Below are positions 1-64,000 of a stretch of 64,000 nt of DNA, in pieces. Where the stretch lies: positions 1-64,000 of the IMG/VR virus record IMGVR_UViG_3300030330_003269, one strand, 5' to 3'. How positions within the stretch are numbered: position 1 is the stretch's first letter; each line of letters opens with the position of its first letter. Origin of the DNA: a virus. Lineage: Duplodnaviria; Caudoviricetes. The notes beneath the pieces were generated by a model that had not been told where the DNA came from, searched no databases, and saw only the letters and a list, made by a program, of their open reading frames with translations. A program made the translations under genes and the position numbers.

Positions 1-161
1 GGACATTTCAAGGAACGAGCCTAAATGTTATTTATGCTTCTTCTGTTGAGGTTGAAGAAGATATTTTAAATCTAGTTGAAGAAACAATATTAGATGGATT
101 AAAATATCTAAGATACAAAGCAGACTTTCAAGGAATAACAAGGAGCGTTTCTCATGTATAG
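1..161 (+). CDS. 3' end of hypothetical protein (truncated at window start)
   Basis: Open frame from position 3 (TFQGTSLNVIYASSVEVEEDIL...RSVSHV) to TAG at 159-161, overlapping the next ATG at 154. Confidence 0.6.
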   Translation, partial: TFQGTSLNVIYASSVEVEEDILNLVEETILDGLKYLRYKADFQGITRSVSHV

Positions 162-549
162 TAGAGATATGCTCATAGGTATTCTTCTTGGTCTTTCTAA
201 GATGGATTTTATTTTAGAAAGAAGCCCTGCATCAAAAATGGGATACATTGTTAGATTGAGTTTATCCCTAAGAGCAGATGAAAAGTTTCTTCTCGGTGTT
301 AAGAGAAGCCTATTACAACATGAAATTACCTCTTCCTACAAAGAAAAGGAAAGTAAAACACGACCAAGACCTATTCTTAAGATAGGTGGTATAAAGAATC
401 TATACAAAATAGTTGAAATGACACCGAATCTTCCCGATGCAAAAAACGAATGGACAGTATTTAGAGAAGTAGTGCATTTGGTTTCTCACGGAGAACACCG
501 TAATGCAGAAGGATTAGAAAGAATATTTGAATTAAAAGGAGTAATATGA
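154..549 (+). CDS. LAGLIDADG-fold endonuclease-like protein, probably catalytically degenerate
   Basis: N-terminal helix LIGILLGLS lacks the catalytic Asp. It is followed by GYIVRLSLSL and the C-terminal GEHRNAEGLERIFELK, typical of single-domain LAGLIDADG proteins. Confidence 0.55.
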   Translation: MYSRDMLIGILLGLSKMDFILERSPASKMGYIVRLSLSLRADEKFLLGVKRSLLQHEITSSYKEKESKTRPRPILKIGGIKNLYKIVEMTPNLPDAKNEWTVFREVVHLVSHGEHRNAEGLERIFELKGVI

Positions 550-1392
550 ATGGGATTAACCAATTACAATAAAGAAAGACCAATACTACTAACAGGAAAA
601 CACGGAACAGGCAAATCAACAAAAGCAAAGACTTTTGTGAATGACCCTATCGTGATGTATGCAAATGACATTGACTTTGATGTAGGTTCCTTTCCGATTG
701 AAAGGGGCATTATCATTGAAGATGTTCATTACAAACCTGATAAGGAAGCAATCCTTGATATTCTTCGCAGATATAGAGGCCAAATAGTTTTAACTTCTAT
801 TGACCAAAAATCTGTTCCAAAGAATATCATGGCGATGTGTAAAATTAAAAGAGCAGGAAGCAACAACTTTCTTCGTAATCAAGTGGAAACTATGGCTCCT
901 CATTCCGAGCCTCCTTTTTCTTACGAGAGAGACACTTATTCTCTTTGTTATGAATATTTGAAGGAAAGTAATCGTGATTTGATTAAAGATTTGCTTTTGT
1001 TTAACAAACCAGCCGATACGCAGATTTTATCTTGGTTGGCAGAAAATATGCACCCAAACAGGTTAATTTTTGTAGATGGAGTAGTCAAAAGGCGTTGGAG
1101 TCAGCGATATTTCTATGAGATGTTGGCGTATTCGCATCAAGGAAACATGGCAGGTCGGTTAAATATGCCGAGAAGGAGACAGTATTCTAAAATACCATTT
1201 CTTTCTCGCAAACTAGGTGTCAAAAACCCTGTTATACTGAATCAGTTATTAAAAGACCCAGAATTTAAGGAATGGGCGAAGAAAAAATTGACACACGCAG
1301 AGTGCCGACTTCTTAAAATCGGTGAAAAGAGAAAAAGAAAGAAAACAGACCCAATTGAGGTTCAACAACAAACATTGGAGGAATATATATGA
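550..1392 (+). CDS. Clamp loader large subunit-like AAA+ protein (RFC-L-like)
   Basis: Walker A GKHGTGKST, Walker B IIIEDV, C-terminal PIP-box QQTLEEYI; adjacent to the RFC small subunit. Confidence 0.65.
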   Translation: MGLTNYNKERPILLTGKHGTGKSTKAKTFVNDPIVMYANDIDFDVGSFPIERGIIIEDVHYKPDKEAILDILRRYRGQIVLTSIDQKSVPKNIMAMCKIKRAGSNNFLRNQVETMAPHSEPPFSYERDTYSLCYEYLKESNRDLIKDLLLFNKPADTQILSWLAENMHPNRLIFVDGVVKRRWSQRYFYEMLAYSHQGNMAGRLNMPRRRQYSKIPFLSRKLGVKNPVILNQLLKDPEFKEWAKKKLTHAECRLLKIGEKRKRKKTDPIEVQQQTLEEYI

Positions 1393-1649
1393 AAAAACAA
1401 TATCAAAGATTAATTCATAAAGTATTAGAAGGAGGAAAAATTATGTCATCAAGACAAATTCATGATGCAATTATTGACCTTCCTTCTTTTGAGAACAATG
1501 GTTCTAATAGGCCTTACAGAACTAAAAAAAGAGCAGTTATACCTAATTATACTGTGTTAGTTGGTATGCTGGCTAATGGTAAATATGGTTGCATTAGAGT
1601 CAATGATAAGAGCCAACAACCTGCTCTATGGAAATTAAAGGAGGAATAA
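1389..1649 (+). CDS. Small hypothetical protein, possibly winged-helix
   Basis: ORF with GGAGG RBS overlapping the upstream stop; MSSRQIHDAI helix and terminal ALWKL strand. Confidence 0.6.
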   Translation: MKKQYQRLIHKVLEGGKIMSSRQIHDAIIDLPSFENNGSNRPYRTKKRAVIPNYTVLVGMLANGKYGCIRVNDKSQQPALWKLKEE

Positions 1650-1651
1650 AA

Positions 1652-2563
1652 ATGCTATGGACAGAAAAATATAGACCAAAAACAATCAAAGAAATTAAAG
1701 GACAAGAACATTTTGTAATGGACGCTAGAAGTTGGATTGAAGAAAAAGATGTCCCTAATCTTCTATTATACGGAAATCCTGGAACTGGTAAAACAGGAGC
1801 AGGAATAGTTATAGCGAGAGAAGTATTAGGCGAAAACTTCAATGATAATTTTATTGAAGTGAATGCTTCAGATGATAGGCGTTTAGAGACTGTGCGAACT
1901 ACTATTAAGAACTATGCTCAAAGCGGAACTATCGGTGATGTTCCATTTAGAATGATTCTTCTTGATGAGATGGACGGTATGACTACTGATGCTCAAAATG
2001 CCTTGAAGAGAATTATGGAACGATATGCAAGTAATATTCGTTTCATTATTACCTGTAATGATAGAAATAAAATTATCTTTGCGCTTCAAAGCAGATGTGC
2101 AAATTATCATTTTAAACCTCTATCTAATGAGGTCATGCTTGATGTATTACAATCAATTCTCAAGCGTGAAGAAATAACCCGATTTACCGCAGACGAGATG
2201 AAGCCCTTTATATACTCTCTTCACGGTGATTTAAGACGAGGGATAACCGAACTGCAAGCGGCTAAAGCAAGCAATTCCCCTCTATCAAAACAACTTGAAA
2301 TCGGTTTGACTGAATATAACGAATTGTTAATTTTAATTACGAATAAAAATGCAAATGCTCTCAGCAAAGTTCATGATTTCTTGTATGATGGTAAGTCAGT
2401 AAGAGATATTTGTATCGGTTTGCATGACGCAGTTATTAATGCAGAGAATCTGGATTCGGCAACGAAATTTAAATTCCTACGGACATTAGGCGAAAGCGAA
2501 TGGCGTTCTAACACAATGACCCCGAAAGTGTTAGTATCATGGATGATGGGTCAATTACTATAA
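1652..2563 (+). CDS. rfcS: Replication factor C small subunit (clamp loader)
   Basis: WTEKYRP box II, GNPGTGKT Walker A, EVNASDDR, LLDEMD Walker B, ALQSRC motif, GDLRRGI sensor 2; start at ATG 1652 after GGAGG. Confidence 0.95.
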   Translation: MLWTEKYRPKTIKEIKGQEHFVMDARSWIEEKDVPNLLLYGNPGTGKTGAGIVIAREVLGENFNDNFIEVNASDDRRLETVRTTIKNYAQSGTIGDVPFRMILLDEMDGMTTDAQNALKRIMERYASNIRFIITCNDRNKIIFALQSRCANYHFKPLSNEVMLDVLQSILKREEITRFTADEMKPFIYSLHGDLRRGITELQAAKASNSPLSKQLEIGLTEYNELLILITNKNANALSKVHDFLYDGKSVRDICIGLHDAVINAENLDSATKFKFLRTLGESEWRSNTMTPKVLVSWMMGQLL

Positions 2564-2589
2564 AAACAAAAAAACAAAAGGTGAAAAAA

Positions 2590-3795
2590 ATGGATATGAA
2601 AAACCAAATTGAAGAAGGCGCAAAGGTCATTGGCTTGAGCGTTGAAGAAGCGACGAACAAATTGGAAGAGATTTGTTCCGAAAACGGCATTGAAACCTCT
2701 AACCCTATTGCATTGGGTCTTTGGAGAAACTTTGTCGCAAATACCCGACGAGCGCAGAAGTCTGGTAATGAAGAAAAGTCAAATGATTCTTTCTATAAGA
2801 GTGCATTTGGGTTCTTTGTTTCTCTTGATGCGCCAAGAGATATGATGAGTTGGAACCGAAACCAAGCAAAGGAAGAATTCATGCGTGATTCGGATAATGC
2901 TCTTGAAAAGGGTATTGTTGCAGTAGCAATTGAAAATGCTCTCGGCAAATTCACAGTTTCCCGATTCCACAAGGGAACCTATGAAGAAAAGATTGTTTCA
3001 AGTCTGCCCGATGGTGCAGAAACTCTTGAAGATGGACGAATCTACATTCCTCTTGATTCAACCGAAACCTACATGAATGGTGGTAAGAACGAATCTTTCG
3101 GTAAGCCACTACCAAAGGCACAGTTCCGACGAACAGGTATTTTCTTTGGTCAAATCGGAAATGGTGAAATGAAGCCATACTTCTTTTCTTACAAGAATCA
3201 AGGAGGGGTTGATTTCTCACCAAACACCTTTGAATGGTGTCATTTCCTTTGTGTTCTTTCAAGTGATGAAACCTCTATTTATGGTGCTAAGGATTTAACC
3301 TTTAGTAGTCTTACCATGAATGCTGAAATGGATAAGGAAAACGATTTGTATCGTGATATGTCTTCGTTTGACTTTGAAGACTGTCTGCGAAACAACTTTG
3401 ATAAGCACCTTTATCCCCTTGTTGAATTGGAAAGAGCGCACATTGAACTACAACAACTCGCTTCAAAGGAGCGTTTCGTTATTACTGATGGAACGGTGTG
3501 CAATATGAACATGACTCCAACAAAGAACGGAAACCGAATCATTAACCTAACGGATTTGAATGCTGAAATCTCTTACGATGATGATGCAATCACCACTTGC
3601 TGGATTCCTGAGCATTTGACTCTTGATTTCGGTATTGGTTCGTCTGTTATCGTTATTGGCCGAACAAGCCAACGAACAACTGATGAAGGTGTTGAACCAA
3701 TCACTATCAATGTAGCAGGTCTATATTGTGTGATTCGTCATGGTTCTGCCGTTGAAGTCGCACAACCCGTTGAGGAAGACTTTGACTGGTTTTGA
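2590..3795 (+). CDS. Single-stranded DNA-binding protein (RPA/SSB-like, OB fold)
   Basis: C-terminal OB-like beta pattern (GTVCNM...INLTD...SVIVIGR), acidic-aromatic tail EEDFDWF, position in the replication module; GGTGA RBS before ATG 2590. Confidence 0.55.
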   Translation: MDMKNQIEEGAKVIGLSVEEATNKLEEICSENGIETSNPIALGLWRNFVANTRRAQKSGNEEKSNDSFYKSAFGFFVSLDAPRDMMSWNRNQAKEEFMRDSDNALEKGIVAVAIENALGKFTVSRFHKGTYEEKIVSSLPDGAETLEDGRIYIPLDSTETYMNGGKNESFGKPLPKAQFRRTGIFFGQIGNGEMKPYFFSYKNQGGVDFSPNTFEWCHFLCVLSSDETSIYGAKDLTFSSLTMNAEMDKENDLYRDMSSFDFEDCLRNNFDKHLYPLVELERAHIELQQLASKERFVITDGTVCNMNMTPTKNGNRIINLTDLNAEISYDDDAITTCWIPEHLTLDFGIGSSVIVIGRTSQRTTDEGVEPITINVAGLYCVIRHGSAVEVAQPVEEDFDWF

Positions 3796-3872
3796 TTGAG
3801 TCTTACTCAATTTGTGTAGTCGTTGGCGACAATGACGGCCAAAAGAGGTGCGAAGCCTCTCCCTTATGGGGG
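3796..3872 (+). other. Structured intergenic RNA element (cluster of hairpins, one with a T-loop-like loop)
   Basis: TTGAGT-ctt-ACTCAA; GTCG-ttgg-CGAC; AGAGG-TGCGAAG-CCTCT; CCCT-tatg-GGGG, all within a GC-rich 77-bp gap. Confidence 0.4.
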
Positions 3873-3879
3873 TAAAATT

Positions 3880-4131
3880 ATGGAAAATTTATACAATAAA
3901 AGATATTTAATTAAAAGTAATAGTTATATGATTGATTTATTCAATGTTGATTTTATTACTTGGAAAGAAAACGAGAATGAGACAGGAACCTATTGGGTTA
4001 AACTTCACATTGGAACGAAAGAAGCCCGATATGTCTGTTCGTCTTTAGAAGAATTACATGATTTGATTAAATCATGGACTCGTCTAAGGGGAGAAGAAAT
4101 TAAAATTGAAGAAGAAGATTTAATTTGGTGA
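3880..4131 (+). CDS. Hypothetical protein
   Basis: ORF with GGGGT RBS before ATG 3880 (MENLYNKRY...). Confidence 0.7.
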   Translation: MENLYNKRYLIKSNSYMIDLFNVDFITWKENENETGTYWVKLHIGTKEARYVCSSLEELHDLIKSWTRLRGEEIKIEEEDLIW

Positions 4132-4135
4132 TAAT

Positions 4136-4954
4136 ATGGGATTAACTAGTGGAAAAAAGATTGAAGTTGATGAAGGAATGGTGAACAACGCAAGAGTTGT
4201 TGCATTTAAGGATAAGTTAGCAAAACAAACAGAAGGACGATTGGCTAGAAACAATCGTCTTATTTGTGGTATTTGGGGAGAACCAAAGACTGTTAAAAGC
4301 GGTTTGGCTCTTGATTTCCCAGATAAGCAAATTTATGTTCTTGACTGGGATGATGGTTGTGAACCAACATGGCGACAAAACCATGAAATGACCGATAGGA
4401 TTACTCTTTGGAATCCTGAAGTGCGAAACAAAAATGGTGAATTGGATATTCAAAAGTCGGAAGCAAATTCCGAAGACTTTGTTTTGTATGTTAAATCAAA
4501 GATTGAAGAGGGTGAAAATGTTCTCTTTGTTTTTGATGGTGTGGATAAATGGCTTGATTGTTGCACTTTACATGTAACTGGGTCTTCAAAGATTGGAAAG
4601 CCTCAAAAGATGAAGTTTGAATGGGGAAAGCGAAACGCTCCCTTTTATTCTCTTTTGATGATGTGTAAGAACCTTAACTGCGACCAAATCTACATCACCC
4701 ACTCAAAGGCTGATTATGGTGCAACAGGAGAAGTTATTGGTTCTAAACCAAACTGGCATAACTGGGGAGATTACCTCCATCAAATCATTACAACCCGACG
4801 AACCCGCAAAAAGAACGATGTTGTGTATAAGGCTGAATTACTCAGTAGTAAAACCAATACATCGCTTGTTGGAAAGTCTTGGGAATCATTGACCGTTGGT
4901 GGCGGAAATGTTTCTTGGGACGGTATTCCTGAAATGCGGGAGGGTAAGATTTGA
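4136..4954 (+). CDS. RecA/RadA-superfamily ATPase (Sak4/AAA_24-like recombinase)
   Basis: Variant Walker A GIWGEPKTVKS, VLDWDDG, Walker B FVFDG, IYITH; lies downstream of the SSB-like gene. Confidence 0.7.
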   Translation: MGLTSGKKIEVDEGMVNNARVVAFKDKLAKQTEGRLARNNRLICGIWGEPKTVKSGLALDFPDKQIYVLDWDDGCEPTWRQNHEMTDRITLWNPEVRNKNGELDIQKSEANSEDFVLYVKSKIEEGENVLFVFDGVDKWLDCCTLHVTGSSKIGKPQKMKFEWGKRNAPFYSLLMMCKNLNCDQIYITHSKADYGATGEVIGSKPNWHNWGDYLHQIITTRRTRKKNDVVYKAELLSSKTNTSLVGKSWESLTVGGGNVSWDGIPEMREGKI

Positions 4955-5715
4955 AATTTACAATAGATAGTGAAAAATTAGAAAAGGCATTAACCAAAGT
5001 TCAAATGAAAGGAAAAGGTATTGGTGGAAGTGGATTCGGGAATACGAGTCTTGGAAACTATGCCTCTCTGTATTTGGAAGGTAATGTTCTTTCTATTTGG
5101 AACGGCAATAATACTGTTGCCGTTAAATTAAATTTGACAGTTGAAGGTGAAGAAGATGGTAATGTCGTCATTGATACTACGAAAGTTGCTCCGTATCTTA
5201 AATCGTTCAAAGATGAAATAAATTTTGTAGTTGGAGATTTTATTCAATTAACTTCTGATACCAGAAAGGCATCTATTCCTTTGGTGGTTCGCCACCCACA
5301 AGGAGATTCTATTTCAAGAATGCGTGGTTTATTGAATCATGTAAGTTATGAGGTCATGCCTCGGATGCTTTTTACTTTTGGTAAATCAAAGTTTGAAGCG
5401 GGTATTAGTCTTATGCAGGTGCAATTACGAGATGCAATCAAAAATTGTGAATTAGTGAAAACAGGAGTATACAAATTTAATTACCACGAAGAGATTCTTT
5501 CAGTATCATCAAGAGATGGTGCGAGTAATAAATATGAAGAAACCATTGAACCTTTCTTTAACATAGGAGAATCAGCAACGGTTGAGTTTAGTGGGCCTTT
5601 GTATTCTTTGTTTGAAAAACAGCAGATGGTGAATATTTATTTGAAAGACGATTTCCCTATTCTTATGGTAGCAGAAGATAGAATGTTAGTGAAAGCACCG
5701 CAGATTAACGGGTGA
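4951..5715 (+). CDS. DNA sliding clamp (PCNA/beta-clamp fold)
   Basis: 254 aa with a two-domain clamp pattern (MKFTIDSEKLEKAL...; ...VNIYLKDDFPILM...MLVKAP); lies between RFC and PolB, whose products carry PIP boxes. Confidence 0.7.
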   Translation: MKFTIDSEKLEKALTKVQMKGKGIGGSGFGNTSLGNYASLYLEGNVLSIWNGNNTVAVKLNLTVEGEEDGNVVIDTTKVAPYLKSFKDEINFVVGDFIQLTSDTRKASIPLVVRHPQGDSISRMRGLLNHVSYEVMPRMLFTFGKSKFEAGISLMQVQLRDAIKNCELVKTGVYKFNYHEEILSVSSRDGASNKYEETIEPFFNIGESATVEFSGPLYSLFEKQQMVNIYLKDDFPILMVAEDRMLVKAPQING

Positions 5716-7388
5716 TAATAATGATTATTAATAAAATGAATGATGGAATGAGAATATACAAAGCATGGAGAGAGAACAATGAAAGAAAGTATGAGATGGT
5801 TAATTTCAGACCATATTTCTTTGTGGATGAAGAGGCTACTGAATTTCCTAGTTATTCGCCAAGTAAATATATCACTAGGGATTTTGAGTATCTTCGTGGC
5901 GATTGGACTAATCTTGAAGGGAAACCTTTGAAGAAAGTTTTTGTTGAAAACGCCAATGATATTCGTAATGCAAAGAAGATGTGGAATGAAACCTATGAAG
6001 CAGATGTTCCTTTGCATTTTCGGTATTGTGTTGATGAATTAGATGAAATGCCTGAATATAAACTGCGTAAGTGGTATTGGGATATGGAATGGCAACAAGG
6101 CGGAGAATATCACGACCAATTGACTACTATTGTTGTTTATGATAACTACGATGAGAAATACTATCAATGGGCTTGGTTTCCTAATCAAGACCAACATTGG
6201 GATTATACTTCACATGAAAGAAGTGATTGGGAAGGCCACTATTTTCCTTCTGAAAGAGAAATGATTGAACATTTTATGACTACAATGATTGTAAAAGACC
6301 CCGATATGTTAATTGCTTGGTTTGGTCATTTTGCTGATTTACCGAAATTATTTGAACGGGCGTGTGCCGTGGGTCTTGACCCTCGTATCATGTCTCCAAT
6401 TGGCTTCGTTAAGGGCGTTAAAAAGGTCAAGGATGGCTTCTCTTTCGCCTATGGTGAAAGTGGGTTCTCTCCCATTGAGCAACCCGTAGGGGGTCGCATA
6501 ACCCTCTCGTTAGACCTTGCTTTTGAAAGACAATGGAATGACAGTCAAAGAGGGACATTACCTTCTTTATCGCTTGATTACATCGGAGAGACTGTTCTTA
6601 ACAAAAAGAAATTGGTTTCTGAGAAGTTTCCAGACACTAACGAATTTTATCGCAAGGGTTGGTTAGAAGATACACAAACATACCTCAAATATGCTTTGAG
6701 AGATGTTGAATTGATGGTTGAAATTGATGAGAAAAATTTTTGTAGTGAAGCCATTCTTTCACTTCAAAGGCTATTGAAAGCACCATTTGATGCTTGTTTT
6801 TATGCTTCTCACATGGGTAGTATTTATTTTATGAGAAATGCTACTTGGAAAGCACCAACAGGAAAAAAGGTTGATGAACGCAAAGAATATGAAGGTGCGA
6901 TGATTTATGACCCATTAAGCGAAGAAACAAATGGATTACATTTGAATGTAGCCGCCTTTGATTTTGCTGGTCTATATCCTTCAATGATGATTGCTCGCAA
7001 TATCAGTTGGGAAACAAAATCAAAACAACCAACAGAATTTGCCGTGAACATTCTTACGCCAAGAGATTTTAGTGAAGTTAAATACCAAGATATGCTTTAC
7101 TATAAAACAGATAAACTTGGTCTTTTACCGAGAGCCGTTCTTGAATTGAAGGAGTTGCGAAATGAATATAAGCGACTTATGTATCAAGCACAAAAGGAGG
7201 ACAACGGCGAGTATGCAAAGTGGTATAACAATCAAATGGCTGTCAAGAGATTAATGGCTTCTTTTTATGGCATTGTTGCCTTTCAAGGATTTGGTTGGGC
7301 TGATGTTGATTTGGCTGCATCTATTACTGCAAGTGCAAGAGAAGCAATTAGACTTGCCGCATTTAAAGCAAAGGAGATGAAAATATGA
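5712..7388 (+). CDS. polB: Family B DNA polymerase, N-terminal part (3'-5' exonuclease plus motifs A and B)
   Basis: RPYFFV, YEADV, ExoI WDME, ExoIII YALRD, motif A FDFAGLYPS, motif B KRLMASFYG; ends before motif C. Confidence 0.93.
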   Translation: MIIMIINKMNDGMRIYKAWRENNERKYEMVNFRPYFFVDEEATEFPSYSPSKYITRDFEYLRGDWTNLEGKPLKKVFVENANDIRNAKKMWNETYEADVPLHFRYCVDELDEMPEYKLRKWYWDMEWQQGGEYHDQLTTIVVYDNYDEKYYQWAWFPNQDQHWDYTSHERSDWEGHYFPSEREMIEHFMTTMIVKDPDMLIAWFGHFADLPKLFERACAVGLDPRIMSPIGFVKGVKKVKDGFSFAYGESGFSPIEQPVGGRITLSLDLAFERQWNDSQRGTLPSLSLDYIGETVLNKKKLVSEKFPDTNEFYRKGWLEDTQTYLKYALRDVELMVEIDEKNFCSEAILSLQRLLKAPFDACFYASHMGSIYFMRNATWKAPTGKKVDERKEYEGAMIYDPLSEETNGLHLNVAAFDFAGLYPSMMIARNISWETKSKQPTEFAVNILTPRDFSEVKYQDMLYYKTDKLGLLPRAVLELKELRNEYKRLMYQAQKEDNGEYAKWYNNQMAVKRLMASFYGIVAFQGFGWADVDLAASITASAREAIRLAAFKAKEMKI

Positions 7389-7639
7389 GATATTATAGAC
7401 CAGAAGAAGAAGAATATTACACATTATATGATAAATTAAATGAGTATGAATATATTCACTATTATATTACAGAACACCCTTCTAAAAATAAGGTTGATAG
7501 ACAGATTATTGAGATTGAAATAGATGGAGAAAAGGTTTGTAGACTACCTTTAGTTGTTCTTTGTTGTAATTATCTCTTTCACGAAAAAATAACAGAAATT
7601 TCTGGGCCGTTTACAAAACTAGGTGATAAACATGAATAA
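7385..7639 (+). CDS. Hypothetical protein between the polB halves
   Basis: ORF overlapping the polB-N stop (ATGA). Confidence 0.6.
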   Translation: MRYYRPEEEEYYTLYDKLNEYEYIHYYITEHPSKNKVDRQIIEIEIDGEKVCRLPLVVLCCNYLFHEKITEISGPFTKLGDKHE

Positions 7640-7856
7640 ATTTTTACAAAAGTGGATTGATGAACTTATACCTGAAATGCATGATGGTTTTTCTGCAAAT
7701 CAGATGAAAGACAGACTTATTGATTATGGTAAGACTCTTAAGTATCTTGAGAATACTACCAGCATTGGTGCTTATTTATCTAAGCATAGAAGTCTTTTGA
7801 CAGTTATTGACCAAAAGAACAAAAGAACATATTGGAGGATTACAGATGAAAACTAA
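7632..7856 (+). CDS. Hypothetical protein between the polB halves
   Basis: AGGTGA RBS, ATG 7632 (MNKFLQKW...). Confidence 0.6.
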   Translation: MNKFLQKWIDELIPEMHDGFSANQMKDRLIDYGKTLKYLENTTSIGAYLSKHRSLLTVIDQKNKRTYWRITDEN

Positions 7857-8019
7857 GTATATTACAGTCAAACTGTCTTATGATAGTGAAGAAACCTATG
7901 ATATTACAATGCAGGAAGTCAAAGAGATATTTCAAATGATGAATAATCTAAAACGAAACGCTATCATTGTAGATATTGAGCAAGGTGTGAATGAAGATGA
8001 TGATGGACAGAACGAATGA
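7846..8019 (+). CDS. Hypothetical protein between the polB halves
   Basis: GGAGG RBS, ATG 7846 (MKTKYITVKLSY...). Confidence 0.6.
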   Translation: MKTKYITVKLSYDSEETYDITMQEVKEIFQMMNNLKRNAIIVDIEQGVNEDDDGQNE

Positions 8020-8128
8020 ATTGCTGGAGGAATTATTGATGATGATTAACAGAAGCAACAAAATTTTGATGATGGTCAATGTAGTTAATATTGCGACAAT
8101 CATTACATTACTGGTGGTGGTATTATGA
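7991..8128 (+). CDS. Small C-terminally membrane-anchored protein (not in ORF track)
   Basis: MKMMMDRTNELLEELLMMINRSNKILMMVNVVNIATIITLLVVVL; AGGTG RBS; stop overlaps the next ATG. Confidence 0.6.
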   Translation: MKMMMDRTNELLEELLMMINRSNKILMMVNVVNIATIITLLVVVL

Positions 8129-8325
8129 CCGATGATAGAGTATATTTAGAAACACTTAAAGAAATTAAAAAAATGAAAGAACAAATTGCAGAGGAATTAG
8201 ATTCTTTGTATGTTGATATGCAGAATCTTCAAAATCTAAAATCTCAAATTACAGAAATACAAGAAGAAGTAGCAAAATTAGCAGGCGTTCCTGTTGGGTT
8301 GCTATTTACACATTACCGAGCGTGA
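8125..8325 (+). CDS. Small coiled-coil protein
   Basis: Heptad pattern LKEIKKMKEQIAEELDSL...; coupled to the upstream ORF. Confidence 0.6.
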   Translation: MTDDRVYLETLKEIKKMKEQIAEELDSLYVDMQNLQNLKSQITEIQEEVAKLAGVPVGLLFTHYRA

Positions 8326-8329
8326 TAAA

Positions 8330-9223
8330 ATGAAAGTGGTTTATGGACATACAGATTCTATTTATGTGCAAATTGATTCCGTAGAAGCCGCACAACAAGC
8401 AATTAAGGTGATTGAAGATGAAGTCAAAAAAAGTTTCCCGAATGTTCTCGGACTTGAACAGCATCCCGTCAGTTTGGAATTTGAAAAGTTTTATTCTGCT
8501 CTTGGGGTCGGCACTACAAAAAACAGAAACGCAGGATTAATTACTTGGGATGATGGAACATGGCTTGATGAGCCAAAATTCACAATGACAGGTTTTACTG
8601 CAAAACGAGTTAGTGAAACAAAAATGGCGAAAGAGGTGCAAACTCGGACTCTTAAAATGTGGGTTGGTGAGAAAAAGCAAGAAGAAATTGTTGCTTCTCT
8701 TCATAAAACCTATGAAGAAATCATGTCTGGTAAAATGCCTCTTGATTCATTCATCAAGAGAAGCCGACTGAGAAGAAATCGCTTTGAAGTAAAATGTCCC
8801 GAATGTCGTTCAAAATTTCATTTGAAAGACTGTATCTCTATGAAATATGGGGCTTGTCCAAAGTGTGCTTCTCCAACGAAGAATTTTACTACACTTGAAG
8901 GAAAGAAGCCGTCAATTGGTTCAGGTATTGCTGGTGTTTTATATGCTTGGGAAAAATATGATGCTAATTTTGACGACTCATATTTATTTTTGAAAGTAAG
9001 GGGTGTAAATGATGTTTATACTCATCCCTTGACGCATGAAAAACGAGCCGTTGAGTTTATATCGGGAGTTGAAATGAAGGATTTTAGCGGCCTTGTTCCT
9101 GACTTGGAACACTACGCTGAACAGGTTTTGAAGAAAGCCGAGCCTATTTTTAAGGCTATGAACTGGGATTTATCCAGTATTAGAACAGGAAGAATACAAA
9201 AAACATTGGAGGAATGGTTTTGA
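8330..9223 (+). CDS. polB: Family B DNA polymerase, C-terminal part (motif C, thumb, Zn finger, PIP box)
   Basis: Starts MKVVYGHTDSIYV (motif C variant), then LEFEK, KNRNAG, a CPEC...CPKC insert and C-terminal QKTLEEWF. Confidence 0.9.
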   Translation: MKVVYGHTDSIYVQIDSVEAAQQAIKVIEDEVKKSFPNVLGLEQHPVSLEFEKFYSALGVGTTKNRNAGLITWDDGTWLDEPKFTMTGFTAKRVSETKMAKEVQTRTLKMWVGEKKQEEIVASLHKTYEEIMSGKMPLDSFIKRSRLRRNRFEVKCPECRSKFHLKDCISMKYGACPKCASPTKNFTTLEGKKPSIGSGIAGVLYAWEKYDANFDDSYLFLKVRGVNDVYTHPLTHEKRAVEFISGVEMKDFSGLVPDLEHYAEQVLKKAEPIFKAMNWDLSSIRTGRIQKTLEEWF

Positions 9224-10131
9224 ACAAAGATGAAAAATATGAAGCAAGAATTAAGTCCATGAGGGACTTTACTTATGATTGGAAGCCTGAAAATGCAGAC
9301 GACCCATCAAAGCCAATTTTGAAGATTAGTAAATCTTCTTTGGTGGGTTCTTTCGGTTGGTGCAATAAGAAATATGAATTTCAATATATTCAACGATTGC
9401 CGACTGACCAAACAGAAGCGATGAGAAAGGGAACTATTCTTCACAACTACCGTGAAGAATTCTTTAATGAATTTGACATTAAAAAGGCAGAAGCCATGAA
9501 TAATTCAGAGGTTCTTGAATACTGCACCAGCCTTATGCCGATTGATGAGTATTATGACCTCTCATTAACAGTCGCCGCATTTGAGGCACAACGCTTCATT
9601 GAGGCAAGAAGTGAAGAAAGAATTGATGAATTTTTACCAGTAATCAATGAAAAAGTATTTGATTGTGAAATTACTATTCCTAAGAATGTAAGTAAGAAAT
9701 ATCCTTTACAACGAGATTATGTCGTGAGACTTCAAGGTATCATTGACCGTGTGTTTATTGAGAATGGGAAACTAATTCCCTTTGAATATAAGACAGGCAG
9801 TTGGAAAGATTCTAAGACTTCTTCTATGCGTCAAGAAATGGCTTTCTATAAACTGATGATTGATAATGCACCCGAAGAAGTGCTTGAAAAACACGGTTTG
9901 ACAAAAGATATGGAAGTTAGCCATTGGGGTTGGTATTATCCTGTTGCTAACCATATTACAGTTGAACCTGTTTTGAAGCGTTCAATGACGGCTCTTTGGG
10001 ATAATATTGCTAAGTTAATTTATACTTATGAACAAGGGCATTTCCCTGCTTCATTTTACATGAAAACCTGTTCTCAGTATTGTTCTTATTATGGAATTTG
10101 TGAAGCGGCACAGAATGATTCATGGTTGTGA
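9214..10131 (+). CDS. Cas4/RecB-like PD-(D/E)xK exonuclease with Fe-S cysteines
   Basis: SKSSL..WC, KGTILH, GIIDRV, EYKTG, QEMAFY, C-terminal CSQYCSYYGIC. Confidence 0.85.
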   Translation: MVLNKDEKYEARIKSMRDFTYDWKPENADDPSKPILKISKSSLVGSFGWCNKKYEFQYIQRLPTDQTEAMRKGTILHNYREEFFNEFDIKKAEAMNNSEVLEYCTSLMPIDEYYDLSLTVAAFEAQRFIEARSEERIDEFLPVINEKVFDCEITIPKNVSKKYPLQRDYVVRLQGIIDRVFIENGKLIPFEYKTGSWKDSKTSSMRQEMAFYKLMIDNAPEEVLEKHGLTKDMEVSHWGWYYPVANHITVEPVLKRSMTALWDNIAKLIYTYEQGHFPASFYMKTCSQYCSYYGICEAAQNDSWL

Positions 10132-10135
10132 TAAT

Positions 10136-10501
10136 ATGAAAGAATTAATTGAAAAGAAGGTCTTATCAAGAAATTGGTCATTCAATGAGATTTCGGATTT
10201 GAGAAATACAATTTCTCTTATCTGTAATGACATTTACTCAGAAATGAGTCTTATTGAAAAATTTAAAATAATTGATGAATTAAGAATTAAAGAAGATTAT
10301 GTTGGTAAATATTTTAGTGATGTGATGAAAGAAATGGTTTATGCATCACTACAAATACAGATAGCAGATACGATTAAGTCTCTGTTAAATACCGCAACAG
10401 TAAATTTTGGAGGTAATAAAAATGAAGTTTCCGAGAATGGTTTGGGCGGGGAGTCAAATCAAGAACGCTCCGCAGATGAGAAGAAAGAAAATGGAAAGTA
10501 A
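10136..10501 (+). CDS. Hypothetical protein
   Basis: ORF directly after the nuclease (MKELIEKK...). Confidence 0.65.
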   Translation: MKELIEKKVLSRNWSFNEISDLRNTISLICNDIYSEMSLIEKFKIIDELRIKEDYVGKYFSDVMKEMVYASLQIQIADTIKSLLNTATVNFGGNKNEVSENGLGGESNQERSADEKKENGK

Positions 10502-11450
10502 AGAACAGTATATTAAATTCGTTCAATCTCAAAACAATAGAACGAATGTATATACTACTGTTTATGACTTTGAGCATTTTAGTGAAAAGATGGCTATTGA
10601 TTCAACGGTGATTATTGATAGAATCTTTTTGGACTTTGATGCACATGAAGATGAATTAGATAAAGCATGGCGTGATGTGAAGGAAGTGATGCAGTTGGTA
10701 ATTCAAAGAAATTATCTTCATACGCTTTTCTTTTCGGGGCGTGGTTTTCATTTATTCATCTTTGGTAAGAGAACTAATAATATGAGAAATGTTCAGACTC
10801 TTTTTAAAGAAATCAAAGAATACTTGGTTTCTAAAGTAGGTAAGGATAATACACTTGATGAAAGAGTAGGTCAAATTACTCGTCTACGAAGAGTGCCAAA
10901 TACTGTAAATATGTCTTCTTCTGATGGAGAGGGTAATGCTCGCTATTGCATTCCTTTGACTGTTGATGACCTATCTCTTAGTATTGAAGAAATACTCGTA
11001 TTAGCAAAAGAGCCTCGCCATTTATCCTTCCGAAAGGGTGGAGAAGTGGAGGCCACTTTCCCCGAAGCACCCCCTATTAAGGAAATGCGGGGGTCGGTTT
11101 CTGTGCCAAAGGGCGTAGGAAAATTACCTATCTTGCCTTGTTTGCATAATGCGGTCATGGTGGAGAATCCAACGCATATAGCAAGAGCATACCTCGTTTC
11201 TTGGTATCGGGACTTGCTTTCGGGCTACCAAGACCTAAATACACACCAAGTTAAAGAGGAAGTGCTTGAGTCGGTGGTTGAAGAACTTGAGAGAGTCTTT
11301 GGCAAGTCCGATTCAGTATGGCTTGATTGGGATAAAAACACCACAAAGAAACACGCACGATTTACTGTGCATAATAACTACAATACGCCTCATTGTGATA
11401 GATTGATTAGTGAAGGGTTTTGTGTGGGTAAATGCTGGAGGTATTCTTGA
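10422..11450 (+). CDS. Archaeo-eukaryotic primase, PriS fused to a PriL-like Fe-S domain
   Basis: Motifs FLDFD, SGRGFH and RLRRVPNT; C-terminal LPCL...H...YNTPHC...C...C. Confidence 0.88.
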   Translation: MKFPRMVWAGSQIKNAPQMRRKKMESKEQYIKFVQSQNNRTNVYTTVYDFEHFSEKMAIDSTVIIDRIFLDFDAHEDELDKAWRDVKEVMQLVIQRNYLHTLFFSGRGFHLFIFGKRTNNMRNVQTLFKEIKEYLVSKVGKDNTLDERVGQITRLRRVPNTVNMSSSDGEGNARYCIPLTVDDLSLSIEEILVLAKEPRHLSFRKGGEVEATFPEAPPIKEMRGSVSVPKGVGKLPILPCLHNAVMVENPTHIARAYLVSWYRDLLSGYQDLNTHQVKEEVLESVVEELERVFGKSDSVWLDWDKNTTKKHARFTVHNNYNTPHCDRLISEGFCVGKCWRYS

Positions 11451-11546
11451 TGGAAAGAAAAAGCATAATGTTTTACTCAAGGGTCTGTTTTTATTGTTTA
11501 GGCAGTATTGCTTTTATTGTAAATATAGTTATGGAGGTAGGTATAA

Positions 11547-12236
11547 ATGCTTGTTATTGATTCAAGAGAAAAATCGAAATTGGCTAAATTAGTTTTGCAG
11601 AAAGCAAAAGCCATGCAGATACCAACTGAAACCAAATGGTTAGAAATTGGTGATTATGTTTTTGATGATGTTTGCTTTGAAGCGAAATCAACAACGGATT
11701 TCTTAGGTTCAGTAATGTCCAAAAGATTGTGGACTCAATTAGACAACATGGATAGACATTATGCTACTAATATTGTAATTATTCATGGCGATATGCAAGA
11801 AGCAATTTTAAATGTTATTGAAAATTCAAAAAGCAACATGACAGTCGGTTCAAGAAGTATTATGTTAAATAATAAATTTCTTGGAGCAATCGGTAGAATT
11901 GTTCTTGATACAGACATTAAGCCCTTTTGGGTGCAAACAGAAGAAGAAGCAGCATTGATTATAACCGCAGTAAGTAAGATGAAACCATTAACGAGAGAAA
12001 CAATAGCCCCACAAGTATTTAAAAGATTAACAACAGATGATTTAAGAATTGATTTACTAAGTAGCATCAAAGGCGTATCTATTAAAAAGGCAAAACAACT
12101 AATAAAACAATTTGGCTCTATTATGGAAATAGGCGAGTGTTCGGCTTACGAATTACAAGCCGTTGAAGGAATTGGAGAAACTTTAGCCAACAGAATAATC
12201 TCCACATTGAACTCGGAAGAGAAGGTGAAAATATGA
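11547..12236 (+). CDS. ERCC4/XPF-type structure-specific nuclease with HhH
   Basis: VIDSRE, LEIGDY, FEAKS, tandem HhH (IKGVS; VEGIG). Confidence 0.9.
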   Translation: MLVIDSREKSKLAKLVLQKAKAMQIPTETKWLEIGDYVFDDVCFEAKSTTDFLGSVMSKRLWTQLDNMDRHYATNIVIIHGDMQEAILNVIENSKSNMTVGSRSIMLNNKFLGAIGRIVLDTDIKPFWVQTEEEAALIITAVSKMKPLTRETIAPQVFKRLTTDDLRIDLLSSIKGVSIKKAKQLIKQFGSIMEIGECSAYELQAVEGIGETLANRIISTLNSEEKVKI

Positions 12237-13711
12237 AAGAAGAAAATTTATATGAAAACGAAGACATGGATTCGTATTGGGATAATTTTGAAGCCAATGC
12301 GTCTGTATTTAGAGAAGCATTACCTAAAGTAATTAGGGATTTTCAGGGGGAAGCAGTAAAGTTTTCCCATTATAATGATATTCCTGCTGGTATTTCTTTC
12401 TTTACAATCCTTGGACAAATTGTCAAAGACTTTATCTATGTCCCAAGTGGAAGCAATCTTGAAGATACCCGAATACATTTTTGTTGGGTTCAAACAAGCG
12501 GAACTGGCAAATCTACATTGTGGAACTTTGTTGGGCCTGTTTCAAAAAATGTATTTAAAAGAATTAACGATAAAGGAAAGCATCCATCCTTGGCTCTAAA
12601 GGATAGACCAACGATGAAAAGAACTTTTGATGTTTTTGGTTTGACAGATTACACAGATTCTGTTCTTATTGGTGGATTTAAGAAAGAATTTGATGATGAA
12701 GGAGAAATCGTCTGGGAAAGAATTGCTGGTCAATTGGAAGGAAATGGTTTGGCTCATTGGGATGAATTTGAATATTCAGGTATCTTTAAACAAAGCCAGC
12801 ATCAAGAAAAGTCTATTGTATATATGAATACTCTAATGAATTCATTGGCGGGAGAATCTTGGATTATCTCAAAGGCTCTGACTTCTTTTGAGAATCAAGT
12901 TATGGAATGCTTCTCTGAGCGTTCTGTTATGGCTATGACTTATCCTCCTAACAATCTAAATGATGTTATGGCTGAAAAGGGTGTTCTTCAAAGAATGCTT
13001 TTGTTTGTTTGGGAAGTCCCTAAGTTCATTCAACATAAAATGCGTCTTGAACAGATTCGCCAAGCAGGAAAATATATTCCTGTTGAGCAAGAGATTGAAA
13101 GGTATTCAAATGCTTTATTTACTATTTATGAATTGGTTGAGGAAAGATTTAGAGAAGTAGGAGGCGACCCGCTTAAAGTGATGAGGTATTCACCAGATTA
13201 CAACGATGTTCTCAGATTAGAATACAATAACATGAACAATTATCTTTGGAATACTCGCCCCGAAGTTGAAGCGATTGCGTCAAATTTTACTACCAGATTG
13301 ATGAAAATTCTGATGAAAATGGCAGTTCTATGTAGTGTTGCATCTGCACCTTCAATTAAAAATAAAAACGATAGATTCATAGTAACTGGGCATAATGTCC
13401 GTCAAGCCGCAACTATTGTCCGACAGTCTTATATGACATTGGTTGATTGGTTGGAGCGAAGCCTACGGGTGCGGCAGAAGTCGGTTGCGGAAAAGGCTGA
13501 TGAATCAATCTTCAAGAAAGCATTTGAGGTTCTTGACAAAAATGAAGAAGGATTTGTTCACAAAGGAAAATTGTTTGAGACTGTGAAAAAGAAATCTAAG
13601 AAATCACAATCTCAAGTCTATCGCAACTACGCATCAATTCAACATAAGTTTGAAGAAACAAAAATTGGGCAAAGCAAGTATGTTAAATACATCGCAGGTG
13701 ATATAGAATGA
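12233..13711 (+). CDS. AAA+ helicase-like ATPase (MCM-like/putative replicative helicase)
   Basis: Walker A SGTGKS, Walker B HWDEF, Arg finger GVLQRM, sensor TTRL, C-terminal winged-helix-like segment. Confidence 0.6.
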   Translation: MKEENLYENEDMDSYWDNFEANASVFREALPKVIRDFQGEAVKFSHYNDIPAGISFFTILGQIVKDFIYVPSGSNLEDTRIHFCWVQTSGTGKSTLWNFVGPVSKNVFKRINDKGKHPSLALKDRPTMKRTFDVFGLTDYTDSVLIGGFKKEFDDEGEIVWERIAGQLEGNGLAHWDEFEYSGIFKQSQHQEKSIVYMNTLMNSLAGESWIISKALTSFENQVMECFSERSVMAMTYPPNNLNDVMAEKGVLQRMLLFVWEVPKFIQHKMRLEQIRQAGKYIPVEQEIERYSNALFTIYELVEERFREVGGDPLKVMRYSPDYNDVLRLEYNNMNNYLWNTRPEVEAIASNFTTRLMKILMKMAVLCSVASAPSIKNKNDRFIVTGHNVRQAATIVRQSYMTLVDWLERSLRVRQKSVAEKADESIFKKAFEVLDKNEEGFVHKGKLFETVKKKSKKSQSQVYRNYASIQHKFEETKIGQSKYVKYIAGDIE

Positions 13712-13935
13712 AGTGGGAAAATACAGTATTATACTTTGAAATCTCTAAAGGGCCAAATGTTATCGTTGATACTTTGAATACCTATGGTGATGATGGTTGG
13801 GAATGTTGTGCTATGCTAAGTGTAGCAAATAAGCAAATCGTGGCTTTCCTGAAGCGACGAACCGACCTTAACGAAGAACCAAAGGTGGATAAAGAAGAAG
13901 AAAAGATTTCCAAACTTTGGTCTAGCGGTGATTAA
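13708..13935 (+). CDS. DUF4177-like small protein
   Basis: LNTYGDDGWE...FLKR pattern. Confidence 0.6.
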   Translation: MKWENTVLYFEISKGPNVIVDTLNTYGDDGWECCAMLSVANKQIVAFLKRRTDLNEEPKVDKEEEKISKLWSSGD

Positions 13936-14530
13936 AGTGTCGGTTTTGGCTATTGACCTTGAAACCAAAAATATGTCGTATGACATTGGTGGTTTCGGTA
14001 ATACCCATATGTTTCAGGTTTCAACAGTAGCCACTTGGGATGGAAACAACGGAACTGTTTATGTTGATGAACCCGTTGAATCCTTTTCTAAATCGGGACA
14101 TATTGTAAAACCATTGAGTGAACTCAAATATGATTTAGATAATCATTTACAAAAGGGCGGATTGTTGTTAGGCCATAACATCGCTTCTTTTGATTTACCC
14201 ATCCTAAGAGACTCAATGGATATTTACTGCATCACAAAGTATCTAAAAGATAAAAAGTATATTGATACTTCTAAAGCACTACTAAAAGGACATGGTGAAA
14301 GATACCAACTCAAAAACTTGGTAAAATGCACAATGAATGACTTTAAATTAATGGAAAGTGCAGATGCGCCCCGACTATGGAAAATGGGTAAGTTTGATGA
14401 AGTCGTTGAGTATTGTATGAAAGATACACAGTTAGTATATGACCTTTGGAAATATGGTCAGGATAATGGATTTGTTAAAGGATTCTCTATTGAACATGGA
14501 GAACACAAAGATTTGGAGGTGAATTGGTAA
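13928..14530 (+). CDS. DEDD/RNase H-like 3'-5' exonuclease
   Basis: IDLET, GHNIASFDLPIL, YCMKD. Confidence 0.85.
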   Translation: MIKVSVLAIDLETKNMSYDIGGFGNTHMFQVSTVATWDGNNGTVYVDEPVESFSKSGHIVKPLSELKYDLDNHLQKGGLLLGHNIASFDLPILRDSMDIYCITKYLKDKKYIDTSKALLKGHGERYQLKNLVKCTMNDFKLMESADAPRLWKMGKFDEVVEYCMKDTQLVYDLWKYGQDNGFVKGFSIEHGEHKDLEVNW

Positions 14531-14676
14531 TGGATGGTTGGGATTGGTTCGGATTAATCATTTTCGTCATCATTCTGATGCTTCTCTTCTTTGCCGCTTT
14601 TGGTGGAACTTCAATTACCGATGAAAGCGTTGAAGAATATATGAAGCGTCTTATGAGTGAAGATGCTAAAAAGTGA
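14530..14676 (+). CDS. Small single-pass membrane protein (not in ORF track)
   Basis: MDGWDWFGLIIFVIILMLLFFAAFGG...; GGAGGTG RBS, TAATG coupling. Confidence 0.65.
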   Translation: MDGWDWFGLIIFVIILMLLFFAAFGGTSITDESVEEYMKRLMSEDAKK

Positions 14677-14680
14677 TTAG

Positions 14681-14821
14681 ATGGGTCTAAAACAGGCTTG
14701 CCCGTATTGTTCGGAAAAAACCGTAGCCAAACGGCTATACGGTTTTTATGTGGGTTCAACCGAACAAGTTAAATTGTGGGAATGTAGGGCTTGTTTAGGA
14801 ATATGGTCAGAAAAAACATGA
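14681..14821 (+). CDS. 46-aa zinc-ribbon protein with TFS/TFIIS C-domain-like spacing (not in ORF track)
   Basis: MGLKQACPYC-x24-CRAC-x3-W. Confidence 0.6.
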   Translation: MGLKQACPYCSEKTVAKRLYGFYVGSTEQVKLWECRACLGIWSEKT

Positions 14822-14859
14822 GGGGGGCTTCGGCCTCCCTCGCTTTTTTTTGGCTTTTT
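14821..14859 (+). terminator. Hairpin plus U-tract terminator at the convergence of the replication and virion modules
   Basis: AGGGGGGC-TTCG-GCCTCCCT (cUUCGg tetraloop) followed by T8 and T6 runs. Confidence 0.8.
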
Positions 14860-14916
14860 ATCCGTTCTGTAAAATTTATTTTGTTCGGCTAAATCAGGAG
14901 ATTAAGCCATACAAAA

Positions 14917-16182
14917 TCAATCACTAATAATCATATGTCCAGTAACTAATGGTGGAACGCTATCGTTATGTGCTTGTAATGTAACATATTCATGTGGTGC
15001 TAATGTTATTTGATTAGCAACGGCAATTTTAGCATGAGTGGTAAGTCCTAAATTAATAGTAGGGTTTCCTAAAATAGTAATAGACACACCACCAATATTT
15101 ACAATATGTAAAATAGTTCCAGCCGCAGGTGGAGGTAAAGTAATTTGGTTTGCTGGTGTAAGGGCGGTAATATCATTTACATAGACAACAGTTTTTCCAC
15201 CTGTAATAATTGGACCTGTTGCGGTTTCATGCACTTCATAACCAAGAAGTTGATTATCAGTTGAACTAATTGTCCCTACCGTTATTGAATTTGAGGTTGT
15301 AGCACCTCTTCCAGTAACTGTGTCTAATGTATCTGATTCTGCACTTAATGTTCCTGCTCCAATATCACTTCTAACTTCTGTTCCTGTTCTAAAATCTACA
15401 TTTCCACCACTATCTAAAACCAAGAACTTATCTGTATCTGTTCCAGCATTTACTACACTTCCTAGATTTACCGTCCCTGCAATTGATGTTGCACCTAATC
15501 CATTTACTGAAAATACTTCAGTAAGTGTGTCAGTTAAATCTCCATCAGCGTCATCATCAGTAACTATCTCAAATTTCTCATCAGCAGTATTATCTCCTAA
15601 AACAAATCTAATATCTGCATCTGCTATTTTATTATGGAAAGTTGTTTTAGTAGAAGTGCCTTCTACTGACATAGCCTCTGTATAACCACTAGAATCATAT
15701 CCTACGCTCAAACTATTTTCAGTCTTATGAACTGTTAAGTATTGAATATTTGGGTCGCTTCCTGTATGAGTAATAACAGCAATAATAGTATCTGCTCCCG
15801 CTACTCCAGAAGCAGGGTGTCTATATTCAGGAACTTTATTTACTGCGGTTGGGTTTCTAATTTCTAAAACAGGGGCAGTTGCGTGATTATTAGCAACTAA
15901 CAAATGATAACCGTTTGTATATGATGAACTTAAAGTTAAATTATTTACACCCGCAACAGCAATTCTTTTACCATCACGAAAAATAACCCCTGCACCAACA
16001 TCAATTTGCGTTGCGCTATCAACAGTAATATCAAAGCCACTAATTGCATAGTTTTGTCCTAATCCATCAGATAAAGCCTTAATAATCCCAGTATGCGGAA
16101 AATCCACATCATCTTCAATTTGATTTGCAGTTCCTGTTGTGCTTTGACCATAGTAGTTTCTATTGCTTACCATCTTATTCAA
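14917..16182 (-). CDS. Putative tail fibre/baseplate structural protein
   Basis: Thr/Gly/Asp-rich beta protein; N-terminal ISGFDIT...IDVGAGVIF...G attachment-like segment and TLDTVTGRGATT repeat-type motif; last gene of the tail cluster. Confidence 0.6.
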   Translation of the reverse strand: MNKMVSNRNYYGQSTTGTANQIEDDVDFPHTGIIKALSDGLGQNYAISGFDITVDSATQIDVGAGVIFRDGKRIAVAGVNNLTLSSSYTNGYHLLVANNHATAPVLEIRNPTAVNKVPEYRHPASGVAGADTIIAVITHTGSDPNIQYLTVHKTENSLSVGYDSSGYTEAMSVEGTSTKTTFHNKIADADIRFVLGDNTADEKFEIVTDDDADGDLTDTLTEVFSVNGLGATSIAGTVNLGSVVNAGTDTDKFLVLDSGGNVDFRTGTEVRSDIGAGTLSAESDTLDTVTGRGATTSNSITVGTISSTDNQLLGYEVHETATGPIITGGKTVVYVNDITALTPANQITLPPPAAGTILHIVNIGGVSITILGNPTINLGLTTHAKIAVANQITLAPHEYVTLQAHNDSVPPLVTGHMIISD

Positions 16183-16549
16183 CCTCCAATAAAATAAACA
16201 GTTCTAATGTTTCTGTTGTGGAAAATGGGCCAACTCCGTCAAAGTTAGTTCTAAATAGAGAGTAATCTACTCTAGGACTTCTTGAAGCATGGGCTGATAA
16301 AGTATTGTCATCAAACAAACCAACTTCACGAATAACCTGTCCTTGAATAGAACTACCTGCTACTGAAACTTTAATTTCTAATACATTCAAATCAGATTCA
16401 GTTTTGACTAATGTAGGAGAAACACTTAATGGAACATCTAAATCAGTTGATATAGGATTAGTTGAATTACCTCCCAAGCCTATTTTAGCACTAGTAATAA
16501 TGCTTTTAAGGTGGGAAACAAGTTGTTTTTTAAGTTCATCAGTTATCAT
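16175..16549 (-). CDS. Tail/baseplate protein (tail-collar fibre N-domain-like)
   Basis: IGLGG...IREVGLF motif. Confidence 0.55.
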   Translation of the reverse strand: MITDELKKQLVSHLKSIITSAKIGLGGNSTNPISTDLDVPLSVSPTLVKTESDLNVLEIKVSVAGSSIQGQVIREVGLFDDNTLSAHASRSPRVDYSLFRTNFDGVGPFSTTETLELFILLEVE

Positions 16550-19500
16550 GTCAAATCCCTCTCCAATAAATCAGTAAGTGTAATACTTGCGCCGCCTTCA
16601 AATCCAAGTTTAGCAGTTGATGTATTGAACGCCTGTCCGAATCCGAAGGTCATACCGCCCGATGCCTCACGCTTGCGAACCAATAATTTAAGTCCTTTGA
16701 TGTTGATGCTATCCAAGAAATCAAAGGATATTTCGTTAGTGGTTAAATCATTATTTCTCAACGCTGCTTTTGTTTCCTTGCTTGAAACGAGAAGTTCAGA
16801 GAAAATATCGGAAAGGTCTTTTGTGTATCTTCCAAGTTGTAATTTAATAAAACCTGTCAATAGGTGTTCCATTTCTAAAATAATATATTCGCTCATTTCT
16901 ATGTTTTCTCTAGGAATAGAAACGTTTACAATATCTCCAGGTCTTAATTGATTTATTCCTTTATTTTGCATAGTAAATGTTAATTTTTGGTTTACTCTTG
17001 AATGAATAAGCAATAATCTAATTGCTTGTTTATTTACTTCTTCTTGAGTTAATAAAGTATTATCAACTACTTCTAAGGTCTTTCTTCCTCTTTTTTGGAT
17101 AGAACGAATGTCCTTTCTTGATGCTTTGTGAGATAGTCCATAAACAATAATTTCATTGTAAAAATCAAAAGTAGTTGAAACCTTTTCAAACTCTGATATT
17201 AAGTATTCTTCACTATCATCAATTATGATATTAGTATAATAGTCATTTGTGTCATCGGGAACAATTTTAAAAACATTGTTCTCTTCAACTAATTTCATCT
17301 CCTTTTTGTCTAAAACATATTTAATTGCTGAAAATAAATCCAATCCTTGATAATTAGGTGCTAAATACATAGGAGTATCAGTTGATGTTGTTTCAAATTC
17401 AATTCCTTCTTGTTCAAGTAATTCATTAATCAAGTCTTCTCCTTCAAGACCAACACTCACCGTTGAACCAATACACGCTCTTTTAGCATCAATTTGAATT
17501 TCTTGGGCAGTATCTAAAGTAAATGTTTCCGAAACGCTCACAACCCCTTGCATTTCTTTTATTTTTGAGAAATTTAAAACAACAGTATTTTGTGGAGTTG
17601 GGGAAGAAGTTCCATCAACAGACACATTTTTAATAACTTCAAGACTAGTTTTTGTATTATCTTCTCCATCAGACATATACATGTTATAATTTCCTTCAGA
17701 CATTATTTCTAAGAAATTTGTGTCTGTTCTCATAACCAAATGATTTTCCGTAGAACTTTGCTTATCAGGGTCTACTACAACATACATTGATAGAAATGCT
17801 TCTTGGTTTGGCCCCGTTTTATCTGGAGTTGAACCAGTAAGAGTTTTTCCTCTCGTTCCTTCAACAATATCAATGTCTTGATTAATATCATACATTTTAT
17901 CTTCATTTGCCATTTTAGTGTATTTTGAATGTAAAGTATTAAGTTTTATTTCTTTTGGGCTATAATCATAAAAAGTGGTTTCGTTTGGCTTAAGCACACG
18001 ATAAGCAGACTCATCCACCAATTGTTTATCTAAAATAAGATGATTCTTCAAACCACCAGAATTAGTCACGGTGTGAGAAACAACATAAATAATATCGTTA
18101 GGAACAACATTATTCATATTTCTTGAGGACTCGGCATTTTCATCACCTGTTATAACAGTTTTTCCTAAATCAATATCTTTTCCTGCTTCCGATACTAAAT
18201 AGCATCCAGTTAAGTCTATCATGTCCATCCAGCCTAATTTTTCAGCATAGGCATTGAAACCATATTCATAGAGAGTTCCACTTGATGAACCTATTGATGA
18301 AACAGTATCATGTTCGGAAGCATCATACCAAAGTCTTGGTTTAATACCTATTTTAATTCCTGTTGCTTCATAAGGAGAAGTAGTGGCCTTTGTGTTTGAT
18401 GAACCTCTTGTTTTTTCTCCAAAAATATAATTACTGCTTGTTTTCCCAATAGTCAAACTTCTTTTAGTTGAAGCAGCGTCATCATGGTCATACTGCCTTC
18501 CATCGCTAAGAGGAATTGTTGCCCCTGCATTAATATCATGTTTTTGCCCATTTTCAATCATATATGTATCTAAAGCAACCACTATATTATGGTCATATAA
18601 ATTATCAGCAAATCCTAACATATAGTAAAATGGTCTTGAAAAAAAGATTCTTGGTGTATTTCCTGGAGTATTAAGAGTATTAGAATAACTGACCCTAATT
18701 GGGAATACTACTGCATCAGTTGAAGCAAAACCAGCAATAACATTATTGTGGAATCCATGCCATGCATCTGAACTTTGAGAACCATAATTGCCGCTAACAA
18801 TTGCTCCTTTTTGAATATGTGCCCTATCTTCGGACATAAAGGTATCTCTATCTTTACTTCCTTCAAGACCGAAAGCAGTTCCTTGCCCACCATCTTTGTA
18901 TATATTTCCAACAGTTAAAGAAGCATCATCATTTAAATTAACATCGCTAGTAAATGTGATTACCTTTGTTCCAGTATCATAAGAATTAACTCGCCCTATA
19001 AGTTTGTAATTGGTATCATATAAAAAATCTCCGTTTGCTGGATTCGTTGATACTGTTGCTAATTTAATTTTTGTTGGTTCAGAGGCAAGAGAACCTGTCA
19101 TAGAATCAGTAATTGAAGTAGCGTCCAAAGTCCCAATAGCAGAAGAAAAGTGCTCACCAGTTAATTGTGCTACTCTAATGTATTCTTGATTAGGCACAGT
19201 TTCTTTCTCTGGATTAAATAAGTTATAGTGAATATCAAAACAAAGTTCAGTTAGTCTCATAATTCCAAATCTTTTAAGAGAGGAAATATCAGTATTGTTT
19301 TGTATAGTTATTGTTTGAAAATTATCATCTGTTAGGCGAACTTGATTCCCTGCGGTAGTATTTGTATATGTAAGAGAAGAATCTTTTGTTTTTTTGTTTT
19401 CAATAAGAAGTAAATTATAGTCTATGATGTTTTTATTACCATCCATAATACTATCTCCTCTTAATGAGGAATATGGTAAAATATCAGAATTAATATACAA

Positions 19501-22500
19501 AAAGAGTGTTGCTGCTGAACTGACTTCATGTATAAGCCCCTTTCCATATTCTGTGTTTAAATGAACATAGCCTCCGTAGCCTCCATAACGGTCAGTTGCT
19601 TTATTTGCATCATCTACATTAACTCTATGTCTTTTTGCTTCTCCATTTAACAAAGAACCATGTGCGCTACCAAATCCTCTCATATCAAAATCCCTGTGGT
19701 TATCATCACCTGTTCCAGTTTTATCATATTCACTAATATTTACAGAAGAAATATTAGGCTTTATTTTGTAATTAATAGAGTGGTGTTCCAATTTAGAATC
19801 ATTTGGATAAACTTCTCTTAGTTCGACAATTGATGATTTAATTTGCGTGGGTTTTTCATTAAAGGAACCATCTGCTTTAGCAATTGATTTGTAATAGGGT
19901 TGTCCATATTTCTTATTAGTGTCTTCGTTGCTAACAAAGATATTTTCTATGTTTAATGGAACAGGCCCACTAGAGGTCAATTTACTATGAGGCAGAGTCA
20001 AAATCTTTCCTCCCCAAAGATGCGCTCCATTAATAAAGACTAAATCATGCGTGTCTTTACTTACTTGGTATATTTTATCTCCAGCAGTATAACTTACATC
20101 TCTGTCTAAGAACAACAAAAATTTACCATTTCCTGTTCCCTTTTCAAACTTTTTAACCATAACATATCCAGCAAAAACAGCATTATCAGTATCGGCTCCT
20201 ATAAATACTGGGTCGCCTCTGTTGAAATTTTTAATGATATTGCCGTTTGCTTCAATAATATTTGGATGTATAGCATTAAGTCCAGCATTTTTATTGGCTT
20301 GTTCCGTATTTGTTAAAGTATATCCTTCACTTTGTCCATAATTTTTAATTTTTCTTCCCAATGTAATAGGCAAATATGGGGCTAATTCAATTTGAGTTAT
20401 GTTGCCTTTTTTTGTAGAAGAAACGATTTCAAAATCAATTAAAGTATTTACAGTATCAAATGTAGAAGCAGAGGCAGAACCATGTTCATCATGTAATTTT
20501 GCTTGAAACGCTAAATCATTTTTAATATTAGATGGGCTATTAATTGAATGCCCTACTGCTCCAACGCTCTGATTAGTGCTGGATGAAACTAAAGTGTCTC
20601 CCTCAGCACCTGAAGAATAAGTAATTTCGTTCCCTGATGTAAAAACTAAACCTTTATTTGCTGAACCAGTTAAACTAGCCGCCTTTTTATCAGCAAAATG
20701 AGATGAGCCAAGTGCCTTTGAAAGAATATAATTTTTTTCTGTTTCCATATAAACTGCTTCATTATTAGCGGCAGTTAGAGAAGAAGTAATTGAATATTGT
20801 CTTGCAGGCCCACCTCCATGAGAATAAGTGCTAGACGCAGTTACTTGCCCAATATATCCATTAGCCGTAAATAATTTTGTTCCTACTACGGGAAAATTAT
20901 CAAAATTAGAACCATCTCCATTATCAGGAATTGTAGTCTGAAATAAAGTAACTCCTAATGGTATAGTAAATGTAGATGCGGCTCTAATATTTGCTAATTT
21001 ATTGTATGGACTATTGCTAGAATAAATAATATCTTCACTAAATAATGTATTTAAATTCACAACAGGAGATAATAATTTATTAAATTTGTCTCTACCTTGA
21101 ATTTCAACAATAGTTTGCCCTTCTTCTTTTTTAGTTTCAATATTTTCTATCTCCCCGTTAAACCTTTCAATAAATACTTGATATTGGCCTTTAGCAAAAC
21201 TTAAAGGATTATTGTTATACGAATCATCCGTAAAAGATAAAGTAAGCATACCTGTGGTAGCATTACAAGCAGTAATACTAGCAAATCTTTCATTATGGTT
21301 TAAAGATGTAAAAGACACATACATCTTGCTAAATCGGTTATTTAGCAGATGTGTGTTTAGCATAAGTGTTCCATCAGTTGCGTTATATGCCCGCCGTTGA
21401 AGCACATCTCCGCTTGTCGGTGTCGTGGACTGTGCGGTGAAAGCGGAGTCATTTACGCCTCTCACATAGGGGTGTGTGTCGCTTTGGAAGGTTATCTCTT
21501 GGGTTGTTCCTGTTAGGCCAGCAATAGACTGAACAATTAAAATATTATCCCCTAACTTGACTTCATCTCCTGCATTTAGAACATCACTTAAATTATATTC
21601 AGTATTGAAAGAAAACACAGCATTAGATGTTTTTGATGAATATGTTGCTGCTAAAGAGAAAAACTCGTTCATATCGCCACGATGAATATTATGTCTTACT
21701 TTGTATTCATAAAACTCTTTAATTTTCTTAGGCATGATTCTTCCGTTATCTAAAATAGAAGTTTCGGAAAAACCACCTTTACCATCAATAGATTCAGTAT
21801 TTACATGTTCAAAAACATTATATAAAAGATTTGATTTAGTAGGAGAATAATCATAATGCAAATATCTTTTTGGTCCAGTATATGTGGGGGTTGCTATCAA
21901 ATCATCGCTAATTCTTCTAGCGTTAGGAAACATAGCATTATAGTCATTAGTGTCGGCAGTAATAGTTGCTCCTTCATTTGTAGTAATAGATGCTCCTTGA
22001 TTTACAGTATTATCTAAATCTCTTAATTTATCTGTTAAAGTAACTCTATGAGAAAATTTACTATAATCAATAACTGTTTTACCAAAATCTTGAACAGTTC
22101 TAAATACAACAGCATCCGTAGTATCAAATGCAAAACTAGTTCCCGAACCGCTTTTTTGCATACAATAGTATTTTGTGTTGTGGTCTAATTCATTTTTCTT
22201 ATCTAAAAGACTATCAAAGAAATAAAACAATGGTCTAGCACAGGAAAGGTTTTCATCCAATGCTATACTATCATTTAGAATACCTCCCGAAAAAGCAACA
22301 ATGTTAGTATTTGTTTTGATGTGGCCTTTGACAATTAAAAATTTTGTATCTTTTGGAATTTCATTACCTAATTTTGGTTCAAACTCAAAAGCATCTCCTT
22401 CTAAGTCTTCTGTTATCATTTCAGTTATTCTAGCAAAATGATGTTTCTTATCATCATCTGAATACACTAATACAAAATAGTTATATGTTGCGAAATCACC

Positions 22501-22740
22501 AGGATTAAAACGAAAGCCTGTGGTTGTTAAAGCATCATAGCATTTAATTCTAAATCCTTTTGTTGTCGCTAAATTAGAATATTGTGTTCCGCCAGTATGG
22601 TCAGTAGCAGTAAAGGTGCTTGCTCCATTTGTAGCAATAGCAGTATAAATTCTATGAGAAGAAGTTATAGAACTATCAGAGAACTTAGGATTTGTCGGAG
22701 ACTCTTCTTTAGATAAGCCTGTGGCTAAATCAACGACCAT
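16546..22740 (-). CDS. Large tail-tip/baseplate hub protein (2064 aa)
   Basis: Size and position after the TMP, Dit-like and LamG genes; C-terminal NEIIVYG...SIQKRG...LRPGDIVNV hub-like motif. Confidence 0.65.
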   Translation of the reverse strand: MVVDLATGLSKEESPTNPKFSDSSITSSHRIYTAIATNGASTFTATDHTGGTQYSNLATTKGFRIKCYDALTTTGFRFNPGDFATYNYFVLVYSDDDKKHHFARITEMITEDLEGDAFEFEPKLGNEIPKDTKFLIVKGHIKTNTNIVAFSGGILNDSIALDENLSCARPLFYFFDSLLDKKNELDHNTKYYCMQKSGSGTSFAFDTTDAVVFRTVQDFGKTVIDYSKFSHRVTLTDKLRDLDNTVNQGASITTNEGATITADTNDYNAMFPNARRISDDLIATPTYTGPKRYLHYDYSPTKSNLLYNVFEHVNTESIDGKGGFSETSILDNGRIMPKKIKEFYEYKVRHNIHRGDMNEFFSLAATYSSKTSNAVFSFNTEYNLSDVLNAGDEVKLGDNILIVQSIAGLTGTTQEITFQSDTHPYVRGVNDSAFTAQSTTPTSGDVLQRRAYNATDGTLMLNTHLLNNRFSKMYVSFTSLNHNERFASITACNATTGMLTLSFTDDSYNNNPLSFAKGQYQVFIERFNGEIENIETKKEEGQTIVEIQGRDKFNKLLSPVVNLNTLFSEDIIYSSNSPYNKLANIRAASTFTIPLGVTLFQTTIPDNGDGSNFDNFPVVGTKLFTANGYIGQVTASSTYSHGGGPARQYSITSSLTAANNEAVYMETEKNYILSKALGSSHFADKKAASLTGSANKGLVFTSGNEITYSSGAEGDTLVSSSTNQSVGAVGHSINSPSNIKNDLAFQAKLHDEHGSASASTFDTVNTLIDFEIVSSTKKGNITQIELAPYLPITLGRKIKNYGQSEGYTLTNTEQANKNAGLNAIHPNIIEANGNIIKNFNRGDPVFIGADTDNAVFAGYVMVKKFEKGTGNGKFLLFLDRDVSYTAGDKIYQVSKDTHDLVFINGAHLWGGKILTLPHSKLTSSGPVPLNIENIFVSNEDTNKKYGQPYYKSIAKADGSFNEKPTQIKSSIVELREVYPNDSKLEHHSINYKIKPNISSVNISEYDKTGTGDDNHRDFDMRGFGSAHGSLLNGEAKRHRVNVDDANKATDRYGGYGGYVHLNTEYGKGLIHEVSSAATLFLYINSDILPYSSLRGDSIMDGNKNIIDYNLLLIENKKTKDSSLTYTNTTAGNQVRLTDDNFQTITIQNNTDISSLKRFGIMRLTELCFDIHYNLFNPEKETVPNQEYIRVAQLTGEHFSSAIGTLDATSITDSMTGSLASEPTKIKLATVSTNPANGDFLYDTNYKLIGRVNSYDTGTKVITFTSDVNLNDDASLTVGNIYKDGGQGTAFGLEGSKDRDTFMSEDRAHIQKGAIVSGNYGSQSSDAWHGFHNNVIAGFASTDAVVFPIRVSYSNTLNTPGNTPRIFFSRPFYYMLGFADNLYDHNIVVALDTYMIENGQKHDINAGATIPLSDGRQYDHDDAASTKRSLTIGKTSSNYIFGEKTRGSSNTKATTSPYEATGIKIGIKPRLWYDASEHDTVSSIGSSSGTLYEYGFNAYAEKLGWMDMIDLTGCYLVSEAGKDIDLGKTVITGDENAESSRNMNNVVPNDIIYVVSHTVTNSGGLKNHLILDKQLVDESAYRVLKPNETTFYDYSPKEIKLNTLHSKYTKMANEDKMYDINQDIDIVEGTRGKTLTGSTPDKTGPNQEAFLSMYVVVDPDKQSSTENHLVMRTDTNFLEIMSEGNYNMYMSDGEDNTKTSLEVIKNVSVDGTSSPTPQNTVVLNFSKIKEMQGVVSVSETFTLDTAQEIQIDAKRACIGSTVSVGLEGEDLINELLEQEGIEFETTSTDTPMYLAPNYQGLDLFSAIKYVLDKKEMKLVEENNVFKIVPDDTNDYYTNIIIDDSEEYLISEFEKVSTTFDFYNEIIVYGLSHKASRKDIRSIQKRGRKTLEVVDNTLLTQEEVNKQAIRLLLIHSRVNQKLTFTMQNKGINQLRPGDIVNVSIPRENIEMSEYIILEMEHLLTGFIKLQLGRYTKDLSDIFSELLVSSKETKAALRNNDLTTNEISFDFLDSINIKGLKLLVRKREASGGMTFGFGQAFNTSTAKLGFEGGASITLTDLLERDLT

Positions 22741-23927
22741 TATTCATCCACCTCCTCAAATCTTAAATATAAAACAGTATTGTTATAGTTAGGCATTAAG
22801 TTATTTGTTGCCGAAAATTGGGTTTTTCTAATATTCATAAAACTTAATTCATGAAGTTCACCCATAAATTGATTGTTGGTTTTTGCGGAACTTACTCCTG
22901 TTGTTCCGCCACCATTTGCACCAATATAAAAATCTTCTGCGGCCATAGAAAATGAATCTGTTTGAGTATGGGTTCCTGTTTTTACTAGCCTCCCATTAAA
23001 GAAAATAAGAATCTCTTTATTTTGATTATCCCACGCACAAGCAATATGATAGGTGTTGTTTATATAACTTGGCTCAAAATACTTATCATGGATATAAAGA
23101 TTAGTATTTACACCAACTGCTTGCGAAGGGGCTGCTTTTAAAGTTAAAGCACTTGCAGTAGCACTATCAACAAAACCGATAGAAGTAAAAGTAAAACCAT
23201 CTCTAACAAATATCTCTTTAAACTCACTAACATAATCATTTGGGTTGCCACCGCTTACATTTACTGCATGACTTCCACTAAAAATTGAACTTGTTTTACC
23301 AATAAGTCTATATTTTGCTTTACCGTCTGCATCAAACCCAGTTAAGTCATTATCTCCGCCCGACCATTCATCAGCCGCATAAGAATATTGCGCCCCTAAA
23401 TTTGGAACAATAACTTCATCTGTTGTAAAATACTCCATAGAAGCAGTTCCTAATTTAATACCTACTTTAATTTTATATCTTGCTGGATTATTCCAATTAT
23501 GAGTTGTGCTATTAATTAAACTAATTTGTAAGTTAGTGCTATGAAAAATACGCATTTCGTGTGTTCCTCTATCATCTTTGTCCATATATTTATGGTTTTC
23601 ATAATTACTTTCAGTAGCGGCAAAATTTAATCCATTCTGTATCTTTTTACTACCCGAAACATATGCTTTAGCACTTCCCGAAGGATTATTGTCTGTAAAT
23701 TGTGGAGGAAACTCATTCCCAGATGCGGCATAAAAGCCATAGCCATTAATTTCATATGGTGTCAAAACACACTCAAATGTAAAATTATTATCTAAATTCC
23801 AAAGACCATAAGGAATACCTGTTCCTGTTGAAGCAATATTATCGGAATAATCTAATGTCAAAAAACCATTACACATGACTGGAAAAACAAGCGAGCGTTG
23901 TTTTCCTGCGAAAATAGAATATGACAT
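22740..23927 (-). CDS. LamG/concanavalin-A-like tail protein
   Basis: FTFEC, YHIACAWD, IFFNG, FYIG, FMGELHEL and LYLRFEE LamG pattern. Confidence 0.75.
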   Translation of the reverse strand: MSYSIFAGKQRSLVFPVMCNGFLTLDYSDNIASTGTGIPYGLWNLDNNFTFECVLTPYEINGYGFYAASGNEFPPQFTDNNPSGSAKAYVSGSKKIQNGLNFAATESNYENHKYMDKDDRGTHEMRIFHSTNLQISLINSTTHNWNNPARYKIKVGIKLGTASMEYFTTDEVIVPNLGAQYSYAADEWSGGDNDLTGFDADGKAKYRLIGKTSSIFSGSHAVNVSGGNPNDYVSEFKEIFVRDGFTFTSIGFVDSATASALTLKAAPSQAVGVNTNLYIHDKYFEPSYINNTYHIACAWDNQNKEILIFFNGRLVKTGTHTQTDSFSMAAEDFYIGANGGGTTGVSSAKTNNQFMGELHELSFMNIRKTQFSATNNLMPNYNNTVLYLRFEEVDE

Positions 23928-23936
23928 AACGAAACC

Positions 23937-24608
23937 TCAAGGTAAAATTAAAGCAACAACAAAATCTAAATTAAAAGAAACATCCACCGATTCAGCATTT
24001 AATTCATATCCAAAGTTTTGAATAAAACCTTTTAGTCCTTCAGAAGTTGATGCTGTTGGAAAAGGTAAAGAACCACTAACATTGGTATTATCTAAAGTAT
24101 TAGGTTCACCTCTTGCTCTAAATGTCAAAGGAATATCAACAGAAACACTTCCTAAAGCAACGGTTGATGAATCGGGACTTGTTGGATTATCTGCAAGTCT
24201 TCCTCTATCAATGTAATTTTCATTAACAAAAGATGGAGTTAAAACCACTAATTCGTTGATAGCCTGATAAGTTGCTAAACCCGTTGAATCAACACCTGAA
24301 GCAATCATCTGCGCTAATTCTTGTGCTGTGAATTTTAATGTTCTATGAGGCGATGTATCAGGAGAATGGGTTCTTTGTATTTCAGTTGGCAGAATGAATC
24401 CTGTTAAACTAATTCTTTTGCTAGACATTCCTAAATCTAAAGCAGCAGTAAGAGATTCACCTGTTGCTAAACCACTTAAAGGTAAAGGAAAAGCAGGAAT
24501 CTGCTTATCAACAGAAACAGAGACAGAAGTCACTTTTAATGGAATAGTATCAATAATTGCACTACTACCTGAATGATTTTGTATTTTTAAATAAACTGTG
24601 CTTGTCAT
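23937..24608 (-). CDS. Distal tail-type protein
   Basis: Immediately after the TMP; LDLGMSSKRISLTG and GFIQNF...VSFNLDF beta pattern. Confidence 0.5.
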   Translation of the reverse strand: MTSTVYLKIQNHSGSSAIIDTIPLKVTSVSVSVDKQIPAFPLPLSGLATGESLTAALDLGMSSKRISLTGFILPTEIQRTHSPDTSPHRTLKFTAQELAQMIASGVDSTGLATYQAINELVVLTPSFVNENYIDRGRLADNPTSPDSSTVALGSVSVDIPLTFRARGEPNTLDNTNVSGSLPFPTASTSEGLKGFIQNFGYELNAESVDVSFNLDFVVALILP

Positions 24609-24612
24609 TTAA

Positions 24613-26769
24613 TCACCTCAAAGTGCTAGAAGATGTGCTTCTATTAATTTTTGAATTAATCATACGACCGATTTCATCAGCCATTCTTCTCATTTCTGCC
24701 TTTGAAGAGTCTTTTGCATTGACGGTAATATTGAAGTTATTTACAACAGAGCCTCCACTAACCATTTTCTTTGAATCTCTATTTGAATGAATTCTAGTTC
24801 CTGCTCTTAAGTTCACCAATTCTGGCCCCTTTTCACCAACAACCGCTAAACCGCCAGAAGAAACACCTCCTTCGGCAAAGAATGGTAATTGCTTTAATGC
24901 TTTGAATACTACTGCACCTACCGCCGCAACAATAATTAATGGTAATTGAATCGGTAATAACGCAATAATTCCCATAACTAGGAGAATGGTGGTTATTAGC
25001 CTTGTAATGTCTTTTAATTTTTGCCCAATACTAATAGTTTGGTCATTACCCCAATCTTTGAACCTTTCCCATAAGACATATATTGGCGAAAGAAGGAGGG
25101 CTAATAAACTAAGTCCTAACGCTAATACACCATTTAGAAGAACTTTACCAAAACCTGATACTATTCCCACTAATCCATCATAAATTTTCGCACCATCTCC
25201 TCCAAAGATTCCACTTAAAAAGAGCATAACTCCATCTAAAACCATTTTTCCTCCTTCCATTATTTTTGTAATAAATCCCTGAACTATGGGTTTAATGGTA
25301 TCAAAGAATTGTTTAAACCTTTCTGAATTATTTTCTACAAATTTCTTAATGACATTAAAAGCAAGTGCAAACAGAATGAAATACATGGTAGCAGTTAATA
25401 AGAATTTAGTTAGAATTGCCAGTGCTTTAATTCCTCTTAAAACGAATTTTCCAATAGGGCCACTATGTTCAATTAAATCATCAAAAGCCTCACTAAGTTC
25501 TTCTCTTACAAAATCCATTTTTTCATAAACGGGGTTAAGCCCATCTAAAAGTATCTTTGGAGTTAGCATTTTTCCTATGCTAAACATACCTCCTTTTAGA
25601 GTTTTATCTACTTTTTCCATTTGTTCTTTCTGTCCCTGTATAGCCTTATCTAAAAACGACATTGTTTTTTCAGCATCTGCAACTTCTTCTGCTGTAGAAG
25701 TGCCAGATAAAGATATTTGTCTCGCATCCTCTCTTTTTTGTTGCATTTCTGTTAGACTACTTTCCATTTCTTCTCTTTTCTTAGTGAGTTTTCTTAAACC
25801 CTTTCTATCTAAGGTTGAAGCAAAAAGTGTTTTTGTAATAATATTTCCAGTATTTTCAGCATCTGCTTTTAAAGTTCTCATTGTTCCGCCAACGAAATTT
25901 AAAGATGAAGCAAACTTATTTACTAATCTAAATGTTCCAGGCGGTAAAAACCCATACATGAACTTTCTAACAGAAGCAACTTCAACTCCAAAGATTTTTA
26001 ATTCTTCTCTTGTTGAAGTTAAAAACTGAGCAAGATATTCCGCACTAGTTCCCCCTTGTTCTAAATAAAGATTTAATCCTTCAAAAAATGGTAATTTTCT
26101 TTGTTGGGTTCGGTCATAATACTCTTGGATAGTGGCACTCATAATTCTAGTTCTGGTATCTAAAGTCTCCAAAGTCGTATCTTCAGACTTAACAAACTTA
26201 CCGTAAGATTTTTCTAATTTCTCAAATTCTTCTCTTCTTTCTCTTTGTGCCCTTAGCATTTCAGCCGCATCACTTTGATTTGCAGTTCTAGCAGCCTGTT
26301 GAACAACTCGTTCTAATGATTGCATTGAACTCGCTAATTGAGTATTAGTATCTTTAATGCTGTCTTTCATTCTTCTTTGTGCCGCTTCTATTTCATCAGT
26401 CATTTGAGTCATGTTTTGATAAGAACCCGCTAAACCATCAATTTTAGTGGTTAGTTCATTTATATCTTTTTGTGTTTCTTGTCTCTGCTCACCTATAATT
26501 CTTTGAATATCAGCCTGCTGGCTTAAAGTATCATTTAATGCATCAATAGAAGTATTATACCCTGCAAATAAAGCCACCGTATTTTGGTTCATTGCTTGTA
26601 TTTCTGAACTAAGACTAACATAAGAGTCTTTAAGTTTATTTATTTCCTCTTGCTGTTCATTAAACTTTTGTGCGGCTTTTTTGACGGTTGAAAAGTCCTT
26701 TGCCAAATCTCTTAACTCATCCTTAATACTAAGAATATTATTTTTAACAGTTAAGAGCCCATCAGTCAT
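24613..26769 (-). CDS. Tail tape measure protein
   Basis: Long coiled coil, hydrophobic segments, C-terminal FAEGG...AVVGEKGPELV motif; follows the tail chaperones. Confidence 0.85.
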   Translation of the reverse strand: MTDGLLTVKNNILSIKDELRDLAKDFSTVKKAAQKFNEQQEEINKLKDSYVSLSSEIQAMNQNTVALFAGYNTSIDALNDTLSQQADIQRIIGEQRQETQKDINELTTKIDGLAGSYQNMTQMTDEIEAAQRRMKDSIKDTNTQLASSMQSLERVVQQAARTANQSDAAEMLRAQRERREEFEKLEKSYGKFVKSEDTTLETLDTRTRIMSATIQEYYDRTQQRKLPFFEGLNLYLEQGGTSAEYLAQFLTSTREELKIFGVEVASVRKFMYGFLPPGTFRLVNKFASSLNFVGGTMRTLKADAENTGNIITKTLFASTLDRKGLRKLTKKREEMESSLTEMQQKREDARQISLSGTSTAEEVADAEKTMSFLDKAIQGQKEQMEKVDKTLKGGMFSIGKMLTPKILLDGLNPVYEKMDFVREELSEAFDDLIEHSGPIGKFVLRGIKALAILTKFLLTATMYFILFALAFNVIKKFVENNSERFKQFFDTIKPIVQGFITKIMEGGKMVLDGVMLFLSGIFGGDGAKIYDGLVGIVSGFGKVLLNGVLALGLSLLALLLSPIYVLWERFKDWGNDQTISIGQKLKDITRLITTILLVMGIIALLPIQLPLIIVAAVGAVVFKALKQLPFFAEGGVSSGGLAVVGEKGPELVNLRAGTRIHSNRDSKKMVSGGSVVNNFNITVNAKDSSKAEMRRMADEIGRMINSKINRSTSSSTLR

Positions 26770-26770
26770 T

Positions 26771-26974
26771 TTAAATTCCTCTTTTTGCTTTTTCTAATTC
26801 TTTTGCTTCTAATTCATTTTGTATATTAACCATCATTAATAAATCAGAGACTAAACTACTAGGCATTTTATAGACCTCTAACGGACTAATGCCCAACGCT
26901 TTAGAAAGCGTATAAACGACAAAGAGAGAAGCATCCTGTGGAAATATCTTACCACCATTTAATGCGCCTCTCAA
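26771..26974 (-). CDS. Tail assembly chaperone frameshift extension (gpT-like)
   Basis: Lies in the -1 frame after slippery A AAA AAC; LSKALGISPLEVYKMP motif. Confidence 0.75.
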   Translation of the reverse strand: MRGALNGGKIFPQDASLFVVYTLSKALGISPLEVYKMPSSLVSDLLMMVNIQNELEAKELEKAKRGI

Positions 26975-27348
26975 TCTTCGTTTTTTTCTTCATCCCCTGA
27001 AAGAGAATCAAATGGATTTGGTAAAATTTCTTTTAGTTGTTTACCAATATAAACATTTAATCTAAGAATATCAATTGCTGAAAGGCTTGGTTCAGTCTTT
27101 GTAATAAAATTTTCAACCATGTATTTAAACATAGCATTCAAATCTAAATCCATCTGTTGCGTTCTTGTATTTACTTTCATAACGCTATTGATGGCTTTAT
27201 CTACCTCAAGCCATGTGGGTTCTTTGACCCACACTTTGAGGTATTCTTCTTTATCGGGTGCTACACGAATATGGTGTAGCGTAGGCTCGCTTAGTGCAAA
27301 AAGCACACTCTTATCTGATACAATTTTTTTGTTCAACATTTTATCCAC
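26971..27348 (-). CDS. Tail assembly chaperone (gpG-like)
   Basis: Between tail tube and TMP; ends ...EEKNED over a slippery heptamer. Confidence 0.75.
   Translation of the reverse strand: MDKMLNKKIVSDKSVLFALSEPTLHHIRVAPDKEEYLKVWVKEPTWLEVDKAINSVMKVNTRTQQMDLDLNAMFKYMVENFITKTEPSLSAIDILRLNVYIGKQLKEILPNPFDSLSGDEEKNED
26980..26986 (-). promoter_or_regulatory. Programmed -1 ribosomal frameshift site (A AAA AAC)
   Basis: X XXY YYZ heptamer in frame, 3 codons before the stop; the -1 frame reads KRRLRGALNGG into the next ORF. Confidence 0.8.
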
Positions 27349-27388
27349 CTTCTATACCAACAAACAAACAAACGGTGTTGGTGGAATA

Positions 27389-27505
27389 TTATTCTGCTAA
27401 CTTAGACTTTTTAGGAGTTTCCTCTGCTTTCTTTTCTGCTTTCTTTTGCTTTTTTGTTTTACTAGCCTCAACAATCTGCAAATTCTTTTCGTATCTTGAA
27501 ACCAT
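27389..27505 (-). CDS. 38-aa Lys-rich peptide (not in ORF track)
   Basis: MVSRYEKNLQIVEASKTKKQKKAEKKAEETPKKSKLAE; GGGGTGA RBS. Confidence 0.55.
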   Translation of the reverse strand: MVSRYEKNLQIVEASKTKKQKKAEKKAEETPKKSKLAE

Positions 27506-27509
27506 GTAA

Positions 27510-29120
27510 TCACCCCTGCAAAACCCAATGAGTCTTAACTGTGCAAGTGTTTAATGTTCTTGGCATAACTGTTGCTTCAACAACAATTGGGCCTTTATCA
27601 TCAGCAATTGGGAAATTGTTTGCACTAACGAAGTAATCATCAAACTTCAAGGTGATGTTTTCCCCGTTTGCCTTTGTAAAGATTAATTCAATTGTTTGAG
27701 TCGTATCTTCAGAGTCATTCAAAAGAGCAGTATAAAGAGCATCATCAGTCACATGGCCCGTAAATGAAATCTCATAGGTTCTTTGGGCTGGAATTGCTTC
27801 TTGAACATCTTTACTACCAACGCCTAAGAATCTTCGGTCTTGAAGATTATTGTTCATTGTCAAAGTTAAAGAGTTAATCTTAAGGAAAGATTCACCGAGA
27901 ACCTTGAATGTTCCATCTGAGAAAAAGAACGGTTCTCTCATTTGGTCAGTATTTGTGGAACTTTCATAATTGAAGAAAGAAGTTTCAGCATCAACGCCTC
28001 TTCTTGCATCATATCTTTCACCCTGTTCTAAATCGTGAACATTTCTAGTATTTAGGTCAAGAGTCATTTTTACTTCTTCATTTTCGTTAGCGGTCATTGT
28101 TAAAGTATTGACTCGGCAACCTCTTGCGATTTTAACAAAGTTCAAATCTTCTGCTTCCGAAGCAGTATTTGTTCTGTATTGATTGGTTCCAGTTAATTTG
28201 GAGAGATTCTGTTCAAGAGAGAAAGAAGGCAGAAGGTCGCCATCTTGTTCACCGAAGGTATAGGTAATAGCATCAGAAATAGAAGTTGTTCCACTTGCTC
28301 TTGTTAATGTGTCCATATCACCCAAAGTATGCAAATGTGGAGCAAGCGGAGGACAGAATTTACTACCGATTGTTCTAAAGAAAAGAGGGCCAGTTTCGCT
28401 AACATTCGCAATATCTTTTCCACTTCCAGCAGTTACTCCTGTTGCTTCAATAAACACTTTGTTATTATCTCCTGAATTACCAGTAGCATAAATAGTAGGT
28501 GTTCCAGCAGGTTGAGCAACAGTAGCCTTTACATTGGTGCATTTACCCAAGAAATAATATAAGAAAGCACCGTGATTGGAAACTAATCCAAGATTACCTC
28601 CGCTAAAGGATGTAATTCCTTTATATTGATAGGTATAGTTTCTTGAACCACCGAGAGAAAGATTCATTTGTTTCATTTCAACCTCAGTAGTTGGAAAAGT
28701 AGCACTTTCAAGAATACCAATCCATTCATCGGATAATAGTCTCTTTGTTGCACTTCCTCCTGTTCCGTCCTTAACAGCAGGAACAGGTGCGCCATAGGAT
28801 TTAATTACAAAGTATGAACCCGTTGGAATATCAGTAAGACTGGGAGAAAAGACAATATCATCTAAAGTGTTAGATGTAATTCTATGTGTAGATTGCAGTT
28901 GATTAGTAGAATTATAACGCTCTAATAAACAACCTTTATATAAATTAGTAAGCAACAAGAAAGAAGAAGTAAAATCACTATCTACTCTAATTGTATCAAC
29001 TTCTCCTTTTCCATCATTAAAAGCCACATTGTCTGTGTGCTTTCCACCAACATAAATGTCGTTTTCTGGAATAAATGTTATACTTGCGCCGCTTCCTAAA
29101 AAAATGTCTGTATTTGCCAT
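27510..29120 (-). CDS. Major tail tube protein
   Basis: LPSFSLEQ, GCRVNTLTM, FFFSDG, SLTLTMNNNL and RTYEISF tube-protein pattern; start MANTDIF. Confidence 0.75.
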   Translation of the reverse strand: MANTDIFLGSGASITFIPENDIYVGGKHTDNVAFNDGKGEVDTIRVDSDFTSSFLLLTNLYKGCLLERYNSTNQLQSTHRITSNTLDDIVFSPSLTDIPTGSYFVIKSYGAPVPAVKDGTGGSATKRLLSDEWIGILESATFPTTEVEMKQMNLSLGGSRNYTYQYKGITSFSGGNLGLVSNHGAFLYYFLGKCTNVKATVAQPAGTPTIYATGNSGDNNKVFIEATGVTAGSGKDIANVSETGPLFFRTIGSKFCPPLAPHLHTLGDMDTLTRASGTTSISDAITYTFGEQDGDLLPSFSLEQNLSKLTGTNQYRTNTASEAEDLNFVKIARGCRVNTLTMTANENEEVKMTLDLNTRNVHDLEQGERYDARRGVDAETSFFNYESSTNTDQMREPFFFSDGTFKVLGESFLKINSLTLTMNNNLQDRRFLGVGSKDVQEAIPAQRTYEISFTGHVTDDALYTALLNDSEDTTQTIELIFTKANGENITLKFDDYFVSANNFPIADDKGPIVVEATVMPRTLNTCTVKTHWVLQG

Positions 29121-29149
29121 ATGCTTCTCCCCCTTTTCCAACTAACTTA

Positions 29150-29662
29150 CTAGGGAATAGATAATGCGAATCTTTTTGCTTCTAAATTAACTTTATATCC
29201 GAATAAACGCTTGGCTCTATCATTTGATTCGCTTCTTGAACCAACAAACAACTGATTGAACTTTGACCCATCACTTGCGGTATAGCCCTTGCGCTTACCC
29301 TCAAGAACCCTACGCAGAATCAAGTATATAGCCCTTAGCCTGTCCTTGCCGTAGGCCGAATCCTCGCCACCCCTTTCATCGTGCAAAACACGAATATGAA
29401 GTGTAAATGAGTAGGTTTCGTTTCTAATATCATAATGAATCGTTGGATATTCAATATTCTGTGAATCTTCAAAAACAACAATTGTTGCAGGTGTGCGACT
29501 TAAATCTACTCTTTTTCCTTTATTTGCAGCAGTAGTTCTAATATCAATAACATCGGGCGTTACGGCGTGAGAAGCAGAAATAGTTCCTGCGCTGACTAAA
29601 GCGGTAGCGTTGGAAGACCAATTTGTATTTATCAAATCTATGAGAAGAGAGACTTCATCCAT
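29150..29662 (-). CDS. Tail terminator/completion protein
   Basis: Position between adaptor and tube; alpha-beta pattern. Confidence 0.5.
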   Translation of the reverse strand: MDEVSLLIDLINTNWSSNATALVSAGTISASHAVTPDVIDIRTTAANKGKRVDLSRTPATIVVFEDSQNIEYPTIHYDIRNETYSFTLHIRVLHDERGGEDSAYGKDRLRAIYLILRRVLEGKRKGYTASDGSKFNQLFVGSRSESNDRAKRLFGYKVNLEAKRFALSIP

Positions 29663-29853
29663 CTTTCCACCTCCGAATTGATTTGTTTATTGATTTCTTT
29701 TTCGTATGCTTCCATCGCAAACTTAATCACTTCATCATCACTAAAGGTAATATCAGTTCCTAATGATTCCGATAGTTCTTTCATGGCTAATTGTCTTTCC
29801 TTTTGAATTTGAAGTAATTCATTAAACTTGGAAAGGTCAATTTCAATCGCCAT
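29638..29853 (-). CDS. Hypothetical protein (head-tail region)
   Basis: ORF coupled to its neighbours. Confidence 0.55.
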   Translation of the reverse strand: MAIEIDLSKFNELLQIQKERQLAMKELSESLGTDITFSDDEVIKFAMEAYEKEINKQINSEVERWMKSLFS

Positions 29854-29854
29854 T

Positions 29855-30157
29855 TTATTCGCCTTCTTCTAATGGTTCTATATCTTCCAAATGTCGGTAT
29901 TCCCTAAGAACCCGTTCTACAATGCTCATATCGTTCCCAAAACCACCAGCGTAATATATTTCTTGTTGTCTTGCTAAGAAATCATCTTGATGGTCTTCGC
30001 AGAAATGATGAGGTTTGTGTGGTAATCTTTTTGTTCTCATCATATCAGCAATAACTTCCCCAGGCCCATCAATATAACTAACATCAGGATTTGCTTGATT
30101 TTTACAACCCTTAATTTTGCACTTACCTGCATACTTTTTGATAATTCCTTTCCACAT
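29855..30157 (-). CDS. WxxIIK-tagged hypothetical protein with Cys/His residues
   Basis: Starts MWKGIIKK; CKIKGC...FCEDH. Confidence 0.6.
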   Translation of the reverse strand: MWKGIIKKYAGKCKIKGCKNQANPDVSYIDGPGEVIADMMRTKRLPHKPHHFCEDHQDDFLARQQEIYYAGGFGNDMSIVERVLREYRHLEDIEPLEEGE

Positions 30158-30162
30158 AATAA

Positions 30163-31464
30163 TCAATCCAAGAAATATACAATATCGCCCTTGCCTTTCA
30201 AAATATCCATCGCTTCTTTTTTAAGAATATCATATTTTTCTTTAGCACCAATATTAGCACCTGTTTCCGCAATCAAAACACTTTGGTCATCCATTCTAAT
30301 AATTTCTGCCGCAACAAGTTTTGTTGTGGCTTCGTGAATAGCAGATGGAACTCTATTATCACCAGCAATATATGAAACGATAACTGAATTGTTGGTATGA
30401 TATGGGTAGTCTCTCAAAAAGAAAATACGCCCTTCTTCTCCAATTGTCCAATAAGAACCAAGTCTTTTCAAATCTTCTTTATCAGTAAATACTGTCAAAT
30501 CACAAACAGAAGGAATCAAATCCTCCGTTGAAAATGTAAGAGTATTTGTTCCCGAAGCAGTTGCCGCAGTATCTAAAACCACAGTTGTTAAATTTGTAAT
30601 TGATTCAATCGCAACCGTTCCAGTAATACCTGTTCCCGATACAATCATACCTACGGCTAATTTAGACGAATCAGCAACAGTAAGAGTCTTTGAAGTGTTT
30701 GTTGTCGTGCATGACTGTTTTATGGTCGCCTTGATGGTGCAATCAGACCCATCATCCCCCATCAAGAGGGATGAAATGAAAATCTCCTTGCCGTTTTCCT
30801 TGTTCTTGGCGGCATAGAAAAAGTCAGAAATGGAGAGATTAGAAGAAGTGAGGCTTTTTGGAGCAGTTGCGCCTGTAAATTGAGAAGCACTTGGAAACGA
30901 TTCATTCACTAAAGAGATAATTTCTGCAACAGTTGTTTTTGCTCCAAATGTATTACAAAATTCATCATTGGCTAAATCAGTCAATGTATTCTCAGCCACC
31001 ATTTCAAAACTTACTCCACTATCGGGCAGTTGAAGAATAATAGAATGTAAGTCTCTAAAGTTGTCAAGTAGTCTAATTTTGGCTTGGGCTGAAGCAATCT
31101 CTTCATATTGACTTCCCTGCCAAAGTTGTAGTGAAATAATTTTACGAACTTTCATTTGTTTAAGTTGAATAAATCCAACATAGCCACCATAGTATTGAGC
31201 ATTTGGCCCTCTCGTAAATTCAAAGTTATGGTATTCATCTTTTGTAATGATAGGTCTAAATGAACGCTTTACTTTATCATCAACAATACCTTCTGTTCTT
31301 TTGATGATTGCTCCAACCTGTGCAGTTGTTGGATAAGTTGTTGCTGAAAAGTCTGGTATTTGAAGAAGGTCTGCTACTTCATTCGCATTTGTGTAAAAAC
31401 CTCTACCTTGCGTATAGTCTGGATTGATTTCAGTAAAATCGCTTGGTGAGATTGTTGTTCCCAT
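30163..31464 (-). CDS. Head-tail adaptor-like protein with inserted beta domain
   Basis: YTNANEVADLL N-terminus and VSYIAG...VPSAIHEATTKLVA C-terminus (gp15/gp6-type adaptor pattern). Confidence 0.65.
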   Translation of the reverse strand: MGTTISPSDFTEINPDYTQGRGFYTNANEVADLLQIPDFSATTYPTTAQVGAIIKRTEGIVDDKVKRSFRPIITKDEYHNFEFTRGPNAQYYGGYVGFIQLKQMKVRKIISLQLWQGSQYEEIASAQAKIRLLDNFRDLHSIILQLPDSGVSFEMVAENTLTDLANDEFCNTFGAKTTVAEIISLVNESFPSASQFTGATAPKSLTSSNLSISDFFYAAKNKENGKEIFISSLLMGDDGSDCTIKATIKQSCTTTNTSKTLTVADSSKLAVGMIVSGTGITGTVAIESITNLTTVVLDTAATASGTNTLTFSTEDLIPSVCDLTVFTDKEDLKRLGSYWTIGEEGRIFFLRDYPYHTNNSVIVSYIAGDNRVPSAIHEATTKLVAAEIIRMDDQSVLIAETGANIGAKEKYDILKKEAMDILKGKGDIVYFLD

Positions 31465-31465
31465 T

Positions 31466-32977
31466 TCAAGCACCTACTTTCTTCTTTAGATTAAAAAATC
31501 TTGATTTATATTTGTAAATTTTGTCTTCCATACCTTCGGCCAAGTTTCTCTTAAATCTACCTAATCTAAAACGACCTAATTCTTTGACTTGAAAGGTAAT
31601 TAAGATTTGAGCATTAGCGAGAGACTCTTCTAATTTTTCTGCGCTAACTGCTTGCTTTTGTGATTTCTTTTTCCCAAACTCTCTAATGTCTTCAAACTTC
31701 TCAGAAAGATTTTCTACACTTCCGATAAAGGCCTCTTCTTCACTTTCTGTCAAGGGCTTAATAAAAGGATTGTCTTCATAACTTTGAACTAATTCAGGAG
31801 ATGCTCCTTCTCCTTGAGAAAGAATAAATGAAGGACGATAATTTTTTTGTTCTTCTTCACTTAATTTCTGATAGGCATCAATAGAAATTTTTTCTTGAGT
31901 TTCAAAATGAGTAAATGCGCTTTGCTCTAAAGCGACTGCGGTTTTCATATCTAATGCTTCCGTTTCTTTTCTAAACTTAGGATTACCTTCTTCATCTGTT
32001 CCATCGGGATAAAAACGAATAATTTCAAAAAGAGTGTCCCTCGCCTTTTCCTTTTCACCCGAAGGAGTAAATCCTGTTTGTTCTTTCATTCTTTGTGTTA
32101 ATCTTCTACTAGTAGTAATTTTATTTTTAATTTCACCTGTTCCTGAAAAATTATATACAACAGTCGGGTCATTCTGTAATGGATAGATATATCTTTCTTC
32201 TAAAGACTTAATAATTTCAATAAACTGGTCTGCTAGTTTTGCTTCAAAAGGTTTAGTTTTATTTCCCTCTGCCGCCTTATCCAAGTTAATAACTCTAGCA
32301 CCAAGTTCGGGTAATCCTGTTATTGGGAAATCCATAAGAATAGAAGGAAGAGAATAACGCTTTACTCCAGGAATAAATGTAGGAGGTGCATTTGTTGTAT
32401 TTTCAAGATGTTCTCTCTTTTCATTAGTAATTAAATTATCTGTTTTAGGATTAGGTGTATAAATTAAATTAGTAGCGGGCTTTATTGAATAAGTTAATTT
32501 TTCTGCGGCTGTTGCTTCAAGACGCATATTAAATTCTACTTCTCCTTCCATTGTTTTATATTTAAATGCTCTAGATTTGTATAATTTTTCTGAATTGAAC
32601 GGTTCAACTTTGCCTGCCGTTTGCGCTCTTACTGCTCCTTCACCAGTAAGTCTATCTAACTTCTTATAATTAAGTAAATCAGATAAAGGATAATTTCTAA
32701 GAAGACGAACCACTTGCTCATTATTTGCTGTCAATTTAGCATAAGAATTTTGGTCTTCTTCTAATAAAGACTTGAGTTGAATTTTACTAACATCCTTAAA
32801 TAACTTCTCAATAACAGCATTAAATTCTTCTGTGTCTGTTGAGTCTCTGGCTCTATCTAATTTATCTAAAAGATTGCTTTCACTAGGTTCTTTGATATAT
32901 TCTTTCATCTCTTCTTTGATTCTTTCCTCTGCTTGAGGGAAAGAAAGAGAAAGCGTTCCCCAATCAAAATTAACCAT
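31466..32977 (-). CDS. Hypothetical protein (charged, 503 aa)
   Basis: Long ORF in the late operon. Confidence 0.7.
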   Translation of the reverse strand: MVNFDWGTLSLSFPQAEERIKEEMKEYIKEPSESNLLDKLDRARDSTDTEEFNAVIEKLFKDVSKIQLKSLLEEDQNSYAKLTANNEQVVRLLRNYPLSDLLNYKKLDRLTGEGAVRAQTAGKVEPFNSEKLYKSRAFKYKTMEGEVEFNMRLEATAAEKLTYSIKPATNLIYTPNPKTDNLITNEKREHLENTTNAPPTFIPGVKRYSLPSILMDFPITGLPELGARVINLDKAAEGNKTKPFEAKLADQFIEIIKSLEERYIYPLQNDPTVVYNFSGTGEIKNKITTSRRLTQRMKEQTGFTPSGEKEKARDTLFEIIRFYPDGTDEEGNPKFRKETEALDMKTAVALEQSAFTHFETQEKISIDAYQKLSEEEQKNYRPSFILSQGEGASPELVQSYEDNPFIKPLTESEEEAFIGSVENLSEKFEDIREFGKKKSQKQAVSAEKLEESLANAQILITFQVKELGRFRLGRFKRNLAEGMEDKIYKYKSRFFNLKKKVGA

Positions 32978-32986
32978 CTTTTAGCC

Positions 32987-33634
32987 TCACATCAACCATT
33001 TAGCCCAAGCCGCACCTTTTTGAATTGCCGCACCTAAATGAAGTCCACTTGAAGGAGGCTCATAACTCATCTGTCCTTGAGCATCAATCCAATATGGCCG
33101 TCCATAGCCGTCTGTTCCACTTGGAGGGATAGGATAGCCTGTTCCATTGTTCATAGCACCCTGCATTTGCTGGTATTGCTGTGTTTGTCCTGTGATACCT
33201 GCGATAGCCATACCTGCCGTTGGTTGTTGCATACCGCCTCCGAAGCCTTGAGATTCAAGGTATTGTTGCTTCGCAAGTTTCCTTTGGTTCACGACTTCTG
33301 TATTGATGGCTGATTGTAAAAGGGTATTTAAGTCTAATTCAATCTTTTCTTGGCTAATTTTATTAAACTCTTGCAAAGCATCATTATTGATGCTCATGTT
33401 GGAACCAGCAGTAGTAAAAGACAATTTAGAAAGAAGTTGAGAAACAACCCGATTAACTACATCTTCCATCAGTTGTTCAAGAGCAGATAAAAACTCCTTT
33501 CCGTGATATTGGAAAAATTCTTCAACATGGTTATCCTGTAAAGAAAGTAAGTTATTTACATTCTTAAATTGCTGGTCGTTTTGCGCTTGAACTGCATTTA
33601 AAACAGTTCCATTACTTGTTCCTAAAATTCCCAA
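32987..33634 (-). CDS. Gln/Gly-rich helical protein with amphipathic C-terminus
   Basis: Ends GAAIQKGAAWAKWLM; downstream of the GTPase. Confidence 0.7.
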   Translation of the reverse strand: MGILGTSNGTVLNAVQAQNDQQFKNVNNLLSLQDNHVEEFFQYHGKEFLSALEQLMEDVVNRVVSQLLSKLSFTTAGSNMSINNDALQEFNKISQEKIELDLNTLLQSAINTEVVNQRKLAKQQYLESQGFGGGMQQPTAGMAIAGITGQTQQYQQMQGAMNNGTGYPIPPSGTDGYGRPYWIDAQGQMSYEPPSSGLHLGAAIQKGAAWAKWLM

Positions 33635-33636
33635 AT

Positions 33637-34296
33637 TTATTCCTCCTTTTCTTCAATGGTTTCAATTTTGTTGTTCATCAAAAGATAATTAATTCTTTCA
33701 GTCATTAAAGTAATTCTAGTCATTAATTCTAGCACTTCTTCATTGGCCTTCTTGGTATCTGCTACGGCGGGTGGGGTTATAAACCAACCTGCTGATGTAA
33801 GAGACATAACATCTTTTTTGGACAATGTTTCAAGAGGGCCAGACTTAATTACCTTTGGAACCTTTGGAACGAATCTTTTGAATTCTAACCCATGTTTTTC
33901 TGCTAATACCTGTTGTTGAAGCATTTCTAATTGCATATACATAGCAGAATGTTTAGGACAATATGTTCCCATTAATGGTCTTCCCTTAACTACTTTATCT
34001 AAAGGCATAGGGGGTCTTAAATAATCTCCCGATTCCCAAATATGATGAAAACCACAAACCACACAACGGTCTTTCAAATTAAATTTCTTACCGTATTTAA
34101 TTCCCAAAAACTTCTTAGGCTCTGCCTTTAGAACAGTAGTGAGTTCCTTCAATTGTTTTTTCGGTGTAGCAGTTAAGAATTTATATTCCATTACTGCTCC
34201 ACTTGCTCTTGCCTGTTGAATGGGATTCAAGGCAGGATTAAACTGCGATGGTGCGTTTTGTCCAATTAAGTTCGGTTGTTGAAACATAGTAATCAA
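33637..34296 (-). CDS. Zn-binding hypothetical protein
   Basis: CVVC...YCPKH; overlaps the GTPase stop. Confidence 0.7.
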   Translation of the reverse strand: MITMFQQPNLIGQNAPSQFNPALNPIQQARASGAVMEYKFLTATPKKQLKELTTVLKAEPKKFLGIKYGKKFNLKDRCVVCGFHHIWESGDYLRPPMPLDKVVKGRPLMGTYCPKHSAMYMQLEMLQQQVLAEKHGLEFKRFVPKVPKVIKSGPLETLSKKDVMSLTSAGWFITPPAVADTKKANEEVLELMTRITLMTERINYLLMNNKIETIEEKEE

Positions 34297-34961
34297 TAGT
34301 CCTTTATCATTGTTGTGATTCCTAAATATACCATTTCGGGGTCTGATTTGGCTGATACAATATATTTGAAACAGGGTATTCCTTTATCATTTAATTTTCT
34401 CATACCATATTTAAATGGTTCAAATATCTCATGTTTATCTATGGATTTTCCTTCTTCTAATGGATATTTTTTTCCCCATATATCATATTTATTTGCCCAA
34501 ATTCCTACGGCCATTGGATAATCCGAATCTCTTTTCTTTTTTCCGTTTGACCATGTGTTTGAAATAATTGTATCTACTAAAAATTTCCATGCTAATTGGT
34601 GGTCTAAGTTTGCTTCACTATCTAAATGTCGGTGGTCAATCATAAAAATAAGATATTTAACTCTTCTTTCTCTCATATCTTTTTCCCATTCTTTCCAGTA
34701 AATTGCTTCTCCACCAATGTCTGCACTTTTAATGGTATGTGAATTTCCATCAATTTTAATATTCTTTCTTGAGGCTCTGTGTTTTCCTACAGTTCTTTGG
34801 TTTATTTGAGGAACTTCTCCCCGTGTTCTTAATTGATGACTAAGTGTTGTTTTACCAACCATTGTTGCCCCATAAACTCCAAAATTAATTGCGTGAACCT
34901 TTTTGTAGAATCCTATGATTGCTTCACCGACTAAAATAGCAAAGCCTGTCATTAGCGACAT
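34293..34961 (-). CDS. Arf/Sar1/Ras-superfamily small GTPase
   Basis: G1 GATMVGKTT, G2 RTVG, G3 DIGG, G4 NKYD, G5 SAK; hydrophobic/amphipathic N-terminal helix. Confidence 0.88.
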   Translation of the reverse strand: MSLMTGFAILVGEAIIGFYKKVHAINFGVYGATMVGKTTLSHQLRTRGEVPQINQRTVGKHRASRKNIKIDGNSHTIKSADIGGEAIYWKEWEKDMRERRVKYLIFMIDHRHLDSEANLDHQLAWKFLVDTIISNTWSNGKKKRDSDYPMAVGIWANKYDIWGKKYPLEEGKSIDKHEIFEPFKYGMRKLNDKGIPCFKYIVSAKSDPEMVYLGITTMIKDY

Positions 34962-34973
34962 TCATTTAACCAC

Positions 34974-35483
34974 CTAAAAATATTTATCTAACATTTTCTT
35001 TAAATGTTCTTGGACTCTTAACTCATCAAAACTTAACACCGCTGAATCCCTCAATGCCTCTATTACTTCGGTTTTTATACTGTTATATTCTAAATTACTC
35101 AGTAATTCCTTTCCTAGTTCTTTAACTCTTGAATCGGGTAAATATTTGTATTCTACATCACCATCAAAATATCCTAGTCTTCCCCTTGGAGTTGTGTCTC
35201 TTTGGCTACTTGTTATTCCATATTCATTATCATAGTCAAGAAATTTATTTTCTTTTGTAGGTATTGTTTGTTTTATCATAGGTTTAGAAATGTCTTTTAA
35301 TTCATCTGCCTTTGAGCCAAAAAATGCATAAATTAGTGCTTCTGTTAATCTTGGTGTCCAATATCCAGTATCTTCATCACCTTGAGAACCTTGAAATAAT
35401 CTATTAAATCTCCAAGACCAATCCCTTGAATATTCTTCATCTGTTTCAATAATATATGGTTTTTTCAAAATGTTCCACCACAT
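34974..35483 (-). CDS. WxxILK-tagged hypothetical protein
   Basis: Starts MWWNILKK; GYWTPRLTEALIYA. Confidence 0.65.
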   Translation of the reverse strand: MWWNILKKPYIIETDEEYSRDWSWRFNRLFQGSQGDEDTGYWTPRLTEALIYAFFGSKADELKDISKPMIKQTIPTKENKFLDYDNEYGITSSQRDTTPRGRLGYFDGDVEYKYLPDSRVKELGKELLSNLEYNSIKTEVIEALRDSAVLSFDELRVQEHLKKMLDKYF

Positions 35484-35484
35484 A

Positions 35485-35703
35485 TCAATGCCCCCACCCG
35501 TTCAACAAAGTGTCAAACAGGAAACCCATGATGTTTATACCAAAAACACCAAGAATATTTCCAACAAGGAAACCTGAAAGACAAGCGCAAGCACCCCAAA
35601 ACCATGCTCGCATTTTCAAGAAGAAAATGTCTGCCGAATGCGCTCTTTGTTGATTATAAGCGTAATCCGAATCGGAAAAGCCCATTAAGTCGCCAAAGAC
35701 CAT
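35485..35703 (-). CDS. Small membrane protein
   Basis: Hydrophobic stretch AWFWGACACLSGFLVGNILGVFGINIMGFLF; GAGGTGG RBS. Confidence 0.75.
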   Translation of the reverse strand: MVFGDLMGFSDSDYAYNQQRAHSADIFFLKMRAWFWGACACLSGFLVGNILGVFGINIMGFLFDTLLNGWGH

Positions 35704-35712
35704 TTAACCACC

Positions 35713-36099
35713 TCATTGTAGCGTGGCTAAAAATTCACTTCCGATAGTATTTTCTTCTGTTTCAGGTTGAGTGTAAAAAGGAACATTACCGCCAAATTGT
35801 CTTGCACTTTCTCGCATCTTTTGGCGTTGTTGTTCATCTCTAGCCTTTCTTTCCCAATAAGCAGCAATCTTTCTATCAAGTAGCCACATCTCAATTTTGT
35901 CATTGAGAGCCAAATCAAATACTGCCTTAACAACCATAATTGCTCCAATTGTTCCTAAACCAAATAGGAAAGAATGAGCAATAGGGCCGTATGGGAAAGT
36001 TAATCCAATCATAGCATAAACGAAAACATTTGCCCCGCTTAGAGTTCCAACGAATAAAATCGTCATAACTAACCTAGTGTCTGCATTTAAAGCCGCCAT
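35713..36099 (-). CDS. Two-TM membrane protein with charged C-terminus (holin-like topology)
   Basis: Two hydrophobic helices then a charged coiled tail; GAGGTGA RBS. Confidence 0.75.
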   Translation of the reverse strand: MAALNADTRLVMTILFVGTLSGANVFVYAMIGLTFPYGPIAHSFLFGLGTIGAIMVVKAVFDLALNDKIEMWLLDRKIAAYWERKARDEQQRQKMRESARQFGGNVPFYTQPETEENTIGSEFLATLQ

Positions 36100-36108
36100 A
36101 AAATCACC

Positions 36109-36429
36109 TCAGTTAAATTCAACTGAAACTGCCGCACCTTCTCCTGTTCCAGAAGAAATGCTCAAGTAAAGTCCATTCGTTGCTAAAACGCCATGCATAT
36201 CAAATTCAAGACATTCTGGCCCTGTTCTTGCGGCGGGGTCAGCAGGGTCAGTTTGAGCAAGAATCATTCTCGCTAATTCTAAACCACTTGCCGCAGAAGC
36301 ATTATCAAACACCTTAATTGTGGTTGGTTTTGTTCCTGTTAAAACTCCATGAATTGAAACCAACTTACATTGTCCAGCGTGAATTGCTGTTGATGATGTT
36401 TTTACTCCGCTACTTCTGCAACTCGCCAT
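36109..36429 (-). CDS. Small beta-rich virion protein
   Basis: IKVFDNASAASG...ATNGLY pattern; downstream of the MCP. Confidence 0.6.
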   Translation of the reverse strand: MASCRSSGVKTSSTAIHAGQCKLVSIHGVLTGTKPTTIKVFDNASAASGLELARMILAQTDPADPAARTGPECLEFDMHGVLATNGLYLSISSGTGEGAAVSVEFN

Positions 36430-36447
36430 GATAACACCTCGTTCAAT

Positions 36448-36479
36448 ACACCGTTATGGGTTGCCCCATATAACGGTGT
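36448..36479. promoter_or_regulatory. Intergenic inverted repeat (stem-loop)
   Basis: ACACCGTTAT-GGGTTGCCCCAT-ATAACGGTGT, perfect 10-bp arms. Confidence 0.55.
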
Positions 36480-36482
36480 CGC

Positions 36483-36818
36483 TCACTCTTCGGTTAAAGA
36501 AGACTTTTTGGCTTTGGTAGCCGTTGTTTTCTTCTTTGTTCCTTTCTTTGGAAGAAACCTTGTTGCTAACTCATTATGAGTTTTAATGTCTTGGCCGATT
36601 TCAAGAGAAATAGCAGGGAAATGTTCGGGGTCAATAGCCATCATTTCCTTTCTATCCTCTTCTTGAAATGTAATTTCAAGGTTAGAATCACTCAAACGGA
36701 GAAGCGCAGCGACTACTGGTAATTCAATAGGATTTTCCCTAGTAAGTTTTTGACCATGAATAATGAATGGGTGAAAACCACCACTATCCGAGACTTCAAC
36801 TTTAACCAAAGGAACCAC
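36483..36818 (-). CDS. Hypothetical protein with Lys-rich tail
   Basis: ORF in the capsid operon. Confidence 0.65.
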   Translation of the reverse strand: MVPLVKVEVSDSGGFHPFIIHGQKLTRENPIELPVVAALLRLSDSNLEITFQEEDRKEMMAIDPEHFPAISLEIGQDIKTHNELATRFLPKKGTKKKTTATKAKKSSLTEE

Positions 36819-36819
36819 C

Positions 36820-37407
36820 TCAAAGGTTTCCAGTCACTTTGAGCCTAACCTTGCCAATATCACCAGAAGCAAGGCTAGCAGAAAGTAAAGCGGCTGAACC
36901 AGTAGTGTAAGCATAAAGGTAAAAGAAAGTCTTGTCGTTGCTAATATCACCAATAATGATATTAACATCATGATTTTCTTGACCAACCAGTTCAACATGA
37001 CTGACACTTGCTAATCCGAAAGAAGAAGCAAGAATCTTTTCACCAGCATGGGTAATTTCTTCATTTCCGCCAGAATCAGTTCCAGCCACACTTACAACAG
37101 TCATAACAGAATCCGTTGAATTTGTTAATGTGGTAATCCTAGAAACTAAAGCATTATTTGCTGACGCTGAATCCGTAATAACGATATGGTCGCCCACTTG
37201 GAAGTCAGCAAAAGCAGTAGTGCTACCAGCAACAGTATAGGTGTTAGCAGTAGCATTAGCGGCAATTGTTAGATTATCTGCCGTAGCCGTTGTTCCCGTT
37301 CTATATGCTGTAATATCACAGTCTCCAAGAGAAACATATTCATCAGCAACCGCTTTAGGCTTTGTATAGCCTTTGTGGTCTGCTAACAGAGTTACAGAAT
37401 TTGTCAT
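36820..37407 (-). CDS. Putative capsid decoration/minor structural protein
   Basis: Directly downstream of the MCP; Ala/Thr-rich beta protein. Confidence 0.6.
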   Translation of the reverse strand: MTNSVTLLADHKGYTKPKAVADEYVSLGDCDITAYRTGTTATADNLTIAANATANTYTVAGSTTAFADFQVGDHIVITDSASANNALVSRITTLTNSTDSVMTVVSVAGTDSGGNEEITHAGEKILASSFGLASVSHVELVGQENHDVNIIIGDISNDKTFFYLYAYTTGSAALLSASLASGDIGKVRLKVTGNL

Positions 37408-37417
37408 CTAAATCACC

Positions 37418-38767
37418 TCAAAGAAGGTTGGTAATCTTTCCTTGACCCTTGAAGTAAGAACAGCCCATTTCACCAATTGTTCGGTAAAGAGCCTTGTTTC
37501 CAAGACGGCCAACACCGAATGGGTTTCCATTGGAAATACCATCCTCAAAGTATTGAGTTGGCTTCATAACCGACAACCAAAGGTGGTCAGTATCAAGAAG
37601 CAACATATCGCTGATACAGGAAGTATTTGCACCCGTTGAAGGCATAGCGGCAACAGGAATCAAAGGAATGTCGTAATAGGTAGAAACACGGAAACCGACT
37701 TCTGCACCCTTAACACCACGAACACCGTTCACGGTTGGAACGATTTCCTTTCTGTCCATGAATCGCTCTTGAGCCTGAAGCAAGTCAGAAAGCGTTTGAA
37801 GCGTATCATATCCAGTAAGAATGACCTTTGGCGAACCACCAGCAATTCTCAAATCACGAAGCATGGAGTTAAGCACAGTCAAGGTAAATTGACGAGCATT
37901 TCCACTTGCATAGCCAGAGCCGAAAGAAACAGCAGAATCAAGGAAAGAAGCCGAATCACGGTTTGTTCCGTAAAGATGGCTAATTTCATCAGTAGTTGCC
38001 GAAGAAATCAAAACGGTTCCAGAAGCCATAGCATCCAATTCTGCCTTAGAAGAAATAATCTTGTAAAGAGAAGTGTAGTTGCGCTCAATCAGAGAAATTT
38101 GGTTGGTAGCATTCAAATCGTAGTTTTCAAGAGGCATAACAAGCATAGCATTCTGCACTTCAGAATGATGCTTACCCATGTCTTCTCTCAATTGAGCACG
38201 AATATCACCGATGCCATCATCAATAGCCGCCATTTCCATAGCAAGTTCCGAGAACTCAAATTGATGAGCAATAATCTTGGGACTCGTAAAGAGTTGAGTG
38301 TAAGTTGGAGCAATTGAAGCCAAACCGTCTTGATGGGTGTCTAAAGCCGCATTTTCGGGAACACCACCGATAAGGTCAGGACGCAAAGCCGCCGCACCAA
38401 TGTTAGCCGCACTACCAGCGATATTAACGCCAGTCAAATCAAGGAAATTACCGCTACCACCAGCAGGTCGCTCCTTTAGGACTCTCCAACCACTTGAAGT
38501 GTAAGGTCGCTTTGAAATAACCGAAAGTGCGTTGCATTCACGGTTCAACATAGACCAGACCTTTTGGCCGTAAATTTTGTTATAAAGAGCAGTAGTGTCG
38601 GAAATAGCACTAAAGCCATTTGCGGCGGTTCCTGCAACATCATGTCCAGCATGAATACCAGCAACACCGCCCGCTTGCTTAAGCAATTGGTTGTTAAGGC
38701 CAGTATGACCAGTCAATCCGTAAGTTTGTCTTTCTAAGTCTGCAATTGTGTTAATATATCCTGTCAT
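37418..38767 (-). CDS. Major capsid protein (HK97 fold)
   Basis: Follows the prohead protease; YGQKVWSMLN, PKIIAHQFEFSE, GFRVSTYYDIPLIP, LLLDTDHL, QGKITNL. Confidence 0.88.
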   Translation of the reverse strand: MTGYINTIADLERQTYGLTGHTGLNNQLLKQAGGVAGIHAGHDVAGTAANGFSAISDTTALYNKIYGQKVWSMLNRECNALSVISKRPYTSSGWRVLKERPAGGSGNFLDLTGVNIAGSAANIGAAALRPDLIGGVPENAALDTHQDGLASIAPTYTQLFTSPKIIAHQFEFSELAMEMAAIDDGIGDIRAQLREDMGKHHSEVQNAMLVMPLENYDLNATNQISLIERNYTSLYKIISSKAELDAMASGTVLISSATTDEISHLYGTNRDSASFLDSAVSFGSGYASGNARQFTLTVLNSMLRDLRIAGGSPKVILTGYDTLQTLSDLLQAQERFMDRKEIVPTVNGVRGVKGAEVGFRVSTYYDIPLIPVAAMPSTGANTSCISDMLLLDTDHLWLSVMKPTQYFEDGISNGNPFGVGRLGNKALYRTIGEMGCSYFKGQGKITNLL

Positions 38768-38778
38768 GGTAAATCACC

Positions 38779-40008
38779 TCAGTTAAATCCTCCAGCCATT
38801 TTATGAATCTCCGACCAATCCATCTCGGCCAATTCATCCATAGTTGGGAGTTTGATTTGGGCTTCTTCTTGAGCCTTAATAATTTGGTTCTTCTCAGCCG
38901 TCAAGGACTTGCGAAGAGAAGCAAATTCATTCTTAAGAGAAGCAATTTCGGAAGCCGCATCATATTGCGACTTTGCGAGGATGTTCTCTCTTTGGGAAGT
39001 TTCAGCCTTAAAGCGAGCCTCAAACTGCTTTTGAAGGTTGTCATAAGCCAACTTCTCCAATTGTTCTTGACGGAAAGCATCGTAAGCCTTCTCAATGTTA
39101 GCAACGCTCAAATCAAGCGTTTCTAACTCATCGTTGTTAAATGCCTTAACAACAGGAAGGTCGCTGGCTCTTGGCTTGCCGTTGTCAATAACGATTCTGT
39201 CGGCAGGTTCACCGATTTCAACGCCAGCACCATCAAGGGTAGAAAGAAGGGCTTTTGCCTCTTCATCACGATACATCTTTTCATCCTCATCCATGAGTTT
39301 TTCGGACATCATCTTTTCATCTTCGTCCTCCATTTTCTCATCCATGAGTTTTTCAGACATCATCTTTTCATCCTCATCTTCCATCTTTTCGTCCATTTCT
39401 TCCTTACGCAGAGTATTAACCTCTGCCATAAGTGCGTCCAGTTCTTCTAAAGCCTTTTCAATTTTGCTCATGTTTTTCACCTTTTTTTCTTGTTTAAGAA
39501 TATCAAACTTTGCTTCGGGGTTAATTCCTTTTTCACAGATAGTAACTTCATGTAATTCAAGTTTGCTAATTTCGTTAAATTCACCTAATTCTGGATTAGT
39601 CTTCTTTGTTTTTTGTAAAGCCTGTCCTCCAATACTAAATGACCTAAGCGAACCTTTTCTAATTCCTCTATTAATTTCCTTTGCTTTTTCAATATCATCT
39701 CTTAATTTGATTACCACAAAGAATCCAACATCATCAACTTCAGTTTTCCACAACTTTCCGTTTTTGTCTCGGTATGATTTTACTACTTCTCCAACTTGAA
39801 CATTTGAATGATTAGTCATTACATTTCTAAACTTGGGGTTTTCCATGTATTTTTCAACTGCTTCCTCCAATGCTTTGAGTGTGATTAAATCATTTTGCTT
39901 ATCAACGATTTCAATGCTTGCATATCCTCCAATCATTAAATCGTCGCTTTTTAGAATCCTGAAATCTTGAGTGTTGTTCATCATCACCGAGGAAGTCATT
40001 CTTCTCAA
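38779..40008 (-). CDS. Prohead protease (HK97/S78-type) fused to scaffold
   Basis: IGGYAS..VDKQND, catalytic H (MTNH), SFSIGG (Ser), LHEVTIC..GINP; acidic coiled-coil C-terminal half. Confidence 0.9.
   Translation of the reverse strand: MRRMTSSVMMNNTQDFRILKSDDLMIGGYASIEIVDKQNDLITLKALEEAVEKYMENPKFRNVMTNHSNVQVGEVVKSYRDKNGKLWKTEVDDVGFFVVIKLRDDIEKAKEINRGIRKGSLRSFSIGGQALQKTKKTNPELGEFNEISKLELHEVTICEKGINPEAKFDILKQEKKVKNMSKIEKALEELDALMAEVNTLRKEEMDEKMEDEDEKMMSEKLMDEKMEDEDEKMMSEKLMDEDEKMYRDEEAKALLSTLDGAGVEIGEPADRIVIDNGKPRASDLPVVKAFNNDELETLDLSVANIEKAYDAFRQEQLEKLAYDNLQKQFEARFKAETSQRENILAKSQYDAASEIASLKNEFASLRKSLTAEKNQIIKAQEEAQIKLPTMDELAEMDWSEIHKMAGGFN
39274..39396 (-). repeat. 51-bp tandem repeat in the scaffold (MDEKMEDEDEKMMSEKL x~2.4)
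   Basis: ctcatccatgagtttttc(g/a)gacatcatcttttcatc at 39286 and 39337. Confidence 0.85.
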
Positions 40009-40028
40009 CCCTTCTTATTCAATTGCAG

Positions 40029-40036
40029 TATATAAA
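40029..40036 (-). promoter_or_regulatory. TATA-box-like late promoter upstream of the protease-capsid operon
   Basis: TTTATATA on the - strand in the ligase/protease gap, about 20-30 nt before the start. Confidence 0.45.
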
Positions 40037-40042
40037 GAACAC

Positions 40043-42565
40043 CTATTCGTTGGTAGGAATGGGCAACTTGTTATACCTATCTTCGTAAATGTTCCACTTT
40101 CCTGTGTCCGAGTCGGTGTCTGCTGGCTTTTGTTTATATCCAGTCCAAGCAAGCCACATTCTTTCTCCTTTAACAGGAATGACTCTAATATGTAATTTAG
40201 TTTCAAACTTATTCCCTTCTAAGAAATATTCATGATAGCCATCTTTTTGAACACCAAGTTTGATTTTACCAGAATCAATGACTTTTCCTCTTTCAACATT
40301 CTTTGAAACTTCTGCTGGATATTTACCAGCCGCTCCGAATAAATCAAAGAGTTCTTCTTCATTCTCTAAATCAATAGTCCAATGCATTACTTCATCTTCA
40401 ACTTTAATGCTCAAGTGAACTCTATTATCCTCTCTAGCATAGATTTTAAAATTACCTTCTTGGTATTCTTTTGGTGTTTTGTATTGTTTTATGATTTCTT
40501 CATTTTGTAAAATTACATCGGGGTCTGCGTGTAGTTTTCCATTAACCATAGAAAGGTGTTCTCTTTCTTGCGCCCAACTGCCTAACTTAGATTGCTTAGA
40601 ATCCAAAATATCTTCATAAGTTTCCTTCATGTTTCTCATTAAGAAATCATGAACATCTTTAACACTTCTATCTCCTTTTTCTTGCAAATAATTAACAATA
40701 GAAACAGTAAGTTTTCCTTGCTTTGTTTTCATAATTTCTTCTGCTTGAGTTTTCCAAAGGTCAATGTCTTGTAAAGCATTCTTTGACATTAGATTATTTT
40801 CTTCAAAACCATAGATAGTAAATCCATTCATGTCATACTTGATAATAGCATTGGCTTCTCCATGAATATGGTCTGTAATTTTAACTCCTTTCGTAAAGGC
40901 TTCAACATCATAGTTTAGAGATTTTTTAGTATCTTGAGATAATAGTTCTAAAGTGACTAGTTTATCTGGGTGTTCAACCTCTGGAACTTCAATTACTTTA
41001 GCAGAGAATAAACTATACCCTTCACCTTTCTTTTTAACTTCATCCACTTTTACTCTAATAATATCCCCAACATCAACAGAAATCTTAGTGTTCAATGCTT
41101 TTCCTACATTTAAATACATTCTTCCTTCAATTTCTTGAAGGTTCTTCATTTCTTCATTAATTGGGCCGATACCTACTGTATAGGAATATAATTTAGATTT
41201 TGTTTTAGATTTGTCTAAAACGATAACATCTAAATCAACAAATTTCTTTAACTTAATCCACTTCGGATTCTTTTTTGTTCCTACATAATAAGTTGAAGTA
41301 GCGTCTTTAATAACTACTCCCTCAGATGTTGGCATTTGCATAATCTGTTCAGCGTATTCTTTTAAGTCCTTTAGACTGTCTGCCTGACGAGTATCTTTCT
41401 TTGAAGGAAAATCAATTGCTTCGGAAGATTTAGAAGAATAGTTATTGAATAGAGTTGTCATTCTCACTTCAAGTTCTTCTTCCATCATATTTTGAGATTC
41501 ATGTCTCATAATATCAAAAACATGACACCTTAGTTTAGCATCTTTATATTTATTTTTAAATACATGAGCGATAGTATCTGCACGATGAAGAGGTTCATCA
41601 CCATCAAACAAGATTAGTTCCGCATCAAGAATACAATCACCATATTCCTTTTTCTTAAGTTCTTCAACCTGTTCTTTACATTTATCAGTAATATCCTTTT
41701 CATTATAAGAAAAGACCTTAATGTTATTATCAATCTTATGTAATTGAACTCTCATGCCATCATATTTTTCTTGAATATACCAATTGCCACTAAATCCTTT
41801 CAATTCATTAATGTCATCAATTTCAAAAATTCTATACATGGGTTTATTTGGAATAATAAAATCACTTTGTGCTTTTTTCTCGGAAGACTTCTTTTCTTCC
41901 TTTTTCATATCAATATCTTTAAGTTCTTCAAATTCTTTTTCTGTGTTTTGAGAAAGCATAATTAATTCTAACATATCCATAGCGGCCTTTACTTTTGATT
42001 CAACCTTCTTTGAGTCTTTTCCATCCCCGTAATGCTCCGTAATGTAGAGGGCCACATCGTCCACTTCTAGGTCAAGTCCTTGAAGACCCGCCGTAATTCG
42101 GTCAGGTTCCATGTCTTTAATGCTCAAAACCTCTTCGGAAAGCGTTTTATTGTCGTCTCTTATAGCATAATGAACAAATTTAACCATTGATTCAGGATTA
42201 GTCATTAATTCTTCCAAGACTCCATCACCAAAGGAAGCGGCGAAGGGGTCGGCCACCAGCGACGAAGTATAGCGAATTAATTTTATTTTCTTGTAAAGTT
42301 CCTTTGCTTGAGGAGATTTAGGGTCTTTTGCTTCCTTAGCATCTAAGTCCTTCTCGTCAATAAAGTTTTTTAATTCTTTTCCAGCAGCATCTAATTCTTC
42401 ATATGATTCCCTAATCATATCAACTGCTTTACGCCAACGACCCCCGTATTCATCGGGGTCTTCATTAGCAGATAAATAAGCAACTCTGGTCTTTTCAAAA
42501 AGACGAAGCAGTTCAACAGAAGGCTGCTTATCTTTCTCAATTGACCCAAGTTTCATTGATACCAC
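40043..42565 (-). CDS. lig: ATP-dependent DNA ligase with N- and C-terminal extensions
   Basis: Motif I EKYDGMR, III ILDAEL, IIIa VFDI, IV EGVVIK, V WIKLK, and an OB domain. Confidence 0.9.
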   Translation of the reverse strand: MVSMKLGSIEKDKQPSVELLRLFEKTRVAYLSANEDPDEYGGRWRKAVDMIRESYEELDAAGKELKNFIDEKDLDAKEAKDPKSPQAKELYKKIKLIRYTSSLVADPFAASFGDGVLEELMTNPESMVKFVHYAIRDDNKTLSEEVLSIKDMEPDRITAGLQGLDLEVDDVALYITEHYGDGKDSKKVESKVKAAMDMLELIMLSQNTEKEFEELKDIDMKKEEKKSSEKKAQSDFIIPNKPMYRIFEIDDINELKGFSGNWYIQEKYDGMRVQLHKIDNNIKVFSYNEKDITDKCKEQVEELKKKEYGDCILDAELILFDGDEPLHRADTIAHVFKNKYKDAKLRCHVFDIMRHESQNMMEEELEVRMTTLFNNYSSKSSEAIDFPSKKDTRQADSLKDLKEYAEQIMQMPTSEGVVIKDATSTYYVGTKKNPKWIKLKKFVDLDVIVLDKSKTKSKLYSYTVGIGPINEEMKNLQEIEGRMYLNVGKALNTKISVDVGDIIRVKVDEVKKKGEGYSLFSAKVIEVPEVEHPDKLVTLELLSQDTKKSLNYDVEAFTKGVKITDHIHGEANAIIKYDMNGFTIYGFEENNLMSKNALQDIDLWKTQAEEIMKTKQGKLTVSIVNYLQEKGDRSVKDVHDFLMRNMKETYEDILDSKQSKLGSWAQEREHLSMVNGKLHADPDVILQNEEIIKQYKTPKEYQEGNFKIYAREDNRVHLSIKVEDEVMHWTIDLENEEELFDLFGAAGKYPAEVSKNVERGKVIDSGKIKLGVQKDGYHEYFLEGNKFETKLHIRVIPVKGERMWLAWTGYKQKPADTDSDTGKWNIYEDRYNKLPIPTNE

Positions 42566-42569
42566 CTAT

Positions 42570-43097
42570 TTAGCGGTATCTATTTGGTGGTCTTAAGACC
42601 GTTCCACCTTCTCCTTGAAATGGAGAAGTAGAAATAAATTGTTCTAACATACCGATTAATTGACTCATTCTGGTAGTAAATCTGTTTTGGTCTACTTTAC
42701 CAGCACGAAGGTCAGCAAGAAGTTTATCCATTTCTTTATTTGTTGCTTCTAAATCAGCCTCAAGGCTTTCCATTCTTCTTTTGTTAGCCTCTGCATCAAG
42801 ATAGGGATTGCTTTCTTCTTTCTTGATTAGATGCTTAATAATAATCATAGCCTTTTTGAATTCTGTCATCTGACCTCCGAGATTATATCCATCTGTGGGT
42901 CTATTATCAGGAATCAGATTCTTAGGTGTTTCAGCGGAAGGTCGCTTAATTTTAACGACTTCACTATCAGCCTCCATTGGACTTCGGTTATTATCCATTA
43001 AAGATTGATAAAGAAGTTCTTTTGCTTCTCTTGCTTTCTCAATCACCATAGATACAATTCTTTCTTCTCTAGTTACTCTTTGAGGCATATTAATCAC
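42570..43097 (-). CDS. Hypothetical protein (head module)
   Basis: ORF coupled to its neighbours. Confidence 0.65.
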   Translation of the reverse strand: MINMPQRVTREERIVSMVIEKAREAKELLYQSLMDNNRSPMEADSEVVKIKRPSAETPKNLIPDNRPTDGYNLGGQMTEFKKAMIIIKHLIKKEESNPYLDAEANKRRMESLEADLEATNKEMDKLLADLRAGKVDQNRFTTRMSQLIGMLEQFISTSPFQGEGGTVLRPPNRYR

Positions 43098-43339
43098 TCC
43101 ATTCCTTTGACCATCTTATGAATGTCAGACCACTCCATGTCTCCGACATTCTTCCCTAATACGGAATCTCCACCAATAACAGATTCCATAACAGGTGTTG
43201 GACTATTTGATACAACAAAACCTGCTTTCATAAGCAGACTGTCTTTAGCATAAATTGTTTTTTCTAATGCTTCAACCTTTGCAGTTAAAGCCTTGATAAT
43301 TTCAAGCATATCTTCATTAATTGAATTTTCTTCACTCAT
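43094..43339 (-). CDS. Small scaffold-like protein with C-terminal WSDIHK motif
   Basis: Coiled coil, then DMEWSDIHKM, matching the scaffold C-terminus EMDWSEIHKM. Confidence 0.7.
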   Translation of the reverse strand: MSEENSINEDMLEIIKALTAKVEALEKTIYAKDSLLMKAGFVVSNSPTPVMESVIGGDSVLGKNVGDMEWSDIHKMVKGME

Positions 43340-43701
43340 TTCTTTTCCTCCTTTTTTCCAGTAGGATAAACCAAATCTCTCAATTGACGGTAGAGTAATT
43401 CATACTCCTTACGAAGTTTCGTAGCGGTGGCGACTATATCAATATTCCTTTCATCCATTGACTTCATTTTCTTATTTAACTTCTTATCTGATTTAATTAA
43501 TTCTAATTCTCTAAGAGTCTCAATAAGTTCACCTAATTTAGTGAAGTCTTGACCAAAAAATTCTGTTGGTTCTGCCGCTTGAAGAGTTTTCTTCAATCTT
43601 TTTCTGCCTTTGGCATCTAAAGAATCAAGAAGTTCTTTTGGCTCTTGTTTCTCAGCCTTTAAGATAAAGCCTTCTCCATCTCCATAGTAGTCCCATGTCA
43701 T
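43336..43701 (-). CDS. Hypothetical helical protein (head module)
   Basis: MTWDYYGDGEGFILKAE... Confidence 0.7.
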   Translation of the reverse strand: MTWDYYGDGEGFILKAEKQEPKELLDSLDAKGRKRLKKTLQAAEPTEFFGQDFTKLGELIETLRELELIKSDKKLNKKMKSMDERNIDIVATATKLRKEYELLYRQLRDLVYPTGKKEEKK

Positions 43702-45713
43702 TCTTCATCACCTTCTGGTTGTCTTTTACTGGGTTTAAACTTAAATCTACCCGAACCTTCTCTTGCTCTTTGTTCTTCTTTGGTTTCAAAGGCTCTCTCT
43801 GGTCTTGGTTTTGGCTTTTCACTACCTCTATCTAATTGAGCAAACTCTTCTCCTGCTTCATTAACAATTTCTTGTAATTCATTTCTTAAGGTGATATATT
43901 CATCTCTTAAATTAGTGAATTCTTCAACATCAGTAAAGCCTAATTCTTCATATCTATCATCAATGGAGAAGGCTTCTTCAATTTGAAGCCCATCTTTTAA
44001 AATTTCTTCGGTTGCTTCTTTGAGGCCCTTTTCATATCCATTAAAGTCTTTAAGTAATTTTTTGCTGAGTTTAGTTAATTTGTCTAGTTTATTATTTCCT
44101 TTAATAAGAATATTTATGGAACTCTTTCCTAATGGGATTAGTTCGCCCTCGCTATCAGTTAATCTTTTCATAAGACTTCCGTAATCTTGAACTAAGTCTT
44201 TAATTGACATTTCAGTAGTGGTTTCTCCATATCCTAATTGATTTAAATTTTTCATAACTTCATTAACCTTGGCCTCAGCAGTTTGAATTTCATCATCAAT
44301 ATCTCCTAAAGTATCTTGCGCTACTTTATCTACAAACTCTGCATATTTTTCAACATCTATATCTCCAGAAAAACGCCCCTCTTCAATACCAATACCAAAT
44401 GATAACTCAATAGTTTCTTTGAGTTGTCTTTTAAGTCTGCCTTGCATTATTTCTCTTCTAGGTCTTTGTAGGTTTTCTCTTTGGTTTTCGTCTGCAAGAC
44501 CTTTTCTGTTTGTAAGCATAACTTTTATTGCTTCTTTGATGGTTTTAACTTTTCTTTTCATCAAAGCACCAGAATCTTCTTTCATATCACTTAAGTCTTC
44601 TATTCTATCTTCAAGGTTTTGTTGGACATCTCTAAATGAACGAATAAATTTTTTCATCTCATCAATATTTTTCTTGGCTCTTTTGAATCCTAATTCTGTT
44701 TTTGGGTCTTTTCCTTTGCTATAACCCATAAGAGCATCCGAGACTTTTTTTTGTTGTTTGCGGTCAATAAAGCGAGCGGCATTTCTATTGAATTTAACTC
44801 TAAACATTTCATTTAATGCCTTTGATAAAGGAACGGGTTCCCCGCCCTCAACAGGATATTCTCTAATATATGATAATAATTCATCTTGTAGTGCAGGAAT
44901 ATCAATAATTTTATTTTTATCTTCAGAATATACATATTCTCCTTTGTCCTTTACCATAGGAACAAATTGTTGTCTTAGAGTTTGCGTTAGTCTTTTTTCT
45001 CCTGTATCAGTAGTTCCTTCATACAGTTTAAAGTTTCTAAGAACATCCGATAAAGACTTAACTAAAGCCTTCTTATCGGTTTCTAATTCACCAACAAGAG
45101 AAATTAGTTCATTACCTACTTTAATTCCTCTTTCTTTGTTAGGCCCAACAAATCTTTCAAACTCTCTCGTTCTAATTTGTTCTCCGCTTTTCATATCTAA
45201 TTTGTCGGTAATTTTCTTCAATGCCGCAGAAAATCCTTGAATTTTTTCAATTTTCTTTTTGGCTTCTTTATTTTTCTTAAAGGTTTCAGCAAGGGATAAT
45301 TTTTTCTGTTTTTCTTTTGCTGCGTCCTTTTCGCCTCGTAATTCTGCTTGGCGTTTATCTTCCTGTTCGGCTAATTCAGAAACACTACTACCTCTATCTC
45401 TTCCAGAAACGGCTTCTTCAACATCTTCCAGTTGTGCGCCTTCATCGGTTCGCTGTTCTTCTGTTCCTCTTGCTCTAACATCTTTTTCGGCTTCAAGTCT
45501 TTCTTTTCTTTGTTCTTCGGTTTCTTCTTCTTCGGCCTTTTGAATATATCTTCTATATTGAACAATGTTTGAAGAGTTCATATTTTTAACAAGAGACATT
45601 TTAATCAAAGTAGCAGAAGAACCTTGATTCACTAACTCTTTTGTTTCTTCATCTAATTCAACGCGCTTTAGCAATCCTGCCAAAGACTTATCCTTAGATA
45701 AATCAAAAATCAT
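43698..45713 (-). CDS. Large charged coiled-coil protein (putative internal virion protein)
   Basis: 671 aa, E/K-rich, between portal and protease. Confidence 0.65.
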   Translation of the reverse strand: MIFDLSKDKSLAGLLKRVELDEETKELVNQGSSATLIKMSLVKNMNSSNIVQYRRYIQKAEEEETEEQRKERLEAEKDVRARGTEEQRTDEGAQLEDVEEAVSGRDRGSSVSELAEQEDKRQAELRGEKDAAKEKQKKLSLAETFKKNKEAKKKIEKIQGFSAALKKITDKLDMKSGEQIRTREFERFVGPNKERGIKVGNELISLVGELETDKKALVKSLSDVLRNFKLYEGTTDTGEKRLTQTLRQQFVPMVKDKGEYVYSEDKNKIIDIPALQDELLSYIREYPVEGGEPVPLSKALNEMFRVKFNRNAARFIDRKQQKKVSDALMGYSKGKDPKTELGFKRAKKNIDEMKKFIRSFRDVQQNLEDRIEDLSDMKEDSGALMKRKVKTIKEAIKVMLTNRKGLADENQRENLQRPRREIMQGRLKRQLKETIELSFGIGIEEGRFSGDIDVEKYAEFVDKVAQDTLGDIDDEIQTAEAKVNEVMKNLNQLGYGETTTEMSIKDLVQDYGSLMKRLTDSEGELIPLGKSSINILIKGNNKLDKLTKLSKKLLKDFNGYEKGLKEATEEILKDGLQIEEAFSIDDRYEELGFTDVEEFTNLRDEYITLRNELQEIVNEAGEEFAQLDRGSEKPKPRPERAFETKEEQRAREGSGRFKFKPSKRQPEGDEE

Positions 45714-45722
45714 TTATTCACC

Positions 45723-45947
45723 TCAAAAAGGAATATTTTCTTTTCTGTTCTTTTGTTTTGGAGGCAAGGTGATAACATCAGGAACATCTGCTGAATGCAG
45801 TTTCTTTTTAACGCTAGTATCTTGGGGAATACCTACACTAAAATCCTTTGTTGGTTTTAATTTTGTGTTGGCATTTGCGTTAATCGCCCTTACTTGAGCA
45901 AGTTCCTTTGCTAACCTTACTTCCTTTTGTTTCATATCTTCTGTCAT
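45723..45947 (-). CDS. Hypothetical protein
   Basis: TAATG-coupled to the portal gene. Confidence 0.6.
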   Translation of the reverse strand: MTEDMKQKEVRLAKELAQVRAINANANTKLKPTKDFSVGIPQDTSVKKKLHSADVPDVITLPPKQKNRKENIPF

Positions 45948-47584
45948 TAACCCACTCTCCTTTCTGTTCTTCGGTCTGTATTTTGGTTTCCCGCATCAAC
46001 GGGTAATCCTGTAAGTCTCTTATCTGGCCCTACGCTCATTGAGGCTTTATTTCTTGTGGCTGGCGGGTTTTCCTGTGGCTTTCCTCCGCCTTGCATGGCC
46101 TGTTCCTGCATTTGTCCCAACTGCGAAGCATCAATGTTTGTTCCAGCATAAGGGTCAGTTTTTGCATCACCTTCGCCTTCTTGCGGCTTGGGTTCTTGGG
46201 GTTCGGGCTTCTTGAAAGTAAATTGTCCATCCTCGTCCATATCAACCTCAAATCCTAAATTCTTCGTTGATGCTGCAATATTGACTTCAATTTCACGCTT
46301 ACGAAGAACAGCAATTTCATCTTCTTCTTCACTTGGGGGTAATTTAAGTTTCCAATCAGTAATACCAAATTGTTTTACAAGGAATGGGAAAACATAATTA
46401 TTATACACAGTTTGCGCCTTTTGAACTGCTCTGTTCGTAACTAAAATCTGCATACCTTCATTGTTTAATCCGCCGCTTGTAGTATTATCAGCCATGAAGA
46501 CTTTGCTTACACCATAAAAAGCAGAAATTCTATCTCTTAAATCATCTTTGACAGAAACATAGTCCATTTCCTTTAGACTATCCATGAACTTAATCCATTC
46601 AACTCCACCCTTTCCTCCTTCTGCTTCAATTCCCATAACAGGAATAAAGTGTGGGTCTGCTTCCATCTTTTCTTTAACAGACCGCCAAAAGGCTCGCATT
46701 GAATCCATATTTCTTGTTTGAACGGCTAAAAGACCTCTCGGCATACGGCTCTTTGTATAAGATGAATTGACATAGTTTTCCATAGCAATAAGAGTCATCA
46801 TAGAATTAAACAAAGTAATGACAGGCGATTGACCATAAAGACGAGAAGGACTATATTTACTAAAATGCAATACCTCTCCCTTCAAAAAGTATTGGTCTGT
46901 TCCATTTGCTCTATTAACATAATGAACAGGATAAACAGCACCACCACAAGTCCCACAACGCTCATGTGGTTCAGTAGTGATAAAATCTCTATGATTAACA
47001 CAGGTGAATCCCTTAGTTCCTCTTTGACCTAATTCATCAGAATAAATAAACATAGTTACTGGGTCGCCACGATAAAGTTCTTTAATGCGATGCATTCTAA
47101 TTTTTTGATTACCGTCAATAAAATATTCTTTAACAAGGACAATATAAGCATCATCCATAATATTCAAATCGTCTTCTAATTCTTGAAGAACATCAATAAA
47201 TAACTGCTCTGACTTATTAACATATCCTTCAATAAATTTTTCAGCATATTCTAATTGTTTTGCATCGGGAATATCTAATTCCAAATGACCACAACGAGCG
47301 CATTCTTGAACAGGTCTTTGATGTTCTTTACCGCAGTTCTTACATTTTGCTTCGTATGCCTTTTCCCAGACATATCCTCTTCGGAAAACTTCTTGCTTTA
47401 ATTGAGTAATGCAAGTTCTCCCAATAACTGATTGATTAATGATGTTATACAACAAAGGGCCAGTCATCATATGACGATTTTCTCTTTCTTGAATACCCAT
47501 GTTATATACGGTTCTATCCGCAGGTTTGGGAGTTTGTCTCCTAAACAGGTTTGTAAAACTGAATCTTCTTTTTTCATCAGCCAT
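45947..47584 (-). CDS. Portal protein with zinc-ribbon insertions
   Basis: EVLHF..YSP.RLYGQSP, PRGLL, EMDY...RDRISAFYGV (HK97-type portal); CKNC/CARC and C..H/CGTC inserts. Confidence 0.88.
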   Translation of the reverse strand: MADEKRRFSFTNLFRRQTPKPADRTVYNMGIQERENRHMMTGPLLYNIINQSVIGRTCITQLKQEVFRRGYVWEKAYEAKCKNCGKEHQRPVQECARCGHLELDIPDAKQLEYAEKFIEGYVNKSEQLFIDVLQELEDDLNIMDDAYIVLVKEYFIDGNQKIRMHRIKELYRGDPVTMFIYSDELGQRGTKGFTCVNHRDFITTEPHERCGTCGGAVYPVHYVNRANGTDQYFLKGEVLHFSKYSPSRLYGQSPVITLFNSMMTLIAMENYVNSSYTKSRMPRGLLAVQTRNMDSMRAFWRSVKEKMEADPHFIPVMGIEAEGGKGGVEWIKFMDSLKEMDYVSVKDDLRDRISAFYGVSKVFMADNTTSGGLNNEGMQILVTNRAVQKAQTVYNNYVFPFLVKQFGITDWKLKLPPSEEEDEIAVLRKREIEVNIAASTKNLGFEVDMDEDGQFTFKKPEPQEPKPQEGEGDAKTDPYAGTNIDASQLGQMQEQAMQGGGKPQENPPATRNKASMSVGPDKRLTGLPVDAGNQNTDRRTERRVG

Positions 47585-47637
47585 AGATTACACCCCCTGT
47601 TTCATTCCTACGGTTCGCTTACCTATCAACGCTTCGG

Positions 47638-47871
47638 TCAAGGGCTTCCGCTATCTTCAATATCATACCTTGCATTACTTGAACGAAGCATTTCTTCTAA
47701 GATGCCTCTTACTGCTTGAACTCTCCTTTCAGGAGAAGCCTTCCCAATGTCTAAATAATACTTAACCATTCTTTTATTAATATCAGCAAGATTACTAAAT
47801 TTAACATATTTTGTTCTATCTCTTGGCAAAACATCGGTGAGGATGCCTTTAGTAAAATCTTTCCATTTCAT
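47638..47871 (-). CDS. Hypothetical protein (variant W tag)
   Basis: Starts MKWKDFTK. Confidence 0.55.
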   Translation of the reverse strand: MKWKDFTKGILTDVLPRDRTKYVKFSNLADINKRMVKYYLDIGKASPERRVQAVRGILEEMLRSSNARYDIEDSGSP

Positions 47872-48209
47872 TTGCTCATCCTCTCCGTTTTTCTTTTGCT
47901 GGATTTTTTTCTAGCCAATGCTACCTTATGTGCAGCATTTAATCTTCTTTTTGTTTCGGGGTCTTTTGCTCTTTTAGCCGCTACTCTTGCTCTTTGTTCA
48001 ACTAAATTAATAATTTGAGATTGTCTCTTATGTGGCTTTGATTTGAATGATGAACTTGAAAATGTTTCTCTTACATCTTTTGCTGTTTTAAACTTGACAG
48101 GAACAGTATCTTTTGGATTTTCATCTGTATATAATCTTCTTGCTGAACCTTTGGGCTTCTTTCCCGTTCCTTTTTTTGGGTCTTTCTTTAAAACATTAAT
48201 CCAATTCAA
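47868..48209 (-). CDS. WxxVLK-tagged basic protein
   Basis: MNWINVLK, then DPKKGTGKKPKGSARRLYTDENP. Confidence 0.75.
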   Translation of the reverse strand: MNWINVLKKDPKKGTGKKPKGSARRLYTDENPKDTVPVKFKTAKDVRETFSSSSFKSKPHKRQSQIINLVEQRARVAAKRAKDPETKRRLNAAHKVALARKKSSKRKTERMSK

Positions 48210-48481
48210 GGTGAACCCTTCCTTCGTTTATATGTTTTACAAGCAGCACAAGTTGGCCTACATCTTCTTTTTGTTCCTTTAGAAGCATCTTTTCTTCCAC
48301 ATGGTTTAGGGCCGCCTTTTTGATTACAGGTTCCGCAAGCAATCCATCCTCCTTGCGTTTTCCCTCCTTTAGATTCTTTTCCCCCTCTTCTTGAGAACCA
48401 ACCGTGAAGTCCTTCACTTTTTTCTCTTTTAAAATTGTCTCCTTTCTTTTGGAGGATTTCTTCCCAAGACACAATAATCAC
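48206..48481 (-). CDS. Tagged basic Cys-rich protein
   Basis: SWEEILQK, then EGLHGWF...GGWIAC...KPCGR...C. Confidence 0.7.
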   Translation of the reverse strand: MIIVSWEEILQKKGDNFKREKSEGLHGWFSRRGGKESKGGKTQGGWIACGTCNQKGGPKPCGRKDASKGTKRRCRPTCAACKTYKRRKGSP

Positions 48482-48834
48482 TTCTTTTTAGATTTGTTTC
48501 CCCAATTCTTTGCGCCTACTTTACGACAACGGACTAAAGCACCCGAAGCATAAGCAGAAGGCCATTTCTTATAACGACTACGAACTTTGTGATAACAAGC
48601 GTCTTTTTCTTTCTTTAATTCTTCAAACCAAAGGCCTTTACGAATTTCTGCCTTTCCTGTGGCTAGTTTTTTCTTGCCGCCCGCTTTTCTTGCTCTATTC
48701 ATTTCTTTCGCCGCCTTCTTTGCCTTTTCTTTTGTTGAGAAACCACCATGTTTTTTACCATCAAAAAAGAAATGATATTCATTACCTGTTGAATAGACCT
48801 TCACTTCCTTCTCAATTTTCATTAACAATTCCAC
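48478..48834 (-). CDS. Two-domain basic protein with internal tag
   Basis: Internal LWFEELK precedes DACYHKVRSRYKKWPSAYASGALVRCRK. Confidence 0.7.
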   Translation of the reverse strand: MELLMKIEKEVKVYSTGNEYHFFFDGKKHGGFSTKEKAKKAAKEMNRARKAGGKKKLATGKAEIRKGLWFEELKKEKDACYHKVRSRYKKWPSAYASGALVRCRKVGAKNWGNKSKKK

Positions 48835-49112
48835 CTTCTTCTTGCGGCCTTTGCTTTCTCGCTGTAAGTTCCATCTGCTCTCTTAAATCCTCTTGACCTT
48901 GCACAAAAAGATTTACGCCTCTTTGCTGCTTTACCGCCAGGTTTTAATTTACTTGGTTTTTTAGTTACTGGGCGCTTTAAATTAGCACCAGTTTCTCTTT
49001 TGAACTTAGCACGACCTTTCGCACTTAGTCCACCTGTTCTTGCGTGAATTTTTTTGTTATATCCTTTAAAAGGTTTTTTCTTCTTTTTAAGAATTTCTTG
49101 CCATTCATTCAT
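48822..49112 (-). CDS. WxxILK-tagged basic protein
   Basis: MNEWQEILK, then GGLSAKGRAKF...RRKSFCAR...RRRWNC. Confidence 0.75.
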   Translation of the reverse strand: MNEWQEILKKKKKPFKGYNKKIHARTGGLSAKGRAKFKRETGANLKRPVTKKPSKLKPGGKAAKRRKSFCARSRGFKRADGTYSEKAKAARRRWNC

Positions 49113-49116
49113 AATA

Positions 49117-49428
49117 TCACTCTCTAATTCTTTCATAAAACCCAGTATTTTTATTTCTTTTATGATAACCTAATTTATTAATTTTTTGACCAATAGTTTC
49201 TTTATTCACCCTTGCTTTAGCGTGTTTTGTTGCGTAATTAGTTCTAGTCATATGTCCTCCCTCAACCAAGAGAGAAGCATATTCTCTAACTACTTCTTCA
49301 GCAATTAGAGGAAGTTTGAATGTTTTTCTGTCCTTTGTAACATTTTCAACCGCTTGAGTAAATACAGGGTGATTTATTTTTTTTGCTGCGCCACGGGTGG
49401 CTTTAAGAATATTTTTCCACTCAATCAT
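49117..49428 (-). CDS. WxxILK-tagged protein, paralog of the GNAT protein's C-terminal domain
   Basis: MIEWKNILK; AV..VT...EY..L...KLGY pattern shared with 53183..53530. Confidence 0.7.
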   Translation of the reverse strand: MIEWKNILKATRGAAKKINHPVFTQAVENVTKDRKTFKLPLIAEEVVREYASLLVEGGHMTRTNYATKHAKARVNKETIGQKINKLGYHKRNKNTGFYERIRE

Positions 49429-50011
49429 ATTTATCACCTATCATATAGCCTAATTTTTTTCCTGCTTGAATATCACTTGGATAATGACTTCCCATTTGCA
49501 TTCTTGATAAAGAAATTCTATCTGCCATTTCTTTGAGTTCTTTCTTTTTGTTTGGATATTTTTTCCCTAATACTTTTTCTAAACCATGAGCCAACATTGA
49601 GTGTCCACTTGGAAATGCAGGGGTATCGTCTGTTTTTGTTTTAGTTGTTTTAATTTTATCAGATATTTCATGTGGTCTTGGTCTTTGATATTTCATTTTT
49701 AAAGAGATAGCATAATAATTAATATCTTTCATAAAATCTTCGTAATCTTTTCTATCAGCATCAACTATTTTGAGCATTTCTATTTCAGGTTTTAAATCAG
49801 AATCTTTCATTTGTTTTGGTGTTAGTTGTTTTTTTCTCATTACTGCTAAAATTTTAGGAATCTCAGTTTCTTCTTTTGGATAACTCATTTTTGGAATATC
49901 TATTTTTATTTTTGGGCTTCTCTCTAAGATTTTACTTTTTTTTCTTGAAAGAGTTCCACCCCAAGTTCTTTTTTTAAGAACAGAAAACCAACTTAATATG
50001 GTTTTGTCCAT
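49421..50011 (-). CDS. PAP2/vanadium-haloperoxidase-superfamily phosphatase, tagged
   Basis: KMKYQRPRP, PSGH and SRMQMGSHYPSD motifs; N-terminal SWFSVLK. Confidence 0.85.
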   Translation of the reverse strand: MDKTILSWFSVLKKRTWGGTLSRKKSKILERSPKIKIDIPKMSYPKEETEIPKILAVMRKKQLTPKQMKDSDLKPEIEMLKIVDADRKDYEDFMKDINYYAISLKMKYQRPRPHEISDKIKTTKTKTDDTPAFPSGHSMLAHGLEKVLGKKYPNKKKELKEMADRISLSRMQMGSHYPSDIQAGKKLGYMIGDKYD

Positions 50012-50157
50012 AACATCGCTTCCTCAATTTTACAAGTCAAACATCTTTTTGAAATAATTTCTGTTTTACATCTTCTACAAACAGTAGCATATCTAATTCT
50101 TTTTGGTAGTTTTGTTCTTACTTTATGCTTAAATACATCATAATGTTTACGAGGCAT
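49993..50157 (-). CDS. 54-aa zinc-finger protein (not in ORF track)
   Basis: MPRKHYDVFKHK...CRRC...CLTC...WTKPY; GAGTGA RBS. Confidence 0.6.
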   Translation of the reverse strand: MPRKHYDVFKHKVRTKLPKRIRYATVCRRCKTEIISKRCLTCKIEEAMLWTKPY

Positions 50158-50161
50158 ATTA

Positions 50162-51736
50162 TCACTCTATATTGTAGTCAAAACTAAAAACCAAACTTTT
50201 ATATTTATCCTCTAAATAATCTTGAATAACATCATAGTTTTGCGACCAAGAGTTTTGCTCTTCATCAATAGGAATTCCTTGACTTTGTAGGCTTTCTAAA
50301 GATACGGTGAAATCTTCTTTCATAGTTTCTTCTTTATCATCAAGACGAATATTTTTAATTTTAACCTGCCTTGACTTAATAATTGTTCCAACCTGCTCAA
50401 GAGAATCCATTACAGAAATCTTACAATTATCCTTATACTTTTGAATATCGTCAAGGACGATGCCCTCCTTAGCCCAGTCAAAGCCCACATGGTCTTTATG
50501 GTTTTCCCACTTCATAAGTTTGAAGATTTCATCGCAACGGTCTTTATACCAATCGGCTTTCTTATATGATTTCTTCATGCGAATTAATTCTAGTAATAGT
50601 TCAGCATTTCCTTTCTTTAATCTAAAGTGGGGAAGACACTTTGTTAAAAGATTAGATACATCATCTTGAGAATAAAAGTTCAATCTATTAATAAGCCGAG
50701 TATCTTGCGGTGATTTCTGGTCTAAGTGCATACGACCAAAACCGATTGATTTATGCATTTCTTGCATAAAAGCCTTACCTCTTTCACCTGTTGCGACTAA
50801 TCCTACTCTTGGATTCATATTGCGGTCAAGAGTAATATAGCCATCAGAATCAATAAATGCAGCAGTATAAGCCCAAATATTTTTCTTAATCATAGATGGA
50901 ACTTTATAGTATTTACCACCAACCGATGAAATGTCTAATTTCTTTACCATCTTTGAAATAGAATTAGCACTTGAAATTTTTGCTAATGATGTAGGCATTC
51001 TTTCATGAATAACTTGAGCACTAATTCCTGGATTTTCACAAACAGTTTTAAGAATAAAATCTTCCTGTCTTTCTTTCTTTGATTTAGTTAATGACTGTTG
51101 GGTGATTTTTGATAAGGCTTCTCTAAATTGTCTCTTTGCTAATTTCATTTCTTTTGAGAGTTCACTATATTCCTTTGAGTAAGCCATTCCGTTCTGTTCT
51201 AATTCAGCCTCCCAATATTTACAAAGAGAATCAACAACTTCCCTTCTTTCATCAATGGTTTTCATTTTGTATAGTTTATGTAAATCTTTTTCATTATATC
51301 TCATTTTTTTAAGAGGGGCCGTGTATTCCGATAGCCATGTAATTGAATCAATGCACTTATTTAGATGGTCAGTATAAGCATCAATCATAGTATCAATTGC
51401 TTTTGACATTTTGTCTCGTTGTTCTCCTTTTAGTTTTCTTCTTGACATTCTCATCTTTTTAATCAAGTCAGGAATGCTTTTATCTTGAATAACATAGGTA
51501 TCTGGAAAAACAGGAATATGCTTCTTAGCATCAGTAGCGTTTAGATTGTAAGTTGTTGAAATTTTATTAATCTCATCATACTCTGACATAACATGAGAAC
51601 CGTTAAAGAAAGACTTGATTTCAATATCAAGTTCTGTTTCTATGTTATCTTTCATTTCTTCTTCTTCTTCATCTAAATCGGCCAAACGGTTCATTTGTTC
51701 AGCCGCTTGTCGGTATTTATCTGCCTGTTCTGTCAT
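50162..51736 (-). CDS. Multidomain protein: coiled coil + winged helix + LAGLIDADG endonuclease domain
   Basis: YTAAFIDSDGYI LAGLIDADG motif with GFGRM and LPHFRLKK; VCENPGISAQVIHE wHTH-like segment. Confidence 0.75.
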   Translation of the reverse strand: MTEQADKYRQAAEQMNRLADLDEEEEEMKDNIETELDIEIKSFFNGSHVMSEYDEINKISTTYNLNATDAKKHIPVFPDTYVIQDKSIPDLIKKMRMSRRKLKGEQRDKMSKAIDTMIDAYTDHLNKCIDSITWLSEYTAPLKKMRYNEKDLHKLYKMKTIDERREVVDSLCKYWEAELEQNGMAYSKEYSELSKEMKLAKRQFREALSKITQQSLTKSKKERQEDFILKTVCENPGISAQVIHERMPTSLAKISSANSISKMVKKLDISSVGGKYYKVPSMIKKNIWAYTAAFIDSDGYITLDRNMNPRVGLVATGERGKAFMQEMHKSIGFGRMHLDQKSPQDTRLINRLNFYSQDDVSNLLTKCLPHFRLKKGNAELLLELIRMKKSYKKADWYKDRCDEIFKLMKWENHKDHVGFDWAKEGIVLDDIQKYKDNCKISVMDSLEQVGTIIKSRQVKIKNIRLDDKEETMKEDFTVSLESLQSQGIPIDEEQNSWSQNYDVIQDYLEDKYKSLVFSFDYNIE

Positions 51737-51745
51737 ATAAATACC

Positions 51746-53176
51746 TCAAAAGTTCAAGCCTATGGAGTTCATTCTTTGCGGGTTTTGACCTCCGCCGCCA
51801 TCGTCAAATAACCCCAAATCATCTAAGAGAATAAACGCTTCGGAGGCTTGATAGGTGGCGGCATTCGCTAAGGCAAGACTCATCACCATGTCGTCATGCG
51901 CCCCGATTCCCTCAAATTTCCCTCGCTCAGTAATCGCAAACATTGACATTTCTTCAATCAATATGGATGAAACCCTCCTACTCTCTTCGTTCCCATAAGG
52001 GAAATTGATTTTACCGTTTTCAAGTGTCATTTGTAAATTGAGAATAATCTCTTGTTTCTTTCTTCGTGTCGTATCAAAGTCATGAACATTTAAATCTGCA
52101 ACTTGACGAAGTTCTTGAGTAAATGATTTTGCAAATGTATTTGTTTCAAATAAGATAACTTCGGGTCGGAACAATTGACCAATCAATTTTACCTTCTGTA
52201 TGTTCTCTCGGAATTGAACATTTTTAGACCTATCAACATAGACAATAGATTTATTTTCATCTTCATCCATTTCAATAACAGTAATCACATTGTAGTCGCC
52301 ATCTGTTGAAATAGCGGGGTCTACACCAACAAAGTATTTATATCCGTCTCTTCTCAAAGGTTTTAAAACTAAGTCTTTATTCTTTGCATTATCTAAATGT
52401 TCGGGATTAAAGAGAGAAGTTCCTGTTGAAATAGGCACACACATATATTCCCGTGTGAACATCAATGAACCTACTTCTGCCTTACGAGCCATTAACGCTT
52501 CATAGTTCCATCGGTCAGGCCATAACGGTTCGTTTAATGCATTTAAACATGGGTATGTTCTAACGGTATAAGCAGCATTTTCTGATAACTGCTGATAAAT
52601 ATCTGTATAACTGAACGGCGTTCCAATAACACGCAAAGATGCAGTATGGTGAAGTGTAGGAATCATATCACCATAAAACCAATCAGTCACTTTTTGAATA
52701 CCAGTCATACTAAACTCTTTCAAAGGGTCGTCAATGATAATTTCTTGAGGGTGCAGACCACGAATCTGTGAACCAACAGAACGCTCAAGGATTTGATTTC
52801 CATTTGTTAATGTAATGTTTCCAATAGCCCAACCTCTTGCGGGTTTGAATTTCTTGAGCATTGGGTGGGTGAACATCTTATCAATATCTCTCATGTGAAC
52901 GAGAGTCTGCTTTTGGTTAGAAGAAATATAAAGCATTTGATATGGTGGCTCTTCAAAAATAAGTTTCCATACAACCCATGAATGCATAAAAACAGATTTA
53001 CCGTGGTCACGACTACAAATGATAACTGTTCTTTGTGTCTCATTCATTAACTGATGCCATTCTTGAATATAAGAAGGAAAGTCAAAACCAAGCACATTTT
53101 GGAAAAAATACGGAAAAGAATTTTTGGACAGGCGCATATCCATCTCATGTTCAAAATTAAACGCCTCCACTTCCAT
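51746..53176 (-). CDS. terL: Terminase large subunit
   Basis: Walker A SRDHGKS, IRGLH, Walker B IIIDD, GTP motif, nuclease GVDPA...ETN...HDDMVMSLALA. Confidence 0.95.
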   Translation of the reverse strand: MEVEAFNFEHEMDMRLSKNSFPYFFQNVLGFDFPSYIQEWHQLMNETQRTVIICSRDHGKSVFMHSWVVWKLIFEEPPYQMLYISSNQKQTLVHMRDIDKMFTHPMLKKFKPARGWAIGNITLTNGNQILERSVGSQIRGLHPQEIIIDDPLKEFSMTGIQKVTDWFYGDMIPTLHHTASLRVIGTPFSYTDIYQQLSENAAYTVRTYPCLNALNEPLWPDRWNYEALMARKAEVGSLMFTREYMCVPISTGTSLFNPEHLDNAKNKDLVLKPLRRDGYKYFVGVDPAISTDGDYNVITVIEMDEDENKSIVYVDRSKNVQFRENIQKVKLIGQLFRPEVILFETNTFAKSFTQELRQVADLNVHDFDTTRRKKQEIILNLQMTLENGKINFPYGNEESRRVSSILIEEMSMFAITERGKFEGIGAHDDMVMSLALANAATYQASEAFILLDDLGLFDDGGGGQNPQRMNSIGLNF

Positions 53177-53182
53177 TTAATT

Positions 53183-54022
53183 TCACTCCTCTTTGCCCAT
53201 AGTCCAATAAGTAGTTCTTAAAATAGGAGAGGTGCTAGACAGACCATAAAGACTGACATTACCTTTAACACCCTGCTTAGCCTTTGGATAATAACCATAT
53301 TTTCTCATAAGTTTAGTATAAGGCATAAATGTCATATGATTATCTTTTATTCTTCTTAATTGTGCCTTTTCTGAATGATTTCCATATGCGATAATAAGTT
53401 CTCGGTATTCTTTTGCAATTCTTTTCATTAGGTCTTTATTTTCAATACCCTTTCCGTCTAAATCTTCCACAATTTTTCTTACTGCTGCTTTAATAAATTG
53501 AAAATTATATTTTTTTTTAAGAATAGAAAACCAACTGGCCTGTTTATGAATCATCCACTTTTGAACTTGGTCTGCATAAGTTAATCCTTCTAAATCTTGT
53601 TGAGAATCTTCAGGAAGTTCACTAATATTCATATCACCGAACCCTCTATTTCTATATGTGTTAGCAATTTTATCATTCGCAATATTCACATATAAAGTAT
53701 TAGAACCCTTTTCTGCAATAATCTTATCAACTAATATTCCCGAAAGACCCCGACCTCTAAACTCATCTCTTACATGAATACCTGCGCCAAGCAACTTACC
53801 CTTGTGTTTTGAAAATCCAATCACACCAACTGGTTTATCTTCATAATAAGCAACAAACATTGTTGCAGGAGCAGTAGCCCAAGAAGAATCACGGGACATT
53901 GAACGATAGCGCATTCTTCTTTTTTGATAATCAAAATAGCCATCGTCTTGAAAAGCCTTTACTGCATCATCCTCAGACATTTCTCTAAAGGAAATATCAG
54001 CAGCAGAAAACTTTGAAACCAT
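53183..54022 (-). CDS. GNAT acetyltransferase fused, via an internal WxxILK tag, to a second domain
   Basis: HVRDEFRGRGLS acetyl-CoA motif, YRNRGF; internal ASWFSILK. Confidence 0.8.
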   Translation of the reverse strand: MVSKFSAADISFREMSEDDAVKAFQDDGYFDYQKRRMRYRSMSRDSSWATAPATMFVAYYEDKPVGVIGFSKHKGKLLGAGIHVRDEFRGRGLSGILVDKIIAEKGSNTLYVNIANDKIANTYRNRGFGDMNISELPEDSQQDLEGLTYADQVQKWMIHKQASWFSILKKKYNFQFIKAAVRKIVEDLDGKGIENKDLMKRIAKEYRELIIAYGNHSEKAQLRRIKDNHMTFMPYTKLMRKYGYYPKAKQGVKGNVSLYGLSSTSPILRTTYWTMGKEE

Positions 54023-54026
54023 AACT

Positions 54027-56606
54027 TCACCTAAAGTGTGCTTTGATTAAATAAACTTGCTCTGTGCTAATACCGAACTCTTTGGAAATATTCTGGTGAG
54101 AATCCATTTCCTTAACAATATTCTCTACCTCAAAGGAAGATAAATCAAGATTCTCTTCTACTTGCATTTTCTTAATAATTGTATCAAAACCAACTTCATT
54201 AAAGGGCATGAAACCATAAACAATGGGCTTGCCCAACTGTTCTCTTACTACATCGTGGGCTTTCAACATTTTTCTCAAAAGAATAGGTAAATCCTGCTGA
54301 ACCTCTTGGAAGATTCTTAGAAGCCTATCATACTCTTCCTTTGTTCTTTTATCTCTTTGCCTTGCAGTAAAAGCCCCAGTATTTGCATCAAGCCAATAAG
54401 GTAAAGCAAATATGGGATATGCTTTGCCCTTTTGATAATCTTCATAGAAAGATTCAGTTCTACTTTCAATCGTCTTTCCATCAAGACTATTATCTTTCAA
54501 ATTAAAATCTCCAGTCTGAACCATTAAGTAAGAAATCAAAGCAGCAACATAATCATAATTTCTTTCTTTATTCTCAAAAATCTGAGTCAATGCTTTCGCT
54601 GCTTTCTCACCAGCATCAATTAACTGTCCATCAATAGAAATGCTCTTAAGGAAAGCCATTTCCAAGAAATCCGAAATAGGACTTAACATATCTCCTGTTA
54701 AATCTTCTACTCTTGCATTTGCCATAACAGAATAAGCCCCACTCATTACAGTTTCTAATCCTAATTTAGCACCTTGCATTTGCATAACTCGGCCACCGAC
54801 ATTGGAAACAAAGTCTGGAATCACAACAACCATTCTTCCTGTAAATGCAGGTTCAAAGAAATATTCATTTGCTGATTCCAACATTTGAACAAGAGCAGAC
54901 TTTACTTCTTCACTTAGACCAATCAAAGGAGCATCTCTTCCTTTCTGTCTAGCATATTCATTTTCTTTAACTGATGTTGCTAATTCTCCTCTAAAACCTC
55001 TAAAGGTTTCTCTCATATCTGTTCCAGCAGAAGCCTTTCCACCTCTACGGTAAAAGTTTAACAATTGCGGAAGTTCTTTACTTACTAAATTAGCCAATTC
55101 TTCAAAGAAAAAATTAATATTTTCAATGTTTTCTAATTCTGCTCCCCTAACATCTTTTTCATTGTAAAGATTAGCCATATCTCCATCTTCTAAAACAGAA
55201 ATAGGTAAATAGAATTCTTCTCTATCATCAATAACAGTTGTATTACTAAACTCTTCAATCCAATCATCAATATCAGTATCAAAGTCAATATCTAAAACAA
55301 TTTCATCACTTTCTAAAGCCTCTCTTGCCCCAGAAAGAAGACTATATAGTGCTTCATCTCCTTCTTCGGTGATTGCTAATAATCTATCATTTCTTGAGTA
55401 TTCAAGAGCGAGAAGAGGGTCAAGGTTCTGTAAATCCTCTTCTGCTTGCGAAATTACTGCATCCAATTCCTTTTGACCAACATCTTCTACACTTAAATCA
55501 AGAGTAGAAGATTCTTCCCATTTACTATCAATTGCTCTTGAGGATTCAATAGCATCAACAATAGCATTTTCTTTCCAATTTTCATCCTCATCCATTCCTT
55601 CAGAATATTCTTCAGGAGGGTCATCTAATGTTCTGCCTCCCTCTTCAGGTGGTCTTAAATCAACTAATCTTTTAAGAGAAGCCAATTTAGCGATTTGGGT
55701 ATACCATCTTAAATTAGGAGGAATAACATCTTGTTCAACTGGTTTAAAGACAGCGATATAGTCTAATTTAGAATTATCTAATAACTTTGAAAGACTTTCC
55801 ATATCTTCAAGAAATTCCTTATGCTTTTTATTTCCTTCTTCCATTATCTTTTTGGCTTGAGATTTATCCTGTCTTGGGGATTTATCCCCTTCACCCTCAG
55901 TAATTTCTGTTCTATCATCTTCTAAGGCATCTTGAAGCATATCTTTAGGAAACGGATTAGGCATTGTTTTAATTGCTTCAAAGAATTTTTTCCCATCTTC
56001 AATGAATTTATCAAGAGCAGACTGGTTTAGTTTCTCAAAATATTCATACACAGATTCTCTATTGTCTTTCTTTGAAATATCAAGCGCACCTAAAAACATT
56101 TTCAATCTTGCATCAACATCTAATTGAAATACTTCTGCTTCTGTAAAAGTAGTCTTTAATTTGGACATAATTGCCCTAATATTGGACTCACCACGCTCAG
56201 TAAGATTTAATGAATCAATAAACTGAGCATTGTTCAATTCAAGAACACTCTCATCAGGGTTTCCAATTTTTAATTGAGATAAATCGCTAAAGTTTTGTTT
56301 ATTTAGATATTGAGCATCAACCCTCGTTCCACCATAAGTAATACGCATATTTAATACTCTTTTTAGTTTATTTTCAAGTTGTGCTGGTTCGCTAGTCCCT
56401 TCTCTATTTAAATAATCAGTAATATATGTTCTAATACCATACAATATTGCTTTACGGACTTTTTTAACATTTGTCATTTCTTGAACTTTAGGCTTAATAA
56501 CTTCTTCAGTATATTTGATTCTAAAATTATCCTGTTCATCAAAAGGCAGTTGTCTCAATTCACTAAGAAAACTGTCTTCAATTTCAACACCCTCAACAAC
56601 GACCAT
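54027..56606 (-). CDS. Large acidic protein with C-terminal HTH-like segment
   Basis: 859 aa; ends SHQNISKEFGISTEQVYLIKAHFR. Confidence 0.7.
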   Translation of the reverse strand: MVVVEGVEIEDSFLSELRQLPFDEQDNFRIKYTEEVIKPKVQEMTNVKKVRKAILYGIRTYITDYLNREGTSEPAQLENKLKRVLNMRITYGGTRVDAQYLNKQNFSDLSQLKIGNPDESVLELNNAQFIDSLNLTERGESNIRAIMSKLKTTFTEAEVFQLDVDARLKMFLGALDISKKDNRESVYEYFEKLNQSALDKFIEDGKKFFEAIKTMPNPFPKDMLQDALEDDRTEITEGEGDKSPRQDKSQAKKIMEEGNKKHKEFLEDMESLSKLLDNSKLDYIAVFKPVEQDVIPPNLRWYTQIAKLASLKRLVDLRPPEEGGRTLDDPPEEYSEGMDEDENWKENAIVDAIESSRAIDSKWEESSTLDLSVEDVGQKELDAVISQAEEDLQNLDPLLALEYSRNDRLLAITEEGDEALYSLLSGAREALESDEIVLDIDFDTDIDDWIEEFSNTTVIDDREEFYLPISVLEDGDMANLYNEKDVRGAELENIENINFFFEELANLVSKELPQLLNFYRRGGKASAGTDMRETFRGFRGELATSVKENEYARQKGRDAPLIGLSEEVKSALVQMLESANEYFFEPAFTGRMVVVIPDFVSNVGGRVMQMQGAKLGLETVMSGAYSVMANARVEDLTGDMLSPISDFLEMAFLKSISIDGQLIDAGEKAAKALTQIFENKERNYDYVAALISYLMVQTGDFNLKDNSLDGKTIESRTESFYEDYQKGKAYPIFALPYWLDANTGAFTARQRDKRTKEEYDRLLRIFQEVQQDLPILLRKMLKAHDVVREQLGKPIVYGFMPFNEVGFDTIIKKMQVEENLDLSSFEVENIVKEMDSHQNISKEFGISTEQVYLIKAHFR

Positions 56607-56608
56607 TT

Positions 56609-58606
56609 TCAGTCCTCCAGTAGTCCTTCTTCTTTAAATGCGTTAAGTGCTTTGGTTGTATTTTCTACATTTTTACCTGTCATGTATTTTTCATAATTTT
56701 CAGCAATATCTTTCATTTGGAATTCAAATGCCTTAATAATCGCATCTCGTATTCTTTTCAGATAATCAGGAATCTTTTTATCCAAGTCTTGAAGCCGTGA
56801 AGCGACCTCTTCGCTTTGCGGGTTGGCCTTCACGGACTTAAATACTTCCTTCGGGGTCATGTCATTTAATGCGTGGTCAGCCATTCTTGAAAGAAAAGAG
56901 ATAAAATTCTTTGGGTTTAACTGTTCAAGAGGACTTGCACCAACATCTTTAGAATTAATTAGTTTATCCATTTCATCTGCCTTTTGTTTTACAAATTCAG
57001 GGAAAGAAGAGCCTGTAATTAAATCTCTTACCTTGGGAATATTACTAAATTCTAAAACATCGTCAGGTATTTTTTCAATAATAGTATTTGGGGTTAAATT
57101 AAGTTTTCTTATTCCATCATCAAATGTTATTTGAACATAGAAAGCAAGGTCGCCCATCTCATCTTCTTCAACATTTTCTCCTGAATAATCAATATATTGA
57201 TACTCTAAGTCGTCAGCATCATATATCTTTTCAATAGTAGCCTTCAATTGTTTAAATTCAGAAACAGTAAAATAATCCTTCAAAAAGGTTAATTGTTGTC
57301 TTCTTGAGATATCTTTTGTATTACTAACTATATTTTTAATGTTTCTAGAGAGTCGCATTTGATTTCTTATTTCTTTTCTAACTGCCGTTCTTGCTGCTTT
57401 AGTATCTGTTCTGCTTTTATTTTCAACTAATTCATTAATAAAAGGCCTGACATTTACATTAAACTTACGAGAATTATCCTGTCCTAGAAAAATAGATTCT
57501 GTAATATCATCAATTACTTCTAATTCAGCCTCTCCATCAGTCTGTGTTTCATTAATACGAAATTCATTAAAGAAATTAGAAAACCAATCTTCTTTAAACT
57601 CAGTTTTAAGAATTAAAGAAGCCATAGGATTCAAGGCAACCGACTTAGCACCACTACCGCTTTTTGTTAAAAATAGCATATCTGGGACAGTTTCATCCTC
57701 TATATTTGGCCCTAAAGCACTTCTATCAAACTCTTTTGGAAGAAATTTGTCCTTTTTTCCAGCAAATTTGCCAGAATTAAGAACATCTATGAATTTAAAT
57801 ACATCGTTTGCATCAAATGTCGCTTTGGCTTTAAATTTTTTGTCAGAAATGAGGAAATTATCAGGAATTTTTGAAGATTTGCCTCCTTCAACAAAATTTA
57901 ACCCAACTGATTTCCTTTTTCCAAGAATAGGGGCAAAATGTTCGCTATAAAACTGTGAAACTCCAGAATCTCCACGAATTTTCTCTTGTAATTGAGTAAA
58001 ATTCTCAAAATCTGTTAAAATAATGTCTTCACTTAGTTCTCCACCGATGAGTTCAGCAAAAATTCTTAGTAAATTTTTGTTTTTTGGTGGATTTTTGAAG
58101 GTAATGTAGTTTTTTGCACCTAATGTGTTGCTTACAAACAAATATTTTTGTTGAAGTCTTGGCTTATTAGACCAAAATGCTAATTTTGTGTTATATTTTG
58201 GAGTATTTTTATTGAATTCAGAAAATTCTTGCTTGGCTTCATCGGGTTTTTTATTATTTATCAAATCTCTTATCATGTTTAGTTGAGAAATTGCTTCATT
58301 TTCTGATAAATACTTCTTATCTGGTTCAATTTCTGAAATAAGTTCTTTTAATTTATTAAATCTTTCAGTAAATTGTTCCAATGTTGCTTCGCCTGTATCA
58401 TATTCTTCATAATATTTTTCAGGAGCGTCCTTTAGAGCAGAAAGCGTCCCTCTCAAACTCTTTACGAATTTTTTCGAAGTCTTGATTCTATCTAAAATTG
58501 TATTGAAATTACCTTCATCCATTAAAGCAGGGAAGAGAAAGTAAGATGGCATATTATCTTCGGGGATAAACGGGAGAGGTTTCTTAATAATTGAAAACCA
58601 ACTCAT
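56609..58606 (-). CDS. Large WxxIIK-tagged hypothetical protein
   Basis: True start probably ATG 58606 (MSWFSIIKK), inside the 21-bp repeat that carries the RBS. Confidence 0.75.
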   Translation of the reverse strand: MSWFSIIKKPLPFIPEDNMPSYFLFPALMDEGNFNTILDRIKTSKKFVKSLRGTLSALKDAPEKYYEEYDTGEATLEQFTERFNKLKELISEIEPDKKYLSENEAISQLNMIRDLINNKKPDEAKQEFSEFNKNTPKYNTKLAFWSNKPRLQQKYLFVSNTLGAKNYITFKNPPKNKNLLRIFAELIGGELSEDIILTDFENFTQLQEKIRGDSGVSQFYSEHFAPILGKRKSVGLNFVEGGKSSKIPDNFLISDKKFKAKATFDANDVFKFIDVLNSGKFAGKKDKFLPKEFDRSALGPNIEDETVPDMLFLTKSGSGAKSVALNPMASLILKTEFKEDWFSNFFNEFRINETQTDGEAELEVIDDITESIFLGQDNSRKFNVNVRPFINELVENKSRTDTKAARTAVRKEIRNQMRLSRNIKNIVSNTKDISRRQQLTFLKDYFTVSEFKQLKATIEKIYDADDLEYQYIDYSGENVEEDEMGDLAFYVQITFDDGIRKLNLTPNTIIEKIPDDVLEFSNIPKVRDLITGSSFPEFVKQKADEMDKLINSKDVGASPLEQLNPKNFISFLSRMADHALNDMTPKEVFKSVKANPQSEEVASRLQDLDKKIPDYLKRIRDAIIKAFEFQMKDIAENYEKYMTGKNVENTTKALNAFKEEGLLED

Positions 58607-58617
58607 TGTAATCTCTC

Positions 58618-58896
58618 CTATTCCCACACCGAATCTGCCTTTCTAAGAGTCTTTCTAGGCTTAAATCTCAAGACATTGTTTCCTCTATCCAACTTACGCC
58701 CATACCCTGTTTGCTCTGCTAAAGACTCATCGGTGAAATATAGAAGTCTTCCTCCGAACAAGCGAATTAAGTAGTGGGTCTTTCCTTTCTCATTCGCTAG
58801 ATTTTGAACCATTTCTTTTGCTTCGCCAATAGCGACTCCATCCCTAATCGGGGTCATTTTGCTAGTATCAATTTTCAGTATATCTTCCCAACTCAT
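58618..58896 (-). CDS. Tagged cassette gene
   Basis: MSWEDILK. Confidence 0.75.
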   Translation of the reverse strand: MSWEDILKIDTSKMTPIRDGVAIGEAKEMVQNLANEKGKTHYLIRLFGGRLLYFTDESLAEQTGYGRKLDRGNNVLRFKPRKTLRKADSVWE

Positions 58897-58907
58897 TGTA
58901 ATCTCTC

Positions 58908-59237
58908 CTACACATTAAAAGGATTAAAGGGTTCTTTTTCTTCTTCTTCTTTTACAGGCTTATCCAAAAATTGACCGCCTGTGTATTTTGCTTCCTTTCT
59001 GGCTTTTTCTTCTCTTAGCCTTTTTTCTTCATTGAGTTTTTTAGTTTCTGCTGCTTTTTTATTAGCCTGTTGTCGTCTTTCAGGAGAAAGAGGTTTTCTT
59101 GGCTTATCAGCATATATTCTTCCAGGTTTTTTTGTTCTTAGAGCCTGTCTTTTTGTCGGGGATGCGCCATATTCTTTAAAATCAAAAGCATCACCTCTTC
59201 CTGCATATCCTCTTTTAATAATGTCCTGCCACTTCAT
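58908..59237 (-). CDS. Tagged cassette gene (basic)
   Basis: MKWQDIIK. Confidence 0.75.
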   Translation of the reverse strand: MKWQDIIKRGYAGRGDAFDFKEYGASPTKRQALRTKKPGRIYADKPRKPLSPERRQQANKKAAETKKLNEEKRLREEKARKEAKYTGGQFLDKPVKEEEEKEPFNPFNV

Positions 59238-59509
59238 TGTAATCTTTCCTGTATTCTAAAATCTTCTTGTCTGCTTAAACTGTTCAATAATTCAGTCATA
59301 TCAAAATCGGGGTTATCTAAATTCTCTTGAGTTAATTGATTAAGAGCATCATCAATTGTTTCTTCCAAAAGTTCTTTTTGTCTTTGGTATTCGGCCTCAA
59401 TAAACTCTTCTTGCATCTCTCTAAAAATAGCAATAGAATTGCTAATATCAGGATATTTATTAAAATCAATTTGATTTGGGTCTAGTTTCAAAATTTCTTC
59501 CCAACTCAT
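59234..59509 (-). CDS. Tagged cassette gene (acidic)
   Basis: MSWEEILK; ends QERLQ, encoded by the repeat. Confidence 0.75.
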   Translation of the reverse strand: MSWEEILKLDPNQIDFNKYPDISNSIAIFREMQEEFIEAEYQRQKELLEETIDDALNQLTQENLDNPDFDMTELLNSLSRQEDFRIQERLQ

Positions 59510-59526
59510 TGTAATCTCTCCTGCAT

Positions 59527-59706
59527 TTAAGCCTTAGTATTAGCCTCATCCAAGTATAACTCTAATACTTGGTCGGGAGCATTTTTATCATCTGTGCGAT
59601 ATACTCCTTTTTTTCCATCTTCTAAATATTCAACAACATAATATTCTATTCCATCATGTTTTATTTCTTTAGGGAAGTCTCCCTTTAGTATGCTTTTCCA
59701 ACTCAT
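59527..59706 (-). CDS. Tagged cassette gene, 59 aa (not in ORF track)
   Basis: MSWKSILKGDFPKEIKHDGIEYYVVEYLEDGKKGVYRTDDKNAPDQVLELYLDEANTKA. Confidence 0.75.
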   Translation of the reverse strand: MSWKSILKGDFPKEIKHDGIEYYVVEYLEDGKKGVYRTDDKNAPDQVLELYLDEANTKA

Positions 59707-60366
59707 TGTAATCTCTCCTGCATCTTCTGTTTAATATCCAGCCAAATCTCAGGATTGTTCTGTGCTAACACTTCTTGAACAATTTGCATTTGTGCGACAA
59801 TAATCGTGTCCTGTCTCTTGTGAATCAATTTACCCTTGAACTCCATAAGATACTTTAAAGATTCTCTAATCTCTTGCTAACTTGGTAAGAGCGTCAATCA
59901 TCTTAGGGTCAAGGTCATTCCCCAAATCGTTGAAGACTTGCTCTAAACGCATATCTAACTTTTGCACATTGTTTGAAAGCAAATCAACTTCATTTACTTC
60001 CTTTTTCGCCAGCATCATGGCGGCGGATTCCTGCACGATTGGCGTTAAGTGGTGTTTGATGTGCCTACGCACCTGCTCTTTTGTGGTGTTCAGCGCAGAA
60101 GAAACAGCCTCAATGGTGATATTACCTTCTTTAATCGCAAGTTCGTAGTGCTTCCTCATGGGGTCTGTGCATAGAACACAACGAGGATTTGACGACATTT
60201 CATAATTCCCCATGTGGTTTCTTTGATGTTGTGCGGCAGTTCCGCTTCTCCATCCATGTTGTGCATCCATATCATCACAAGTCATTGAACCCATCTCAAG
60301 AAGGGATTCCAACTCTTCTCGGTTGTCTGCTTGACAAAGACCACAACGCTTGCGATTAACTGTCAT
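59703..60366 (-). CDS. Tandem Zn-HTH protein with coiled coil (possible terminase small subunit), frameshifted near 59870
   Basis: Two CxxC...HxxxH units; the ORF stops at 59866 but continues in another frame as IRESLKYLMEFKGKL...KMQERLQ to TGA at 59703. Confidence 0.6.
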
Positions 60367-60701
60367 TATGGAGAACCCCTATAAAAAATGTCATGTCCTC
60401 TTGATAAGTTCACAAGCCCACTACGATACATCATAAATTCATCAGTTCCGATACTTTCTTCCATCAAATCTAATGTGCTTTGCATAGCAAGCCAAACAGT
60501 AGGCTCTTTTGCGATAATCTTGCTCTTATTTGCCATAATTTTTTCTTTTATGTCTTTAAATATTTTGGTATGTCTTTTAATCTCTTTACCAGTATTTACC
60601 ATATTTCTATTAAGGCTGGCTTCTTCCATATCTTCGGGAGCATATTTTTCTCCTAATCTACGGGCTTCATCCATATCAATCTTTAAAACCTCTTTCCACA
60701 T
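60366..60701 (-). CDS. Tagged hypothetical protein
   Basis: MWKEVLK. Confidence 0.75.
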   Translation of the reverse strand: MWKEVLKIDMDEARRLGEKYAPEDMEEASLNRNMVNTGKEIKRHTKIFKDIKEKIMANKSKIIAKEPTVWLAMQSTLDLMEESIGTDEFMMYRSGLVNLSRGHDIFYRGSP

Positions 60702-60702
60702 A

Positions 60703-61848
60703 TTATTTTCTCCATAAAACCTGTTGCCACATTTTAGAAATAACCTTTTGATTAGGATTCAACTTAAAGTCATCATGTTGATATGTATCTGGATATTTTT
60801 CTTTGGCTGTCTTTCTGTAATCAAAACCACCCCTTGTATCATTTTGCCACGCACGAAAACCATTCGGTGCTTTGTTAGTTCCTTTTCTTTTTAAGGCTCT
60901 ATCAACTAATTCAATAAAGACTTCTTTACCTACTGCTTTTGGAAATGAAACTATAGCAATATCACCAGCAATAGAATTATCTTCGTCTGCTGGCCCAAGT
61001 TTAGCCAGTTCTCTTGCGATGTTCTGGTCTTTATTGGTTAGTCTAAACTTTTGATTTTTAAAATCTGTTCTAACCTTATTAGTTAATAATCTACCACCTG
61101 CGTTCCAAAATGCATTATTACGAACAACTTTATTAAAGTAACTTTGAATTGAACTGAGGTCTTCTAATTCTTCAGCATCAATACCTGATAAATTTTCAAT
61201 GCCCAAGTCTTCAATTTCTGGCTTATCAATATCTTCTAAAATATGGAGAAGTCCTCTTGGTCTTGCGAACTTTGTTGAAGATTCTGAGAAAAGAGCCTGA
61301 TGTGGCGGATTTTTTCCAGCAAACCATTCATCGTCTGCCTTTGGCACTTTGTTCTTCTTTGCATAACTTTCGGTGGCATAATGTCCTTGGACTTTTCTTT
61401 CCTTTCTTTTCTGCTCACCTTCACCAACAGGTTTATCTGTGAATAAAATGAACGCAGGGTCAAATGCTGGAGACTTTTCACCAATAACATGACCAGTTCC
61501 TTTCATGCCCTTTAATGTCTTAGCAAGGGCTTTAATTGTTTTAATGTTTCCAGTAGTCAATAATTCATTATCAACAAAACCTTCAACTGCAGTCAAAATA
61601 TCAGCAACACCTTGACCTTCAACATCTTTATTTCTGCTTTTACTTCTTGCCTTTTTAATGTGTTGTTTAAGAAAAGCATATAATGATGGAACTCTTTGGA
61701 CTCTCATATCACCTGCGCTGACAGAAAGACAATTATCTCTCCATTCATTAAACTCTTCAACAAACCTTTCATTATCAAAGGTTTGGTCAAGAGAGTTTCC
61801 TTTATGTTTTTTTGGAGCCTTCTTTTTATCTTCAGGCATATTCTTCAT
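60703..61848 (-). CDS. Hypothetical protein ending in tag-like MWQQVLW
   Basis: 381-aa ORF. Confidence 0.7.
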   Translation of the reverse strand: MKNMPEDKKKAPKKHKGNSLDQTFDNERFVEEFNEWRDNCLSVSAGDMRVQRVPSLYAFLKQHIKKARSKSRNKDVEGQGVADILTAVEGFVDNELLTTGNIKTIKALAKTLKGMKGTGHVIGEKSPAFDPAFILFTDKPVGEGEQKRKERKVQGHYATESYAKKNKVPKADDEWFAGKNPPHQALFSESSTKFARPRGLLHILEDIDKPEIEDLGIENLSGIDAEELEDLSSIQSYFNKVVRNNAFWNAGGRLLTNKVRTDFKNQKFRLTNKDQNIARELAKLGPADEDNSIAGDIAIVSFPKAVGKEVFIELVDRALKRKGTNKAPNGFRAWQNDTRGGFDYRKTAKEKYPDTYQHDDFKLNPNQKVISKMWQQVLWRK

Positions 61849-62008
61849 CCTCCTTTTTCTTCTTTCGGCGGATTGCCTTTTGATTAAACATAGCAGGTGC
61901 AGAAGCGGTCGTTACTGCTCCAGCCATCTTTTCTTCTTCTTTTGCTGGAATAGGTTCGGGTGGATTTCTGTGATACTCACAGTATTTGAGAACATCTTTC
62001 CAACTCAT
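61832..62008 (-). CDS. Tagged small protein
   Basis: Start ATG 62008, MSWKDVLK. Confidence 0.65.
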   Translation of the reverse strand: MSWKDVLKYCEYHRNPPEPIPAKEEEKMAGAVTTASAPAMFNQKAIRRKKKKEDEEYA

Positions 62009-62115
62009 TCCTTTTTCCCACCCGTAGCGAAACACTTCTTGGTTTTCTTTTCTTCTTCGTCAATCTTTTTAGATTGCGAATCAAACCACGAATCAAGATA
62101 GGAACAACGAGTCAT
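62005..62115 (-). CDS. 36-aa peptide (not in ORF track)
   Basis: MTRCSYLDSWFDSQSKKIDEEEKKTKKCFATGGKKE; GAGG RBS, ATGA overlap with the next gene. Confidence 0.5.
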   Translation of the reverse strand: MTRCSYLDSWFDSQSKKIDEEEKKTKKCFATGGKKE

Positions 62116-62117
62116 GT

Positions 62118-62303
62118 TTATTCCTCTTTCTTTTTTGCATCTTTAGCGGCTTCCTTCATAGGTTCGGTAGTGTTGCCATCTTTGTCCAAATCAATATAAT
62201 CTGGCTTTGCACCCTTCTTTTCAAACAATTGTTTTTCAAATCGTTTTTTCCTACAATCTTCACAATCACAATCGCCTTTACGAACAATGTCTTTCCAACT
62301 CAT
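62118..62303 (-). CDS. Tagged small protein with DxDxDG motif
   Basis: MSWKDIVRK; KPDYIDLDKDGN. Confidence 0.7.
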   Translation of the reverse strand: MSWKDIVRKGDCDCEDCRKKRFEKQLFEKKGAKPDYIDLDKDGNTTEPMKEAAKDAKKKEE

Positions 62304-62362
62304 AGATGCGACCTCAACCTAACCGATGTTTCTTGACCTTATCAACCTTGCTCACTTCATGT

Positions 62363-62950
62363 TCAAGCGTTGGCAAAGATTCTGCTAATGTCTCCTTCAA
62401 ACCTTTCATTTTCAAAAACTTCGTGAATAAAATGGTCATAGTGGTCAAGTAAATCAATAGAAAGATAAGCAACATATGTGCCTCCACCTTTGATATTAAA
62501 ATTCCCAGGAAGAAGGTCTGCACTAATTGATAAATGAAAAATATAGGTGTCTTCATCGGCACTAAAGCGAGAAAGCCCAAAATTACTGGTTGGGTGTTTC
62601 TTTAATTCCTGTAATATATAACAAGCGGCTTCTTCAGTTATATTATTAAAGGGTTCAAGTATTTTATTAAAAAGTCTATATCTTATATAAGTTTCATTTT
62701 CAGGTTCTCCTGTTTCAAAAACATATTCTCCTTCACCTAATGTTCTAAAGTCCTCAACTGGCATCTTTATATTTTTATAGGGATATCTAAAGTAATCTCT
62801 AAAATCAAGTTTAGTAAGAACATCTACCATTTTAATTAGGCGTTCCTTACAATTGTCTTCTTCTTCTATCATAGGCTGATTGAAGTCCAACTGAAAGGTT
62901 TTACCTTTTGTTGAAGCGATTTGATTTTTAATAATGCTCCACCAAGTCAT
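62363..62950 (-). CDS. Tagged paralog family member (constant N-terminus, variable body)
   Basis: MTWWSIIKNQIASTKGKTFQLDFNQPMIEEED. Confidence 0.8.
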   Translation of the reverse strand: MTWWSIIKNQIASTKGKTFQLDFNQPMIEEEDNCKERLIKMVDVLTKLDFRDYFRYPYKNIKMPVEDFRTLGEGEYVFETGEPENETYIRYRLFNKILEPFNNITEEAACYILQELKKHPTSNFGLSRFSADEDTYIFHLSISADLLPGNFNIKGGGTYVAYLSIDLLDHYDHFIHEVFENERFEGDISRIFANA

Positions 62951-63561
62951 AGTAATTCCTCAATTGTTTGTTTTAAATTTTTACTAAGCAAATAAATTTC
63001 TTTTCCTCTACCTGCTGTTCTGCTTTCTGTAAAGTAAATAGATAGTGAGATTAAAAAGCCGCAATAAGCACCGAGGTTTAAATCACGAATTTCAACACCA
63101 AAGTATATTGACATATTTCCTGGAACAACTTCATAATTTATTTTAGTCAGTCTTATTTTACTAAAATCTCTAAAATTAATTTTTAATGTATAATTATTAA
63201 ATTCTTCGTGTTTAGTTATATTATCAAATGCTCTTCTGTCCAACATCTCTAAGGCCTTGCAAAAAACTTCTTCGGGAATTTTATCTGTGTTTCCTATGTT
63301 ATGAGTATGATAACCTATAAGAACCCTTTTAAAATCAGGAAAGTCTGTTTCTATTTCCCATCGTTTTTTAGTGCTTTGTGAAGAACTCGTAGAAAGGATT
63401 GAAGTATCTGTTCTTTCGGCTTTATTTATTTTATCTATAATTTCAAAAAAGCGTTTTCTACAATCATCCTCTTCTTCAATCATGGGTTGATTGAAGTCTA
63501 ACTGGAAAGTTTTACCTTTAGTGGAGGCAATCTGGTTTTTAATAATACTCCACCAATTCAA
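62947..63561 (-). CDS. Tagged paralog family member
   Basis: MNWWSIIKNQIASTKGKTFQLDFNQPMIEEED. Confidence 0.8.
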   Translation of the reverse strand: MNWWSIIKNQIASTKGKTFQLDFNQPMIEEEDDCRKRFFEIIDKINKAERTDTSILSTSSSQSTKKRWEIETDFPDFKRVLIGYHTHNIGNTDKIPEEVFCKALEMLDRRAFDNITKHEEFNNYTLKINFRDFSKIRLTKINYEVVPGNMSIYFGVEIRDLNLGAYCGFLISLSIYFTESRTAGRGKEIYLLSKNLKQTIEELL

Positions 63562-64000
63562 AATACTAACGCCCCCTGTATAATTTGTTCAAGTTTATCA
63601 TCTAACTCTGGATTTAATTTACCATCATCTCCATACCTTCCTTTATAGAAAATTCTATGTCTTATGTCAGTAGTCGCCAATGGAAGTGATTCAGGGGAAT
63701 CTTTCAAATAAATAGATATATCATAGGTATAATTATCAAAATTATATTCTTCTTCATTCCCACGACTTTTTCCAAGTGTTCTTTTCTCCGTAAGAATTCT
63801 ATACTTACCATAATCTTCTAATATGCTTTTACTAATAGCAGTATTTTCATATTGTTCTATTGCTTTACAATAGATTTCATCAGGGATGCTTTCATCAAAT
63901 AATACAAAAATACCCAGTTCTGGTCTCATTCCAATAGGGTCTCTTTTTTCGTCATAAAAATGGTTTTGGTCATACGGACTCCAATGCGCGTCTGCCTTTG
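63558..64000 (-). CDS. Probable third paralog, 5'-truncated by the window end
   Basis: Frame is open from the window edge (KADAHWSPYDQNH...GMRPELG); IPDEIYCKAIE resembles IPEEVFCKALE of its neighbour. Confidence 0.65.
   Translation of the reverse strand, partial: KADAHWSPYDQNHFYDEKRDPIGMRPELGIFVLFDESIPDEIYCKAIEQYENTAISKSILEDYGKYRILTEKRTLGKSRGNEEEYNFDNYTYDISIYLKDSPESLPLATTDIRHRIFYKGRYGDDGKLNPELDDKLEQIIQGALVF

Follow-up and report, generated by a model that had tools for sequence, protein, structure and literature searches.

Among described viruses, phage T4 offers a close parallel to the locus reported here, which belongs to a marine archaeal tailed virus of the magrovirus group: its internal proteins (IPs) form a diverse set that counters host defences and in which only the capsid targeting sequence (CTS) is conserved (PMC3012670). 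In T4 (IPI-III, Alt and the polymorphic IP locus of T-even phages), as here, an N-terminal leader of about ten residues is all that the diverse, rapidly exchanged proteins have in common, and in both cases many of the proteins are small and basic. The T4 leader ends in the motif of the prohead protease, which is hydrophobic-x-Glu, and the leader described below ends in hydrophobic-hydrophobic-Lys and resembles candidate protease sites. Short terminal peptides or N-terminal regions also load unrelated cargo elsewhere. Encapsulin cargo-loading peptides, usually C-terminal and uncleaved, bring unrelated proteins into an HK97-fold shell, and the Dar anti-restriction proteins of phage P1 are reportedly loaded into the capsid via defined N-terminal regions with protein-protein dependencies, in contrast to the one common short motif seen here. 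The scaffold of Staphylococcus phage 80alpha binds the coat protein through a C-terminal helix-and-hook with R-I-I-K, a short amphipathic helix and then hydrophobic-hydrophobic-Lys, and the same coat-binding element recurs on a second, unrelated small protein, CpmB of SaPI1 (PMC5644958). Our locus likewise encodes a scaffold and an 81-aa protein with a common C-terminal helix in the predicted models; however, its motif is Trp-based, the accessory copies are N-terminal rather than C-terminal, and coat binding is putative. HK97, which cuts its coat protein after a Lys, has a protease of the same superfamily (Peptidase_S78) as the one encoded here, and conserved Lys residues are likewise present at candidate coat processing sites in our virus. 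HK97 has an N-terminal delta domain on its coat protein and no fused scaffold; here the scaffold is fused to the protease. To our knowledge HK97 has no family of tagged cargo proteins; the C-terminal tail of its protease is said to act as a targeting/encapsidation signal (attributed to Duda et al. 2013).

The window analysed here comprises 64,000 nucleotides (positions 1 to 64,000 of IMG/VR record IMGVR_UViG_3300030330_003269). Fifteen of its minus-strand genes open with M-x(0-2)-W-x-x-[IV]-[IL]-K, all at the starts listed in a preliminary description of this DNA, and the three variants listed there (S-W-E-E-I-L-Q-K at 48481, M-S-W-K-D-I-V-R-K at 62303 and M-K-W-K-D-F-T-K at 47871) were also recovered. 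The strict motif occurs 16 times in the minus-strand coding frames of the window and once across all other frames. Plus-strand replication genes had been described as free of it, which is correct for every plus-strand gene in the window; one conserved internal copy lies beyond it, in a plus-strand core protein at contig position 79577. Among the 1101 called genes of nine related genomes we found 128 N-terminal copies where 0.07 were expected, all of them on the structural (head-gene) strand. The carriers had been called late genes; that timing is an assumption, and what the data show is the strand and the tight packing with the head genes.

Many of the tagged genes in the window, all encoded on the minus strand, are short. 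The genes at 29855..30157 (100 aa, Cys-rich, opening M-W-K-G-I-I-K) and 34974..35483 (169 aa, M-W-W-N-I-L-K) are both genome-specific. Further along, a 77-aa protein with the degenerate tag M-K-W-K-D-F-T-K (47638..47871), whose ortholog in genome G001 opens M-S-W-R-Q-L-K, is followed by a 113-aa protein with a TTG start and a net charge of +25 (47868..48209) and by a basic 91-aa protein with six Cys (48206..48481). The last of these has the variant S-W-E-E-I-L-Q-K and an uncertain start codon, and the strict tag is present on its orthologs in genomes G002 and G004. A DUF6321 protein, its domain confirmed (48822..49112, 96 aa, M-N-E-W-Q-E-I-L-K), and a basic protein (49117..49428, 103 aa, M-I-E-W-K-N-I-L-K) precede a 196-aa protein (49421..50011) in which Trp is residue 8 and which has the PAP2 domain previously assigned to it; its G004 ortholog opens M-N-W-F-S-I-L-K, and a hydrophobicity test revealed no transmembrane-like segment in it. 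The tag can also be internal. The variable gene directly upstream of TerL (53183..54022) encodes a GNAT acetyltransferase domain (residues 25-131), the tag A-S-W-F-S-I-L-K at residue 164 and a C-terminal part of 116 aa, and genes at the same position in G002, G004 and G007 likewise have internal tags, at residues 147-193. A second proposed internal copy, L-W-F-E-E-L-K, is present in no called protein.

The sole core protein among the carriers (56609..58606) has 665 aa and contains no known domain; in four related genomes its orthologs retain the tag, either intact or in variant form. The ESM Atlas yielded no usable match to this protein, and a word-based homolog search found relatives at 78% identity or above only. 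It is followed by an array of four small tagged genes (58618..59706; 58618-58896, 58908-59237, 59234-59509 and 59527-59706), which share with it a near-identical 14-nt ribosome-site junction leading into ATG-AGT-TGG or ATG-AAG-TGG. Five copies of this junction are present at 58606-59706, one of them with ATG-AAG-TGG, and genes at contig 67327-68266 have another junction in common. Tagged genes at 60366..60701 (111 aa, M-W-K-E-V-L-K) and 61832..62008 (58 aa, M-S-W-K-D-V-L-K) and a Cys-rich 61-aa protein with the variant M-S-W-K-D-I-V-R-K (62118..62303) lie between this array and the gene family described at the end.

When tagged proteins were pooled from relatives, the bodies of 422 carriers fell into 234 unrelated clusters, 182 of them singletons, which rules out common ancestry of the carriers and agrees with the earlier view that the proteins are unrelated. 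Searches of Pfam and PHROGs gave almost no matches to the carriers (for Pfam, 6 of 150 cluster representatives). Homologs in four sister genomes were lacking for 15 of 22 tagged genes and for 4 of 43 untagged genes on the same strand (p = 2e-6); tagged genes are thus mostly genome-specific and their untagged neighbours are core genes. Strain-specific genes on the plus strand are untagged (0 of 14 with the tag). Transmembrane-like segments are present in 5 of 234 tagged proteins and in 37 of 262 untagged proteins, which rules out, on composition, a membrane or secretion signal. The tag also does not fit a Sec, Tat or class III (prepilin) signal, having only eight residues and neither a hydrophobic core of 10 or more residues, a twin arginine nor a prepilin-type [KR]-G site ahead of a hydrophobic helix. 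The tag sits on unrelated, soluble and interchangeable accessory proteins encoded on the head-gene strand.

Across the 234 body clusters only M, W and K are invariant. The residue after the Lys (N, E, R, A, S or K) is far more variable than at the core sites described below, and composition at positions beyond the Lys is unbiased. Leu within the tag is encoded by all six codons from both codon families, Ile by three and Lys by two, and the x positions vary, so selection acts on the peptide. The tag is a protein-level signal; a DNA-level signal is ruled out by the variation in synonymous codons and by upstream DNA that differs outside the local arrays.

Within the head module, the tag has its closest likeness at the C-termini of two proteins. 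The prohead protease (38779..39981, minus strand), which matches Peptidase_S78 and S78_2, is fused to a helical scaffold domain that ends in M-D-W-S-E-I-H-K-M, an anchor modelled as a terminal helix (residues 389-396); a sequence-based search for a solved structure of the protease gave no match. The second is an 81-aa scaffold-like core protein (43094..43339, minus strand); it has an N-terminal helix and a conserved I-I-K (residue 16), and its C-terminus bears the anchor found on the scaffold. A tag profile was built from 87 tags of other genomes and run against this genome at 28,757 internal positions. Its highest rank was a true internal tag, followed by the C-terminus of the 81-aa protein and, in third place, that of the protease-scaffold. 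The anchor is conserved in both proteins across relatives and distant homologs (e.g. M-S-W-E-E-V-H). In G006 the Lys is lost from the anchor and retained in the tags, and in the P0021 lineage the anchor differs (L-S-W-E-E-V-N) and the tag is the same. Anchor variants in which Tyr replaces Trp were seen in P0112 and P0033; P0029 had no relative in IMG/VR.

A sister lineage (lineage B) lacks this tag and has a leader of its own, F-[DEN]-x-A-W-x-hydrophobic-L-K, which likewise ends in hydrophobic-L-K. Its scaffold anchor is the same as here. Since the sister lineage combines the same anchor with another leader and the P0021 lineage another anchor with the same leader, co-variation of tag and anchor is limited to the core W-x-x-hydrophobic. 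In the major capsid protein (MCP) of the sister lineage, E-L-L-K lies near residue 34, so that L-L-K is kept at the N-terminus, and I-L-K is kept at the junction between protease and scaffold.

Sites like the final I-L-K of the tag are conserved in the MCP, in the protease and where protease and scaffold join. The MCP (37418..38767, minus strand) has N-x-L-L-K at residues 26-30, invariant in 37 relatives, and the protease-scaffold has conserved hydrophobic-hydrophobic-Lys sites at K11, K163 (the domain junction) and K369. A core protein of 121 aa (43336..43701, minus strand) opens M-T-W and has a conserved F-I-L-K at residues 12-15, as if the tag were split. In all, minus-strand core proteins contain 12 invariant hydrophobic-hydrophobic-Lys sites, among them MCP K30, protease K11, K163 and K369, K16 of the 81-aa protein and K15 of the 121-aa protein, compared with 2-4 for control third residues, an enrichment that shrinks to a modest one after correction for Lys abundance (p ~0.005). 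In a set of 110 diverse homologs, 93 of the 102 with at least 40 aa downstream have the junction Lys, as do 0 of the 5 that end there (p = 2e-5), and it is followed by A, S, G or Q. These sites in the MCP and protease are candidate prohead-protease sites. However, in the structure model the junction F-D-I-L forms a beta strand belonging to the protease fold, so its conservation would not be purely that of a cleavage site, and K163, no less conserved than the catalytic residues, may have a structural role. The AlphaFold model of the MCP, built from a shallow alignment, reached a pLDDT of 34. In HVTV-1, the nearest cultured relative by MCP (~25% identity), neither the MCP nor the protease has a comparable motif.

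The preliminary description read the motif as a capsid-loading peptide. The protein-level signal, the exchangeable soluble carriers and the likeness to scaffold C-termini and candidate protease sites support that reading in part; encapsidation, cleavage and delivery are putative. In our estimate, the chances are evenly balanced that the leader is a peptide targeting proteins to the capsid interior and removed by the prohead protease, as the T4 CTS is. M-x-W-x-x-[IV]-[IL]-K would then be a lineage-specific N-terminal address and propeptide in one. Its first half (M-x-W-x-acidic/polar-I) may copy the short C-terminal helix of the protease-scaffold and the small scaffold-like protein, which presumably docks both to the inner face of the coat shell, and its end ([DEN]-I-L-K) may copy the apparent processing sites of coat protein, protease and scaffold. 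The tag would steer soluble accessory proteins, numerous and quickly exchanged, into the procapsid during its assembly, where the S78-type protease would remove it, probably cutting after the Lys of hydrophobic-hydrophobic-Lys sites; cargo freed in the head would enter the next host cell together with the DNA, like the T4 internal proteins. Procapsid binding, cleavage after Lys, packaging and host delivery are all steps that we infer. A more ambitious proposal, to which we lean somewhat less, is a programmable capsid-cargo code, in which an eight-residue leader (coat-docking helix plus protease site) could package, release and inject any soluble protein, with hundreds of effector families and distinct codes in sister lineages.

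The same leader could instead mark proteins for docking to, or processing by, a partner outside the capsid interior, either as a propeptide whose removal by the viral protease in the cytoplasm activates or times effectors, or as a short helix that recruits them to a viral or host hub without encapsidation. We consider this unlikely, though it deserves weight: the protein-level and module-specific results fit it equally well, tag and scaffold anchor do not co-vary, and true internal tags exist, so that a free N-terminus is unnecessary. Against it stand the tag's specific resemblance to the scaffold and 81-aa C-termini and the hydrophobic-L-K end found in both lineages, whose common denominator is the head module; moreover, prohead proteases of the S78 kind are established to work within procapsids. 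It is improbable that the tag is a by-product of gene-cassette turnover, with recombination at junction repeats (ribosome site, start and first codons) spreading a peptide that has no function of its own. The near-identical junctions of the local arrays (58606-59706 and contig 67327-68266) and the fact that tagged genes are the fastest exchanged are what such turnover would leave behind. Beyond the arrays, however, the upstream sequences are unlike one another, and W, I/V, L/I and K remain constant despite free variation in synonymous codons; the tag is retained in orthologs at 20-28% identity and across protease lineages only 48% identical, it has internal copies, and strain-specific plus-strand genes never carry it.

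To two further readings we give very little credence. W-x-x-[IV] could be a LIR/AIM-like motif recognised by a virus-encoded Ubl, or its Lys a conjugation site, linking the accessory proteins to a Ubl/E1/JAB module. The contig does encode E1-like and JAB proteins, core in all five close genomes, and the tag fits the loose pattern [WFY]-x-x-[LIV], but so loose a pattern is not diagnostic, BLAST matched the 68-aa Ubl candidate to nothing in the four close genomes, all of which have tags, and no E1, JAB or Ubl homolog was detectable in the sister lineage, which nonetheless has a leader ending in hydrophobic-L-K. Just as improbable is a sorting, export or stability signal of Poseidoniales that is recognised by the host and borrowed by the virus, given the absence of any hydrophobic core, twin arginine or prepilin-type site in the eight residues, the depletion of membrane-like segments in carriers and the different leader of the sister virus lineage.

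Compared with T4, the system here is an analogue of the CTS and not a homologous member, since both the protease type (Peptidase_S78 here, gp21 in T4) and the motif differ. The host is archaeal, packaging and cleavage are putative, and the repertoire, with ~25 tagged genes per genome and no fewer than 234 families, greatly exceeds that of T4. The magrovirus papers covered by our literature search make no mention of an N-terminal motif or leader, a search on capsid targeting in archaeal viruses gave nothing relevant, and we found no published description of such a tag system. If the capsid-loading reading is true, this would be the largest virion-delivered protein repertoire known among prokaryotic viruses and the first such case in archaeal viruses, with abundant ocean archaeal viruses delivering a large, fast-evolving arsenal of pre-made proteins alongside their DNA. 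The logic of the T4 internal proteins would have arisen independently in archaeal viruses with another protease family. Such an arsenal would point directly to genes that fight host defences in uncultured Poseidoniales, and the tag would mark virion cargo in metagenomes from sequence alone and serve as a minimal loading peptide to bring foreign proteins into an HK97-fold shell. Should only the observation stand, the eight-residue leader is still a clear and testable molecular address: at least 234 unrelated families carry it, and a sister lineage has a different one.

Tagged genes continue beyond the window end. The whole contig (96,765 bp) has about 25 genes that open with the tag, and further tagged starts are found outside the window at 64385, 64980, 65489, 67327, 67900 and 68266. 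The genes starting at 62950 and 63561, taken in the preliminary description for a paralog pair, are indeed related but belong to a five-gene family, the first three members of which (62363-62950, 62947-63561 and 63558-64385, minus strand) occupy 62363..64000 of the window, the third exceeding it. The five proteins have in common the tag and another conserved stretch of ~25 aa, and their bodies are divergent.

The source is a magrovirus-type tailed virus of archaea. Its contig is 96,765 bp long and terminally redundant (the window is its first 64 kb). The same gene occurs at both ends (window 154-549 and contig 96344-96739), which amounts to terminal redundancy and fits a complete genome with either circular permutation or terminal repeats. 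The structural genes form a minus-strand block running from ~68 kb down to 15 kb, which includes TerL (51746-53176), the portal (45947-47584), an ATP-dependent DNA ligase (40043-42565), a Peptidase_S78 prohead protease (38779-39981), an HK97-type major capsid protein (MCP; 37418-38767), and the tail tube protein (27510-29141); the replication genes are on the plus strand. By MCP, the closest cultured relatives are haloarchaeal tailed viruses (~25% identity), and close relatives number in the hundreds in IMG/VR, several being on ~95 kb contigs. Two magrovirus-like GenBank contigs that carry MCP and protease-scaffold genes (NZMJ01000024 and NZMJ01000101) are binned in a metagenome-assembled genome labelled Maricaulis sp., a placement that probably reflects misbinning.

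In the window, minus-strand coding frames contain 16 copies of the strict motif W-x-x-[IV]-[IL]-K, and all other frames together contain one. Of the 16, 15 lie close to a start codon, at a distance of no more than three residues except in the PAP2 protein, where it is seven; the preliminary description, which had counted 15 minus-strand copies at or near N-termini, is thus confirmed, with 15 copies at gene starts. The series of tagged genes continues past the window to 68.3 kb, giving ~25 on the contig when variants are included. The earlier statement that no plus-strand replication gene is tagged extends to the whole contig, on which no plus-strand gene carries the tag. The sole conserved plus-strand instance of the motif is an internal G-E-G-[KR]-W-D-K-[IV]-L-K near the N-terminus of a 446-aa core protein (contig 79475-80815, plus strand, beyond the window), which is kept in six genomes.

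The back-translated pattern was found 6 to 16 times in each of five related genomes, essentially always on one strand, and the reversed pattern was absent from the same five. Among 1101 genes called in nine related genomes and contigs with a simple in-house script, so that some gene starts are uncertain, 128 N-terminal copies were observed vs 0.07 expected from composition. A scan of all IMG/VR for M-S-W-x-x-I-L-K matched more than 118 stretches. Nearly all of those with at least two tags have homologs of this virus's core genes or sit on ~90 kb contigs, and 36 stretches with neither an N-terminal tag nor a kin gene look like chance matches.

We pooled the fetched DNA and obtained 422 distinct tagged proteins, which form 234 clusters, 182 with a single member, once the first 12 residues are removed, in agreement with the earlier remark that the proteins are unrelated after the Lys. 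The logo of the 234 unrelated carriers reads M-[STN]-W-[EKQF]-[DNSE]-[IV]-[LI]-K, with Ser at position 2 overrepresented through the M-S-W search seed; most carriers have Trp at position 3, and there is no conservation past the Lys. Tagged proteins are short (median 105 aa), and membrane-like segments are present in 5/234 of them vs 37/262 untagged proteins encoded on the same strand. Six of 150 cluster representatives have Pfam matches (DUF6321, PAP2, DUF5754, pentapeptide repeat, GNAT, and a putative metallopeptidase), and several tagged proteins at 47.6-50.0 kb are strongly basic (net charge +12 to +25).

Most carriers are also strain-specific. No homolog was found in any of four sister genomes for 15 of the 22 tagged genes, vs 4 of 43 untagged minus-strand genes (p = 2e-6). 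The untagged genes constitute the core, 31 of the 43 having homologs in all four. Of the strain-specific genes, 15/19 on the minus strand are tagged and 0/14 on the plus strand, so the tag does not simply mark young genes. The sole core protein with a tag has 665 aa (56609-58606, minus strand), and its orthologs, at 20-28% identity, retain the tag or a variant. Genuine internal tags recur at residues 147-193 of a variable gene just upstream of TerL, which in this genome encodes the GNAT protein (53183-54022, minus strand). A core Zn-ribbon/HTH-like protein that is a single 220-aa ORF in relatives is split here into 166-aa and 41-aa pieces (window 59703-60366, minus strand) by a frameshift or assembly error; its C-terminus in relatives, W-L-D-I-K-K-[KR]-M, also matches W-x-x-I-x-K.

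The tag is a signal at the level of protein. Its Leu is encoded by TTA, CTA, CTT, TTG, CTG, and CTC, its Ile by three codons, and its Lys by both; both x positions vary, and the DNA upstream of most tagged genes is unrelated. Two small-gene arrays (window 58592-59720 and contig 67327-68290) are exceptions, with near-identical junctions comprising the ribosome site and start codon, which suggests cassette duplication or exchange at these junctions. The tag could accordingly be a by-product of cassette junctions; however, shared array junctions cannot account for W, I, L, and K being kept through synonymous change, and we regard this explanation as improbable. Just upstream of the tagged array, beyond the window (contig 68.4-72.2 kb), the palindrome ACCATATGGT occurs seven times, always close to an ACC-N-TATA box; none of the genes in this region is tagged.

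A peptide similar to the tag is present at the C-terminus of the prohead protease, whose fused scaffold-like domain is helical and acidic and ends in a conserved M-D-W-S-E-I-H-K-M (hereafter the anchor). This anchor is also the C-terminus of an 81-aa core protein (43094-43339). When a profile of 87 tags from other genomes was scanned over 28,757 non-N-terminal positions of this genome, the internal GNAT tag ranked first and the two anchor C-termini second and third. A phmmer search of 1.84 billion representatives recovered the anchor in nearer lineages of the protease family (for example, M-S-W-E-E-V-H and M-S-W-D-E-I-H), and on the contig of one such lineage it is present on both the protease and the small protein. 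In an AlphaFold model of the protease-scaffold, based on a 92-sequence alignment (mean pLDDT 81.5, most of the protease domain >95), the anchor is predicted to be a terminal helix (residues 389-396). Judged from these sequences, tag and anchor do not co-vary. A third lineage (contigs of loci L115 and L162, marked by protease homolog P0021) has the anchor L-S-W-E-E-V-N and a protease 48% identical, yet the same tag; lineage B, a sister lineage, combines the same anchor with another tag; and the anchor's Lys is lost in the related genome G006. The core W-x-x-hydrophobic is the only part common to tag and anchor in all lineages.

The other half of the tag resembles candidate sites of the prohead protease. 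Minus-strand core proteins contain 12 hydrophobic-hydrophobic-Lys sites that do not vary among five genomes, vs 2-4 for control third residues; the plus strand has five. Candidates include MCP K30, protease K11, the protease/scaffold junction K163, scaffold K369, K16 of the 81-aa protein, and K15 of a 121-aa protein. In the MCP, N-x-L-L-K is invariant in 37 relatives. We looked for the junction motif G-x-N-x-x-A-x-F-[DE]-[IL]-L-K in 110 diverse homologs; the Lys is present in 93 of the 102 with at least 40 residues downstream and in none of the five ending within 15 residues (p = 2e-5), and it is followed by A, S, G, or Q. Some of this conservation is due to the fold, since K163 is at least 90% conserved and, in the model, F-D-I-L-K forms the final beta strand (residues 158-163) of the protease domain, ahead of a low-confidence linker.

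No tag copies were found in five genomes (86-107 kb) of viruses with a ~45% identical protease. These viruses, lineage B (including G011, G013, and G015; loci L312-L328), have a leader of their own on diverse proteins, F-[DEN]-x-A-W-x-hydrophobic-L-K, which is N-terminal in 21 of 24 occurrences. Six or seven leader genes of G015 are clustered on the head-gene strand (e.g., 3033-8361, minus strand), and, when read round the permuted contig end, the cluster is immediately upstream of the structural block; G011 and G013 have fewer. The lineage retains Lys sites in the MCP (E-L-L-K near residue 34), at the start of the protease (L-L-K), and where protease and scaffold join (I-L-K), as well as the same C-terminal anchor, and no counterpart of the 665-aa protein was detectable in it. 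The two leaders have in common Trp and a terminal hydrophobic-L-K, and the two lineages the head module.

The tag is a functional peptide on soluble, exchangeable proteins whose genes lie next to the head genes; one half of it resembles the scaffold anchor and the other the candidate protease sites. We consider there to be an even chance that the leader is a capsid-interior address that is cut off by the S78 protease, with the cargo packaged and leaving with the DNA. The leader would fold as a short amphipathic turn whose W, I, and L point to the same side, as their i, i+3, i+4 spacing implies, and would take the scaffold anchor's site on the procapsid interior. The encapsidated protease would then cut after the Lys, as it apparently does in the MCP, itself, and the scaffold, and the released cargo would remain in the head until it exits with the DNA. 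A docking or processing signal without encapsidation is a less probable reading that still deserves some weight. Binding of the motif to a viral ubiquitin-like system is very improbable; in the sister lineage, which has a comparable leader, no E1, JAB, or Ubl homolog was detectable. We attach equally little credence to a host signal borrowed by the virus.

The carriers of the T4 capsid targeting sequence are diverse and have the leader alone in common (PMC3012670), a logic that the proposed leader would follow. However, the tag is not homologous to the T4 sequence, the protease belongs to another family, the viruses are archaeal, and the repertoire is far larger. The 80alpha SP and SaPI1 CpmB proteins have a common scaffold-type coat-binding motif (PMC5644958), and a similar sharing of a scaffold's coat-binding motif is proposed here. 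No N-terminal motif is mentioned in the magrovirus papers examined, and searching the literature on capsid targeting in viruses of archaea gave nothing relevant.

Within the head gene block is also a gene for an 837-aa ATP-dependent DNA ligase protein (40043-42556, minus strand; ligase domain at residues 255-440), whose sister-lineage equivalent additionally has a metallo-beta-lactamase fold match and a faint match to Anti-Pycsar Apyc1. A TTTATATA box at window 40036 (minus strand) lies in a 61-nt gap upstream of the protease-scaffold gene, around which the block is otherwise almost gapless, and is a candidate promoter for the protease-MCP pair.

Follow-up and report, generated by a model that had tools for sequence, protein, structure and literature searches.

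The 96.8-kb genome considered here is that of a tailed virus (magrovirus) of Marine Group II archaea (Poseidoniales), which are abundant in the ocean. The window, a stretch of 64,000 nucleotides that corresponds to positions 1 to 64,000 of IMG/VR record IMGVR_UViG_3300030330_003269, contains six co-directional ORFs, all on the (-) strand. They encode a protein with two transmembrane (TM) segments, a small TM protein, a 169-aa protein whose gene is an insert, a small GTPase, a Cys/His protein and a Gln/Gly-rich protein:

35713-36099, (-): cassette gene 1, a 128-aa protein with two TM segments, recognized by hydropathy
35485-35703, (-): cassette gene 2, a 72-aa TM protein, recognized by hydropathy
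34974-35483, (-): accessory gene in the slot that separates the GTPase gene from the small TM gene, an acidic 169-aa protein with the N-terminal leader MWWNILKK
34293-34961, (-): cassette gene 3, a small GTPase of 222 aa, recognized by its motifs, AlphaFold2 (AF2) model and structural neighbours
33637-34296, (-): cassette gene 4, a basic 219-aa Cys/His protein with a CxxC...CPxH putative zinc site
32987-33634, (-): cassette gene 5, a Gln/Gly-rich orphan of 215 aa, characterized by hhalign and hydrophobic moment

Intergenic spacing in the GTPase block is -4 to 12 nt. The cassette shares its strand with the late structural genes and is flanked by those for the major capsid protein (37418-38767) and the tail tube (27510-29141). 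An earlier note on this DNA had described five of these ORFs, with the G boxes, the N-terminal helix, the TM proteins and the Gln/Gly-rich protein, and had placed them between capsid and tail genes; all are present as described, and the flanking genes bear out the placement. The ORF at 34974-35483(-) was absent from that note. The cassette is the sole cluster of adjacent membrane-protein genes across the 96.8-kb genome, and its G+C content is the same as that of the rest of the genome. Transcription is suggested by a handful of short contigs that match exactly, all from a single metatranscriptome sample, for which carried-over DNA is a possible source. No description of the GTPase cassette was found in the searchable literature.

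The GTPase and its N-terminal helix

The product of gene 3 displays the pattern of the Ras superfamily (TRAFAC), comprising GxxxxGK[ST], Thr, DxxG, NKxD and SA[KR]. Its features, in order along the protein, are:

34896-34958, (-): N-terminal hydrophobic anchor, residues 2-22, from hydropathy
34845-34871, (-): G1 motif GATMVGKTT, residues 31-39
Thr57: G2, within an 'RT' pair
34707-34721, (-): G3 motif DIGGE, residues 81-85
About residues 134-150: family-specific polybasic loop, an insert absent from Arf proteins
34482-34493, (-): G4 motif NKYD, residues 157-160
Residues 204-206: G5 motif SAK

G1, G2 and G4 are intact in 160/160 IMG/VR loci (80 from the close clade and 80 from the distant clade), and the G2 'RT' pair is kept in every one of the 160. 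DxGG was found in 80/80 close-clade and 71/80 distant-clade loci, and wherever it was found the residue that follows is polar (E, Q, D or H): Glu in 80/80 close-clade loci and, in the distant clade, Gln in 42/80 and Glu, Asp or His at the rest of the DxGG-bearing loci. A polar residue at this position is as would be expected for a working switch.

The AF2 model of the GTPase (pLDDT 89.1, pTM 0.85) predicts an Arf-like fold for what should be a nucleotide-binding-competent protein. The best 500 matches listed by Foldseek for this model all had E <= 0.001. In the VIA ranking, ranks 1-37 were all Arf or Arl proteins (Z 19.1-17.9; ~160 residues aligned; rmsd 2.2-2.7 Å for nearly all), with Arf6, Arl1, Arf1 and Arl3 as the top neighbours; the first Rab entries appeared at Z 17.6, so that the margin of Arf over Rab is ~1.5 Z at most. 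Searched against the PDB, the family profile matched EngA (6e-10), 8oun (3e-9) and Arl3 (8e-9), and the single sequence found Arl8 as its best matches. In Pfam, the window GTPase had no match to the Arf model (PF00025) at E <= 0.1, and its matches to MMR_HSR1, Ras and SRPRB were each below the cut-off; the Arf model was matched by 8/22 family members, the remote ones, with a best E of 1.9e-15. The G boxes, the confident model and the Arf/Arl proteins as nearest solved folds uphold the small-GTPase identity originally assigned to this gene.

The earlier note had also compared the N-terminal helix to those through which Arf and Sar1 bind membranes. A hydrophobic helix is indeed present, directly before beta-1, but an Arf/Sar-like amphipathic helix was rejected because this one is uniformly hydrophobic with a low hydrophobic moment. 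Its Kyte-Doolittle value is 1.8 and its moment 0.19 (1.1-2.0 and 0.06-0.20 across the GTPase family), as compared to a moment of ~0.27 and low hydrophobicity for the helices of Arf1 and Sar1. No myristoylation-type Gly2 is present in the N-terminus. The helix is predicted to be a hydrophobic membrane anchor like that of SR-beta, and the positive-inside rule predicts an N-terminus outside the cell and a cytoplasmic G domain, as in SR-beta.

SR-beta resembles the viral protein in carrying an Arf-related G domain on a single N-terminal hydrophobic anchor, and it has a non-Gln residue after the G3 motif. The SRPRB model (PF09439) scores the window GTPase at 12.7 bits against a cut-off of 25, with weak matches in 8/22 family members. 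Unlike SR-beta, the viral GTPase has no SR-alpha-like partner, and its setting is a late operon rather than protein targeting. With the Arf family (Arf1, Arf6, Arl1, Arl3, Arl8, Sar1 and the Asgard ArfR structures 8OUN, 8OUM and 8OUK) the viral GTPase shares its predicted fold and, in switch II, the conserved Trp that comes after a DxGG G3 motif. It differs from them as follows: (i) the catalytic Gln of WDxGGQ is replaced by Glu in the close-clade viral GTPases; (ii) the helix is uniformly hydrophobic, whereas that of Arf is amphipathic, usually myristoylated and GTP-inserted; (iii) the viral protein contains the polybasic insert; and (iv) in a limited tree, described below, the viral family forms its own long-branch clade and is not nested among Asgard Arf-like proteins.

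Partner genes and conservation of the cassette

The gene 1 product contains TM segments at about residues 10-33 and 40-66, followed by a charged helical C-terminal tail (67-128), while that of gene 2 has a single long Gly-rich hydrophobic segment (about residues 33-67) and no charged tail. Each gene was found in 78/80 close-clade loci and in 36/36 loci sampled through the capsid gene, with mean pairwise identities of 81.5% for gene 1 and 75.4% for gene 2. A protein with the architecture of the gene 1 product holds the equivalent position in locus L090 of the distant clade (6178-6738) and in a third element, L001 (6570-6986), although hhalign between these counterparts across clades gave E 3e-3 at a probability of 10%, which does not establish homology. 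Small one-TM proteins occupy the gene 2 position in both (L090, 6750-6998; L001, 6995-7207), and hhalign detected no sequence homology between them and gene 2.

The slot between gene 2 and the GTPase gene is empty in 68/78 close relatives, on which ground the 169-aa gene was rejected as a member of the module. The family of the 169-aa protein was detected in just 3 loci of the close clade. Other loci carry different genes in this variable slot, and the three of these that recur start with a similar W-x-x-I-L-K leader.

Gene 4 lies directly downstream of the GTPase gene, on the same strand, in 161/165 loci from three lineages, and overlaps or abuts its stop codon; the ATG at residue 4 may be an alternative start. 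Between clades, hhalign aligned the gene 4 families with a probability of 100% (E 2e-55). C78 is invariant in the alignment and C113 and H116 occur in at least 90% of rows, with the putative zinc site lost in the L001 lineage. No match to gene 4 was found in Pfam, NCBIfam, PHROG, PDB or Atlas, and its AF2 model (pLDDT 54) is unusable. In the gene 5 product, a linker rich in Gln, Gly and Met joins a helical central domain to a C-terminal amphipathic helix, whose hydrophobic moment is 0.33-0.39 here and 0.33-0.55 across all three lineages; this helix looks like a membrane-targeting sequence. Gene 5 occurs in L001 and in 80/80 distant-clade loci, and hhalign matched it to the distant-clade family over the central domain (probability 99.6%, E 4e-24). 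It had no PDB match, and its sole Atlas match was weak and unnamed.

Membrane features thus occur on four of the five cassette proteins (two integral proteins, the GTPase anchor and the gene 5 amphipathic helix), and the membrane association proposed in the earlier note holds at the level of sequence features. The cytoplasmic membrane of the host is the predicted meeting point of the cassette products.

All five core genes were found in 36/36 relatives sampled through the capsid gene, so that the cassette passed the test of co-occurrence suggested when it was first noticed. The trio of GTPase, Cys/His and Gln/Gly-rich proteins is common to two magrovirus clades, in which 272 and 297 IMG/VR loci of the GTPase were counted, and to L001; the GTPase is about 30-35% identical between the clades. 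Membrane proteins of like architecture precede it in all three lineages. With a mean pairwise identity of 86.2% versus 76% for the capsid protein, the GTPase gene is the most conserved of the region, as it is in both clades, and is under strong purifying selection. Because every gene is kept in hundreds of contigs, the cassette is far beyond chance. It follows the capsid gene here and lies ~7 kb upstream of the large terminase gene in the distant clade; in L001, which has no capsid gene in 16.7 kb of sequence, it adjoins two glycosyltransferase genes and further small TM genes. The cassette appears to move as a unit. We hold with high confidence that it is a real, conserved, membrane-associated GTPase module.

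Candidate roles and origin

The players in the egress of tailed archaeal viruses are completely uncharacterised, and no holins have been identified (PMC10791045). The architecture and position of the cassette suggest egress or membrane disruption as its job, an assignment that we make tentatively and at somewhat less than even confidence. The apparent mobility of the cassette as a unit fits it, since lysis cassettes often show such modularity, whereas core virion genes tend to stay in a fixed order. Holins are expected to be small, with at least one TM segment and a charged tail (as summarised in PMC10791045), and the 128-aa gene 1 product, with two TM segments and a charged tail, has these properties. 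The criteria are loose, a point against egress. So is the placement of the cassette in this clade, with head genes on one side and tail genes on the other, as it would suit morphogenesis factors too. The lack of established homology across clades for the two membrane proteins, the loss of the zinc site in L001 and the possible DNA carry-over behind the transcript contigs also count against it. In contrast to holin/antiholin cassettes, the viral membrane genes have neither an adjacent endolysin gene nor a holin-family match, and we know of no holin system that contains a GTPase. The cassette proteins had no match to lysis, holin, ESCRT or vesiculation families, the neighbouring genes had none to lytic enzymes in Pfam or PHROGs, and no known Arf GEF or GAP domains were found near the GTPase.

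In the model that we propose for egress, the GTPase would be a membrane-bound GTP/GDP switch, with the translationally coupled Cys/His protein as its regulator or effector. The Gln/Gly-rich protein would serve as a peripheral membrane scaffold recruited via its C-terminal amphipathic helix, and the charged-tail protein with two TM segments, together with the small Gly-rich TM protein, would provide a membrane-active, holin-like output. By timing or localising membrane remodelling or permeabilisation late in infection, the switch would bring about virion release. The most specific form of this proposal, a GTP-timed release machine without known precedent among viruses, in which an anchored Arf-like switch, an orphan regulator and a scaffold trigger two holin-like proteins to open or remodel the membrane of hosts whose sampled genomes lack an Arf-model match, is a speculative one and rather doubtful as a whole.

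The cassette could instead provide a membrane-bound assembly platform: together, the anchored GTPase and the other cassette proteins would mark out a place on the host membrane for heads or tails to be built or joined, with the switch serving as a checkpoint in assembly and not in release. The location between capsid/head-completion and neck/tail genes on the same strand, with 9-nt gaps, is consistent with such a role, as are the late-block position that it has in the distant clade, upstream of the large terminase gene, and a conservation equal to or above that of the structural genes. However, the position of the cassette relative to the structural genes differs between clades, and in L001 its neighbours are glycosyltransferase genes. 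To our knowledge, no GTPase-dependent assembly step exists in tailed viruses, which also counts against an assembly platform, and we regard this explanation as unlikely.

Just as unlikely, in our estimate, is a function in host takeover or exclusion at the envelope, such as superinfection exclusion, a division block or a surface change, with no direct role in release. The predicted membrane location of all cassette products would suit it, and so would the glycosyltransferase and small TM genes next to the cassette in L001 and the insertion of accessory genes into the cassette. Genes of this type, however, are usually variable and often early, whereas the cassette is universal in the clade, exceeds the capsid gene in conservation and lies on the late-gene strand.

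A vesicle or budding machine analogous to ArvABC, in which GTPase-driven outward vesiculation would yield non-lytic release or decoy vesicles, seems more improbable still. ArvABC (OapABC) has an experimentally shown role in membrane vesiculation, and ArvC is a zinc-ribbon protein (PMC10927574). The gene order of the two systems looks parallel: a small euryarchaeal membrane GTPase is followed by two small partners, one of which carries zinc-type Cys/His ligands. The virus could also supply a function missing in its hosts, since the 41 sampled Poseidoniales genomes gave no Arf-model match at E <= 0.001 and OapB was not found in the 7 Poseidoniales genomes tested (it is present in 33/61 Thermoplasmatota). 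Against this, ArvA differs from the viral GTPase in its DTPG G3 motif and its amphipathic N-terminus; ArvA proteins taken from beside OapB in three Thermoplasmatota genomes all have DTPG and fall in a separate clade (SH-aLRT 99). The viral GTPase profile scores ArvA at 2e-6 to 4e-5, mainly over the N-terminal half. Neither OapB (PF09846) nor OapC (DUF2072) was found in the two downstream proteins of the three lineages (Pfam, E up to 1), and no Pfam family of any kind was matched by the viral partners. Homology of the cassette to ArvA-ArvB-ArvC is not supported at the sequence level, given the DTPG motif, the separate clade and the lack of Pfam matches for the partners. Furthermore, ArvABC is cellular and has no integral membrane partners, whereas the viral cassette has two, and tailed virions are not enveloped.

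The origin of the GTPase was examined in a quick maximum-likelihood tree in which the viral proteins and their remote relatives were joined by just two reference sets: 30 small GTPases of a single Asgard genome and 3 ArvA proteins. In this limited tree the viral proteins group with those relatives, apart from ArvA and from the Arf and Ras-like groups of Asgard archaea, on a branch of length 0.91 (SH-aLRT 100). A search of 1.8 billion proteins yielded just 62 representative clusters at E <= 0.001, and no canonical cellular GTPase was among them; the family is almost confined to virus-like contigs. Only 5 loci were found in 185,579 species genomes, four on short MAG contigs and the fifth on a viral-looking 106-kb contig of a Poseidoniales single-cell genome. 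A recent, sporadic host capture without a dedicated viral role, which the earlier note had named as a refuting outcome and which the automated JGI name 'GTPase SAR1 family protein' on some records might suggest, can therefore be set aside as exceedingly improbable: the sampled hosts lack an Arf-model match and the few tested lack OapB, the family stands apart in the tree as a long-branch clade and numbers hundreds of IMG/VR loci in two divergent clades, and the cassette matches its genome in G+C. The cassette is virus-specific and vertically inherited. Giant viruses likewise encode Ras-superfamily GTPases, and mimivirus Rab (PDB 5XC5) is a structural neighbour of the magrovirus protein at Z 17.6; mimivirus Rab, however, is a clear capture from a eukaryotic host, whereas the magrovirus GTPase constitutes a virus-specific family in a tailed archaeal virus.

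Arf-like small GTPases paired with membrane partners are thus not confined to eukaryotes and Asgard archaea but are also present in viruses of Euryarchaeota, and the cassette bears on the evolution of GTPase-controlled membrane remodelling. It offers a concrete set of five genes, clade-universal, switch-centred and with a predicted membrane location, for testing in heterologous hosts. If GTP-timed release is correct, tailed archaeal viruses would have in the cassette their first egress system to be identified, and it would be a case in which membrane control by a small GTPase arose outside eukaryotes and Asgard archaea.

Genome setting and gene content of the cassette

The window covers the initial 64 kb of a virus record that is 96,765 bases long and judged complete by CheckV. 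Besides the capsid and tail tube proteins listed below, the window encodes a large terminase, portal and prohead protease; a long protein with TM segments looks like the tape measure. This gene content, a close homologue of the window GTPase encoded by the Poseidoniales virus YSH_150918, and the occurrence of a related GTPase, from a second, more distant magrovirus clade, on a 106-kb, magrovirus-sized contig (L169 / G001:C2) of the Poseidoniales single-cell genome AG-422-I20 together identify the window as part of a magrovirus, one of the tailed viruses that infect Marine Group II archaea. The location of that contig inside a single-cell genome provides direct support for the host assignment. 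The head module also contains, directly upstream of the prohead protease, a gene (40043-42565, minus strand) whose 840-aa product has an ATP-dependent DNA ligase domain.

Cassette-region ORFs and structural genes of the window
35713-36099, minus: 128 aa, two TM segments plus charged tail (2-TM protein)
35485-35703, minus: 72-aa protein with a single long Gly-rich hydrophobic segment (small TM protein)
34974-35483, minus: 169-aa acidic protein
34293-34961, minus: GTPase, 222 aa
33637-34296, minus: 219-aa basic protein with CxxC...CPxH (Cys/His protein)
32987-33634, minus: Gln- and Gly-rich protein, 215 aa (Gln/Gly protein)
37418-38767: HK97-type major capsid protein
27510-29141: tail tube protein

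The six cassette-region ORFs are spaced by −4 to 12 nt. The earlier note had described a GTPase with all five G boxes, TM proteins upstream, and Zn-binding and Q/G-rich proteins downstream, and these ORFs are indeed present as described, but its inventory left the 169-aa gene at 34974-35483 unmentioned. A single marine metatranscriptome sample contains short contigs, covering small parts of the cassette region only, that match 34722-34880, 35162-35359, 35646-35812 and 36520-36680 exactly, which hints at the presence of the virus in that sample and perhaps at its transcription there.

Conservation and distribution of the cassette

The cassette is conserved, virus-specific and co-directional with late genes, and the nucleotide-binding motifs of its GTPase are intact. 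Co-occurrence was surveyed in 165 loci through iterative profile searches of six-frame ORFs. The synteny of the five core genes, which the earlier note had put forward for examination in other magroviruses, holds: all were found in 36 of 36 loci sampled via the capsid gene and having enough downstream sequence. The Cys/His gene lies on the same strand immediately downstream of the GTPase in 161 of the 165 loci, across three lineages (the close clade of the window's relatives, the distant clade, and the third lineage represented by L001), and its product aligns between clades with a profile-profile probability of 100% (E 2e-55). Both clades likewise share the Gln/Gly family (probability 99.6%, E 4e-24), through a central helical domain and not the low-complexity part; the gene is present in 80/80 distant loci and in L001, and the amphipathic helix at the C-terminus of the protein is kept in all three lineages (moment 0.33-0.55).

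The 2-TM and small TM proteins occur in 78/80 close-clade loci. The two genes preceding the GTPase in L001 and in the distant-clade locus L090 resemble the window pair in build, encoding a 2-TM protein with a long charged coiled tail and then a small one-TM protein; homology of the 2-TM and 1-TM proteins between clades was unsupported in hhalign (E 3e-3 and 0.26), where unrelated TM controls scored alike. An 'RAW.W' motif, considered as a common feature of the small TM proteins, was rejected since it is not conserved. The distant clade and L001 carry an extra small TM gene following the Gln/Gly gene.

Among 48 close-clade loci carrying all genes, the GTPase shows the highest identity, and it is again the most conserved gene in the distant clade (70.4%).

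Mean pairwise identity in 48 close-clade loci
GTPase: 86.2%
Gln/Gly protein: 82.4%
2-TM protein: 81.5%
Major capsid protein: 76.4%
Small TM protein: 75.4%
Cys/His protein: 74.6%
Neighbouring head-accessory genes: 41-58%

The cassette does not keep a fixed position: in the window it comes after the capsid and head-accessory genes, a complete 103-kb distant-clade genome has it about 7 kb upstream of the large terminase, and in L001 it is found beside two glycosyltransferases. Its G+C content matches that of the genome, and nowhere else in the 96.8-kb genome do adjacent membrane-protein genes form a cluster. The slot that separates the small TM gene from the GTPase is a hot spot for insertions, and the 169-aa gene is an accessory insert; the slot is empty in 68/78 close relatives, while filled slots hold assorted unrelated genes, such as those at 34974-35483 (minus strand) in the window, 6038-6996 in locus L013 and 3796-4314 in locus L008. 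Three recurrent inserts start with a W-x-x-I-L-K leader (variants MWWNILK, MWKKILK and MWFSILK), each preceded by the same upstream translated sequence, 'GGGI[ND]'.

When 1.8 billion representative proteins were searched exhaustively, only 62 matched the GTPase family at E <= 0.001, and none of these was a canonical cellular GTPase. In IMG/VR, on contigs of up to about 100 kb, the close clade is represented by 272 loci (80 retained, 83-98% identical) and the distant-clade profile recovers 297; the distant clade's GTPase is about 30-35% identical to the window protein. The 185,579 species genomes contained five GTPase loci only. Four of these (L166, L167, L168 and L170) come from MAGs labelled Maricaulis, Parvibaculum and Promethearchaeati, on contigs of 8-16 kb that most likely represent viral sequence binned in error; the fifth lies on the 106-kb Poseidoniales single-cell contig. 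The Pfam Arf model found no match at E <= 0.001 in 41 sampled, incomplete Poseidoniales genomes (G001-G041). The breadth of the viral family, the scarcity of loci in the cellular genomes searched and the Poseidoniales result speak against a recent, sporadic capture from the host, the origin that the earlier note had set against its proposal.

Fold and placement of the GTPase

The GTPase carries the boxes G1 GATMVGKTT, G2 Thr57, G3 DIGGE, G4 NKYD and G5 SAK, and is very divergent by single-sequence search: the window protein matched only MMR_HSR1, Ras and SRPRB in Pfam, all below threshold, and its best PDB sequence match was Arl8, at E about 0.2. A profile of 22 family members matched, in PDB, EngA (6e-10), the Asgard entry 8oun (3e-9), Arl3 (8e-9) and also Ras; when each family member was scanned against Pfam, Arf gave the best E-value overall (1.9e-15), with SRPRB and G-alpha recurring. 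The AlphaFold2 model built from the 22-member alignment is confident (pLDDT 89.1, pTM 0.85), and the top TM-scores in the Foldseek list, 0.77-0.81, belong to Arf6, Arl1, Arf1 and Arl3. The Arf likeness proposed from sequence was borne out by a second-look structural alignment, in which entries 1-37 were all Arf or Arl (Z 19.1-17.9), followed by G-alpha-i, Asgard ArfR and a RagA-like protein, with the first Rab entries at 17.6.

The protein is thus Arf-like in fold and DxGG motif, but it is not a clear member of the Arf family, because the Pfam Arf model does not recognise the window protein, the residue following DxGG is Glu in 80/80 close-clade loci, the N-terminal helix is uniformly hydrophobic, and the family forms its own long-branch clade. 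The last point comes from a quick maximum-likelihood tree of the viral family, 30 small GTPases of one Asgard genome and three ArvA sequences, where the viral family and a few remote relatives grouped together (SH-aLRT 100, branch 0.91) outside the Arf-like, Ras-like and ArvA groups. Neither GTPase clade had a blastn or tblastn match in 50,697 phage records, a collection that may leave out close relatives, and a search with the remote member P0175 found five further short-contig relatives only, with no bridge to named cellular families. The remote relatives at loci L175, L280 and L004 are without cassette partners. At L175 (109-2752), the genes after the 251-aa relative encode, in order, an unrelated 219-aa protein containing hydrophobic segments, a trypsin-like protease and Trypco1; this neighbourhood resembles a conflict or defence system more than a virion operon. 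P0148, a 264-aa GTPase of the cassette clade on an 11-kb contig, adjoins Tad2-like and Acb5 anti-defence genes and an integrase.

A hydrophobic N-terminal helix is present, as the earlier note had stated, but not the amphipathicity of the Arf/Sar1 type: its Kyte-Doolittle value is 1.8 and its hydrophobic moment 0.19, against a moment of about 0.27 and low hydrophobicity for the Arf1 and Sar1 helices. The hydrophobic stretch begins at residue 2-3 and is followed by Lys-Lys or Arg-Arg, features that fit an N-out, C-in signal anchor of the type found in SR-beta. With such an anchor, the G domain would lie on the cytoplasmic side. Helix 3 and strand 5 of this domain are separated by a family-specific polybasic loop (residues about 134-150; 34482-34560, minus strand); the loop reads KKKR in the window, is Arg/Lys-rich in all clades, ends in K-x-Y-x-P, and is a possible contact site for lipid head groups or nucleic acid.

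Searches of PHROGs, Pfam and NCBIfam with cassette proteins of three lineages gave weak generic GTPase matches and otherwise nothing. For the Cys/His and Gln/Gly families, PDB profile searches returned nothing significant and the protein Atlas only unnamed, sub-threshold clusters. The AF2 model of the Cys/His protein (pLDDT 54) was too poor for a fold search, and complex prediction with the GTPase (residues 20-222) scored 0.00, which speaks neither for nor against binding.

Proposed role of the cassette

The cassette proteins carry membrane-association features. We tentatively rank first a role in timed membrane remodelling or permeabilisation for virion release, whereby the anchored GTPase would act as a switch, the translationally coupled Cys/His protein as its regulator or effector, the Gln/Gly protein as a peripheral scaffold, and the 2-TM and small TM proteins as the membrane-active output. 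A membrane assembly platform is a less probable use of the same proteins, and takeover or exclusion at the envelope is given the same low weight.

Vesiculation of the ArvA kind is less probable still. In Haloferax, the ArvA GTPase and two downstream genes, encoding the SepF-like DUF2073 protein ArvB and the zinc-ribbon protein ArvC, control vesicle formation (PMC10927574), and the viral gene order looks parallel, with a GTPase followed by two partner genes. ArvA differs in its DTPG G3 motif and amphipathic N-terminus. Against ArvA sequences encoded next to OapB in three Thermoplasmatota genomes, the viral profile reached no better than 2e-6 to 4e-5, ArvA formed a separate clade in the tree, and the viral partners matched no Pfam family. 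These comparisons found no homology to the ArvA system invoked in the earlier note, and the resemblance, as judged from sequence, is one of logic and not of family membership. OapB, the ArvB-family protein that partners ArvA, occurs in 33 of the 61 Thermoplasmatota genomes sampled and in none of the 7 incomplete Poseidoniales genomes among them; Poseidoniales may be without the ArvABC vesiculation system.

The main texts searched, including magrovirus papers and a survey of tailed archaeal viruses, make no mention of the GTPase or the cassette; in JGI, the automated label 'GTPase SAR1 family protein' is attached to some records. A review of archaeal virus egress (PMC10791045) states that no archaeal virus holin has been identified and describes how tailed archaeal viruses are released as uncharacterised, which makes this candidate cassette for virion release worth testing.

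Follow-up and report, generated by a model that had tools for sequence, protein, structure and literature searches.

A hyperplastic accessory-gene array in a group-B-like magrovirus, probably shuffled by homologous recombination at its gene junctions

Background

How do unrelated small genes come to stand one behind another, each preceded by the same short repeat, and what exchanges them between related viruses? The question is raised by a locus in a stretch of viral DNA of 64,000 nucleotides (positions 1 to 64,000 of IMG/VR record IMGVR_UViG_3300030330_003269; hereafter the window). Magroviruses rank, in surface oceans, with the most abundant archaeal viruses, and their gene content consists mostly of ORFans. 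The virus studied here is presumably a tailed virus whose hosts are Marine Group II archaea. It is a group-B-like magrovirus with a complete genome of 96.8 kb; the window encodes a split PolB, RFC, an S78 protease, portal and TerL, with a ligase within the head module, and its MCP is closest to that of HVTV-1. A split DNAP is the hallmark of group B magroviruses (PMC5434244). Recombination genes known in magroviruses are a RadA-like ATPase, SSB and nucleases (PMC5434244), and ERCC4 and PD-(D/E)XK nucleases are also encoded in the window. In the three magrovirus papers searched, we found no mention of the array, the repeat or the tag described below.

Our main reading, to which we assign a probability of about 0.72, is that the locus is a hyperplastic accessory-gene array within a long late operon, shuffled by homologous recombination at its junctions.

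Results

A repeated translation start delimits four small genes

The initial annotation described a 21-mer, GGAGAGATTACAATGAGTTGG, recurring at five sites with a single gene between copies. Indeed, the repeat is exact at 58598, 58888, 59501 and 59698 and carries 3 mismatches at 59229; all five copies lie on the minus strand, their spacings are the 290, 341, 272 and 197 bp that had been given, and exactly one minus-strand ORF stands between successive copies. The chance expectation from shuffles is 0.01, and 5 matches were reached in 0 of 100 shuffles. The core exactly common to the window junctions measures 22-23 bp (AGGAGAGATTACAATGAGTTGG), with partial identity extending from about -17 to +24. 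In each cassette unit a Shine-Dalgarno sequence (SD) with fixed spacer (AGGAGARATTACA) precedes an ATG and the opening codons of a tag, and an unrelated ORFan body follows. The tag has an eight-residue consensus, M-[STN]-W-x-[DN]-I-L-K, in which x is mostly [KEQ]. The parts, in the order of transcription, are the following.

59866..60366, minus: Zn-ribbon/HTH (Zn-HTH) gene, N-terminal 166-aa ORF, conserved left anchor; homologues in nearly all related loci
59703..59846, minus: Zn-HTH C-terminal 47 aa as a separate ORF ending MQERLQ*; N and C parts are in-frame in relatives
59698..59718, minus: junction repeat J1; the last codons and stop of Zn-HTH overlap the SD and the start of cassette 1 (ATGA)
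59527..59706, minus: cassette 1, 59 aa, starting MSWKSILK; one ORF between repeats
59501..59521, minus: junction repeat J2, preceded by a relic ATGCAG of the Zn-HTH 3' end; mini-ORF at 59506-59526
59234..59509, minus: cassette 2, 91 aa, acidic, starting MSWEEILK and ending QERLQ
59229..59249, minus: junction repeat J3, a variant with 3 mismatches (ATGAAGTGG = MKW)
58908..59237, minus: cassette 3, 109 aa, basic, starting MKWQDIIK
58888..58908, minus: junction repeat J4
58618..58896, minus: cassette 4, 92 aa, starting MSWEDILK
58598..58618, minus: junction repeat J5, ahead of the conserved right anchor gene
56609..58606, minus: right anchor, a tagged 665-aa protein (MSWFSIIK), whose start is the fifth repeat copy (gene 58606..56609)

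An 859-aa protein, a GNAT gene and TerL lie 3' of the right anchor. Gaps between array genes measure 11-17 nt or are replaced by an overlap (-4, ATGA); this tight packing therefore predicts that the cassettes lack promoters and that their translation is coupled to that of the upstream Zn-HTH gene.

The Zn-HTH gene had been placed at the edge of the array, and its junction with the repeat is there, but it is not a single intact gene: it is split into ORFs of 166 and 47 aa because of a 2-nt (GA) deletion near 59860 (59855-59866), whereas relatives encode one ORF of 217-221 aa (n=45). Its CxxC...CxxC residues are invariant, HTH matches are weak (approximately residues 70-107), and no significant fold or PDB match was obtained for it.

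Cassettes turn over between close relatives

The comparison covered 73 distinct complete arrays of relatives in IMG/VR. For the first 63 loci the repeat itself had served as the query, which biased their ascertainment; 80 loci fetched by Zn-HTH corrected for this. The slot is flanked by the conserved Zn-ribbon/HTH gene and a gene of 510-840 aa. As anticipated in the initial annotation, relatives differ in the number (0-10 cassettes per slot among the 73 arrays), order and content of cassettes, the predicted empty site occurs in four genomes, and the predicted precise repeat-to-repeat indel was seen in one pair (L086 versus L087).

The diversity of content is large: the 200 cassettes represent 132 families, of which 87 have a single member; they differ in length, charge and composition, and about 60% are acidic. 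A single family may sit at different positions in different arrays, and genome pairs whose Zn-HTH proteins are 95-100% identical have cassette Jaccard indices of just 0-0.2. Homologues of the window's own cassettes illustrate this mobility: that of cassette 2 (53% identity) is at position 3 of the L014 array, that of cassette 3 (85%) is cassette 2 of 2 in L070, and that of cassette 4 (81%) is cassette 2 in L035/L071; for cassette 1, no homologue was found among the fetched loci. Comparison of these arrays thus indicates that small unrelated genes are gained, lost and swapped between close relatives at a short repeat.

Breakpoints fall within the junctions

Among the relatives compared, array homology begins and ends at junction repeats. 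Between the window and L001, flank homology (89%) stops at 59703 and restarts at 58619; between cassette 3 and its L070 homologue, nucleotide homology spans repeat to repeat. Of 80 internal breakpoints, 89% are no more than 30 nt away from the start codon of a cassette, against 17% at random, a concentration at gene boundaries that selection for intact ORFs would likewise produce among surviving breakpoints. L087 matches a fusion of the left and right junctions of L086, the crossover lying within the shared ~27 bp (27-30 bp of overlap). Within the repeat the crossover point is not fixed, ranging from a position 5' of the SD to one inside the tag codons.

Footprints of such exchanges are found in the array. 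The relic mini-ORF ATG CAG GAG AGA TTA CAA TGA reported by the initial annotation is present 3' of the stop of the 59-aa gene, the 91-aa gene does end in QERLQ, and an ending of the form ..[ED][REK]LQ occurs in 19 of 200 cassettes. The idea that the Zn-HTH 3' end is regenerated behind inserted cassettes is borne out by ATGCAGGAG relics in window J2 and in the right junction of L086. That four cassettes were inserted serially at one junction finds support only as regards this regeneration; serial insertion at a single junction is not supported, and indels and replacements are found at every junction. Similarly, the proposal that cassettes gain their ribosome-binding site and tag start on insertion applies to the part 5' of the crossover, but the tag codons are cassette-borne: the MKW start is common to cassette 3 and its L070 homologue and travels with the cassette.

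We propose the following mechanism. Genomes that co-infect or replicate would cross over, by general homologous recombination, in the about 25-45 bp of DNA that junctions share. Unequal exchange between two junctions would delete or duplicate cassettes, a replacement would take two crossovers, one in each flanking junction, and each recombinant would again be in frame, carrying SD and tag. No site-specific recombinase would be needed; the RadA-like ATPase, SSB and nucleases of the family may provide the machinery.

The best surviving alternative, which we nevertheless consider unlikely, is that the junction is kept as an optimal translation-initiation and coupling region, or as the operator of a translational regulator, and that exchange is illegitimate, selection retaining the products that fall at gene boundaries. 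The junction does hold SD, spacer and start, the genes are tightly coupled, the junction 13-mer is kept across Zn-HTH lineages down to ~40% identity, and homogenisation of junctions within arrays is only weakly detectable (8.78 versus 9.18 mismatches). However, 352 tagged genes just upstream have a generic GGTGA-type SD without the 13-mer, which is therefore dispensable for the tag and for expression. Moreover, breakpoints fall inside the shared 25-45 bp and not just in intergenic DNA, and the L086/L087 indel has its 27-30 bp of overlap homology; both favour homologous exchange.

Assembly, integrase and duplication as sources of the array

The record is metagenome-assembled, and reads of co-occurring strains could have been joined at the shared repeat. 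No independent contig with the same four-cassette order was seen among the loci retrieved, and the Zn-HTH frameshift hints at an imperfect consensus. Such a chimera is nonetheless improbable: a sequencing read is expected to exceed the shared core of 22-45 bp, independent samples yield identical or near-identical arrays (L065/L066; L047/L050/L053/L129/L132), and in other samples cassettes 2, 3 and 4 are units bounded by the repeat.

The layout resembles an integron, and a site-specific system may be imagined in which a recombinase encoded elsewhere or supplied by the host acts on an att-like site in the repeat. We regard this as very improbable. The earlier observation that the window has no integrase extends to the complete 96.8-kb genome, where PF00589 (Phage_integrase) has no match while control genomes all matched; no recombinase or transposase family is among the listed Pfam matches of the 61 window ORFs. 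No inverted repeats or attC-like structures were detected at any junction (58400-59900), the junctions have no Rfam match, and the crossover position varies from upstream of the SD to the tag codons. The designation 'integron-like' thus holds as an analogy of layout and fails for IntI and attC, both absent. Since neither an integrase nor an attC-like site was found, we favour homologous 'modular shuffling'.

Finally, local duplication of one tagged gene, with paralogues diverged beyond recognition and the repeat as ancestral remnant, would account for the common N-terminal tag and upstream DNA and for rare duplicates within arrays (F39 twice in L044, F5 twice in L031), but is hardly credible given 132 families of differing length, charge and composition per 200 cassettes, the same cassette (81-85% identity) beside different neighbours in other genomes, tagged families that move among three genome regions, and unrelated arrays between identical flanks.

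The tag is a protein-level signal

DNA-level and protein-level signals at the junction are separable. The 13-mer is conserved in this array only (77 of 152 junctions). The tag is a genome-wide feature, not an array-specific one. Tagged ORFs number 19 in the genome, against 0.36 in shuffles, all on the late strand, and the motif is placed N-terminally in 21 instances and internally in 3. In the sampled loci, 824 tagged ORFs form 362 families, almost all of them ORFans; one is a PAP2 membrane phosphatase. Codon patterns indicate that the tag is selected at the protein level: position 7 is encoded by TTG, TTA, CTA, CTT, CTC or ATT, position 8 is K in 97% and R in 1%, and a small residue stands at position 2. 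Ser is encoded by AGT in 143 of 145 cases and never by TCN.

The late, head-proximal strand carries all the tagged genes, including some between the portal and TerL genes. The GNAT gene of the array operon carries an internal tag, and in a sister clade the tag is on a large head-module protein. Two motifs resembling the tag lie outside the array.

38797..38823, minus: C-terminal motif of the protease-scaffold protein, M-D-W-S-E-I-H-K-M
43112..43138, minus: C-terminal motif of an 81-aa head-module protein, M-E-W-S-D-I-H-K-M

A candidate capsid-loading signal

Both the scaffold and the 81-aa protein terminate in M-x-W-x-x-I-H-K-M, a motif that does not change among 34 variants; across clades the two motifs co-vary. 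At the scaffold end it is kept as [ML]-[SD]-W-x-[ED]-[IVL] in relatives down to 36% identity; HVTV-1 is without it. A shorter motif, [IL][IL]K, recurs at about residue 30 of the MCP, where the protease domain ends, and close to the C-terminus of the scaffold. An I-L-K at the protease N-terminus, a candidate 'cleavage site', is conserved in relatives as distant as 36% identity and could be no more than an element of the S78 fold.

Our leading, though tentative, reading of the tag is that it is a protein-level address label docking proteins inside the procapsid by imitating the C-terminal docking motif of the scaffold. The array would then be a library of packaged proteins that can be swapped and that might, like T4 internal proteins, be delivered into the host. 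Somewhat more speculative is the fuller version, in which MSWxxILK would be a magrovirus cargo-loading code copied from the scaffold core, the ORFs of tagged slots would be packed in the head and delivered, and the array would be a library of injected effectors, shuffled by recombination at the level of the population. Against capsid loading stand the tagged PAP2 family, the acidity of ~60% of cassettes, the absence of the motif from HVTV-1 and the lack of co-variation at +4/+5.

Alternatively, the tag may dock another common partner (a host hub protein, a viral chaperonin, the GNAT acetyltransferase) or govern N-terminal processing or stability. The strict Lys at position 8 and the small residue 2 would suit this, as would the GNAT gene with its internal tag in the same operon and a tagged PAP2 membrane protein. 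The tag moreover keeps I-L-K where the clade's scaffold motif is I-D-E-L, and therefore does not co-vary with it at +4/+5. We consider such a partner somewhat less likely than the procapsid, as tagged genes occur only on the late head-proximal strand, some of them between portal and TerL, a large head-module protein is tagged in the sister clade, and the core M-S-W-x-[DE]-I is common to the scaffold C-terminus of a wide family.

Significance and comparison with known systems

The locus is a defined hot spot for accessory-gene turnover, at which a translation-start repeat would make every recombinant expressible. The 13-mer plus ATG AGT TGG, or the peptide tag, offers a simple sequence handle by which the accessory proteins of uncultured viruses can be collected. 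Should the tag be a packaging signal, archaeal viruses would have their first cargo-loading code, and it would designate a large set of candidate host-takeover or anti-defence proteins against Marine Group II archaea; if the cargo-code reading is true, the sampled loci would contain an injected-effector library of more than 360 families, in an archaeal virus group that is among the most abundant in the ocean.

With integrons the array shares promoterless, co-oriented, unrelated cassettes, a recurring site between them, and number and order that vary among relatives. Unlike integrons, it is without IntI, attC hairpins and attI/Pc, its recurring site is a translation start, and exchange would be driven by homology.

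Two systems bear on the tag. Encapsulin cargo-loading peptides (PMC8346489, PMC8802124) are likewise short terminal peptides on diverse cargo of an HK97-fold shell; they belong to cellular nanocompartments, are mostly C-terminal and have their binding solved structurally, whereas the magrovirus link is one of motif similarity only. T4 internal proteins with a 10-residue capsid-targeting sequence (CTS; PMC3012670, PMC9026906) offer a short conserved N-terminal peptide on unrelated small proteins, in a gene set that is highly polymorphic between related viruses and expressed with head genes. The CTS has been demonstrated experimentally to target the scaffolding core and is cut by gp21 at a Glu site; the magrovirus tag, known from sequence, ends in Lys, is similar to the C-terminal motif of the scaffold and stands on many more families, 362 in the sampled loci.

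The closest known system appears to be the PeSL cassettes of T4-type phages, mobile regulatory cassettes of their hyperplastic regions (Arbiol et al. 2010, PMC2839356; Comeau et al. 2014, PMC4122927); motifs resembling PeSLs are reported as well from HGTV-1, a haloarchaeal virus (PMC3950731). In the PeSL and magrovirus systems alike, copies of a short conserved expression signal separate non-essential ORFans and bound insertions, deletions and replacements among close relatives, homologous recombination between copies is proposed without a dedicated recombinase, and the products stay expressible. PeSL mini-circles have been demonstrated, while the magrovirus array is known here from sequence comparison alone. 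A PeSL is a ~100-bp early promoter plus terminator stem-loop that makes each cassette its own transcription unit; the magrovirus element, of about 25-45 bp, is intra-operonic, comprises SD, spacer, start codon and first tag codons, and has no hairpin. It would thus give translational where PeSLs give transcriptional autonomy, and it reaches into the coding sequence. The 'regulatory cassette' shuffling model would thereby extend from the promoters and terminators of T4-like phages to translational signals in an archaeal virus.

Organization of the array

The 21-mer GGAGAGATTACAATGAGTTGG lies on the minus strand, with exact copies at 58598, 58888, 59501 and 59698 and a copy with 3 mismatches at 59229, so that the five sites of the initial annotation were recovered. 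Shuffled sequences held a mean of 0.01 matches, and none of 100 shuffles reached five copies. All genes of the region are on the minus strand, in the following order of transcription.

Genes of the array region
60366..59866 + 59846..59703, minus: Zn-ribbon/HTH gene (Zn-HTH, the left anchor), first
Following Zn-HTH, minus: four small ORFs of 59, 91, 109 and 92 aa (cassettes 1 to 4)
58606..56609, minus: 665-aa ORF (the right anchor), last, after the four small ORFs

Each small ORF, as well as the 665-aa ORF, starts at an ATG inside a repeat copy. When these five junctions are aligned, they share an identical core of 22-23 bp, AGGAGAGATTACA ATG AGT TGG, beyond which partial identity extends from about -17 (ATGC) to +24. 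Intergenic distances between cassettes are either -4 (ATGA overlap) or 11-17 nt, and therefore leave no space for promoters or terminators. The MQERLQ* mini-ORF described earlier as a relic is present behind cassette 1, and cassette 2, the second small gene, does end in QERLQ.

The Zn-HTH gene also ends in MQERLQ* as first described, but it is not an intact single gene in the window: 2 nt are missing from a GA run near 59860 (59846-59870, minus), which splits the gene into ORFs of 166 and 47 aa. In 45 relatives it is a single ORF of 217-221 aa without the GA deletion; the deletion may represent either true allelic variation or an error of the consensus. The 47-aa ORF begins at the conserved Met of ..LKYLMEFKG...

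No significant match to PHROGs or Pfam was obtained for the four cassettes or their neighbours. For Zn-HTH, a profile search of PDB sequences and a relaxed Pfam search returned weak HTH matches and nothing else, its AF2 model (pLDDT 66) matched no PDB fold at E<=0.001, and ESM Atlas yielded viral hypothetical clusters only, a minority carrying HTH_20 or GerE; naming it 'TerS' would be a guess from position. The 665-aa protein had no usable match in ESM Atlas, and neither the DNA of the region nor the Zn-HTH protein matched the GenBank phage collection.

Identity of the virus

Genes in the window include those of a split family-B DNA polymerase, an RFC-like clamp loader, and ERCC4 and PD-(D/E)XK nucleases. 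An ATP-dependent ligase lies in the head module, and further genes encode an S78 prohead protease fused to a scaffold-like tail, an HK97-type MCP, portal, TerL and tail tube. Such a set of genes is known from magroviruses, and the split polymerase is given as the hallmark of their group B (PMC5434244). The best named relatives of the MCP, which gave the sole match in the GenBank phage collection, are those of the haloarchaeal siphoviruses HVTV-1 and HCTV-1 (~24% identity). The full record is a complete virus genome of 96,765 bp (CheckV 100% complete; IMG/VR class linear). Its last 77 nt repeat window positions 499-575 rather than the first bases, and the record ends are therefore not a simple terminal overlap.

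Cassette number and content among relatives

An exact search of IMG/VR with the 21-mer gave 63 stretches on contigs of 12-185 kb. Selection by the repeat carries an ascertainment bias, and 80 further loci were fetched with a Zn-HTH profile, which matched 222 stretches in total. Almost all of the 63 repeat-selected loci have a Zn-HTH gene whose ..MQERLQ* end lies at the first copy of the repeat; next come several small genes in a row, a gene of 510-840 aa and another of ~800-930 aa. Among 288 chain genes of the Zn-HTH-selected set, 210 carry the strict tag (the eight-residue N-terminal peptide) and 156 match the 21-mer with no more than 2 mismatches.

The two sets together contain 73 distinct complete arrays, which bear out the expectation of variable cassette number and order and of empty sites in some relatives: there are no cassettes in 4 arrays (loci L084, L087, L098 and L121), one in 7, two in 20, three in 9, four in 14, five in 11, six in 6, seven in 1 and ten in 1. 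The 200 cassettes of the first set fall into 132 body families, 87 of them singletons, and the common families occupy differing positions, with differing neighbours, from one array to another. Turnover is extensive even between close relatives: L011 and L058, with 100% identical Zn-HTH, have zero cassettes in common, L013 and L015 (99%) have 1 of 10, and the mean cassette Jaccard index is 0.08 for pairs with Zn-HTH identity of at least 95%. L001, the closest relative of the window (flanks 89% identical in nucleotides, 91% in amino acids), has three different cassettes where the window has four. That the cassettes are diverged tandem paralogues appears most improbable.

Breakpoints at the junctions

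Homology between the window and L001 ends at 59703 and restarts at 58619, within the outermost repeat copies. Cassette 3 and cassette 2 of L070 are 85% identical; their nucleotide alignment runs from one repeat to the next, and the MKW start variant moves with the cassette. L035/L071 contain a homologue of cassette 4 (81% identity), which begins at the repeat. In the pair L086 and L087 the flanks are 91-93% identical and one 131-aa cassette is the sole difference between the arrays; the empty site of L087 is the left half of the left junction of L086 fused with the right half of the right one, and the crossover falls within ~27 shared bases. Further single-cassette indels and replacements were found in L113/L114, L103/L104/L106, L099/L100, L075/L076 and L107/L108. 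Over 64 arrays there are 80 distinct internal ends of homology blocks, 89% of which lie at most 30 nt from a cassette start codon (random expectation, 17%). An assembly chimera in this particular contig is very unlikely; the phenomenon itself recurs in many independent samples.

Conservation of DNA and of protein

Comparison of 188 junctions shows DNA-level conservation of the 13 bases that precede the ATG and of the second codon: Ser in second position is encoded by AGT in 143 of 145 cases and never by TCN, and the alternatives are one base away from AGT. Tag positions 6-8 are conserved at the protein level, with ATA, ATT and ATC for Ile, TTG, TTA, CTA, CTT, CTC and ATT at position 7, and AAA and AAG for Lys. 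The DNA 13-mer, found at 77 of 152 array junctions in the Zn-HTH-selected set, is a property of the array only; in 352 tagged genes immediately upstream of Zn-HTH the SD is of a generic GGTGA type and the second codon varies, and the tag is therefore independent of the repeat.

The best explanation for the uniformity of the repeat is that it serves, and is renewed, as a crossover site, although the GATTACA spacer may have a translational role too. We consider it rather unlikely that the junction is conserved for translation alone, with cassettes exchanged by illegitimate recombination. Junctions within one array are slightly more alike than those of different arrays (permutation test), a small effect that is confounded by relatedness.

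Distribution of the tag

Starts of the form M-x(0,1)-W-x-x-[ILVM]-[ILVM]-[KR] occur in 19 ORFs genome-wide (0.36 in shuffles), all on the late strand and 16 of them between 56.6 and 68.3 kb; the TerL-portal interval holds further copies a few residues inside called ORFs. Of the copies of the strict motif, 21 lie in the first 15 residues and 3 are internal. The fetched loci contain 824 unique tagged ORFs in 362 families, which switch between array, upstream block and downstream positions. Their consensus is M-[STN]-W-[KEQ]-[DN]-I-L-K (K 97%, R 1%). Pfam searches with 140 family representatives of at least 110 aa revealed convincing domains in two only, PAP2 and pentapeptide-repeat, the latter a fold of DNA-mimic proteins such as Qnr and MfpA. 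PAP2 was also matched by one of the 61 window ORFs scanned (6e-12). Several other genes of the window carry tag-like segments.

Tag-like segments in further window genes
47868-50011, minus: four consecutive small genes, from portal to a 524-aa gene, tagged at the called start or a few residues further in
47868-48209: at least this one of the four genes very Lys/Arg-rich, reminiscent of DNA-associated internal proteins
53183-54022, minus: GNAT acetyltransferase, internal copy ..QASWFSILKKK.. at residue 164, dividing the GNAT domain from a ~110-aa domain
60703-61848, minus: 381-aa protein with tag-like C-terminus ..SKMWQQVLWRK*
60366-60701, minus: gene directly after the 381-aa gene, starting MWKEVLK

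The last two may be the relic of a fused or decayed tagged start.

A related motif in head proteins

A motif resembling the tag ends two head proteins of the window, and related loci supply further cases.

W-motifs and tags in head-module proteins
38797-38823, minus: protease-scaffold C-terminus, ..E-M-D-W-S-E-I-H-K-M-A-G-G-F-N
43112-43138, minus: C-terminus of an 81-aa head-module protein, ..D-M-E-W-S-D-I-H-K-M
L226, 6227-6466 and 10001-11269: small head-module protein (~80-110 aa) and protease-scaffold protein ending in a common W-motif
L227, 3332-3664 and 10001-11422: the same
L229, 5613-5939 and 10001-11383: the same
L242, 14183-16567; L254, 12025-14346; L258, 6419-8476: tagged large head-module protein

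M-x-W-x-x-I-H-K-M does not vary in 34 sequence variants of close relatives, and [ML]-[SD]-W-x-[ED]-[IVL]-[HNE] is kept near the C-terminus in relatives down to 36% identity (HMMER, 1.84 billion representatives). In three distant clades, the C-terminus of the small protein shifts with that of the scaffold, to W-x-x-[IV]-[DN]-E-L-V, W-E-E-[IV]-H-x-[ML]-A and W-[KR]-x-A-E. Such changes in step suggest a docking peptide shared between different proteins, probably one for the capsid interior. It is absent from the HVTV-1 scaffold.

The tag has the core M-S-W-x-[DE]-I in common with the scaffold motif. Moreover, in a sister clade the tag stands at the start of a large protein (685-794 aa) whose gene lies between those of the portal and the small scaffold-like protein, whereas its positional counterparts in the window (43698-45713) and L226 lack the tag; tags have therefore been gained and lost on conserved head-module proteins. 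The common core, this tagged protein and the location of the tagged genes favour a capsid-targeting role, and we tentatively propose that the tag may serve capsid loading, at somewhat under even odds. An exact mimic of the scaffold motif is unsupported, since one clade has a scaffold motif reading I-D-E-L while its tag stays I-L-K. The absence of the motif from HVTV-1 also counts against such a mimic, as does the wide conservation of the proposed I-L-K cleavage site of the protease. Many distant S78 proteases keep x-I-L-K-[SA] at their N-terminus, before the catalytic domain; this I-L-K may as likely be a structural strand as a cleavage site.

Mechanism and comparison with known systems

The PF00589 profile had no match in the complete genome, no recombinase or transposase family was among the listed Pfam matches of 61 window ORFs, no inverted repeats were found at the window junctions, and no Rfam family matched the region. 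An integron-like site-specific system is thus highly improbable. In the initial description of an 'integron-like, homology-driven' array, the likeness to integrons holds as an analogy of layout. A RadA-like ATPase, SSB and several nucleases are among the gene products of magroviruses (PMC5434244), so that the economical explanation is general homologous recombination within the 25-45 bp that junctions share.

For the tag, the analogue would be the capsid-targeting sequence (CTS) of T4, of which the first 10 residues are enough to bring unrelated proteins into the prohead (PMC3012670, PMC9026906), if the tag is capsid-targeting; loading is established for T4, while here we infer it. Among described systems, the array comes closest to the PeSL 'mobile regulatory cassette' of T4-type phages, in which recombination between promoter-terminator repeats leads to ORFan insertions, deletions and replacements in hyperplastic regions (PMC2839356); motifs like PeSL have been reported from the haloarchaeal virus HGTV-1 as well (PMC3950731). 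The magrovirus literature that we searched mentions no N-terminal motif, repeat, hypervariable region or cassettes. Both systems shuffle genes at repeated expression signals, and this class of mechanism is known. Unlike the promoter-terminator motifs of PeSL, however, the magrovirus repeat is translational and extends into coding sequence, and a repeat of this kind, coupled to a peptide tag in an archaeal virus, makes a new variant.
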